Part shown: piece after piece, positions 1 to 43,966 of the stretch | Numbering within the stretch: the first letter of the stretch is position 1 | How the letters are laid out: each line of letters begins with the position of its first letter | Assembly: GCA_049599895.1 (NCBI GenBank) | Contig: JBMYPC010000006.1 | Span: 1-43,966, forward strand | Direction: 5' to 3' | DNA from: Bacteriovoracaceae bacterium | Lineage (GTDB): Bacteria > Bdellovibrionota > Bacteriovoracia > Bacteriovoracales > Bacteriovoracaceae | DNA length: 43,966 bases | Made by a program: the position numbers and the translations under genes | The notes under the pieces: generated by a model | What the model saw: the letters and a program-made list of their open reading frames with translations, nothing else | Told to the model about the DNA's origin: nothing | The model's database searches: none

Positions 1-2
1 AC

Positions 3-97
3 TGCCCACTGGGCACTTTTGCTACGAGTCGGTGCCACTGGCAACCATTGCCGCAGACCGGTCCTCGGCGATTCTCTGCGAAGTCGACGGAATCTAC
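3..97. repeat. GC-rich cluster of short palindromes (REP-like), possibly truncated by window edge
   Basis: TGCCCA-C-TGGGCA (3-15), TGCCA-C-TGGCA (33-43), GACCGGTC (56-63), GATTC...GAATC (70-94); CTAC (GTAG on minus strand) at 22-25 and 94-97. Confidence 0.4.
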
Positions 98-261
98 ACA
101 AAACTAAAATCAAAATGTGAGCTTGGTTTTTTCTCTGTGTTTCAAATGTGATATATGCAAGTTAAGAGGTTTAGGTGGATAATGCATCGTTAGGGATATT
201 ACGCTTATAAAAATGATAAGTTAGAAACAGTGTTAAATAAAATTATTGGGAGAAAAATAAA

Positions 262-552
262 ATGAAATTATTGTTAGGGCTGCTAGTAATGAGTTTGATA
301 ACAGGTTGTTCAAGTTTCTCAAGAGCAATGACAGATGAAAACAAAATGAAAATAAAAAGTGGAATGCAGTCAGATGAAATTGTAAAGATGTTCGGTAATC
401 CTCACAAAATAAAGGATACAACTTGCGGGGGGGATAGACCTTGGAATTGTATAATCTGGTATTATGACGATGAATGGACAGATCACGAAGCGACTTTTTA
501 CTTTAGAGATGAGAGTGGAGTAAAAGTGTTAAATTCCTTTGATCTTGAATAG
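262..552 (+). CDS. Small lipoprotein with SmpA/OmlA (BamE-like) domain
   Basis: Signal peptide with lipobox LITG-C; KIKSGMQSDEIVKMFGNP fits the 'GMt..eV...lG.P' SmpA/OmlA pattern. Confidence 0.65.
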   Translation: MKLLLGLLVMSLITGCSSFSRAMTDENKMKIKSGMQSDEIVKMFGNPHKIKDTTCGGDRPWNCIIWYYDDEWTDHEATFYFRDESGVKVLNSFDLE

Positions 553-560
553 GCTGGGTG

Positions 561-602
561 TCGAGAGTTTGAATTTCTCCATCTCCATCTCCATCTCCGT
601 CA
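561..602 (+). pseudogene. Degenerate tRNA 3' fragment (T-arm plus acceptor strand, Ser-like); possible att relic
   Basis: GAGAG-TTTGAAT-TTCTC resembles GAGAG-TTCGAAT-CTCTC, followed by CATCTC x3 and CGTCA (cf. ...CATCTCC-G-CCA); no 5' half present. Confidence 0.45.
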
Positions 603-848
603 CCGTAGAATCTATCTGTCTCCTTAATTTGTTGATTTTAAATGGTTTTGCTTATTGAGGGGATGCTTAAAGCCCTGAATGGTCATCTTTTTGCCTTGGT
701 TGAGCGTAGTGTTATCCGAGAGGGGGAATTATTTGGGCCCTGGGCCATTTTCCTTGCCCCTAAATGTGGACAATCTCTTCCTTTTGTCGCATAAGTGATA
801 GATTACTTTACATATATGCTAAATACGAAATTTTAAAGGTACAGAGTT

Positions 849-1235
849 ATGTCAATTTTAAAGGCTGAAGATAAGAACAAATGGATTAGTTTCTTTCTCG
901 TTGTAGTGAGCTCAATCTCTGCATTTGTCTTTATAAAGTTCTTTGAGCAGCTTTCTGAATGGTTTGATCTTGAAGCGAAAATCGGAAACTTTGAGATGTT
1001 ATCTCAAGGACTCGGAATCGCTCTTGGCGCCGTGGTTTTCTTTGTTGTTCTTAAGAATAAGCAAGCGAGTGATTATTTAAACGAAGTCTATAATGAGCTA
1101 ACTAAGGTTGTTTGGTCTGAGAAAGACACGGCTTTTAAGCTTACGATTGGGATTGTGATTGCTGTTGCTATCCTAAGTCTTATCTTTGTTGGTTTCGATG
1201 TAATGTTTCAAAAAGGTTTAGAGCTTATCTATTAG
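849..1235 (+). CDS. secE: Preprotein translocase subunit SecE (3-TM type)
   Basis: Three hydrophobic segments; ELTKVVW motif; directly upstream of nusG. Confidence 0.9.
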   Translation: MSILKAEDKNKWISFFLVVVSSISAFVFIKFFEQLSEWFDLEAKIGNFEMLSQGLGIALGAVVFFVVLKNKQASDYLNEVYNELTKVVWSEKDTAFKLTIGIVIAVAILSLIFVGFDVMFQKGLELIY

Positions 1236-1258
1236 GATGAGTTCCTGGAGAATAAATA

Positions 1259-1933
1259 ATGAGTGATGAAGTTCAAGAAAAAGCGACAGAAGAAGTAATC
1301 GAAGAAACAACTGAAGTTGCTGCTGAAGAGACAGCTTCTGAAGAAGTTGCCACTGAGACTGAAGCTCCTGCTGGAGAAGAAGAAGCTCAGGCGGAAGATC
1401 CTAACTTTAAGTGGTATATCGCTAAAACTTTAACGGGTCAGGAAAATAAAGTTTCTCGCGCTCTTAAAGAAAATATTGTGAATTACAAGCTTACTGAGTT
1501 CTTCCAAGATGTCCTCGTTCCTGAGGAAACAGTTGTGAGTCACGCAGGTGGCAAAAAGAGAACAATCAAGAAAAAGTTTTTTCCAGGCTACGTCTTGATT
1601 AAGATGATCATGAATGATAAAACCTGGCACCTTGTCAAAAATACGGACAAAATTACGGGTTTTGTTGGTGGGACGCCGGATAAACCAGCTCCTATAAGCG
1701 ATGAAGAAGCCGCGTATATGACAAATCAGGCTGAGGATGGAGTTCAAAAACCTCGAACCAGCGTCAGTTTTGTTGAAGGTGACCAAGTTAAAGTTATCGA
1801 AGGTCCGTTTGCTTCATTTGTGGGAACAGTTGAAGCGGTTAGTGATAAAGGTAAAGTTAAGGTTAACGTCTCGATTTTTGGTAGACCGACACCTGTTGAA
1901 TTAGATTTTTCTCAAGTTGAAAAAGTCTCTTAG
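1259..1933 (+). CDS. nusG: Transcription termination/antitermination factor NusG with acidic N-terminal extension
   Basis: KWY...FFPGYVLIKM NGN domain; KOW domain GPFASFVG...IFGRPTPVELDF. Confidence 0.98.
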   Translation: MSDEVQEKATEEVIEETTEVAAEETASEEVATETEAPAGEEEAQAEDPNFKWYIAKTLTGQENKVSRALKENIVNYKLTEFFQDVLVPEETVVSHAGGKKRTIKKKFFPGYVLIKMIMNDKTWHLVKNTDKITGFVGGTPDKPAPISDEEAAYMTNQAEDGVQKPRTSVSFVEGDQVKVIEGPFASFVGTVEAVSDKGKVKVNVSIFGRPTPVELDFSQVEKVS

Positions 1934-1974
1934 CCCAAGGGTTAAGAAGATCGTTGATATTTTAGGAGATCGCT

Positions 1975-2400
1975 ATGGCGAAAAAAGTTAGTGGATTTAT
2001 TAAGTTGCAGATTGCTGGTGGTAAAGCGAACCCATCTCCCCCAATTGGTCCAGCTCTTGGTCAAAAGGGTGTTAATATCATGGAGTTTTGTAAAGCTTTC
2101 AATGCCAAAACTCAAAAAGATGCAGGTGTTATGCTTCCAACGATCATTACTGTTTATTCAGACAGATCGTTTTCTTTCGTAACAAAGACACCTCCGGCGT
2201 CTTATCTATTAAAAACAAAATTAAAGCTTAAGTCAGGGGCTAATAAGCCTGGTCATGAAGTTGCTGGAACAGTTTCTCAGAACATTGTTGATGAGATTGT
2301 TGAGCAAAAGAAGCCAGACCTAACTGCTGCTGGTTTAGAAGCTGGACGAAGAACTATTGAAGGGTCAATCCGTTCAATGGGACTTAAATTAGACTATTAG
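1975..2400 (+). CDS. rplK: 50S ribosomal protein uL11
   Basis: [27 protein letters not shown]. Confidence 0.99.
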
Positions 2401-2451
2401 AAAACCAAAGGTTTTCTGCGTCGCAGACGGCTAGTAAGCCTCAGCGCGCGG
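2399..2451 (+). repeat. Three-hairpin intercistronic element, copy R1 (after rplK)
   Basis: AGAAAACC-AAA-GGTTTTCT G CGTC-GCA-GACG G CTAGTAAGCCTCAGCGCGCGG; aligns with 5 other copies in this window. Confidence 0.9.
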
Positions 2452-2501
2452 TGATAAAAAAACAAAACCTGGCATAAGGCCAGTAAACATTTAAAACAAC
2501 T

Positions 2502-2538
2502 GTGGGAGACTGGACTTCGTGAGCCAGTCGCTTGGACC
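2502..2538 (+). promoter_or_regulatory. uL1-binding autoregulatory mRNA site upstream of rplA
   Basis: GTGGGAG-[GACTGG/CCAGTC stem]-GCT..ACC pattern typical of L1 leaders, next to the rplA SD. Confidence 0.65.
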
Positions 2539-2547
2539 GGAGGAATC

Positions 2548-3252
2548 ATGAAAAAACAATCTAAGAAGTTCTTAGAAGCTCAGAAACAAGTCGATTCAGA
2601 CAAAACTTACAACCTAGATGAAGGTATTGCACTTACAAAGAAAGTTGCTTTTGCAAAATTCGATGAAACTGTTGATCTTGCTTTTAGACTAGGTGTTGAT
2701 CCAAGACATGCTGATCAAATGATTAGAGGGGCGATTGCTCTTCCTGCTGGTACAGGAAAAACTGTACGAGTTTGTGTCATCACTTCTGGAGACAAAATTA
2801 AAGCCGCTGAAGAAGCAGGGGCTGATTTTGTTGGTTCAGATGATCTTGTGACTAAGATCCAAGGTGGATGGCTTGATTTTGACAGAATGATCGCATCTCC
2901 AGAAATGATGGGGAAACTTGGTCGTATCGGTCGTATTCTAGGGCCTAGAGGACTTATGCCTAACCCAAAACTTGGAACTGTTACTCCTGACGTTGCTAAA
3001 GCTGTTCAAGAGCAAAAAGCAGGTAAGGTCGAGTACAGAACTGAGAAAAACGGGATCATTCACGTTCCAGTTGGAAAGAAATCATTTTCTGAAGACCAAC
3101 TTAAGCAAAACATTACAGCTATGATCGCTGCCATCATGAAGGCGAAGCCTGTTAGTGCAAAAGGGACGTACCTTAAGTCATTAACTGTAAGTACAACAAT
3201 GGGGCCAGGTATCAGTCTTGATACTCTTGAAGCTTCAGGAATTGGCGCGTAG
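2548..3252 (+). CDS. rplA: 50S ribosomal protein uL1
   Basis: [32 protein letters not shown]. Confidence 0.99.
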
Positions 3253-3269
3253 AAATTTTATCAATTTGA

Positions 3270-3450
3270 AGGGGTTGAAGAAAGCCGGTTGCTATATAAA
3301 AGACATAAGTTGCTTAAAAATAGGAGATCCTAGGCAAAAGTGAAAGAGCGCGGAGACATACGAATGTATGTCGCACAAGCGAGAGAACTTTTAACGACGG
3401 AGATTCATTTTTAAGAAAGTTATAGCTAGAAATCCTGCCGAAGCTCCCCT
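3270..3450 (+). promoter_or_regulatory. L10 leader RNA with enlarged internal palindromic insert
   Basis: 5' GGGGTTGAAGAAAGCCGG and 3' AATCCTGCCGAAGCTCCCC resemble L10-leader halves; located in the rplA-rplJ spacer. Confidence 0.7.
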
Positions 3451-3477
3451 CTTAATAACATAATTAGGAGGTAACCT

Positions 3478-4023
3478 ATGTTAAATCGTGAACAAAAAGC
3501 GAAGGTTATCGAAGGACTTAAAGCAGACATTGAAAACGCAAGAGGGATCTTCTTAACGAACCTTATTGGCGTTAAATCAAATGATTCTGTAGCGATCAGA
3601 AAAAGTGTTCGTGACGTTGACGGAAAAATGGTCATCACGAGGAATACTCTTTTTCAGAAAGCTTCAGAAGGAACTGCTGCTGAAGGTCTTTTGAAAGGTC
3701 TTAAGGGGCCACATGCCGTAGCATTCGCTTTTGAAGATGCAGCTGGTGTCGCTAAATGCTTAAAAGACGCTGGTGAAGACTTCGAACTCGTCGACCTTAA
3801 GGGTGGTATTCTTAACGGTGACGAACTAACTAAAGAGCAACTTGTTCAACTTGCGAACTTACCGTCTCGTGATCAAATGCTTGGAACTCTTCTTGCAACT
3901 TTCAATGCACCTATTAGTGCACTAGCAAGAGTACTTTTTGCAATTCAAGAGCAAAAAGAAAGTGGAGCGGAGCCTGCGCCAGCTGAAGCGGCTGCAGAAG
4001 AAGCACCTGCAAGTGAAGAATAG
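3478..4023 (+). CDS. rplJ: 50S ribosomal protein uL10
   Basis: MLNREQKAKVI, LANLPSRDQMLGTL; synteny. Confidence 0.98.
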   Translation: MLNREQKAKVIEGLKADIENARGIFLTNLIGVKSNDSVAIRKSVRDVDGKMVITRNTLFQKASEGTAAEGLLKGLKGPHAVAFAFEDAAGVAKCLKDAGEDFELVDLKGGILNGDELTKEQLVQLANLPSRDQMLGTLLATFNAPISALARVLFAIQEQKESGAEPAPAEAAAEEAPASEE

Positions 4024-4065
4024 AGAAAACAGTTTAAACAATTTATTTTTATTTAGGAGAATACA

Positions 4066-4440
4066 ATGAGTACACAAATTACAAATGATCAATTAATCGA
4101 CCACATCTCTGGTATGTCAGTTCTTGAAGTTGCTGAGCTTGTTAAGCAACTTGAAGAGAAGTTTGGTGTTTCTGCAGCACCTGTTGCTGTTGCTGGTGGA
4201 GCTGCTGGTGGAGCTGCTGCTGAAGAGAAAACTGAATTTGACGTTGTTCTTGCTGAAGCAGGTGCTAAGAAAATCAACGTTATTAAAGAAGTTAGAGCAA
4301 TCACAGGTCTTGGTCTTAAAGAGGCAAAAGAACTTGTTGAGTCAGCACCTAAGCCAGTTAAAGAAGGTGTTGAGAAAGCTGAAGCGGAAGAGCTTAAGAA
4401 GAAGCTTGAAGCTGCAGGGGCTAAAGCCGAAATTAAATAG
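4066..4440 (+). CDS. rplL: 50S ribosomal protein bL12
   Basis: [37 protein letters not shown]. Confidence 0.99.
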
Positions 4441-4494
4441 AAAAGTCTTCGCACTAAGACCCTGTGCGTATAAACGATTTTTCATAATGATCAC

Positions 4495-4546
4495 GGGCAC
4501 AAGATTTGATAACGCGGTGTCGCTAGCAAGTTTTGTGCCTAATTTT
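4495..4546 (+). promoter_or_regulatory. Long stem-loop in rplL-rpoB spacer (attenuator or processing stem)
   Basis: GGGCACAAGATTTG...CAAGTTTTGTGCCT then AATTTT; analogous position to known rplL-rpoB attenuators. Confidence 0.45.
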
Positions 4547-4699
4547 GTGAAAGGGCTTGACACTTAGTTGCCTTTTCATGTTTTTAGTAGGTTTACTAAT
4601 TTATTAACTAGTTAATATGACGAACTCTTATTTTGGCCAAAAAGAGCACAATCTATTCGCGTCCTTTACTGGTGCATCCTGCACTAAGGAGACCCTATA

Positions 4700-7600
4700 A
4701 TGACTGAGGTTTTTTCTCCCAACGAGTGGTATAGACGAAGTTTTGCTTCAAACCCTGAAGTTATCGATACTCCTTCTCTAATGAAGTTACAGATCGATTC
4801 TTATGAAGAGTTTCTGCAAAGAGACGTTCCACCTGCAAAAAGAAGAAATGTTGGATTACAAGCTGTCTTTAAGTCAGTTTTCCCGATTCACGACTTTAAT
4901 AAAACAGTCTCTTTAGAGTTTGTTAGCTACGCACTTGAAGAGCCGAAGTACTCTGAAAAAGAATGTCGTCAAAGAGGTCTTTCTTATGAAGCTCCTCTTA
5001 AAGTTGTTGTTCGTCTTGTTTTCTACGAAGTGAACGTCGACAAAGAAGGTGAAGAGCAAAGAACAGTTTCAGCTATTAAAGAGCAGGAAGTTTACCTTGG
5101 TAACATTCCTCTGATGGCCGCAACAGGTTCATTTATTTATAACGGAACAGAAAGAGTTATCGTTTCTCAGCTTCACAGATCTCCAGGGATCATTTTTGAG
5201 CACGATAGCGGTAAGAAGCACTCTTCAGGGAAGCTTCTTTACTCAGCAAGAATCATTCCTCATAGAGGTTCTTGGCTAGACTTTGAATTTGATCACAAAA
5301 ACGTTCTCTTTGCGAGAATTGATAGAAAGAGAAAACTTCACGCAACAGTCGTTCTTAAGGCGATGGGGTACTCAACAACAGATCTTCTTGATCTTTTCTA
5401 TCACCATGAAACATTAACATTAAATAAAGACGGATCAATCAAGCGTAAGCTTGAACTTGATCTTTTAAACGGAACACGTTCAACAAGAGACGTTCTTAGC
5501 CCGAAAGATGCAAAAGTCATCGTTAAAAAAGGTAAGAAGTTCTCAAGACTTTCAATCAAAAAGCTTAAAGAAGCTGGTGTTACTGAGCTTGAAGCTGAGC
5601 TTGAAGACATTGTTGGAAAAGTTGTCGCTGAAGATATCTTTGACGAAAACACTGGTGAGGTTCTTTGCCTTGCTAACGAAGCATTAAGTGAAAGTAAAAT
5701 TCAAGACCTTCTTGCTGCTGGTGTTACTGAAATCAAGGTTCTTTATATTGATATGATCAACTTTGGTGATCAAATCAGAAACACTCTTCTTCTTGATAAA
5801 ACTGATTCAAGAGAAGATGGTCTTGTTAAAGTCTTTGAAAGACTAAGACCTGGAGAGCCGCCAACAGTTGAAGCAGCGGAACTTCTTTTCAACAACCTTT
5901 TCTTTTCTGAAGACAAGTATGACCTTTCTGCCGTTGGTAGAATGAAGGTTAACTATAAGTTTGGAATGGATGTTCCTGTTGAGAACACTGTTCTAACGAA
6001 TGAAGACATTATTAAAACTGTTCAATACCTTGTTGATCTTAACAACGGTAAAGGTAAAGTTGATGATATCGACCACCTTGGTAACAGAAGAGTAAGAGCG
6101 GTTGGTGAACTTCTCGAGAACCAATTTAGAGTTGGTCTTGTGAGAATGGAAAGAGCTGTTAAAGAAAGAATGGCCATCCAAGAAATTGATACGATGATGC
6201 CTTATGACCTTGTTAACCAAAAGCCAGTTGCGGCAGCGGTTAAGGAGTTCTTTGGATCTTCTCAGCTTTCTCAATTTATGGACCAAACAAACCCACTTTC
6301 AGAAGTCACTCACAAAAGAAGACTTTCTGCTCTAGGACCAGGTGGTCTTACAAGAGAAAGAGCTGGTTTTGAGGTTCGTGACGTTCACTCAACTCACTAT
6401 GGAAGAATGTGTCCGGTTGAGACTCCTGAAGGACCAAACATTGGTCTTATTACATCTCTTGCGACTTATGCTCGAGTTTCTGAATATGGATTCATTGAAA
6501 CTCCTTATCAGGTTGTTAATGAAAGCAATGAAGTTGGTAAAGCACAGTACTTTTCTGCCTTTGAAGAAGAAGGAAAGGTTATTGCTCAGCTTGATAATAA
6601 CTTTATTAAAGACGGAAAGATTGTAGGTGAACAAGTTCCTGCTCGTGCTGCTGGTGACTATACATTAGTTGAAGCGAGTGATGTTGAGCTTATGGACGTT
6701 TCTCCAACTCAGATGATTTCAATTGCAACATCTCTTATTCCTTTCCTTGAGCATGATGATGCCAACCGTGCTCTTATGGGATCGAACATGATGAGACAGG
6801 CTGTGCCTGTTGTGAAAACTGATGCTCCTATTGTTGGAACCGGAGTTGAAGCTATCGTTGCCAGAGACTCTGGGGCGATTCTTTTTGCGAAAAATTCTGG
6901 TCGAGTGATCTTCGTTGATTCAAACAGAATCGTTATCCAAAGAGATAAGTTTGAAGAAGGTGAGTCTGGGGTTGATGTTTACAAACTGATTAAATACCAA
7001 AGAACAAACCAAAATACCTGTAATAACCAAAGAGCTCTTGTAAAAGAGGGTGATAAGGTTAAAAAAGGTGAGGTTATTGGTGATGGTCCAGGGACTCACA
7101 ATGGTGACCTTGCTCTTGGACAAAACGTTCTTGTGGCCTTCATGCCATGGGGTGGATTTAACTATGAGGATTCAATCCTTATTAACGAAAGTCTACTTCA
7201 TAGAGATATCTTTACTTCTGTTCACATTGAAAGCTTTGAAGTTGAAGCCAGAGATACAAAACTTGGTAAAGAAGAAATCACTCGCGATATTCCAAACGTT
7301 TCTGAAGAAGCTCTTAAAGATCTTGATGAGGCGGGGATTGTTCGTGTTGGTGCGATCATTAAGCCTGGAGACATCCTTGTTGGTAAAATTACTCCAAAAG
7401 GTGAAACTCAACTTTCTCCTGAAGAAAAACTTCTTAAGGCGATCTTTGGTGATAAAGCTGGAGACGTTAAAGATACATCACTTAGAGTTTCTTCATCTGT
7501 GAGAGGAACTGTTATTGATGCGAAAGTTTACACTCGTGAAGGAGTTGAGCTTGATTCAAGATCAAAAGAGATTATTGATCACGAAACAACTCTTATCAGA

Positions 7601-8833
7601 CGTGATGAAAGAATTGAGATTAAAGCGATTCAAACTTCAGCAATTATTAGAATTGCAGATATGCTTAAAGGCGCTCAAACAACTGATGCTCTTGTTTCAG
7701 AAGATGGGACAGAAGAGCTTCTTCCTAAAGGAACTGAGATTACTTCAGAGGTTCTAAGCGGGATTCCATTTGAGCTTATTGGTTACTTACCTCTTAAAGC
7801 AGAGCTTGAAGAGTCAATCTCTGAATACTTCGCTGATGTTCGAAACAGAGTTAATCGAGTTCGCACAAAAGCAAATGATGAGATTGCAAACCTTCATAGA
7901 GGTGATGAACTTCCTCCAGGTGTTATCAAAAAAGTTACTGTCTACGTTGCGATTAAAAGAAAGCTTCAGCCGGGTGATAAGATGGCCGGGCGTCACGGTA
8001 ACAAAGGTGTTATTTCAAATGTTCTTCCTCAGGAAGACATGCCATACCTTGCCAACGGTACTCCGGTTGAGATCGTTCTTAACCCATTAGGTGTTCCGTC
8101 TCGTATGAACATCGGTCAGCTTCTTGAGCTCCATCTTGGATGGGCCGGACGTGGACTTGGTGAAAAGTTCCAGGCTCTTCTTGAAGAGCAACGTGAAATG
8201 CACGAGCTTAAAGATTATATCGACAAGATCTATCAAGATGAGAAAGTAACAGCTTGGCTTAAGAAAGCTTCTGATAAGCAAGTAAGAGCGGTTGCTAAAA
8301 AACTTTCAACAGGTGTTCGTTTTGCAACAACTGTTTTTGATGGAGCGAAAGAGCAAAACATTAGAGAGATGCTTGGACTTGCTGAATTTGAAGAGCATGG
8401 AAAAACAACTCTTTTCAACGGTCTTACCGGAGACGCTTTTGCGGAAGAAGTTACTGTTGGTGTGATGTATATGCTGAAACTTCACCACCTTGTTGATGAG
8501 AAGATTCACGCTAGATCGACTGGTCCATACTCACTTGTGACTCAACAGCCACTTGGTGGTAAGGCACAGTTTGGTGGTCAGAGACTTGGGGAAATGGAAG
8601 TTTGGGCACTTGAAGCTTATGGTGCGGCTTACACACTCCAAGAGTTCTTAACTGTTAAATCTGATGACGTTATTGGACGTACAAGAATGTATGAATCAAT
8701 CGTTAAAGGTGAGCAAGTTCTTGAACCTGGTCTTCCAGAGTCATTTAACGTTCTTATCAGAGAGCTTCAGGCCCTTTGTCTTGACGTTAAACTTGAAGAG
8801 TCTAGTGAAGAAGAATCAGTAACAATTTTATAA
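4700..8833 (+). CDS. rpoB: RNA polymerase beta subunit
   Basis: [34 protein letters not shown]. Confidence 0.99.
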
Positions 8834-8884
8834 TATTTGAATGACATATTGGCTTTGAGTTATTCAAAGAAGGGATAAAACAAC

Positions 8885-11800
8885 ATGAAAGACTTATTAA
8901 ACTTTTTCGACAAACCAAAAGATCCGATTAGTGTTGATGCTGTTTCAATTAAGATGGCATCTCCCGACACAATTCGTGAATGGTCTTTTGGAGAAGTTCG
9001 TAAGCCAGAGACAATCAACTACAGGACATTTAAGCCTGAAAGAGATGGTCTATTCTGTGCAAAGATTTTTGGACCAATCAAAGACTACGAATGTATCTGT
9101 GGAAAATATAAAAGAATGAAGCACAGAGGTGTGGTTTGTGAAAAGTGTGGTGTTGAAGTTACACTTTCAAAAGTCCGCCGTGAAAGATGTGGACACATCG
9201 AGCTTTCAACTCCTGTTGCTCACATTTGGTTTTTAAGATCTCTTCCTTCAAGACTTGGAGCTCTTTTAAATCTTTCTCTAAAAGAACTTGAAAAGGTTCT
9301 TTACTATGAAGCTCATATCGTAACTGACTCAGCAACTGCCGATGTTGAAGGTGGTCTTGAAGTTGGTCGAGTTATTACTGAGCAACAATACCAAGAGCTT
9401 AAAGAGCAAGGTGTTGATTTCGAAGCTGGAATGGGTGGAGAAATTGTTAAAGACATGCTTAGAAAAATTGATCTTGAGCTTGAAGTTAAAGAGATCAGAA
9501 AAGGTCTTCGAAATGCAACAACTGAAATGGCGAAAACAAAATTTGTTAAGCGTTTAAAAGTTGTTGAATCGATTCTTAAGTCAGACAACAAACCTGAGTG
9601 GTTCATGATGGATGTTATTCCTGTGCTTCCACCAGATCTTAGACCTCTTGTTCCTCTTGAGGCGGGAAGATTTGCAACATCTGATCTTAACGATCTTTAC
9701 AGACGTGTTATCAACAGAAACAACCGTCTTATGAGACTTAAAGAGCTTAACGCTCCAGAGATCATCATTAGAAACGAAAAGAGAATGCTTCAAGAAGCAG
9801 TTGATGCTCTTTTTGATAACGGAAGAAGAGGGAAGGTCTTCACAGGGGCTAATAAAAGACCTCTTAGATCACTTTCAGATATGCTTAAAGGTAAGCAAGG
9901 TCGTTTTAGACAAAACCTTCTTGGTAAACGTGTCGACTACTCTGGTCGTTCGGTTATCGTTGTTGGTCCAAGTCTTAGACTTCACCAATGTGGTCTTCCA
10001 AAGCTTATGGCGCTTGAGCTTTTCAAGCCATTTATCTACAACAAACTCATTGAAAAAGGTCACTGTACAACTATTAAAGTGGCCAAACGAATGGTTGACA
10101 GCCAAAAGCAAGAGGTTTGGGACATTCTTGAAGAAGTTGTTATGGAACATCCGGTTCTTCTTAACCGTGCTCCAACTCTTCACAGGCTTGGTATCCAAGG
10201 TTTCGAACCAGTTCTTATTGAAGGTAAAGCGATTCAGCTTCACCCACTTGTTTGTACGGCTTTCAACGCTGACTTTGACGGTGACCAGATGGCGGTTCAC
10301 GTTCCTCTTTCACTTGAAGCTCAGGTAGAGTGTCGAGTTCTTGCGATGTCGACAAACAATATCCTTTCTCCAAAAGATGGAACGCCAATTATCGTTCCTA
10401 CTCAGGATATCGTTCTTGGTCTTTACTACATGACAAGAATTCGTCCATACGCTCGTGGATACGGGAAAACTTTTGCTTCAAAAGAAGAAGCTCAATTTGC
10501 TTACTTTACAGGTAACCTTCACCTTCAGGCTCCAATCAATGTTCGAGTTAGCGGTGAAATGCTTGAAACAACTGTTGGGCGAACATTTGTATTTGACGTA
10601 ATCCCTGATTGTTTAGAGTACTCAGATATCAACAAGATTTTAGATAAAAAAGCTCTTGGGAAACTTATTGATAAGGCCTACAGAGTTGGAACAGAGAAAG
10701 ACACTGTTCTTCTTGCTGATGCGATCATGAGACTTGGTTATGAGAATGCAACAAAAGCAGGTATCTCAATTAACATTAACGATATGACGATTCCTTCTGA
10801 GAAGGTTGATATCCTTGCTGAAGCTTATAAAGAAGTTTCAGGAATCACTGAAGAATATAACGAAGGTTCTATTACTAACGGTGAAAGATACAACAAGATC
10901 GTTGACGTCTGGGCCCAAACTAATGAGCAGCTAACAAAAGTCATGCTTGAGAAAATCTCAACTGATACATTTGTTTCTGAAGATGGAAGTGAAGAAGATA
11001 AAGCTCCTTCATTTAACTCTCTTTATATGATGGCTGACTCAGGAGCGAGGGGTTCTACAACTCAGATGAGACAGCTTGCGGCCATGCGTGGTCTTATGGC
11101 GAAACCATCTGGTGAAATTATTGAAACTCCAATTACTTCAAACTTCCGTGAAGGTCTAACGGTTCTTCAGTACTTTGCTTCTACTCACGGTGCACGTAAA
11201 GGTCTCGCCGATACGGCCCTTAAGACTGCAAACTCTGGTTATCTAACCCGTCGTCTTGTTGACGTTGCCCAAGATGGTATTATCAGAAACACTGACTGTG
11301 GGTCTCAAGACGGAGTTATCCTAACTTCAAGAATTGAAGCTGGTGAAGTTGTTGAGGACGTCATCGAAAGAGCGATGGGACGAGTTCTTTCAACTCCAAT
11401 TGTTGATGACACTGGAGCAGAGATCTTCCCAAGAAATTATCTTCTTACTGAAAAAGATGTTCCAAAGCTTAAAGAGCACGAAGTTGACCAGATCAAAGTA
11501 AGATCAGTTCTTACTTGTGATGAGAAGTTTGGTTTCTGTGCACATTGTTTTGGACGTGACCTTGCTCGTGGAACAATGGTGAGTATTGGTGAAACTGTTG
11601 GTGTTATTGCTGCTCAGTCAATTGGTGAGCCGGGTACACAGCTTACCATGCGTACTTTCCACGTTGGTGGTACTGCAACTGCCGGTGCACAGGTTAATAA
11701 AACAGAAGTTAAAACAGCTGGTACGGTTGTTTATGACAACGTTAAAACAGCAAAAACTGATGACGGAACAATTATCATTCTTAACAAGACTGGTGAGCTT

Positions 11801-13012
11801 TTAATTAAAGACGCAAGAGGGGTTGAGAAAGAAAGATATCCTGCTCAATACGGTGCCACGATTTTCTTCGAAGAAGGAAAAGAAGTTCAAGTTGGTGACA
11901 GGCTAATTGAATGGGACCCGTTTGCGATTCCACTTCTTACTGAAGTTTCAGGGCGTGTAAAGTACGAAGACCTTGTTGTTGGTGCAACTGTTGCTGAGCA
12001 AATTGATGCTGTGACAGGTCTGACGACAAGAGTTGTTATTGACTCTAAAGATCCTTCACTTCAGCCAAGAATTGCGGTTGTTGACGATGAGGGGAACCCT
12101 GTTCTTGTTCCAGGGACCAAAAGACATGCGGTTTACCGAGTTCAAGTTGGCGCCAACATCATGGTTCAAGATGGTGATGAGACTAAAGTTGGTAGCGTTC
12201 TTTCTAAAATGTCACGTGAAACAACGAAGACAAAAGATATTACCGGTGGTCTTCCAAGGGTTGCAGAACTTTTTGAAGCGAGAAAGCCAGCTAATGCTGC
12301 GCAGATTTCTGATATCTCTGGAACAATTGAATTTGGCCCAGAGCTTAGAGGTTCGAGAAAGATTCTCGTAAGACCTGATGACGGTGGAGATCCTGTAACT
12401 TACTCAGTTCCAAAAGGTCGCTACGTGATCGTTAACGAAGGTGACTATATTAGATCTGGTGAGCCTATTATGGATGGGCCGTCTAATCCACACGATATCC
12501 TTAGAGTTAAAGGGATTAAAGCTCTTGCTCGCTACATTATTGATGAGATCCAAGAAGTTTATAGGCTTCAAGGGGTTAAGATCGATGATAAGCACATCGA
12601 GGTTATCGTTAGCCAAATGCTTAAGAAAATGGAAATCACTGATGCAGGTGATTCAAGCTTTGTTGTTGGTGAAACAGTCACTAAGCTTGAGTTCCTTGAA
12701 GAAAATGCAAGACTTAAAGAGCAAGATTACGAACTTGCTCAAGGTCGCCCAGTTCTTCTAGGGATCACAAAAGCATCTCTTTCTACGGATTCATTTATCT
12801 CTGCAGCTTCTTTCCAAGAGACGACTAAGGTTCTTACCCAGGCGACTCTCGAAGGTAAGAAGGACATGCTAAGAGGTCTTAAAGAAAACGTAATTATGGG
12901 AAGACTGATTCCAGCGGGAACAGGGATTTCTAAATACCGTGATTTTGACGCAGTTGTAGAAGACGATACAGTTGTCACTGCAGAAGATGACGGAATTAGC
13001 TTAAACTTTTAA
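8885..13012 (+). CDS. rpoC: RNA polymerase beta' subunit
   Basis: [12 protein letters not shown] active site; N-terminal Zn finger. Confidence 0.99.
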
Positions 13013-13185
13013 CTCTAAGTAGTTAAAAATATGGCCCTTGCCTGAAAATGGCCCAGGGCCAAAAAATTTGTTCCAAAGTGTTGCTATAGGCCTTATCCCT
13101 GTGTTACATGATTGGAACCTTTATTAGTAGATGTTGTTAAGGGACTTTGCAGGTTTAGGCTGCAAAGGATAATTGAGGAGCTGTT

Positions 13186-13560
13186 ATGCCTACGATCAAT
13201 CAACTTATTCGCAAAGGTCGAGTTGATAAATTTGAAAAAACCAAGTCTCCAGCGCTTAAAGCGTGTCCTCAAAGACGTGGAGTTTGTACTCGTGTTTATA
13301 CCACGACACCAAAAAAGCCTAACTCGGCAATGAGAAAGGTTTGTCGTGTGAGATTAACAAGTGGATTTGAAGTTACATCATATATTGGTGGTGAAGGTCA
13401 CAACCTTCAAGAACACTCTATTGTTCTTATTAGAGGGGGAAGGGTAAAAGACCTTCCAGGTGTTCGTTACCATACTATCCGTGGTGCCCTTGATACTACT
13501 GGTGTTGAGAAAAGACGTCAGAGACGTTCTAAATATGGTGCTAAGAGACCTAAGAAATAA
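13186..13560 (+). CDS. rpsL: 30S ribosomal protein uS12
   Basis: [30 protein letters not shown]. Confidence 0.99.
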
Positions 13561-13610
13561 CCCGAGGGGTTATTTCGCGTCGCAGACGACTAGGAAGCGT
13601 TAGCGCTCGG
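13554..13610 (+). repeat. Three-hairpin intercistronic element, copy R2 (overlaps rpsL stop)
   Basis: GAAATAACCC-GAG-GGGTTATTTC G CGTC-GCA-GACG A CTAGGAAGCGTTAGCGCTCGG. Confidence 0.9.
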
Positions 13611-13676
13611 TCGCATAAGGTAAAACAAAAGTTAAAGCAGAATTCGAAATAAAGAAAAAGCTGGAGTTAAAAAGAT

Positions 13677-14147
13677 ATGAGCCGTAAACACAGAGCTACC
13701 CCAAGACAAGTCCTTCCAGATCCAATCTATCAGGACGTTGTTGTGACAAAATTTGTTAACGCCCTTATGAAAGGCGGAGAAAAAGCTGTTGCTGAAAGAA
13801 TCTTCTACGGAGCTTTAAAGCAACTTGAAGGCAAGACAGGTGAAGAGCCACTAAAGACATTTAAGAAAGCTCTTTCAAATGTAAAGCCAGCTGTTGAAGT
13901 TAAATCAAGAAGAATCGGTGGGGCGACTTACCAGATTCCAGTTGAAGTAAGACCAGCAAGACGTCAATCACTAGCGATTAGATGGCTACGTGACTACGCA
14001 AGATCAAGAAATGGAAAGACTATGATTGATAAGCTTTCTGATGAGCTTTTTGATGCTGCTAACAATCGCGGTGGAGCGGTTAAGAAAAGAGAAGACGTTT
14101 ATAAAATGGCAGAAGCTAACAAGGCATTTGCTCACCTTAAGTGGTGA
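13677..14147 (+). CDS. rpsG: 30S ribosomal protein uS7
   Basis: [26 protein letters not shown]. Confidence 0.99.
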
Positions 14148-14194
14148 TTTAGCGTTTTAGCTTTTACAAAAAAACAAAAAATCGTTTATAAAAG

Positions 14195-14220
14195 AAAGGG
14201 CTCTATTGGAGCCCTTTTTT
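14195..14220 (+). terminator. Intrinsic terminator between rpsG and fusA
   Basis: AAAGGGCTC-TATTG-GAGCCCTTT then TTT. Confidence 0.8.
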
Positions 14221-14256
14221 ATTTTAAAAAGAGTTCAAGTTTAGGAGTGCAGTCCC

Positions 14257-16335
14257 ATGGCCGACTTAAGTAAAATCCGAAATATCGGAATTATGGCCCA
14301 CATTGATGCTGGTAAAACCACAACCACTGAAAGAATCCTTTATTACACTGGAAAAAGTCATAAGATCGGAGAAGTTCATGATGGTGCAGCCACTATGGAC
14401 TGGATGGTTCAGGAGCAAGAAAGAGGAATCACGATTACTTCTGCCGCAACGACTTGTCCTTGGGATGGGCACGAGATCAATATTATCGATACTCCTGGCC
14501 ACGTTGATTTCACAATTGAAGTCGAAAGAGCGTTAAGAGTTCTTGATGGCGCTATTGGTGTTTTTGATGCGGTTTCTGGTGTTGAGCCTCAGTCGGAAAC
14601 AGTTTGGGGCCAGGCCGATAAATACAAGGTTCCAAGAGTTGCTTTCGTAAATAAAATGGATCGTGTTGGAGCTGATTTTTTCAATTGTATTGAAGAGATT
14701 GGTTCTAAGCTTGGAAAGCAGGCTACTGCGATTCAACTTCCTATTGGTGCCGAAGATGAGCATCAGGGGGTTGTCGATCTTGTTGAAATGAAAGCCTACG
14801 TTTTCGGTGACGAAGAGCTTGGTAAAAATGTTTCAGCTGAAGAGATTCCAGCTGACATGAAAGATGAAGCAGAAGAATATCGAGAAAAGCTTATTGAATC
14901 TCTTGCAGATTACGATGATGAGCTTGCAGAGAAATATCTTGGTGGTGAAGAGTTATCGGTAGATGAAATTAAAGCCGCCATTAGAAAGTCTGTTATTGAG
15001 CATGATTTCATTCCGGTTCTTTGTGGAAGTGCCTTTAAGAATAAAGGGGTCCAGCCTCTTTTAGATGCTGTTAATGCTTATCTTCCTTCACCTCTTGATC
15101 GAGGGGAAGTAAAGGGTGTTAACCCAAAAAAGACGGAAAAAGAAGAGGTGAGAAAGCCTGATCCTGAGGATGCCTTCTCTGGAATTATTTTTAAAATTGC
15201 GACGGATCCGTTTGTTGGAACATTAAGTTTTTTAAGAATCTATTCAGGGACTCTTAAAACTGGTCAGCAAGTGTTTAACCCTCATAAAAAGAAAAAAGAA
15301 CGTGTTCATAAAATTCTGAGAATGCACTCAAATAAACGAGAAGAAGTTGCCGAAGCAAAAGCGGGTGACATTGTTTCAATTACTGGGCCAAAAGATCTGG
15401 TAACTGGGGAAACCATCTGTATAGAGCACAGACCTGTTGTTTATGATCTTATGAATTTCCCTGAAACGGTGATTTCTGTTGCAATTGAACCTAAAACAAG
15501 TGCAGATGAAAAGAAAATGATGGAGAGTCTAAAGCAACTTAAGGTTGAAGACCCTTCATTTGGTTTTACTCATAATGCTGAAACCGGGCAGCTCCTGATT
15601 AATGGAATGGGTGAGCTTCACCTTGAAATTATTGCTGATCGACTTGAGCGTGAATTCAAAGTCGGTGTTCGAGTAGGTAAGCCACAAGTGAGTTACAGAG
15701 AAAGTATTCAAGATGTGGCGACAGTAGAAAAAGAATTTGTGAAAGAAGCAGGAGAAAAAGTTCAGTTTGGTAAGGTGACAATTAAAGTTGAGCCAGCTGA
15801 TTTTCAAGCTGGTGTTGATTTTGAAACGAAACTTACGAAAAGAGATCTGCCTGAAGATTATATTTCTGCAGTTAATGACAGTATTAACAACACTGCCCCA
15901 GGTGGTGCTTTAGCGGGATATCCTTTTATTAATATTAAGGCGACTCTAGAGTCTGCAGAATATCGAGAAGAAGAGTCTGCTGAAATTGCCTATACGATAG
16001 CTGCCTCGCAGGCATTTTCGGATGCTTGTCGAAAAGCAGGTCTTAGTCTTCTTGAGCCCGTTATGGAGATTGAGATTGTGACTCCGTCTGATTACACTGG
16101 GGATATTATTTCTGATATCAATATGAAAAAGGGAAAAATTCAGTCCATGGACTCTAAAGGGGCAAAAGAAGTGATTAAAGCTGATGTGCCTCTTCGAAAT
16201 ATGTTCGGATATAGTACAGATTTAAGATCTAAATCCCAAGGTCGAGCAAGTTTCACCATGACCTTTAAAAATTACAAAACCCTTTCTCACGACGAAGCGA
16301 AAAGTATTCTCGAGGCTAAAGGAATCTATATTTAA
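14257..16335 (+). CDS. fusA: Elongation factor G family GTPase with degenerate domain IV (possibly recycling-type EF-G2)
   Basis: [27 protein letters not shown] and NKMD intact; str-operon position; domain IV tip motifs not conserved. Confidence 0.95.
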
Positions 16336-16444
16336 TCCAAGAATATAATGAAAAACTTTCAGACACTCGATCTGCAATAGCCATTTAGTCTGGGGGGAGG
16401 CTATGCTTTTGCCATTATTCGCTTTCATTTCATAGGGGGATAAA

Positions 16445-17020
16445 ATGAAAAAAACTCTTTTAGCACTTTCTATGTTTGCAGGTTTTTCTTTAGCCGTTCA
16501 AGCTCTGTCAACAGTTGATCTTACAGGCCTTATTTCAAATAACTCATCAGAGCGGACTTTGAGTGTGAAAAGAACTTATCTTAAGTCTTTTATGAAGGAA
16601 ATTAATAAGGATTATAAAGCCGGTAAGGATATTTATTTCTATGATGATGAGGGGTATAAAAGATCTTTTGGTTTAAATGACGACTCAGTTTCTCAGTATG
16701 TTGATGATAGTGGTGAGGGGGCTGATGTGTTTTATGACTGCGCCGTTCCCGAAGAAGAGATTAGCTATTACATGGCCTATCAGGAAGGTGGAAGTCTTTG
16801 GTGGAATAAAATCGTTAACAAAGTGACAAACAAAGTTGTGGCCTATGTCGCGTATGTCACAACAAAGTTTGATGTTGATTTTGTGATGGACGATGACTCG
16901 ACTATCAATGTGAAAAACTGCTTAGTTGATTATGGTGCGATTGTCACAGACCCAAATGGCCAGCCGGCGAAAGTTATTGGGACTGATTATATCAATCTGG
17001 AAAACCACAAAGAATACTAA
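16445..17020 (+). CDS. Hypothetical secreted acidic protein
   Basis: Signal peptide MKKTLLALSMFAGFSLAVQA; SD AGGGGG; own terminator; no family recognised. Confidence 0.85.
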   Translation: MKKTLLALSMFAGFSLAVQALSTVDLTGLISNNSSERTLSVKRTYLKSFMKEINKDYKAGKDIYFYDDEGYKRSFGLNDDSVSQYVDDSGEGADVFYDCAVPEEEISYYMAYQEGGSLWWNKIVNKVTNKVVAYVAYVTTKFDVDFVMDDDSTINVKNCLVDYGAIVTDPNGQPAKVIGTDYINLENHKEY

Positions 17021-17050
17021 AGACTCTTAAAATTTTATTTGTTCTCTATT

Positions 17051-17082
17051 AAGCCCCGTTATTTACGGGGTTTTTTGTTTTT
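17051..17082 (+). terminator. Intrinsic terminator
   Basis: AAGCCCCGT-TATTT-ACGGGGTT followed by a long T tract. Confidence 0.85.
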
Positions 17083-17294
17083 TAGGATTGAAAATTTCAT
17101 TTGACTTGTATTCTATTCCATTCAAAGTCTCAAGGACTACTTTAAAGGCTTATTGAATCTTGATAGCGCTGCTGCATTTGTTGGGAAAATTACGAGTCGA
17201 CGTACTTTAGGCGGTGAAAACAAATGCTGCACCCCGCGTTTTGAAGCATTTTCCGGCCCTGCAAAATAAAATTTCGATTTTGAAATTATATTGA

Positions 17295-17323
17295 TTGACA
17301 AAGGGCCGCATAAAATTTAAAAA
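17295..17323 (+). promoter_or_regulatory. Candidate sigma70 promoter of S10 operon
   Basis: TTGACA-17 nt-TAAAAA; perfect -35, imperfect -10; lies after a terminator. Confidence 0.4.
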
Positions 17324-17357
17324 CATGCCTCACAATCCATATAAAGGGTAAAGACGG

Positions 17358-17666
17358 ATGAAAGCGACGCGATTGCGAATTAAGCTTAGAGCTTACGATT
17401 TTAAATTACTTGATAACTCAGTCAATGAGATCGTTCAAACTGCGAAAGAGACTGGTGCTAGAGTTGCTGGGCCAATCCCTCTTCCTACAGAGATTAATAA
17501 ATACACGGTGTTACGTTCACCTCATAAAGATAAAAAGTCTCGTGAGCAATTTGAAATGAGAACTCACAAGAGATTAATTGATATTGTTGATCCTACTCAG
17601 CAAACTGTTGATAGCCTAATGAAGTTAGATCTATCTGCTGGTGTTGATGTAGAAATTAAATACTAA
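17358..17666 (+). CDS. rpsJ: 30S ribosomal protein uS10
   Basis: [23 protein letters not shown]. Confidence 0.99.
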
Positions 17667-17726
17667 AGTTAACTATTAATAACCATGTACGCATCCCTGC
17701 GGTCAGGGTGATGCTGTGGAGGAAAG

Positions 17727-18455
17727 ATGTCCGAACAAACTCAAAATGAGAATGCTGAAGCACAAGCTGAAGCTTCAACTCCAGAAAACACAAAGAAAAC
17801 AGAAGGTACTGCTAGTTTAGATCTCACAAGCTTCGTGGGGCAAAAAGCTGGTATGACGAGAATTTTCGATGACAATGGAACAGAAATTCCTGTGACTGTT
17901 GTTAAGTTAATTCCTAACTTCGTTTCTCAGGTCAAAACTCAAGACAAAGATGGTTACAGCGCATACCAAGTTGGATACCACACGAAAAAAGAAAGAAGTC
18001 TTGATAAGCCAACTAAAACTAAGCTTTCAAAAGCTGGTATCAAAGAAGCCGTAACAAAATTTAAAGAGTTTAAAGTTGAAGAAGCAGATGCTGCTCAACT
18101 TGGTGCCAGGCTTGGGTATGGAACTTTTGCTACAGATACGTTTGTTGACGTAACTGGAACTTCAAAAGGTAAAGGCTTCCAAGGTGTTATTAAGCGTTAC
18201 GGATTCCGTGGTGGTCCAGGTGCACATGGTTCTAAGTTTCACAGAACAACTGGTTCTATTGGTAACAGAGCAACTCCAGGTAAAGTTTGGAAAAACAAGA
18301 AAATGCCAGGGCACATGGGTGATAAAACAAAAACAATTCAAAACCTTAAGGTTGTGGAAGTTAATACTGACAATGGTTACATGCTAATTAAAGGATCTAT
18401 TCCAGGATCTAAAGAAGGATTTGTAACTATTTCAAAAGCGCTCAAGAAGGCTTAA
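17727..18455 (+). CDS. rplC: 50S ribosomal protein uL3 with N-terminal extension
   Basis: KAGMTRIF, SKGKGFQGVIKR, KKMPGHMG; SD GGAGG before ATG 17727. Confidence 0.98.
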   Translation: MSEQTQNENAEAQAEASTPENTKKTEGTASLDLTSFVGQKAGMTRIFDDNGTEIPVTVVKLIPNFVSQVKTQDKDGYSAYQVGYHTKKERSLDKPTKTKLSKAGIKEAVTKFKEFKVEEADAAQLGARLGYGTFATDTFVDVTGTSKGKGFQGVIKRYGFRGGPGAHGSKFHRTTGSIGNRATPGKVWKNKKMPGHMGDKTKTIQNLKVVEVNTDNGYMLIKGSIPGSKEGFVTISKALKKA

Positions 18456-18471
18456 GGGGTAGGGGTTAGAT

Positions 18472-19086
18472 ATGGCAGATTTAAATGTTTTAAATAAACA
18501 ATTTAATGCTTCAGGGACTCTTTCAACTGATGTTGATCTAAGCGCCGAAGCTATTAACGTTCCTGTTGTTCATCAAGTGGTTAAATCTCTACTTGCTGAT
18601 AGAAGACAAGGTAACGCTTCAACTAAGACAAGATCTCAAGTAAGCGGTGGTGGTATTAAGCCATTTAAGCAAAAGGGAACTGGTCGTGCGAGACAAGGTT
18701 CAATTAGAGCTGCTCACATGGTCGGTGGTGGCCGTGCTCATGGTCCAAACCCAAGAGACTTTTCTCAAAAAGTTAATAAGAAGATGATGACTGTTGCGAT
18801 TCGTTCAATGATCGCCGACAAGCTTCAAGCTGGAAAGCTTACTGTTCTTGAAGAAATTGCTTCAAATGGTAAGACAAAAGAAATCTTTGCTGAGCTTAAT
18901 TCAAGAAATCTTCTTCCTGCACTTGTTATCACAGACAGTGTAGATTCTCCGGCTCTTAAAGCTGTGAGAAATATCAGAAATGCTAAGGCTGCTCCTGTTG
19001 AAGGTTTTAGTGTTTATGAATGTGTTAAGTATGAAAACCTAGTTATTGAAAAAGCTGCTTTAGAAAAGCTTTTAGCGAGAGTGTAA
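18472..19086 (+). CDS. rplD: 50S ribosomal protein uL4
   Basis: KPFKQKGTGRARQGS. Confidence 0.99.
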   Translation: MADLNVLNKQFNASGTLSTDVDLSAEAINVPVVHQVVKSLLADRRQGNASTKTRSQVSGGGIKPFKQKGTGRARQGSIRAAHMVGGGRAHGPNPRDFSQKVNKKMMTVAIRSMIADKLQAGKLTVLEEIASNGKTKEIFAELNSRNLLPALVITDSVDSPALKAVRNIRNAKAAPVEGFSVYECVKYENLVIEKAALEKLLARV

Positions 19087-19087
19087 C

Positions 19088-19375
19088 ATGCATGTAGAAG
19101 AAGTAATTGTTAAGCCGTTGATCACTGAGAAAACATCACTCCAATCTGAGACAGATAACAGATACGGATTTGTTGTTCAGTTAAAAGCCAATAAAAACCA
19201 GATTAAAAACGCAGTTGAGAGCCTTTACGATGTAAAAGTTCTTAACGTGAAAACTTCTGTTCTTCCTGGAAAGCTTAAAAGAGCGGGAACGAGAATCAGA
19301 AAAACTGGTAAAACGAAAAGAGCCCTAATCCAAATTGCAGAAGGACAAAAGATCGAATTCTTTAAGGGAATTTAA
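19088..19375 (+). CDS. rplW: 50S ribosomal protein uL23
   Basis: KPLITEK, ANKNQIKNAVE. Confidence 0.98.
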   Translation: MHVEEVIVKPLITEKTSLQSETDNRYGFVVQLKANKNQIKNAVESLYDVKVLNVKTSVLPGKLKRAGTRIRKTGKTKRALIQIAEGQKIEFFKGI

Positions 19376-19426
19376 TCTGGCTCAAGTGGAAGTTATTGAA
19401 AAGAAGCTATTGAAGAGGATTTAAAA

Positions 19427-20257
19427 ATGGCACTTAAAAAATTTAAACCAACATCGCCTTCATTAAGACAAATGCAAGTTCTTTCAAATGAAGAACTTAC
19501 AAAAGGTGTTAAAGGACCTAAGTCTTTATCAAAAGGTAAGTCTGCAAGTAACGGACGTAACAACCATGGACGAATTACTGTTCGTCATAGAGGTGGTGGG
19601 GTTAAGAGACGTTATAGAGTAGTTGATTTCAAAAGAAATAAATTAGATATCCCTGGAACTGTTAAAGCGATCACTTATGATCCGAACAGAACATGTAACC
19701 TTGCTCTCATTGCTTATGCTGATGGTGAGAAAAGATACATCTTGGCTCCTGCAAATCTTAAGGTTGGAGATAAGGTTATTGCTTCTGAGGAAGCTGATAT
19801 CAAGACAGGAAACTCAAAAACATTAGCAAGTATTCCTGTTGGTACACTTGTTCACAATGTTGAGCTTCACCCTGGTGCAGGTGGGCAGTTCGCAAGATCT
19901 GCTGGATCATACATCCAGGTTATGGCAAAAGAAGGAAACTCTGTTCTTTTAAGAATGCCTTCAGGTGAATTAAGAAAAGTGAAAAACAATTGTCGAGCGA
20001 CTATTGGTCAAGTTGGTAACAAAGATCATGAGCTAAGAGTGATTGGTAAAGCTGGTCGTAAGAGAAAGATGGGCTTCAGACCAACTGTTCGTGGTGTTGT
20101 TATGAACCCAGTTGATCACCCGCATGGTGGTGGTGAAGGACGTACTTCTGGTGGTCGTCACCCAGTATCTCCTTGGGGAACTCCAACTAAGGGTTATAAG
20201 ACAAGAAAGAATAAGAGAACTGACAAGTTCATCGTTAAGAGAAGAAATAAAAAGTAA
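19427..20257 (+). CDS. rplB: 50S ribosomal protein uL2
   Basis: [13 protein letters not shown]. Confidence 0.99.
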
Positions 20258-20284
20258 TTGGTAAATAATCCAAGAGGATAAGTT

Positions 20285-20563
20285 ATGGCGAGATCGTTGA
20301 AAAAAGGCCCTTACGTAGACTTCCAGTTAATGAAGAAAGTACTTGAGGCCCAAGAAGATGAAAAGAAAGGAAGCAAAGTGATCAAGACTTGGTCTAGAAG
20401 ATCAACAATTGTTCCTGAGTTTATTGGACTTACATTTGCGGTACATAACGGGAAAAAATTTATTCCTGTTTATGTTACAGACAACATGATCGGACATAAG
20501 CTTGGAGAATTTTCTCCAACGAGAACTTATTATGGTCACGGTGCAGATAAGAAGAAGAAATAG
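20285..20563 (+). CDS. rpsS: 30S ribosomal protein uS19
   Basis: [20 protein letters not shown]. Confidence 0.99.
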
Positions 20564-20618
20564 CTAAAACCGTAAGGTTTTAGGGCGTCGCAGACGGTTA
20601 GTAAGCGTCAGCGCACGG
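20564..20618 (+). repeat. Three-hairpin intercistronic element, copy R3 (after rpsS)
   Basis: CTAAAACC-GTAA-GGTTTTAG GG CGTC-GCA-GACG G TTAGTAAGCGTCAGCGCACGG. Confidence 0.9.
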
Positions 20619-20646
20619 AGAAGAAATAAAAAGTAGGAGCCCTGAG

Positions 20647-20982
20647 ATGGCAATTGTAGTTAAAAATAGAAGAGTTGGTATTGCCCCTAGAAAAGTTAGG
20701 CAAGTTTGCGATGTTATTCGTAATAAAAAAGCTTCAGAAGCATTAAAGACATTAAGATTCTGTGAAAAGAAGGAAATTGCTTTAATTCTAACTAAGCTGA
20801 TTAACAGTGGACTGACTATTGCTTCAGATAGTGGAAAGTATGACCTTGATAACTTAGTTATCGGTCAGGTTTTTGCTGATGAAGGGCCAACGCTAAAGCG
20901 TATCCAGCCAAGAGCTCAAGGTCGTGCGTTTAGAGTGAGAAAGCGTACTAGTCATGTAACAATTGAATTAAAAGAGAAGTAA
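20647..20982 (+). CDS. rplV: 50S ribosomal protein uL22
   Basis: DEGPTLKRIQPRAQGRA, RKRTSHVT. Confidence 0.99.
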   Translation: MAIVVKNRRVGIAPRKVRQVCDVIRNKKASEALKTLRFCEKKEIALILTKLINSGLTIASDSGKYDLDNLVIGQVFADEGPTLKRIQPRAQGRAFRVRKRTSHVTIELKEK

Positions 20983-21025
20983 TAGAATTTAGCGTTAGTT
21001 AGGTTGTAACGAGGAAAGTAGTTTT

Positions 21026-21652
21026 ATGGGACAAAAAGTTCATCCGTATGGTTTCAGATTAGGTTACATTAAAGATTGGCATTCACGCTGGTATTCAAAT
21101 GATGGATACGCTGATCTTTTACACGAAGACATCAAGATCAGAGCCTATATCGAAAAAAATATGAAAAACGCTGCCGTATCTAAGACTGAGATTCAGAGAA
21201 CCTCAGATCAGGTAAAGGTAACTGTATATACAGCCAAGCCAGGTGTGGCGATTGGTAAGAAAGGTGCTGGAATCGACAAGATCAGAAATGACCTTGCAAA
21301 GATGACTAAGGGAACATTAATTTTCAATATTTCTGAAGTTAAGAGACCAGACGCAGATGCAAAGCTAATTGCAGAAAACATTGCTTCTCAGCTTGAGAAA
21401 CGTGTTGCTTTTAGAAGAGCGATGAAAAAAGTGATGCAATCAGCTTTTAGAGCTGGTGTAAAAGGTATCAGAGTGAGAACTGCTGGGCGTCTTGGTGGAG
21501 CTGAGATGGCAAGAGCGGAAGGATATTCTGAAAGAAAGGTTCCTCTTCATACTCTTAGAGCGGACATTGACTACAATACAGCGGAAGCGAAAACAACTTA
21601 CGGTGTGATTGGAGTTAAGGTTTGGGTTTATAAGGGAGAAATTTACAAATAG
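21026..21652 (+). CDS. rpsC: 30S ribosomal protein uS3
   Basis: [25 protein letters not shown]. Confidence 0.99.
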
Positions 21653-21750
21653 CGTAAATTTTAGTATTAGAGTTCAACTCTTTAAAAGATGAAGTGGGAA
21701 AAGTAAAAATAGTCGTAACTAATTGAAATGACTGAAAGAGGATTTGAGAT

Positions 21751-22176
21751 ATGTTAAGCCCAAAAAAGGTGAAGTGGAGAAAGCAGCAAAAAGGTCGAAT
21801 GAAGGGTAAAGCTTACAGAGGCAATACTCTAACCTTTGGAGAGTTTGGTATACAGGCACTAACTTGTGGGTATATTACAAACCGCCAAATTGAAGCTGCC
21901 CGTATTGCGATGACTCGTAAGATTAAAAGGGGCGGTAATGTTTGGATTAAAATCTTCCCAGATAAGTCTCTTACGAAAAAACCTGCTGAAGTTCGTATGG
22001 GTAAAGGTAAAGGTTCTCCAGATAGTTGGGTAGCTGTTGTTAAGCCTGGAAGAGTAATGTTTGAAATTGCTGGGGTTGAAGAAGAACTAGCAAGGGATGC
22101 ATTGAAGCTTGCGATGTATAAGCTTCCAGTGAAGACGAAAATTATTAAAAAAGAAGCTGCAGTAGCTGCTGAATAA
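21751..22176 (+). CDS. rplP: 50S ribosomal protein uL16
   Basis: [17 protein letters not shown]. Confidence 0.99.
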
Positions 22177-22202
22177 ATAAATCGCAAAATATAGGTGATG
22201 TG

Positions 22203-22403
22203 ATGTTAAAGATTAGCGAAATTAAAACTTGGGATGAAAAAACAATTGAAGCGAAGAAAGCTGAATTAAGAAAGCAGTACTTCGAACTCAATATGCAAAA
22301 AGTTACGGGTGGAATTGAAAAGCCTCATATCTTTAGAGATATCAAAAAAGATATTGCAAGATGTGAGACAGCTTTAACTGAACTAAGAGCAAACAACGCT
22401 TAA
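22203..22403 (+). CDS. rpmC: 50S ribosomal protein uL29
   Basis: IKKDIARCET; synteny rplP-rpsQ; ATG 22203 after SD AGGTG (GTG 22200 is an alternative start). Confidence 0.95.
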   Translation: MLKISEIKTWDEKTIEAKKAELRKQYFELNMQKVTGGIEKPHIFRDIKKDIARCETALTELRANNA

Positions 22404-22434
22404 GTGAAAGACCAGTTGAGTCGAGGATAAGAAG

Positions 22435-22689
22435 ATGGCAAACGAAACAGTTCAAAAGTTTAAAAGAAAGCTAACTGGTACAGTTGTTAGCGACGTGAAT
22501 GATCAAACAATTGTTGTGAATGTTGTGAGAAGGTTTAAGCACAGAACTTACAGTAAGTTTATAAACCAATCGAAAAAGTATCATGCACATGATGTTAAGA
22601 ATACTGCTAAGAAAGGCGATGTCGTAACGATTATCGAATCAAAGCCGTATTCAAAATTAAAGAAATGGGAACTGTTTTCAGTTAATTAA
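22435..22689 (+). CDS. rpsQ: 30S ribosomal protein uS17
   Basis: GTVVSD, KKYHAHD, PYSKLKKW. Confidence 0.99.
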   Translation: MANETVQKFKRKLTGTVVSDVNDQTIVVNVVRRFKHRTYSKFINQSKKYHAHDVKNTAKKGDVVTIIESKPYSKLKKWELFSVN

Positions 22690-22704
22690 TATTAGGGGAC
22701 TAGC

Positions 22705-23073
22705 ATGATTCAGATGCAGACAAAGTTAGAAGTTGCGGATAATTCAGGGGCGAAAGAAGTTAAATGTATCAAAGTCCTTGGCGGTTCGAAGAGAATGATC
22801 GCTGATCTTGGTGATGTCATTGTCGTAGCGGTTCAAAGTGCATTGCCTGGTGGAAAAATTAAAAAAGGTGATGTTCGTAAAGCTGTAATCGTAAGAACAG
22901 TATATCCATTAAAGAGACCTGATGGTTCAACAATTAAGTTTGATAAAAACAGTGTTGTTATATTGAATCCACAAAATGAGCCAGTGGGAACACGTATTTT
23001 TGGCCCAGTGGCAAGAGAGCTAAGAGGAAAGAGCTTTACTAAGATCTGTTCTCTGGCACCAGAAGTACTTTAA
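22705..23073 (+). CDS. rplN: 50S ribosomal protein uL14
   Basis: [27 protein letters not shown]. Confidence 0.99.
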
Positions 23074-23097
23074 TTGAGCAAGGCTCAGGAGTAGAAA

Positions 23098-23403
23098 ATG
23101 CAAAAGCTTAAGTTAAACGATGAAGTTGTAGTGATTGCTGGAAAAGATAAAGGAAAGTCTGGGAACGTTCTTAGACTTGGAAAAGATCGAGTAATTGTTA
23201 GTGGTGTGAATGTTAAGAGAAAATCGATTAAGCCAACTCAAGAAAACCCAGATGGTGGATTTGTTGACGTTGAAACTGCTCTTCACATTAGCAACGTTGC
23301 TGTAAAAAGCCCGAAAGACGGGAAGCCAACAAGAGTTAAAGTCGTAAGAAAAGATAATAAGAATGTCAGAGTTGCTGTTCGTTGTGGGACTGAGCTTAGT
23401 TAA
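23098..23403 (+). CDS. rplX: 50S ribosomal protein uL24
   Basis: [17 protein letters not shown]. Confidence 0.99.
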
Positions 23404-23414
23404 GGATAGGATCA

Positions 23415-23957
23415 ATGGAAGTTAGACTAAAGAAGCATTATAAAGAAACAATTGCTCCAGCGCTTAAAGAAAAATTTAAGTATGCAAATGTTCACCAGAT
23501 TCCAAAGCTAGAAAAGATTGTTGTGAACTCAATGTCTCGCGACTGTATCCAAAGCAGTAAAATCGTTAACGCGATTTCTGAAGAGCTTGGACTTATCTGT
23601 GGACAAAAGCCAGTTGTCGCAAAAGCAAAAAAATCAGTTGCAACGTTTAAGCTAAGAGAGGGGATGCCAGTTGGTGCTTTCGTTACTCTTAGGGGCGACA
23701 ATATGTACGAATTTCTTGATCGATTAGTTTCGATTTCACTTCCAAGAGTTCGTGACTTTAGAGGGATTTCTTCTAAGGGATTTGATGGAAGAGGAAATTA
23801 TGCTTTTGGTATCAAAGAGCAAATTATTTTTCCTGAAATCAACTATGACAAAATTGATAAGATTCGCGGTTTAAGTATTTCAATTGTGACAACTGCGAAA
23901 AATAATGAGGAGGGGCGTGAGCTTCTCACTCAACTAGGTGTTCCTTTTAATAAATAA
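23415..23957 (+). CDS. rplE: 50S ribosomal protein uL5
   Basis: [24 protein letters not shown]. Confidence 0.99.
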
Positions 23958-23981
23958 GAAAAGCGATAAGCGGAGAATAAG

Positions 23982-24287
23982 ATGGCAAGACTTGCGAAAG
24001 TAGTTAGTAATGAGAAGAGAGAGAAGCTCGCTAAGCGATATGCAAAGCTTAGAAAAGAGTTAAAGGCTAAGATCGTTGATCCAAAAGTTTCAGAAGATGA
24101 AAGATTTGAGGCAATGATAAGACTTCAAAAGCTTCCTAAGAATTCATCGCCCGTTAGAGTAAGAAATAGATGTGCAGTAACTGGTCGTCCAAGAGGATTC
24201 TATAGAGATTTCAAACTTTCTAGACTTGAGTTTAGAAGACTTGCTCTAAAAGGAATGATCCCTGGTGTAACCAAGTCAAGCTGGTAA
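23982..24287 (+). CDS. rpsN: 30S ribosomal protein uS14 (101 aa, Zn-independent type)
   Basis: [21 protein letters not shown]; single Cys. Confidence 0.99.
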
Positions 24288-24310
24288 GAGTAGTTGAGGA
24301 GAATTTAGTT

Positions 24311-24694
24311 ATGATGACAGATCCTATTGCAGACATGTTAACAAGAATCAGAAACGCGATTAACGCGGACCATGAAACAGTGCTTATTCCAGCGAGCAAA
24401 ATGAAAGCTGGTGTTTGTAAAGTTTTAAAAGATGAAGGATACATCGCTGGTTTTAAAATTGTCATGAAGTCACAAAGTGACATTAAGATCAAAGTAAAGC
24501 TTAAGCCAAACGCAATTGTTGGAATCCAAAGATTTTCAAAGCCTGGTCTGAGACAGTACCGTGGCTACAAAGAAATCCCAAGGGTTATCAGTGGTCTTGG
24601 AACTGCTGTTTTATCAACTTCAAAAGGTGTTATCTCTGACAGACAAGCGAAATCGCTTAAAGTTGGTGGTGAAATCCTTTGTAACGTTTGGTAA
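24311..24694 (+). CDS. rpsH: 30S ribosomal protein uS8
   Basis: TDPIADMLTRIRNA, STSKGV, GGEILC. Confidence 0.99.
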   Translation: MMTDPIADMLTRIRNAINADHETVLIPASKMKAGVCKVLKDEGYIAGFKIVMKSQSDIKIKVKLKPNAIVGIQRFSKPGLRQYRGYKEIPRVISGLGTAVLSTSKGVISDRQAKSLKVGGEILCNVW

Positions 24695-24729
24695 CGATTT
24701 TTTAATATATAAGGTTAATGAGGTAAAAG

Positions 24730-25266
24730 ATGTCACGTGTTGGAAAGTTACCAGTTGAAATTCCTGAGAAAGTTACAGTTCAACTTAATGGAACTGATGT
24801 AAATGTTAAGGGCCCGAAAGGGGAGCTTAGCTATAACTTTAAAGGATTAGTGAATATTGAGTCTGACGGTAAGCAAGTGACTGTGACTCCTGTCGATGAA
24901 GAGAAAAAGTCTCGCGCGATGTGGGGAACAGCAAGGCAGCTTATCAATAATATGGTGACTGGATGTAGTTCAGGTTTCACAAGATCACTAGAGTTTAACG
25001 GAGTTGGTTACAAAGCTGCTGTTAAGGGAAGTGTTCTTAACCTAAACCTTGGTTACTCACATCCAATTGACTATGATCTTCCAGAGGGGATCACAGCAAA
25101 AGTGACGAAAAACCAAATTGACATTATGGGTTGTGACAAGGAACTTGTTGGATTTGTTGCAGCAAAAGTAAGGTCTTTTAGACCGCCTGAGCCATACAAA
25201 GGTAAAGGTATTAAATATAGTGACGAAAGAATTATTAGAAAGGCTGGTAAATCTGGTGCTAAGTAA
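24730..25266 (+). CDS. rplF: 50S ribosomal protein uL6
   Basis: MSRVGKLPV, RPPEPYKGKGI. Confidence 0.99.
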   Translation: MSRVGKLPVEIPEKVTVQLNGTDVNVKGPKGELSYNFKGLVNIESDGKQVTVTPVDEEKKSRAMWGTARQLINNMVTGCSSGFTRSLEFNGVGYKAAVKGSVLNLNLGYSHPIDYDLPEGITAKVTKNQIDIMGCDKELVGFVAAKVRSFRPPEPYKGKGIKYSDERIIRKAGKSGAK

Positions 25267-25392
25267 TCCTTAAGGGTTGCTTAGTTTTTGCCATTGGCAA
25301 TATTTTCAGATATACCATCTGCCTAGATATAGCGATTTTTAAGTTTCTTAACATGTTGAAATGTTAAATGTTGCTTAGGGTGGGAGTTAAAA

Positions 25393-25773
25393 ATGATAAG
25401 AAAAAGCTTAAAAAAGTTTAAACAAGAATCTTCAAGAAAGCGTTACAGAAGAAAACTCACGATTAGAAACAAGGTTGAGGGAACTGCTGAGCGTCCAAGA
25501 ATTGTTATTCACAGATCTAACAAAAACATTGCTGTTCAAGTTATTGATGATGCTGCAGGAAAAACTCTTGCAAGTGCTCAAACATTTGGAAAGGCTGCTG
25601 TTGGTGGAGCGAAGGCTAATAAAGAAGGTGCCGCTCTTGTTGGAAAAGCTCTTGCTGAGAAAATGACAAGTGCTGGTATTAAGGCTGCGGTTTATGACAG
25701 AGCTGGATACAAGTATCACGGTGTTGTTAAGCAGATTGCAGAGTCTATTAGAGAAAATGGAGTACAAATTTAA
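25393..25773 (+). CDS. rplR: 50S ribosomal protein uL18
   Basis: GTAERPRI, DRAGYKYHGVV. Confidence 0.98.
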   Translation: MIRKSLKKFKQESSRKRYRRKLTIRNKVEGTAERPRIVIHRSNKNIAVQVIDDAAGKTLASAQTFGKAAVGGAKANKEGAALVGKALAEKMTSAGIKAAVYDRAGYKYHGVVKQIAESIRENGVQI

Positions 25774-25799
25774 GCTTTGCTTAGATTTTGGAGTTGAAT

Positions 25800-26408
25800 A
25801 TGAGTGAAGAAACTAAAACTGAAGAAACAAAAGTAGAAGCAGCAGCAGAAGCAAAAGCTGATGGTGGTGATAAGAAGCAGAAGAGACAAAAAAGAGCTCC
25901 TCAAAAAAGAAAAACTTCAACAATTGATGCTGAACTCGAAGAAAGAGTTGTTGCTGTTAACCGTGTTGCTAAGGTTGTTAAGGGTGGTAGAAGATTCAGC
26001 TTTTCTGCTCTTATGATTGTTGGTGATAAAAACGGACGTGTTGGATACGGACTTGGTAAAGCTAAGGAAGTTCCAGAAGCAATTAGAAAAGCGACTCAAA
26101 AAGCACAGAAGTCAATGATCTCTGTTCCTCTTGATGGAGATACAATTCCTCACCAAGCTCTTGGAGAGTTTGATGCAGGTAAAATCCTTTTTAAGCCAGC
26201 TTCTCGTGGTACCGGGGTTAAGGCTGCTGGTGCATGTCGATCGATCTTAGAGCTTGCGGGTGTAAAAGACGTTCTTACAAAGTCACAAAGAGGGAATAAC
26301 CCACATAATATTGTTAAGGCGACATTTGCAGCTCTTAAGTCTTTAAGATCAGCAGAGCAAGTTGCTAAGGCCAGAGGAATTGACCCTAAGTCAGTTCGAA
26401 TTAAGTAA
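25800..26408 (+). CDS. rpsE: 30S ribosomal protein uS5 with N-terminal extension
   Basis: [18 protein letters not shown]; start moved to ATG 25800 behind SD GGAG (25790-93). Confidence 0.98.
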
Positions 26409-26429
26409 TTAGGTAGTGAGGATAAAGAT

Positions 26430-26612
26430 ATGTCAGCTGGAAAAATCACTGTAAAACTAAAGAAAAGTGTTATCACTTGTACTGAAAAGCAAAAAGCTTG
26501 TGTAAGAGGGCTTGGTCTTAGAAAGATTAACTCAAGCCGAACTCTTGAGAATACACCTGCTGTTAGAGGGATGATCAAAAAAGTTATCCACCTACTAGAA
26601 ATTTCTGAATAA
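26430..26612 (+). CDS. rpmD: 50S ribosomal protein uL30
   Basis: [19 protein letters not shown]. Confidence 0.98.
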
Positions 26613-26626
26613 TTGAGGATAGAGAT

Positions 26627-27076
26627 ATGTTGACGCTAAATAATTTAAAAAGCCCTAAGGGTGCGCATCGCAACACTAAAAGAATTGGTCGTGGTCAAGG
26701 TTCTGGTTACGGAACTCAGGCGGCAAAAGGTCACAAAGGTCAAAAGGCGAGAGCTGGTGGCGGTGTCCGAACTGGTTTTGAAGGTGGGAACATGCCTCTT
26801 TATATGAGACTACCGAAAAAAGGTTTCTCTAACGCACCTTTTAAGACTGAATATGCGATTGTTTCTCTTGATACGATCAAGAATCACTTTGATTCTGGTG
26901 AAGTGACGAGAGAACTTCTTGTTGAGAAGGGAATTCTTAAAGGAAAGGATAGAAGACTTCCAATTAAGATCCTTGCTGGACAGAACTTCGATAAGTCTTT
27001 ATCTTTTATATCTATTGAAAAATTCTCAAAATCAGCAAGGGAAGCGATTGAGAAGGCCGGGGGAAAACTTCAGTAA
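26627..27076 (+). CDS. rplO: 50S ribosomal protein uL15
   Basis: RIGRGQGSG, GFEGGNMPLYMRLPK. Confidence 0.99.
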   Translation: MLTLNNLKSPKGAHRNTKRIGRGQGSGYGTQAAKGHKGQKARAGGGVRTGFEGGNMPLYMRLPKKGFSNAPFKTEYAIVSLDTIKNHFDSGEVTRELLVEKGILKGKDRRLPIKILAGQNFDKSLSFISIEKFSKSAREAIEKAGGKLQ

Positions 27077-27147
27077 TTTCTCTGTTCTTTAGAGAGATTT
27101 CTCCTCTTTCGAAGTTGGTTTTAAGCCAAATTTAAGGATATTTGCAT

Positions 27148-28458
27148 ATGGCGATTTCGCAAACTAAGTACGATGACCTCAAGAAAAAGATTTTCTTTAC
27201 GTTTTTACTACTCATTGTTTACAGGTTTGCAGCACAGGTCCCTGTACCTGGAGTTGATGCGAGTGCGCTAAGTAGTTTTTTCGGTGATGACACACGAGAT
27301 GCTTTTGATCTTCTTAATACATTCTCTGGTGGTGCCCTTAAAAGATTCTCAATCCTAGCTCTTGGGATTATGCCTTATATTACGACTTCAATTATTTTCA
27401 GTCTTTTGGGGGAAGTTATTCCTCAGATTCAAGAACTTCAAGAGGATAGTGAGGGTCATAAGAAAATTCAAAAATGGACTCGCTACGCAACAGTTCTTCT
27501 TTGTGCTGTTCAAGGTTACGGTCTTGCGGCTTACTTTGAGTCAGTCAATGCTCCTGGTGGATCACCGGTTATCCCTGAGCCCGGACTGCTTTTTAAGTTA
27601 ACAGCAACAATCACTCTTGTTGGTGGGACTATGTTCCTTCTTTGGCTTGGTGAGAGGATCACTGAGTGGGGACTTGAAAATGGTGTTTCATTAATTATCT
27701 TTACAGGTATTGCGGTAGAGCTTCCAACTGAAGTCTTCCAAAATATTACTCTTTACAAAAACGGTGAATTACATGGATTTGATCTCTTTAAGATCTTTGG
27801 TGTGATTGCTATTGCCTTTTATGTGGTCTCATTTATTGAAAGGTCCTTTAGAGGGGTGCCTGTTCAATATGCGAAACGGGTGGTTAATGGACAAATGCAA
27901 GGTGGAACTCAAACTCTGCCTGTAAGAGTTGATACTGGTGGGGTTATGCCTCCTATTCTAGCTTCTTCTCTTCTTGCTGCACCAGCAACTCTTGGAAGAT
28001 TTATTCCTCAAGATAGTGCGATTGCTCCTTACTTGGATTCAATCCTTCAATCACTTTACCCTGGGAACATGCTCTTTAACCTATTCTTTGGGTTACTGAT
28101 TGTTTATATGACTTATTTTTATGCACCAATTCAGTTTAAGACGAAGAAAATTGCTGAAATGTTGCAAAAAAATAATGCTTTCGTTCCAGGTGTAAGGCCA
28201 GGTCCGAAAACAAAAGAGTATCTTGATTATGTTCTTAATCGAATGACTTTTGTAAGTTGTGTTTACCTTATCATTATCTGTGTGATTCCAACGATTATCA
28301 CAGGTCAGCAAACACGGTTTGGTGGAACGGCACTTCTTATCCTTGTTTCAGTTAGTATTAGAGTAATGATGAATATTCAGTCATTTCTATTTGCTGATCG
28401 TTATGAAACAGCTCAAAAGTCTCGTGGGAAATATAAGGGCGCTAACAGACGCTTTTAA
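27148..28458 (+). CDS. secY: Preprotein translocase subunit SecY
   Basis: SILALGIMPYIT, WLGERITE, FVPGVRPG; ATG 27148 behind SD AAGGA. Confidence 0.98.
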   Translation: MAISQTKYDDLKKKIFFTFLLLIVYRFAAQVPVPGVDASALSSFFGDDTRDAFDLLNTFSGGALKRFSILALGIMPYITTSIIFSLLGEVIPQIQELQEDSEGHKKIQKWTRYATVLLCAVQGYGLAAYFESVNAPGGSPVIPEPGLLFKLTATITLVGGTMFLLWLGERITEWGLENGVSLIIFTGIAVELPTEVFQNITLYKNGELHGFDLFKIFGVIAIAFYVVSFIERSFRGVPVQYAKRVVNGQMQGGTQTLPVRVDTGGVMPPILASSLLAAPATLGRFIPQDSAIAPYLDSILQSLYPGNMLFNLFFGLLIVYMTYFYAPIQFKTKKIAEMLQKNNAFVPGVRPGPKTKEYLDYVLNRMTFVSCVYLIIICVIPTIITGQQTRFGGTALLILVSVSIRVMMNIQSFLFADRYETAQKSRGKYKGANRRF

Positions 28459-28473
28459 AAGGTTGATAAACTT

Positions 28474-29112
28474 ATGGCAAAGCCAAATCTTATTCTTTTA
28501 GGTGCACCAGGTTCAGGAAAGGGAACTCAGGCAGCTAAAATTTCAAGTCGACTTGGTTATAGCCACGTATCAACAGGAGATCTTTTACGTTCTGAGATTG
28601 CTAAAGGATCAGAGCTTGGAAAAAAGGTTGAATCAATTTTAAAAGAAGGCGCGCTTGTTGATGATCACACTGTTCTTGATCTTTTAAAGGCGAACTGTGA
28701 CTTAGCTGCGAATGCTTATATTTTTGATGGGTTTCCAAGAAACCTCGATCAGGCTCAATTACTAGATGAGCACATCATTAAAGACTCTGCCAGCATGGCA
28801 ATCTTTTTTGAAATTGATGATGAAGTTATCGTTGAGAGAATTGTAAATAGAAGAATCGCCAAGGGAAGTGGCGAAATATATAACCTTAAGTCTCGACCTC
28901 CTAAGGTTGAGGGAAAGTGTGACGTTTCTGGTGAGGATCTAATTCATAGACCTGATGACCAAGAAGACGTTGTGCGTAAGCGACTTGAGGTTTTTAGGGC
29001 TGAAATTGCTCCTATGCTTGAGTATTACGAGGGTAAGGGACGTTTGCAGCGAGTCAATGCTCTCACTGAAGCAGAGCAATTGTTCTCAGAAATAGAAAAG
29101 TTAATAGGTTAA
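28474..29112 (+). CDS. adk: Adenylate kinase
   Basis: GAPGSGKGTQA, STGDLLR, DGFPR. Confidence 0.99.
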   Translation: MAKPNLILLGAPGSGKGTQAAKISSRLGYSHVSTGDLLRSEIAKGSELGKKVESILKEGALVDDHTVLDLLKANCDLAANAYIFDGFPRNLDQAQLLDEHIIKDSASMAIFFEIDDEVIVERIVNRRIAKGSGEIYNLKSRPPKVEGKCDVSGEDLIHRPDDQEDVVRKRLEVFRAEIAPMLEYYEGKGRLQRVNALTEAEQLFSEIEKLIG

Positions 29113-29133
29113 TTAGGTAGGTCCTTTGGAGAC

Positions 29134-29162
29134 TTGCATAATTAGAGAGTTTTAGTTATACA
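29134..29162 (+). promoter_or_regulatory. Candidate internal sigma70 promoter for infA-alpha segment
   Basis: TTGCAT-17 nt-TATACA. Confidence 0.3.
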
Positions 29163-29188
29163 TCGATGGATTAAAATGGGTAATTTGA

Positions 29189-29440
29189 ATGTCTGGTGCT
29201 GAGTCAATTGAAGTTGAAGGAGAGGTAACTGAGTTACTTCCAAATACGAAGTTCAAAGTAAAGCTGCCAAATGGCCATTCAATTATTGCTCACATTAGCG
29301 GTAAGATGCGAATGCACTTTATTAAGATCTTACCTGGTGACAAAGTTTTAGTTGAGATCAGTAAGTATGATCTTTCTAAAGGAAGAATAACTTATAGAAG
29401 TAAGGGTGGGGCGAAACCACCACCAAGAACTGATAAGTAA
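29189..29440 (+). CDS. infA: Translation initiation factor IF-1 with C-terminal tail
   Basis: [31 protein letters not shown]. Confidence 0.99.
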
Positions 29441-29491
29441 AACCGCGAGGTTTTACCCCCCCGGAGGGAACCAGCAAGCGTCAGCGCGCGG
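29437..29491 (+). repeat. Three-hairpin intercistronic element, copy R4 (overlaps infA stop)
   Basis: GTAAAACC-GCGA-GGTTTTAC, CCC-GGA-GGG, CCAGCAAGCGTCAGCGCGCGG. Confidence 0.9.
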
Positions 29492-29549
29492 GCATAGTAA
29501 TAGAAGAGCTTAAAACGTTAGCGGTAATAGCGATAGAAAGGTAGAAGTC

Positions 29550-29666
29550 ATGAAAGTTAGAGCGTCGGTTAAGAAGATTTGTAAAGATTGTAAAGTTGTT
29601 AAGAGAAAAGGTGTTCTTCGAATTGTTTGTAAAACAAATCCAAGACACAAGCAACGTCAAGGTTAA
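29550..29666 (+). CDS. rpmJ: 50S ribosomal protein bL36 (Zn-ribbon type; below the ORF-track size cutoff)
   Basis: Manual translation [38 protein letters not shown]. Confidence 0.99.
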
Positions 29667-29691
29667 GAAGTAGTAGTTAGGAGAAGTTGTT

Positions 29692-30075
29692 ATGGCACGT
29701 ATTCTAGGTGTAGATATTCCAAGAAATAAAGTAGTGAGAATTGCTTTAAGATCACTTTATGGCGTTGGACCAAAAGTTGCGATGGATGTTTTAGCGAAAG
29801 CGAACATTGATCCAGAAAGTAACTCAAATGATTTAACAGAAGAGCAATCAAACGAAATTCGTTTAATTCTCGAAGAAAGTTACACTGTAGAAGGTGATCT
29901 TCGTAGAGAGATTGGTCTTAATATTAAAAGACTTAAAGACCTTGGTTGTTACCGTGGTTTAAGACATAGAAAAGGTTTACCTGTTCGCGGGCAAAGAACA
30001 AGCACCAATGCAAGAACTCGTAAAGGTCCAGCTGTTGCAATCGCTGGTAAGAAATCTATTAAATCGATGAAGTAG
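29692..30075 (+). CDS. rpsM: 30S ribosomal protein uS13
   Basis: [25 protein letters not shown]. Confidence 0.99.
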
Positions 30076-30086
30076 GTAGGAAAGTT

Positions 30087-30473
30087 ATGGCAAAAAAAGT
30101 TGCAGCGAAGAAAAAAGTTAAAAAGAATATTCCTCATGGGATCTGTCATGTACAGGCTTCATTTAACAATACAATTGTTACATTCACTGATCCTCAAGGT
30201 AAGGCGATTTCTTGGGCCAGTGCTGGTCAGTTAGGATTCAGAGGATCTAAGAAATCAACTCCATTTGCGGCACAGTCGGCTTCAGTTGAAGCAGCCAAAA
30301 AGGCTATGGAGCACGGACTAAGTTCAGTTGACGTAAAAGTTACTGGACCAGGTGCTGGACGTGAAAACGCAATTAGAGCTCTTCTCACAGCTGGTTTAAA
30401 AATCACGTCAGTTGCTGATCGGTCACCAATTCCTCATAATGGATGTCGTGCACCTAAGAGAAGAAGAGTCTAA
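30087..30473 (+). CDS. rpsK: 30S ribosomal protein uS11
   Basis: [23 protein letters not shown]. Confidence 0.99.
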
Positions 30474-30523
30474 AACCGCGAGGTTTTAGGCCCCGCAGGG
30501 AGCTAGCAAGCGTCAGCGCGCGG
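30470..30523 (+). repeat. Three-hairpin intercistronic element, copy R5 (overlaps rpsK stop)
   Basis: CTAAAACC-GCGA-GGTTTTAG, CCC-GCA-GGG, CTAGCAAGCGTCAGCGCGCGG. Confidence 0.9.
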
Positions 30524-30579
30524 TTGCAAACTAAAGAATACTATAAAAGTAGAAGTAAATATTTAAGGAGAATCCCATA

Positions 30580-31614
30580 ATGGATAACACTTTCGTCGTT
30601 AAAAATTGGAGCAGCCTCATTAGACCAGTGGCTTTAGAGCTTGATTCAGACAGCTTAAAAAGCAACTACGGTAAATTTGTCGCGAAACCTCTTGAAAGAG
30701 GATACGGACAAACTTTAGGTAACTCTTTAAGAAGAGTTCTTCTTTCTTCTCTTCAAGGAGCAGGTATTGTTGCTCTTAGAATCGAAGGTGTTGAGCATGA
30801 GTTTGGGACAATCAACAACGTTAAAGAAGAAGTTGCTGAAATTATCCTTAACTTAAAAGAAGTTCAGTTAAAAATTAAAGGTAAAGAAGAAGTTGTTCTT
30901 ACTCTTGAGAAGTCAGGAGAGGGACCTGTAACTGCTGCTAATATTACTGAGAATCCAAGTGTTGAAGTTTTAAACCCAGATCACGTTATCTGTAATGTTT
31001 CTTCTGGTGGAACAATTAAAATGGAGCTTAAGGTTTGCCGTGGTAAAGGTTATGTTACTGCTGTTGATAACAAAGAGCTTTATGATCTTCCTGTTGGGTG
31101 GATCTACCTTGATACACTTTTTTCACCTGTTAGCCGTGTTAACTACACAGTGACTAACTCAAGGGTTGGAAAGAGAACCGACTTTGATAAGTTAACTCTT
31201 GAAATCTGGACAAACGCTTCTGTTGATCCAACAGATGCAGTTGCTTATTCAGCTAAAATCCTTAGAGATCAGCTTGCTGTATTTCTTAACTTTGAAGACG
31301 AGGAAGAGATTGGAAGAGTTGAGACTGCGAAGCCTCAGAAAACTCAAAATGTTACAAACAGCGCCCTTCTTAAGCCTGTTTCTGAGCTTGAGCTTTCTGT
31401 TCGCTCAGCTAACTGCCTTCAAAACGCAAATATCAAGTATATTTACGAGCTTGTTTCTAAGACAGAAGGTGAAATGCTGAGAACTAAGAACTTTGGACGT
31501 AAGTCTTTAAACGAAATCAAAGAAATTTTAAACAATATGGGACTCGGTCTTGGGATGAAAGTCGACAATATCATGAAAGATATACAAGATCAGGCTCAAG
31601 GTGAAGCAGAGTAG
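30580..31614 (+). CDS. rpoA: RNA polymerase alpha subunit
   Basis: [44 protein letters not shown]. Confidence 0.99.
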
Positions 31615-31618
31615 GATA

Positions 31619-31675
31619 CGGAAACCGGATGAGGTTTCCGGCGTCGCAGACGACTAGCATCCGTTGAGGATGCGG
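31619..31675 (+). repeat. Three-hairpin intercistronic element, copy R6 (after rpoA; most divergent)
   Basis: CGGAAACC-GGATGA-GGTTTCCG G CGTC-GCA-GACG A CTA-GCATCC-GTTGA-GGATGC-GG. Confidence 0.85.
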
Positions 31676-31742
31676 TGAAGCGACACTTGAAATTTGATCT
31701 AGAAAGAATTATAAGTGGGGCAGTTATCCCGTGGAGTGAATT

Positions 31743-32096
31743 ATGAGACACCAAAAGAAAAGATACAGAATTGGAACAAACCCGGCGCATAGAACGTCAT
31801 TACTTAGAAACCTTGCGGTTGAAGTAATTGACCACGGGATGATCAAAACAACTCAAACTAAGTGTAAAGCGGTTAGACCATATGTTGAAAAGCTTATCAC
31901 ACTTGCGAAAGTTGATAGTGTTGCTAACAGAAGAATGGCTTTTAAGAAGCTAAATAATAAAGACGCTGTTAAGAAGCTTTTTGAAGTGGCTCCAAAGTAT
32001 ACAGACAGACCTGGTGGATACACACGAATCATGAAGCTCGCTGATAGGAGAGTTGGAGACAACGCTCCTATGGCCTATATAGCTCTTGTCGATTAG
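31743..32096 (+). CDS. rplQ: 50S ribosomal protein bL17
   Basis: MRH, VEKLITLAK, RPGGYTRI, GDNAPMA. Confidence 0.99.
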   Translation: MRHQKKRYRIGTNPAHRTSLLRNLAVEVIDHGMIKTTQTKCKAVRPYVEKLITLAKVDSVANRRMAFKKLNNKDAVKKLFEVAPKYTDRPGGYTRIMKLADRRVGDNAPMAYIALVD

Positions 32097-32122
32097 TTCA
32101 AATCAAAATAATTTGCTATATT

Positions 32123-32153
32123 AAAGCCTCTTCGTAAGAAGGGGCTTTTTTTT
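32123..32153 (+). terminator. Intrinsic terminator ending the alpha operon
   Basis: AAAGCCTCTTC-GTAA-GAAGGGGCTTT then T tract. Confidence 0.9.
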
Positions 32154-32221
32154 GCAAAAAAGGTCATTATAATGATCCCGCCCATTTACGCAGATCGGTT
32201 TTTGCCTTTTGAGAGCTTTTT

Positions 32222-32764
32222 ATGAGTACACAAGCAAAACTTTTTACAATTATTGCGATTCTTTCGATTACATTTCTCTATGCTGATTATGAAAGAAAGA
32301 AGGTTGTGAAGCTTAAAGAGAGCTCGGGAACTTATGTTCTTCAAAACCTTCCAGACTTTGAACTCTCTCCTTTAAAAGATGGGCCAACAAACTCCCTCGA
32401 AGTTTTGAAAAACTCGAACGCGCTTATGGTTCACTTTTGGGGGACTTGGTGTGCTCCTTGTGAGGTGGAGTTTCCTGATCTTCTGACCTTTGCCAAGAAG
32501 CTTGAAGAGAGAAATATTGTTTTTGTTCTTCTTGCTGTTAAAGATGAAAAAAAGAAAGTTAAGAAGTTTCTTAAAAGATTTAAAAAACTTCCTAGAAATA
32601 TCGTTATCTCCGTTCATGAAGACACTAAGCTTATGACTCGATTTGGGACTTTCAAGGTCCCTGAGACTTTTTTATTTGGAAAGTCTGGGAAGCTTCTTCG
32701 TAAATATGTTGGCCCTCAGGAGTGGTTGAATCCTGTTTATTTAAATCAATTGAGTATTTTTTAG
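32222..32764 (+). CDS. TlpA/ResA-family membrane-anchored thiol:disulfide oxidoreductase
   Basis: N-terminal TM; HFWGTWCAPC; VPETF cis-Pro loop. Confidence 0.9.
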   Translation: MSTQAKLFTIIAILSITFLYADYERKKVVKLKESSGTYVLQNLPDFELSPLKDGPTNSLEVLKNSNALMVHFWGTWCAPCEVEFPDLLTFAKKLEERNIVFVLLAVKDEKKKVKKFLKRFKKLPRNIVISVHEDTKLMTRFGTFKVPETFLFGKSGKLLRKYVGPQEWLNPVYLNQLSIF

Positions 32765-33010
32765 CAAAGTTTATCGTTTTCTTTACCACGCATGCGATGT
32801 GTTTTTCGAATCTCCTAATAAACTTCAAACCGTTCATGCCTCTCTATCTCTCTGAAATTCCGTTGAAATCGTCAATTTAGTTTTCAAAAATAGCAAAGAA
32901 TTTTGCTCCAGATGTTTAAGTTTCTATCAGTTTTGCCGAAAAGTTAAACAGATTAGGTTTTAGCAATCTGAAAAACTGAACGAAGTTTAATCAAAATTTG
33001 GAGAGAACAA

Positions 33011-34582
33011 ATGATTAACTGGAAAGAGATAAGCGACCTTCATGTAATTTCAAAGCTTGAAAAGATTCTTGCGAAATGGTTTGGAGTTGAGCAAGTGCTG
33101 ACTGATTCACATTATAAAGTAAGAAGTGGGCATCTTGATAAAGAGCATGCGTTTCACAATCACTTTCTTAAGCTTCAGCTTCAAATTCCTCATGGCTATT
33201 CAATTTTTAGTCAGGATATTGAAAGAGTCACTGATCAATTTCAGAATCAAGACACATCAGTTTGTACATTTGATTCACACTTTAAAGATGTGAAGGGTGT
33301 TTGTGCAAAAGTGATTGTTGATGGTGAATATCTTGGGTCCGTTTTTGCGTATCCTTTCATTATGGATACAGCAACTTCTGAAGATGAAAAAAATATTGTC
33401 GCAAAATTAGTCGAAGCGGGGGCAACAGAAGGGGATGCTCAAACAGCTGTTGCGAATGTTAAAAGGCTTACTCAGAATGATCTTGAATATCTTGTTGAGC
33501 TTGTTGAACTTGCTTCACAAGAGATTGCTGACTTTCATACCGAGATTTCAAAAAGAGAAGATCGAATTCATGAGCTCAACTCAGAGCTTGGTGAGAAATA
33601 TCGTTTCCATTCAATGATTGGTAAATCAAAGAAAATGCAGGTGATCTACAGGCTTCTTGAAAAGGTTTCAGCCACTGATTCAAGTGTTTTCATTCAAGGT
33701 GAAAACGGAACAGGTAAGGAACTTGTGGCCAAGGCGATTCATTATTATTCACATAGAAAAGATACACCTTTTCTTGCTGTGAACTGTTCAGCTTTTAACG
33801 ATAACCTTTTAGACAGTGAACTTTTTGGTCACGTTAAAGGGGCATTTACTGGAGCGGTTAAAGATAAAAAAGGTCTCTTTGAGGCAGCAAATGGTGGGAC
33901 TCTGTTTCTTGATGAAATTGGAGATACCAGTCTTTCGATGCAGGTAAAGCTTCTGCGTGTTCTTCAAGAGGGAACTTATCTTCCTGTTGGGGCAAGTGCA
34001 CCTAAAAGATGTGATGTGAGAATCATTGCTGCGACAAATAAGCCTGTTAAAGAGATGATGGCAAAAGGTGAATTTAGAGAAGATCTTTATTATAGAATTA
34101 ACGTAATTACAGTTGCACTTCCTCCGCTAAGAGAGAGAAAAGAAGATATCTCTCTTCTTATGGATCACTTCTTAAAGAAAAGATGTGATGAGGTTGGGCT
34201 TCCGATGAAGACATTCTCTAAGAAATGTTTAGAGAAAATGCTTGATTATAACTGGCCAGGAAACGTTCGTGAACTTCAAAACGAAGTTGAAAGACTTGTC
34301 GTTCTTGCTGGAGACGATAAGGTCGTAACACCTGATCTTCTAAGCTCTCGGATCTCTGGTTTTGGAGAGTCTAAGCCAGCGGTTGCTCAAGGAATCAATA
34401 CTTCAGGCTCTTTAAAGCAAGCGCTCGAAGAGCTTGAGAAGCTTATGATTAGAGAAGGTCTTAAAAGATGCAACTTCAATAAGTCTAAGCTTTCAAAAGA
34501 ACTTGGGATTTCGAGAGCATCACTTATCATGAAAGTTGATAAGTATGAACTTGATAAGAGAAAGAAAGCGGCTGGGGAATAA
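33011..34582 (+). CDS. Sigma54-dependent enhancer-binding protein with PocR-like sensor and Fis-type HTH
   Basis: [41 protein letters not shown]-terminus resembles PocR (VIVDGEYLG); no receiver domain. Confidence 0.9.
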
Positions 34583-34608
34583 AAAAAGTAACATTCGGTT
34601 AATGATAT

Positions 34609-34634
34609 AAGGCTCTCGGTTGAGGGCCTTTTTT
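34609..34634 (+). terminator. Intrinsic terminator
   Basis: AAGGCTCTC-GGTT-GAGGGCCTT then TTTT. Confidence 0.85.
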
Positions 34635-34649
34635 ATAGGAAAACTTTCG

Positions 34650-35477
34650 ATGAAAAGCTTTGTCCTGATCTGGGCTTTAATGACATCTTATGTGGGGTTT
34701 TCAATAGAGAAAACGGTAGAGACTGTTTCGTCTGGAGCGGAGATCTTAAAACTTTATAATAAGTCTGCTGAAATCAATAGACAGGCGATCAAAGATTCAA
34801 AGCCTGAAAATTTAACGAATATTGAGCTAACCTGGGATGATGGAGAAAAAACAATACATTATTTTGTTGGATCTAAGCTTGATCCCAATATTGTAGGAAC
34901 TCAGAATCTAACTTTTTTAGGAGCGATAAAAGGACAACATCCGAATAAATCTGAAACAAGGTCAGTTATGCTTTCTGGAGATCAATTAATATGGATCAAT
35001 GAAAAAGGACAATTTTATTCTATAAAAGAGGTTTCCCTTATAGAAGATGTAAACGAACCTGATCTTAAAAATATGCAATACCTTGAGAAAGTATTGTTTG
35101 AAGAGGGAGGGATCACCTCTTGGTGCAAGTATTATTATACTTCTGTTTTTGAGTTTTTCCCTCAAAGAGTGATTGAAGATAAAGGAAAGCGCTTAAGTTG
35201 TTTTGATAAGCCGGTTCTTTTTTGTAAAGCTGATGTTACTTGTGAGAAAGATATTAAGCAGGGAGAAAATCAGACATTTGAAGCTGGAACACTCTATGCT
35301 GTGAGCTGCCTTGCTGATGAAAAGACTGGACAGTGTCCAGCGAACCCAGATAATTGTGTTAATGATTATCCTGTTACTTCTCAGATTTATAATAGTTATA
35401 TGGATGATGGGTATCGATTTGTTGAGGAGGAAAGTCTCCATAGAGAGATCAAAAACAAGACGGAGAGTAAGCAGTGA
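34650..35477 (+). CDS. Hypothetical exported protein with Cys-rich C-terminal region
   Basis: ATG 34650 (SD AGGA) gives a signal-like MKSFVLIWALMTSYVGFS; 7 Cys in the C-terminal half. Confidence 0.8.
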   Translation: MKSFVLIWALMTSYVGFSIEKTVETVSSGAEILKLYNKSAEINRQAIKDSKPENLTNIELTWDDGEKTIHYFVGSKLDPNIVGTQNLTFLGAIKGQHPNKSETRSVMLSGDQLIWINEKGQFYSIKEVSLIEDVNEPDLKNMQYLEKVLFEEGGITSWCKYYYTSVFEFFPQRVIEDKGKRLSCFDKPVLFCKADVTCEKDIKQGENQTFEAGTLYAVSCLADEKTGQCPANPDNCVNDYPVTSQIYNSYMDDGYRFVEEESLHREIKNKTESKQ

Positions 35478-35863
35478 GAGTTTTCGTTTTTGTTATTATC
35501 GCAAGCGTTACAAATGTTTTTTCTGCTGTCGATATGGAAGATCAATTAACAGCTAAAGATCGAAAAGAGCTTGGCAATGTAAAGATTGAACCAGAAGAAA
35601 TCTATAAAGTTCAAAAGTATTTAAAGAAGTCTAAAAAGATTGATTACAAAGACGAAGATGGTTTTAGTATCACCTTTCATTGCTCGAGTAAGAAAAAGCA
35701 AATGAGTTGTGTTCCTCATAAGCTAAGGCCTTATTCTAAGCCAGCGTCAAAAGCAGAGTCGAGCCTTGGGCTTGATTTCACTTCTGATTCAACATCACTT
35801 CCAAGGTTAAGATTGTTTTTTAGTCCTGGGGACACCAACAGAGTGTTGAAATTAGTGGACTAA
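35474..35863 (+). CDS. Hypothetical exported protein
   Basis: GTG start overlapping the upstream TGA (GTGA coupling); hydrophobic N-terminus. Confidence 0.65.
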   Translation: MRVFVFVIIASVTNVFSAVDMEDQLTAKDRKELGNVKIEPEEIYKVQKYLKKSKKIDYKDEDGFSITFHCSSKKKQMSCVPHKLRPYSKPASKAESSLGLDFTSDSTSLPRLRLFFSPGDTNRVLKLVD

Positions 35864-36018
35864 AATTGTAAAAATTCTCTTGTCGTCTAGAAAATTGTCA
35901 GTCTTAAGTGCTCAAAATTAGAGTGGTCAGTAAATGGTTTCTGTGCAGTGAGTTTTACGTATAACTCATAGACTTGCTATCCTTTTCTATCGTTAAAAAT
36001 CAATTGAGGACGTCCTTT

Positions 36019-37560
36019 ATGGATCATTTTGGAACTTGGCAAGGTCTAGAGAAGCGAGCAGAGCTTGGTGGTGGACAAGCACGAATCGACAAACAGCATG
36101 CTCAAAAAAAATATACAGCAAGAGAGAGGATTCAAAGATTATTAGATCCTGGAAGTTTTGTTGAATTTGATAAGTTAGTACTACCAGAGGGGGAAAAGTC
36201 TTTTGAAGCAGATGGCGTTGGTGATGGAGTTGTTACAGGTATTGGTGAAATTAATGGTCAAAAAGTGGCCCTTTATTCTCAAGACTTTACTGTAAAGGGT
36301 GGGTCGCTTGGTCATGCTCACGCAAAGAAAATCTGTAAGATTATGGATTTTGCTCTTAATAATCGAATTCCCATTATTGGTCTCAATGATTCTGGTGGAG
36401 CACGAATTCAAGAAGGAGTTGAGTCTCTTGTTGGTTATGCCGAAATTTTCCAGCGAAATGTGAGCGCCTCTGGTGTTGTCCCTCAGGTTACTTTGATCTT
36501 AGGCCCTTGTGCTGGTGGAGCTGTTTATTCTCCTGCTTTAACAGATTTCATTTTTATGGTTTCAAATACCTCCCATATGTTTGTGACAGGTCCTGATGTC
36601 ATCAAGTCTGTGACCCATGAACAAGTGACAAAAGAAGATCTTGGTGGAGCGAAAACGCATAGTGAAAAATCAGGTCTCGCTCACTTTCATTGCAAAGATG
36701 AAGATGATTGTTTTGAGCGGGTTCGAGAACTTATGATCTTTCTTCCCAATAGTTCATTTGAATACACAAAGAAAAAATATAATTCTGATTCTGTTTTAAG
36801 AAAAACTCAGGAGATCGATGACCTTATTCCAAGTAATTCAAAGCAACCTTACGACATGAAGGCCGTGATTTCATCGATTATCGATGATGGGCATTTTCTT
36901 GAAGTGCAATCAGAGTACGCACAAAATATTATTATTGGATTTGCTTCTGTTGGCGGAATGAAAGTTGGGATTGTGGCGAATCAGCCAATGCACCTTGCAG
37001 GCGTTCTTGATATCGATGCTTCTGTTAAAGCCGCAAGATTTGTTCGCTTTTGTGATGCTTATGATATCCCGATTCTTTCTCTTGTGGATGTTCCCGGTTT
37101 TCTTCCTGGAACTGAGCAGGAGTACAGTGGAATTATTCGCCATGGAGCGAAGCTTATTTATGCTTATGCGGAAGCGACAATTCCTCTCATTACTTTAATT
37201 ACTCGAAAGGCCTATGGTGGGGCTTATATTGTGATGGCCTCTAAGTTTTTAAGAGCCGATGTCAATCTGGCTTATCCCGAAGCTGAGATTGCCGTGATGG
37301 GGGCTGAGGGAGCTGTAAATATTCTTAAAAGATCTGAGCTTTCAAAGCTTGAGGGGGATGATCTAGAGAAGAGAAGAAAAGAGCTTGTTGACGAGTACAA
37401 CGATGAATATTCCAATCCTTTCAAAGCGGCTTCAAAAGGATTTCTTGATGAAATTATTCGTCCAGAAGACACTCGAAGCCGCATTTATCAGTATCTGAAA
37501 ATGATGAGAAGAAAAGATATTTTGGTTCACAAAAGAAAGCATGGAAATATACCACTATGA
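36019..37560 (+). CDS. pccB: Acyl-CoA (propionyl-CoA-type) carboxylase carboxyltransferase beta subunit
   Basis: DSGGARIQEG, GPCAGGAVYSPA, DVPGFLPG, RKAYGGAY, RKHGNIPL; ATG 36019 behind SD GAGGA. Confidence 0.9.
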   Translation: MDHFGTWQGLEKRAELGGGQARIDKQHAQKKYTARERIQRLLDPGSFVEFDKLVLPEGEKSFEADGVGDGVVTGIGEINGQKVALYSQDFTVKGGSLGHAHAKKICKIMDFALNNRIPIIGLNDSGGARIQEGVESLVGYAEIFQRNVSASGVVPQVTLILGPCAGGAVYSPALTDFIFMVSNTSHMFVTGPDVIKSVTHEQVTKEDLGGAKTHSEKSGLAHFHCKDEDDCFERVRELMIFLPNSSFEYTKKKYNSDSVLRKTQEIDDLIPSNSKQPYDMKAVISSIIDDGHFLEVQSEYAQNIIIGFASVGGMKVGIVANQPMHLAGVLDIDASVKAARFVRFCDAYDIPILSLVDVPGFLPGTEQEYSGIIRHGAKLIYAYAEATIPLITLITRKAYGGAYIVMASKFLRADVNLAYPEAEIAVMGAEGAVNILKRSELSKLEGDDLEKRRKELVDEYNDEYSNPFKAASKGFLDEIIRPEDTRSRIYQYLKMMRRKDILVHKRKHGNIPL

Positions 37561-38999
37561 CAAAAACAACTTCATCGAAAAGAATTTTGATTTTAAATAG
37601 AGGTGAGATTGCCTCACGTATTGGAAAGGCCTGCCGAGAGCTTGGTCATGTGGGAGTGGGTGTTTGGACTGACCGAGAGAGAAACTCGACTCATCTTGAA
37701 TTCTGTGATGAATGGGTTTATCTCGAAGGTGCTCATAATAAAGAAACTTATCTTAATATTGAAAGAATTCTTAATCTTATTAAATCTTATGATATCGATG
37801 CCGTTCATCCGGGCTATGGTTTTCTTTCCGAAAACTATGAGTTTGCTAAAGCTTTAAGCGATAATGGAATTATTTTTATTGGGCCCAGTGCTCAAAGCAT
37901 TGAGCTTATGAGTGATAAGGCCAATGCAAAAAGAGTCGCTGTTGAGGCAGGTGTTCCGGTTCTTCCTGGTTCAGAAGGAATCGTTTCTGATATTAATGAA
38001 GCTAAGAAAGTCTCTCAACAGATCGGTTTTCCTGTTTTATTAAAGGCCACAGCTGGTGGCGGAGGAAGAGGATTAAGAGTTTGTTATAACACTGAAGAGC
38101 TTGAAAAAAATTGGGTGATCTCAAAAAGAGAAGCAGATAAATCTTTTGGTAATGATTCTCTCATCATTGAGAAGTTTGTTGAGAACCCTCATCATATTGA
38201 AGTTCAAATTCTTTCTGACGGAAAAGGCAATGTGTATCACTTCTTTGAAAGAGAATGCTCCATTCAAAGGAAGCATCAAAAAATTGTTGAAGAGGCACCG
38301 AGTCCATTTATAGGAGTAGATGAAACATTAAGAGAAAAACTTTGTCAGAATGCTCTTAAACTTGCAAGGTATGTGAAGTACGACAACATTGGAACTGTTG
38401 AATTTATTCTTGATGAGAATAAAAACTTTTATTTCCTTGAGATGAATACGCGAATTCAAGTTGAGCATACAGTAACTGAAGAGATCACAGGAATCGATCT
38501 TGTAGTTTGTATGATCCAGTCAGCACTAGGGGAAGATATTGGGATTCCTGGGCAGTATTGGATTACGAAAGTGGGGCATTCGATTGAATGCCGGATTTGT
38601 AGTGAAGACCCTATTACGATGATTCCATCCCCAGGGAAACTCACAGCTTTTGAAACTTCATTTCCTCAGGGAACTCGTTTTGATAATTGTCTTTATCGAA
38701 ACCTTGAAATTACTCCTGACTTTGATCCCATGGTGGGGAAACTGGTGACAAAGGGAATTGTAAGAGATGTTGCAATTCGAAAAATGAAAGCAGCCCTCAA
38801 TGGACTTCTCATTGAAGGAATCAAAACCAATATTCCTCTTCATCTTGAAATTTTTGAAAATAAAAAATTTCAAGAAGGAACTTATACAACGAACTTTTTA
38901 GTGAAAGAAGCTCCACAGGAAAAAGTTTCTGATGAAATGGATATGGACCGAATCTTTATTAAACTGGCCGGATTTGAGGCCCGAGAGATGGGGCTTTAA
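37557..38999 (+). CDS. Biotin carboxylase subunit
   Basis: NRGEIA, HPGYGFLSEN, AGGGGRG, ERECSIQR, FLEMNTRIQVEH; ATGA overlap with pccB. Confidence 0.95.
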   Translation: MTKTTSSKRILILNRGEIASRIGKACRELGHVGVGVWTDRERNSTHLEFCDEWVYLEGAHNKETYLNIERILNLIKSYDIDAVHPGYGFLSENYEFAKALSDNGIIFIGPSAQSIELMSDKANAKRVAVEAGVPVLPGSEGIVSDINEAKKVSQQIGFPVLLKATAGGGGRGLRVCYNTEELEKNWVISKREADKSFGNDSLIIEKFVENPHHIEVQILSDGKGNVYHFFERECSIQRKHQKIVEEAPSPFIGVDETLREKLCQNALKLARYVKYDNIGTVEFILDENKNFYFLEMNTRIQVEHTVTEEITGIDLVVCMIQSALGEDIGIPGQYWITKVGHSIECRICSEDPITMIPSPGKLTAFETSFPQGTRFDNCLYRNLEITPDFDPMVGKLVTKGIVRDVAIRKMKAALNGLLIEGIKTNIPLHLEIFENKKFQEGTYTTNFLVKEAPQEKVSDEMDMDRIFIKLAGFEAREMGL

Positions 39000-39001
39000 C
39001 G

Positions 39002-39514
39002 ATGCGATATTATCTTGTTGATAAAAATGATTCAAAAGAATATGTCTTTAATCTTATCGAGTCCATTAGGCATTCTGCAGAGTTAATGGAATTTACCTAC
39101 AATGTCATTAATGAAGGTGAAGTGATTGGAGAAAAGAAAGTTTACATCTGCAAACGAGCCGCTCGTTATTTTGCTTCTTTTGATGGGCAGACTTGGAAGA
39201 AAATTCCAAGGCAAGAAATTCCAGATACTATCGTCAATACCAATAAAGAATTTCATCTTCACAGAGGTTTCAAACCTTCAGGAATCGATAATAATTTAGA
39301 TTCAGGACTTCGAAGCCAAATGCCTGGGAAAGTGACTGACGTTTTTGTGAAGGTCGGACAGAAGATTGAAAAAGGCGATAACCTTCTCGTTCTCGAAGCG
39401 ATGAAAATGGAAAATGTGATTAAGGCAAGTCAGGCTGGAGCTGTTGAAAGAATTAATGTCAAAGCTGGTGAGACAGTGGAAAAAGGTGTCTTGCTTTTGA
39501 GTCTTGAATCTTAG
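39002..39514 (+). CDS. Biotin carboxyl carrier subunit with N-terminal extra domain
   Basis: SQMPGKV...EAMKMEN biotinylation motif. Confidence 0.95.
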   Translation: MRYYLVDKNDSKEYVFNLIESIRHSAELMEFTYNVINEGEVIGEKKVYICKRAARYFASFDGQTWKKIPRQEIPDTIVNTNKEFHLHRGFKPSGIDNNLDSGLRSQMPGKVTDVFVKVGQKIEKGDNLLVLEAMKMENVIKASQAGAVERINVKAGETVEKGVLLLSLES

Positions 39515-39516
39515 TT

Positions 39517-39618
39517 TGGGAGCATGAAAGGATTGAGGCTGCAGCTGAGGAAACTCAAGTACTTGCAGCAGAATTCATGGGCCATGTTGATGAAATTAAT
39601 GAGCTTATTAAAGAATAA
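39517..39618 (+). pseudogene. Possible orphan 3' gene fragment
   Basis: Open frame WEHERIEAAAEETQVLAAEFMGHVDEINELIKE* with host-like codons, no start at its 5' end (in-frame TGA at 39505). Confidence 0.35.
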
Positions 39619-39693
39619 ATGAACCTGAAAACTTTCTAAGCTCCCTTTCAAAAAATCAGTTCTTTTGATATGAGATTCCTAAAAGGAATCCCT

Positions 39694-40080
39694 ATGAAAG
39701 CCAGTATATTTTTAGCACTTCTTTTTCTTTCGACTCTTGCTCAAGCTGCAACTTACAAAATTGCTGAGTTTAATCAGGTTAAAGATATAAATGGCAGGGC
39801 CATGAACTCTCTTCATTGCGGTCAGCAATCAGTTATGTATGATGATGTTTGTCTTGCTCATGCTGGTGAGATGACTCTTGTTCTTCATAGTTACCCAAAA
39901 GGACGAAATGTTATTCGTGAATCAAATGAGAGGATTGAGCCTTCGAAACTAGTCTATAATCAAGATGATTTAAGGCCTTGTACTGAGGATGTGATCCTAG
40001 ATCTAAGACTTGATTATGCGGAAAGCTTTGATAAAAAGCAGTGTTTTGAGATCTATTCAGATGTTTATCTTGTTTATTAA
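39694..40080 (+). CDS. Hypothetical secreted protein
   Basis: ATG 39694 behind AAGGA; signal MKASIFLALLFLSTLAQA; 4 Cys. Confidence 0.8.
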   Translation: MKASIFLALLFLSTLAQAATYKIAEFNQVKDINGRAMNSLHCGQQSVMYDDVCLAHAGEMTLVLHSYPKGRNVIRESNERIEPSKLVYNQDDLRPCTEDVILDLRLDYAESFDKKQCFEIYSDVYLVY

Positions 40081-40229
40081 GTAATCAACCTGTTTAATGA
40101 CAGACCTCTAGTATTTTCAAACGTTTATAATGTAAGAATTGCGCCGCAAGTAATGCCCGAAAGCCTGGTTTTTGCTAGGCTATCTGCCAATTACCAATGA
40201 ATTATTCAACCACGGCAAAGGATTAAGGC

Positions 40230-41738
40230 ATGAAGCGTCATGAGGTACGAGTATACCCTTCAAAAGAACATTTAGCGAAAGAAGATCAACTAGCTTATAA
40301 AATGGCAAAAATGGCAACAGATCCTATCGATCTTGAACCAGCTGTTATCGATATGATTATTAATAGAATGATTGATAATGCTTCTGTCGCAATCGCAGCA
40401 ACAAACAGAAGACCTGTTGCAAACGCGAGATCTCAAGCTCTTTGTTTTGCTAGAAAAGGTGGAGCGAATGTTTTTGGTCTTCCTAATGATCAAACTTTTT
40501 CTCCTGAGTGGGCTGCTTGGGCCAATGGAGCAGCTGTAAGAGAGCTCGACTTTCACGATACTTTTTTAGCGGCTGATTATTCTCACCCAGCTGATAACAT
40601 TCCTGGAATTTTAGCTGTTGCTCAAACTAAGGGAAGAACTGGTGCTGAACTTTTAAGAGGGATTGCTACTGGTTATGAAATTCAAGTGAATCTTGTGAAA
40701 GGCATTTGTCTTCATGAGTGGAAAAAAGATCATATTGCTCACCTTGGAATTTCTGTTGCTGGTGGGATTGGAACACTTCTCGGTCTTGATGTTGATACGA
40801 TTTATCAATCAATGCAACAAGCTCTTCATGTGACGTTTTCAACTCGTCAATCAAGAAAGGGTGAGATCTCAAGTTGGAAAGCTTACGCTCCTGGATTTGC
40901 CGGAAAAATGGGAATCGAAGCAGTGGATCGTTGTATGAGAGGTGAAGGAGCTCCATCGCCAATTTATGAAGGAGAGGATTCAGTTCTTTCATGGATGCTT
41001 TCAGGGAAAGAAGCAAAATACTTTATTGATCTTCCTGAGTGGGGAGAAGCTAAAAGAGCAATCTTAGACACTTATACAAAAGAGCACTCAGCTGAATACC
41101 AATCGCAAGCGCTTATTGATTTAGCGTTTAGAATGCGTGAGAAGATTTCAAACTTTGATGATATTGAATCAATTGTTATCCATACTTCTCATCACACTCA
41201 TTACGTTATTGGAACAGGTGCCAACGATCCTCAAAAAATGGATCCAAAAGCTTCAAGAGAAACTCTTGATCATTCAATCATGTATATCTTCACAGTTGCT
41301 CTTCAAGACGGTGAATGGCATCACGTAAAAAGTTATGCACCAGAGAGAGCGGGAAGAGAAGATACCGTAAGACTATGGCATAAGATTTCAACTCTTGAAG
41401 ATCCAAAGTGGACAGAGAGATATCATGAAAAAGATCCAAACAAGAAGGCCTTTGGTGGACGTGTTGTGATCAAAATGAAAGACGGCTCTGTGATTGATGA
41501 TGAGCTTGCCATGGCAAACGCTCACTCTCTTGGTGCAAGACCATTTCAAAGAGAACATTACATCAATAAGTTTAAAACTCTGACTGAAGGAATTATTTCT
41601 GAAAGTGAATCAAATCGATTTTTAGAAACAGTTCAAAATGTTGCGAAGCTTTCAGGAGATGAACTTCTCAATCTTAACGTTCAGGTGGATAACGTTGATC
41701 TTCTTCATAACGCTCGTGATGAAAGAGGGATTTTCTAA
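40230..41738 (+). CDS. prpD: 2-methylcitrate dehydratase (MmgE/PrpD family)
   Basis: [35 protein letters not shown]. Confidence 0.95.
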
Positions 41739-42631
41739 TGCTTTTTACCACGAAAAATGGAGCTGAAAAAAGAGCTGACTTTAGAGCAGCTCTTAATTCA
41801 GGAAAGCTTTTAAGATTTCCTGGTTCATACTCACCAATGGTTTCAATGCTGATTGAACAAAAAGGCTTTGATGGGATTTATATCTCTGGAGCTGTTCTTT
41901 CTAATGACCTTGGACTTCCTGATATTGGAATGACCACTTTAAGTGAAGTTGCCGGTAGGGGAAGACAAATTGCTCGTACAACAAATCTTCCATCAATTAT
42001 TGATATTGATACGGGGTTTGGTGAACCTATGAGTGTGGTTCGAACAGTCCAAGAACTTGAAGAACTTGGGATTTCGGGCTGCCACCTTGAAGATCAAGTG
42101 AATCCCAAAAGATGTGGGCACCTTGATAATAAGGAGCTTGTTTCAGTTGAAATGATGACAAAGAAAGTTAAGGCCGCTGCTAATGGAAAGCGCGATAAGA
42201 ACTTTCTTATTATTGCAAGAACTGATGCAAGAGCTTCTGAAGGTCTTGATAAGGCGATTGACCGAGCGAAGGCTTATGTCGATGCAGGAGCGGAGATGAT
42301 CTTTCCTGAGGCATTAAAAGATGAAAGTGAATTTGAAGCTTTTAGAAAAGCTGTTGATGTTCCAATGCTTGCGAATATGACTGAGTTTGGAAAATCAAAA
42401 CTTCTGAATAAAACCCAATTGGAAAACCTTGGTTTTAATCTTGTTATCTATCCTGTGACAACGGTTAGACTTGCGATGAAAGCGGTTGAAGATGGCCTAG
42501 ACCATATCTTTAATGAAGGGTCTCAAGAGGGAATCATTGATAATATGCAAACAAGAAAAAGATTGTACGAAATTTTAAAATACGAAGACTATAATCAATT
42601 CGATCAATCGATATTCAATTTTAAGGTGTAG
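41738..42631 (+). CDS. prpB: 2-methylisocitrate lyase
   Basis: DIDTGFG, EDQVNPKRCGH, IARTDA, ANMTEFGK. Confidence 0.97.
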   Translation: MLFTTKNGAEKRADFRAALNSGKLLRFPGSYSPMVSMLIEQKGFDGIYISGAVLSNDLGLPDIGMTTLSEVAGRGRQIARTTNLPSIIDIDTGFGEPMSVVRTVQELEELGISGCHLEDQVNPKRCGHLDNKELVSVEMMTKKVKAAANGKRDKNFLIIARTDARASEGLDKAIDRAKAYVDAGAEMIFPEALKDESEFEAFRKAVDVPMLANMTEFGKSKLLNKTQLENLGFNLVIYPVTTVRLAMKAVEDGLDHIFNEGSQEGIIDNMQTRKRLYEILKYEDYNQFDQSIFNFKV

Positions 42632-42643
42632 TGAGGAGGAAAT

Positions 42644-43780
42644 ATGAGTGAAGAGAAAGTTGTGAATGTGAAAAAAGGTTTAGAAGGTGTTGTTGCTGAT
42701 ACGACAAATGTATCGAAAGTTATGCCTGAAATTAACTCACTTGTTTATCGAGGATATCCGGTTCAGGATCTTGCTGAAAATTGCAGATTCGAAGAGGTGG
42801 CTTTCCTACTTTGGAATGGTGAGCTTCCAAGCCAAAGTGAATTAGAGGCTTTTGAAAAATCAGAAAGAGCTTACAGAACGATTTCAAATGATCTTAAAGA
42901 TGTGATTAAAAAATTCCCTAAAAATGCTCACCCTATGGATACATTGAGAACATGTGTGAGTTTTCAAGGAATGGAAGATGAGAGAACTTTTGATAACACT
43001 ACTGAAGTGAATAGAGATAAAGCTCTAAGACTTCTTTCATCAATTCCAACAATGATCGCGGCAGATTACAGAGTTCGCCAAGGGTTAGAGATTATCGATC
43101 CTAAGAGTGATCTGACGATGTCAGAGAACTTCTTTCATATGTGCTTCGGTGAAGTTCCAAATGATGAAATCGTGAAGGCTTTTGATGTCTCTTTAGTTCT
43201 TTATGCTGAACATGGATTCAACGCTTCAACATTTACATCACGTGTGATTGCTTCAACAACTTCAGATATGTTCTCAGCTGTTGCGGGAGCTATTGGGGCC
43301 CTTAAAGGACCTCTTCATGGTGGTGCAAACGAGCAGGTGATGCATATGCTTAAAGAGGTTGCAGATCCTGCGACTGCGAAAGAGTGGATGCTTGATGCTC
43401 TTAAGAATAAAAAGAAAGTGATGGGGTTTGGGCACAGAGTTTATCGAAGTGGAGATTCAAGGGTTCCAACAATGAAAAAATATGCTCAGAACCTAGGAAA
43501 GTTTAAAGGCGATACGAAGTGGGATGAAATCTCTCAGATCCTAGAAGATACAATGGTCTCAGAAAAAGGAATCTATCCAAACTTAGATTTTCCAGCTGGG
43601 CCTGCGTATTACCTAATGGGCTTTGATATCGATATGTTTACTCCAATCTTCGTAATGTCGAGAATTACGGGATGGGCGGCTCATATCATCGAGCAACACG
43701 AAAATAACAGAATCATCCGCCCCCTATGCCAATACACAGGGGAAACAGAAAGAAAGGTTCACCCTCTAGCATCTCGCTAA
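42644..43780 (+). CDS. prpC: 2-methylcitrate synthase / citrate synthase
   Basis: YAEHGFNASTF, GPLHGGANE, MGFGHRVY, PNLDF; in operon with prpDB. Confidence 0.93.
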   Translation: MSEEKVVNVKKGLEGVVADTTNVSKVMPEINSLVYRGYPVQDLAENCRFEEVAFLLWNGELPSQSELEAFEKSERAYRTISNDLKDVIKKFPKNAHPMDTLRTCVSFQGMEDERTFDNTTEVNRDKALRLLSSIPTMIAADYRVRQGLEIIDPKSDLTMSENFFHMCFGEVPNDEIVKAFDVSLVLYAEHGFNASTFTSRVIASTTSDMFSAVAGAIGALKGPLHGGANEQVMHMLKEVADPATAKEWMLDALKNKKKVMGFGHRVYRSGDSRVPTMKKYAQNLGKFKGDTKWDEISQILEDTMVSEKGIYPNLDFPAGPAYYLMGFDIDMFTPIFVMSRITGWAAHIIEQHENNRIIRPLCQYTGETERKVHPLASR

Positions 43781-43812
43781 AAAGTGCCATAAAAAGTGCC
43801 AGGTACTTTTTA
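43778..43812. repeat. Tandem TAAAAAGTGCCA x2 merging into an imperfect palindrome
   Basis: Direct repeat at 43778-89 and 43790-801; TAAAAAGTGCC-A-GGTACTTTTTA at 43790-812. Confidence 0.6.
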
Positions 43813-43857
43813 GGTAATGTAAGAAAAGCCTTTTCTTAAAATGAAATTTAAAGTGTT

Positions 43858-43896
43858 TAGAAACGCCAGTCTTTGAAAGACTGGCGTTTCTATTTT
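43858..43896 (+). terminator. Perfect 17-bp inverted repeat, probable terminator of the prp operon
   Basis: TAGAAACGCCAGTCTTT-G-AAAGACTGGCGTTTCTA then TTTT. Confidence 0.75.
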
Positions 43897-43966
43897 AGGT
43901 CTGTCTCTTTACGGTTTGTTATATCAAATATTCAAATCTTCTTCCTTTAATAGAAGTGTATTCTTG

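Follow-up and report, generated by a model that had tools for sequence, protein, structure and literature searches.

Much is known about small structured repeats in enterobacteria, pseudomonads, neisseriae, and pneumococci, and our literature search found no paper on such repeats in Bdellovibrio-like predators. REPs are single 20–40 bp palindromes with an unpaired GTAG or CGTC end tag, and Correia elements carry 26-bp inverted repeats at their termini together with a TA duplication. In the sections of Di Nocera et al. (2013; PMC3733652) drawn on here, the REP and BIME sequences of Proteobacteria are short, GC-rich, dispersed extragenic hairpins that show compensatory stem variants and G-T pairs, mostly sit within a few nucleotides of the upstream ORF's 3' end, often have termini that provide that ORF's stop codon, are species-restricted, and combine into mosaics, all of which recur in the element described below. 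The BOX elements of Streptococcus pneumoniae and MITE-like mosaics are likewise built from terminal and variable internal modules, and BOX is described as intergenic, co-transcribed with its neighbors, predicted to fold as RNA, and lacking a clear autonomous parent; the same review names Correia elements and REP2 of Neisseria as small dispersed repeats with outward promoters, REP2 combining stem-loops with its promoter (parts of Delihas 2011; PMC3184786). PeSL cassettes of T4-type phages, as far as described in the part of Arbiol et al. (2010; PMC2839356) used here, are repeated units between genes that join stem-loops to a strong sigma-70-like promoter, and they are associated with mosaic rearrangement.

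The window, a 43,966-nt stretch at the start of contig JBMYPC010000006.1 of a Bacteriovoracaceae bacterium, carries six copies of an element with three hairpins (P1, P2, and P3) in its ribosomal gene supercluster (Table 1). A preliminary description made from the letters alone had proposed these six copies, and a covariance model recovers all of them, on the + strand and folding as claimed, at 60–72 bits (E 6e-17 to 1e-13). Consistent with its observation of no copy at 32–44 kb, the six are the only matches on the contig, and its account of R6 as having exchanged the apex of P3 likewise holds. Stop codons had been described as overlapped by the copies or close to their starts, and in all six the stop lies within P1 or at most 5 nt away. 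The degenerate tail behind R6, the counterpart of the tail of a longer form of the element found elsewhere in the genome, gave no match to the tail profile at E<=0.01, and it was not listed by the promoter scan because its second hexamer ends in G.

Table 1. Copies of the three-hairpin element in the window, with flanking genes identified by Pfam; scores in bits are from the covariance model.
Feature	Flanking genes	Position	Strand	Score or basis	Details
R1	rplK (L11)/rplA (L1)	2397..2455	+	65.3 bits; MFE -23.8, z -3.4	TAG stop of rplK within P1 5' arm; diverged remnant of tail hairpin downstream
R2	rpsL (S12)/rpsG (S7)	13552..13614	+	62.1 bits	10-bp P1 takes in last two codons and TAA stop of rpsL
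R3	rpsS (S19)/rplV (L22)	20561..20622	+	71.8 bits; z -3.9	P1 20564-20583 (GTAA loop), P2 20586-20596, P3 20598-20618; last nucleotide of upstream stop codon 20563
R4	infA (IF-1)/rpmJ (L36)	29434..29495	+	65.7 bits	TAA stop of infA within P1 5' arm; C/G-rich variant of P2
R5	rpsK (S11)/rpoA	30468..30527	+	70.4 bits	TAA stop of rpsK within P1 5' arm
R6	rpoA/rplQ (L17)	31617..31679	+	60.2 bits; z -3.7	another perfect stem in place of P3 apex
R6 degenerate tail		31680..31715	+	direct reading of sequence	promoter-like hexamers TTGAAA 31687-31692 and TATAAG 31710-31715, 17-nt spacer, predicted to point at rplQ

These six copies are part of a family that numbers at least 66 in the 3.27-Mb metagenome-assembled genome, 60 of them outside the ribosomal cluster. 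The covariance model gave 82 matches at E<=1, or 66 copies after merging, a lower bound because eight of them lie within 300 nt of a contig end, and nhmmer gave 45 matches at E<1e-3, 39 of these outside the window. This extent lies beyond what could be read from the letters available to the preliminary description. Most copies adjoin genes unrelated to the ribosome, other sites including atpG/atpD, groES/groEL, acpP/fabF, a position behind rpsI, and one between rpoN and hpf, and the closest kin of each ribosomal copy is a different non-ribosomal copy. We regard the element as an undescribed mosaic repeat of the REP/BIME/BOX type, and we think it likely, at a probability of about 0.7, that it spread as a small non-autonomous element of this kind and that its ribosomal copies are lineage-specific insertions and not an ancestral control signal.

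The three-hairpin structure is strongly supported. P1 is an A/U-rich 8-bp hairpin, P2 a hairpin of 3–4 bp, and P3 a bulged hairpin with a GNNA-type loop; pairing is preserved in 93.8% of alignment cells, vs 34–47% when the partners are slid, both sides have changed in compensation at 12 of the 18 pairs, and the covariation score was reached by none of 500 shuffles. The earlier assignments of P1 (AAACC-loop-GGTTT core) and P2 (CGTC-GCA-GACG or CCC-GNA-GGG) are borne out. For P3 the proposed hairpin stands and covariation refines its detailed architecture: the lower stem consists of C-G, Y-G, a bulged A, G-C, and a covarying N-N' pair, and the upper part has a 2x2 internal loop (AA opposite GC) followed by a two-pair GC/GC stem and the tetraloop. 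The YYAG ahead of P3 is partly paired. The sense strand is the folded strand, as G-U/U-G cells outnumber A-C/C-A cells 45 to 10. The covariation could equally be explained by selection for RNA function.

P1 and P3 are common to the short, tailed, and insert-bearing forms of the family. Roughly 44 copies are canonical and roughly 22 are mosaics that carry other hairpin modules between P1/P2 and P3. One insert type leaves P2 in place, the other substitutes for it, and some copies of the family are partial. These interchangeable modules in varying combinations are as expected of BIME and BOX elements. The tail profile finds a 3' tail in 22 of the 66 copies, leaving 44 with no promoter tail; in the resulting long form, the module is followed by about 50 nt with outward TTGAAA-N16-18-TATAAT-like hexamers that read as a predicted sigma-70 promoter (TTGAAA-N18-TATAAT, 11/12). 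Placement behind genes is also REP-like: of the 33 copies that follow a gene on the same strand, 18 lie at most 3 nt from its stop and 14 have that stop inside the model.

Each known system nevertheless differs from the family described here. Unlike a REP, the element comprises three hairpins and has no conserved unpaired tag, CGTC occurring within P2 in only about half of the copies (the pair that makes it is U-A in 22 and C-G in 22 of 48 alignment rows). Whereas BIMEs contain inverted dimers, copies here are single and sense-biased, and they are common in divergent, promoter-containing regions (16 divergent vs 5 convergent). BOX sequences are unrelated, with no Rfam match, and where BOX has tandem boxB units internally, the present family has other hairpin repeats. 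In contrast to Correia elements, the two ends of the long form share just a TATA-like motif, a duplication could not be demonstrated, and the outward promoter is a predicted one. PeSL cassettes, in the part of their description used here, are phage elements whose stem-loops work as terminators (PMC2839356), while the present family is carried on a bacterial chromosome, has no T-run behind its hairpins, and is mostly tail-less.

Comparison with related genomes points to lineage restriction. The element has no significant match in 19 related loci covering rpoA +/-10 kb, where the corresponding spacers, as far as measurable, are 0–57 nt long, with one of 100 nt, vs 83–128 nt here; three relatives have an extra ~650–700 nt between rpsK and rpoA. 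A strict P2–P3 pattern has 23 matches here and none in 40 other genomes, and the covariance model gives weak matches only, in 5 of 36 same-family genomes and in none of 24 others, so that the 60 related genomes yielded no convincing find; two diverged long-form copies were seen in one genome, G044. In a metagenomic relative, X3, whose flanks are 93–99% identical, 31619-31730 is replaced by 21 other letters, as read from one metagenomic contig at depth 7, and R4 is present. The preliminary description had left two options, a module setting ribosomal stoichiometry or a REP-like mobile palindrome. The second is favored by at least 66 dispersed copies, their absence from relatives' spacers, the X3 difference, and the mosaic forms, and the first is opposed by the location of most copies beside unrelated genes and by sites that are not conserved.

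The same data bear on whether the element is an autoregulatory leader or a common binding site for ribosomal proteins. In the window, each of the six copies stands ahead of a ribosomal or translation gene, but nearly all of the copies outside the cluster lie beside non-ribosomal genes, relatives' equivalent spacers lack the element, and Rfam returned no match at the gathering score and, at E<=5, nothing that overlaps a copy, in line with the earlier remark that it resembled no known r-protein leader. This reading is already contradicted by the genomic distribution of the family, and we consider it extremely unlikely.

Mobility is inferred from distribution alone, because a transposase, a terminal inverted repeat, and a target duplication have none of them been established. 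The genome encodes one Y1/RAYT-like protein (PF01797, C53:3546-3872), whose gene has 36-nt flanking inverted repeats that form a different hairpin, resembling the inserted modules and not P1–P3; in this the family departs from REP/REPIN systems, as no RAYT gene here is bordered by the element's own hairpin. At the X3 site, a candidate empty site, the 21 replaced letters blur any reading of a target duplication.

Orientation and placement are more structured than insertion alone would suggest. Between same-direction genes, 27 copies are sense and 8 antisense (p=0.002); tail-less copies account for 21 sense vs 3 antisense (p=0.0003), or 15 vs 3 with the window left out, and tail-bearing copies show no bias (6 vs 5). 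The ribosomal cluster holds six copies vs 0.85 expected (p=0.0003). The strong preference of tail-less copies for the sense orientation, the constant register of the stop in P1, and the ribosomal enrichment are together more than a randomly inserting, purely selfish element would predict. Because the tail-less form is so strongly sense-biased and over-represented in the ribosomal cluster, an acquired RNA-level role may exist, though any such role is one that we infer.

One version of such a role is domestication: in highly expressed operons, the transcribed tail-less form would have become a cis-acting element that blocks exonucleases, is processed, or binds a protein at the stop codon and so tunes the relative output of neighboring cistrons. 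The sense bias and ribosomal enrichment fit this proposal, as do the excess of G-U over A-C cells, the copies in the atp, groESL, and acpP-fabF operons, behind rpsI, and at rpoN/hpf, and the codon-adaptation percentiles, whose median is 0.64 for genes beside sense-tandem copies (KS p=0.02) and 0.24 for genes downstream of antisense copies. Ribosome stalling and lower translation have also been reported for REPs within 15 nt of a stop codon (Liang 2015, as cited in a portion of PMC12306157). Against it, the sites are conserved in none of the 19 related loci, the R6 stretch is replaced in the near relative X3, many sense copies lie beside ordinary genes, the codon-adaptation shift is weak (p=0.15–0.17 for upstream genes alone), and the separated pairs L11/L1 and S12/S7 are required in equal amounts. 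We regard domestication as possible but rather unlikely.

Alternatively, the sense bias may have been set at insertion and not by RNA-level selection, if the element moved as single-stranded DNA into a strand bared by replication or heavy transcription. RAYT and IS200/IS605 enzymes use a single-stranded DNA intermediate, which a defined folded strand would fit, and the encoded RAYT-like protein, the enrichment of copies in heavily transcribed operons, and a positive local GC skew on the element strand in 41 of 66 copies (p=0.064) are in keeping with this route. Tail-bearing copies, however, show no orientation bias, and the RAYT-like gene is bordered by a different hairpin. Orientation follows gene direction no less closely than it follows skew (27 vs 25 of 35), because seven sense-tandem copies lie on the negative-skew strand. 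Strand-specific insertion appears improbable as the source of the bias.

Stable GC-rich hairpins directly behind genes might also suggest a terminator or attenuator that works without a U-tract, and long-form hairpins do stand just upstream of the promoter-like tail, reminiscent of the terminator–promoter pairing of PeSL cassettes in the part of PMC2839356 drawn on here. The window scan found no hairpin with a T-run on the sense strand at any of the six copies, as the preliminary description had also noted, though the genome uses canonical hairpin-plus-T-run terminators elsewhere in the window (17051-17073 and 32123-32148). Moreover, a stop inside the S10, spc, or alpha operons or at rpsL/rpsG would sever promoterless essential genes, making termination very doubtful as a function.

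Returning to a mobile REP/BIME/BOX-like repeat, we suggest that copies would be retained chiefly where they directly follow or overlap the upstream gene's stop codon; there the element would bring its own in-frame TGA or TAA, and the site would spare the ribosome-binding site of the next gene. Inside operons, copies would be co-transcribed, and antisense ones were likely purged. Where there is any effect, it would probably be REP-like, with a stable hairpin block at the stop codon opposing 3'-to-5' decay of the upstream segment and perhaps also slowing terminating ribosomes; the long-form tail is predicted to give the downstream gene an added promoter.

The family unites features that are usually separate: three covarying hairpins, an optional, predicted outward promoter, nested hairpin repeats, fixed-register stop supply, a sense-biased short form, and over-representation in the ribosomal supercluster. 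Even if the bias is not functional, such spacers should not be taken for ribosomal leaders in annotation, and the copies break short-read assemblies, 8 of 66 lying at contig ends. If the bias does reflect function, the family would offer a small, naturally occurring example of how a mobile element can become an operon signal at the RNA level. More speculatively, and with odds that we place well below even, the tail-less form may be a transposable operon punctuation, a mobile module of three RNA hairpins that inserts at sense-strand stop codons or persists only there, that has colonized the most heavily expressed operons of one predatory lineage (ribosomal, ATP synthase, groESL, and acpP-fabF), and that determines how stable mRNA segments are or what becomes of terminating ribosomes. 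Were this so, a repeat would have rewired post-transcriptional control within the lifetime of a genus.

The six three-hairpin elements of the ribosomal cluster, R1 to R6, were recovered with the sequences, positions, folds and gene neighbours that the preliminary description had given them (see the table). When aligned, the six copies share 72% mean column identity, and each folds into the first hairpin, P1, followed by GC-rich stems, with folding energies that range from -21.5 to -28.3 kcal/mol and, relative to shuffled sequences, z-scores between -1.7 and -3.9. In R1, R2, R4 and R5 the upstream gene has its stop codon within the 5' arm of P1, and in R3 and R6 that stop codon ends 0-4 nt ahead of P1. 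The reported lack of a U-tract also held, in that a search for sense-strand hairpins leading into a T-run called none at the six copies, and canonical terminators were called at two other sites in the window. Likewise, the element is new to Rfam: the window matched no family at gathering score, none of its 11 weak matches at E<=5 overlaps a copy, and eight loci with other copies gave three weak matches, none on an element.

Features of the window and of the rest of the genome (G000, with its contigs as C numbers); neighbours of R1 to R6 by Pfam
Feature	Location	Strand	Detail
Contig start	window 1-15		begins within short hairpin, then T-run
R1	window 2397-2455	+	L11/L1
R2	window 13552-13614	+	S12/S7
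Hairpin then T-run	window 14195-14217	+	9-bp GC-rich hairpin, in rpsG-fusA spacer 14148-14256
191-aa ORF	window 16445-17020		between fusA and rpsJ; good coding score; no Pfam family
Canonical terminator	window 17051-17073		downstream of 191-aa ORF; 337-nt spacer before rpsJ
R3	window 20561-20622	+	S19/L22
R4	window 29434-29495	+	IF-1/L36
R5	window 30468-30527	+	S11/RpoA
R6	window 31617-31679	+	RpoA/L17
Canonical terminator	window 32123-32148		cluster end
Two tandem copies	C17:28085-28298	both sense	96 nt apart, between rpoN and ribosome hibernation factor gene
Second repeat family	C15:19240-19320, C86:7880-7990, C105:1810-1950, C51:15290-15420		P3 apex motif reused
Y1/RAYT-like transposase gene	C53:3513-4088 (= locus L123:1468-2043)		191 aa; PF01797, 30 bits
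Inverted-repeat arms of that gene	L123:1364-1399, 2029-2064		36 nt, 92% complementary

The idea of an element that punctuates the ribosomal cluster stands as to its presence there and fails as to confinement, since the family is spread genome-wide. The assembly comprises 3.27 Mb in 266 contigs at 37.7% G+C, the window being one whole contig. A profile of the six copies gave 45 matches at E<1e-3, 39 of which lie outside the window contig, along with many partial matches, and a covariance model derived from 28 copies (the R1 model) gave 82 matches at E<=1, of which only the six lie on the window contig, in agreement with the reported absence from 32-44 kb. Merging of split matches left 66 copies for analysis, a lower bound because 8 of the 66 are 300 nt or less from the end of a contig. 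The short form consists of the three hairpins P1-P2-P3, to which a tail of ~50 nt is added in 22 copies; in ~20 copies P1/P2 and P3 are separated by a further hairpin-rich module of one of two kinds, and orphan halves of the element also occur in the genome. The element thus has the defining features of a mosaic repeat, and it is one without a match in Rfam or among plasmids and phages, neither collection of which matched one long-form copy used as query. It lacks the features that define tagged REPs, and inspection of the aligned long forms established neither of those that define MITEs, terminal inverted repeats and a target duplication.

The tail reads TTGAAA, 16-18 nt, then TATAAT or TATATT, and scored 11 of 12 in a promoter scan of one copy; it is predicted to be an outward promoter. 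R6 bears a degenerate version facing rplQ, and remnants of the tail can be seen by eye in R1 and R5. Dispersed repeats that carry promoters are known in Neisseria (PMC3184786) and T4-type phages (PMC2839356). For Bdellovibrio-like bacteria, full-text literature searches turned up no paper on repeats like the present element.

The structure itself is conserved among copies. In 48 model-aligned copies, 93.8% of cells are standard pairs, against 34-47% with the 3' partners slid, 12 of 18 pairs have both partners changed and none of 500 shuffles reached the observed covariation score, although these figures overstate independence because the alignment was fitted to the model and represents paralogous copies. 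Covariation is seen in P1, in the inner pairs of P2 and in two parts of P3, its N-N' pair and its apical GC/GC stem. As G-U/U-G cells number 45 against 10 A-C/C-A cells, the folded strand is the one sense to the ribosomal genes, as RNA or single-stranded DNA; for REPs, G-T pairs have been taken as a sign of RNA function (PMC3733652). A second repeat family in the genome reuses the P3 apex motif within differently framed flanking modules, and isolated P3-like motifs are also found in other genera of the family (genomes G003, G009 and G015), so the P3 apical hairpin may be an older shared building block.

By its RpoA the organism belongs to the Bacteriovoracaceae, with a best identity of 83% and named matches that include Halobacteriovorax and Bacteriovorax. 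DNA of the window is found in marine metagenome runs, and no RNA run is listed as containing it. A strict P2-P3 pattern matched 23 times in this genome and in none of 40 others, and the covariance model, under stricter filters, gave matches, all of them weak, in 5 of 36 same-family genomes and nothing in 24 others. One of these 5, G044, holds just two diverged long-form copies, of which one is tandem-sense and the other lies in a convergent region. A scan of metagenomes with the P3 pattern was set aside, as its 33 stretches approximate chance by our own estimate; all score 12-32 bits with the R1 model, a score owed largely to the pattern, and most intact copies of the short form in this genome reach 57-85 bits.

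Orthologous sites bear on the age of the ribosomal copies. No significant match was found within 10 kb on either side of rpoA in any of 19 related loci; where measurable, the four spacers examined there are 0-57 nt long, with one of 100 nt, and the corresponding window spacers are 83, 109, 106 and 128 nt. The rpsK-rpoA spacer holds ~650-700 extra nt in 3 of the 19, which is probably rpsD, a gene absent between rpsK and rpoA in the window (30474-30579). In X3, a metagenomic run with contigs of a close relative, contig pieces match the window at 93-99% identity; one contig (depth 7) joins 31618 to 31731 via 21 other letters in place of R6 and its tail, and another has R4, differing at 4 of 52 nt, and after it 91 letters in place of 36 nt. 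Moreover, the closest matches of each ribosomal copy include a different non-ribosomal copy. Together, the absence in relatives, the X3 contigs and the differing closest copies point to separate recent insertions rather than an ancestral operon feature. The two readings offered earlier, a cis-acting RNA module and a REP-like mobile palindrome, fare differently: the latter is favored by dispersal, mosaicism and absence at orthologous sites, and the former, as a module dedicated to the ribosomal operons, is not.

Elsewhere in the window, the hairpin and T-run between the genes for S7 and EF-G look terminator- or attenuator-like from their sequence. This spacer gave weak sub-threshold Rfam matches only (L20_leader, 27 bits) and no repeat elsewhere in the genome, and in one X3 contig 14146-14276 is replaced by 32 other letters.

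Only one Y1/RAYT-like transposase gene is present in the genome. Each of its flanking arms contains an A-rich/T-rich hairpin resembling the modules inserted between P1/P2 and P3 of mosaic copies, and the protein may be the enzyme of that other repeat family; as the mobilizing enzyme of the present element it was rejected, the single Y1_Tnp gene being flanked by another hairpin. The window itself begins within a hairpin and T-run of the same type, which suggests that the assembly broke at a repeat.

Placement was scored against 3,099 genes called with a codon-usage score. Between same-direction genes, 27 of the 66 copies are sense and 8 antisense (p=0.002), the others being divergent (16), convergent (5) or beside a contig end (10). 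Tail-less copies are 21 sense against 3 antisense (p=0.0003), or 15 against 3 without the window (p=0.008), and tail-bearing copies 6 against 5, a difference between the two forms that is not significant (Fisher p=0.077). The upstream gene is on the same strand for 33 copies, of which 18 begin no more than 3 nt from its stop and 14 have the stop inside the model, 8 of these 14 in one shared register, the TGA/TAA of the P1 arm. To see whether the element adds C-terminal residues, L11, GroES and AcpP were compared with solved homologues; they match these in length, so that no more than one or two codons at the end of the upstream gene would be replaced. REPs offer a precedent for this placement, as they lie no more than 20 bp from the end of the upstream ORF and often supply its stop codon (PMC3733652), and ribosome stalling has been reported for REPs that are 15 nt or less from a stop codon (Liang 2015, as quoted in PMC12306157).

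By Pfam assignment of 106 flanking proteins, sense copies lie between atpG/atpD, groES/groEL, acpP/fabF, and rpoN and hpf, as well as behind rpsI and clpP, and many ordinary genes also adjoin copies. The ribosomal cluster holds six copies against 0.85 expected (p=0.0003). Genes beside sense-tandem copies show a weak shift in codon adaptation, with a median percentile of 0.64 (KS p=0.02, 40 non-independent flanks), and upstream genes alone show no significant one; genes flanking antisense copies have low scores.

The element is a dispersed, lineage-specific mosaic repeat. Its multiplicity, lineage restriction, absence at orthologous sites and mosaicism are established; mobility, with an enzyme and a target, we infer, the element likely moving, or having moved, as a non-autonomous element. 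Random insertion does not account for the tail-less sense bias or the excess in the ribosomal cluster. Insertion may be strand-specific, and local GC skew on the element strand is positive in 41 copies against 25 (p=0.064, on short contigs), but this skew is no better a predictor of orientation than gene direction. Alternatively, antisense copies may have been purged from transcribed operons, or the repeat may have been exapted as an RNA element.
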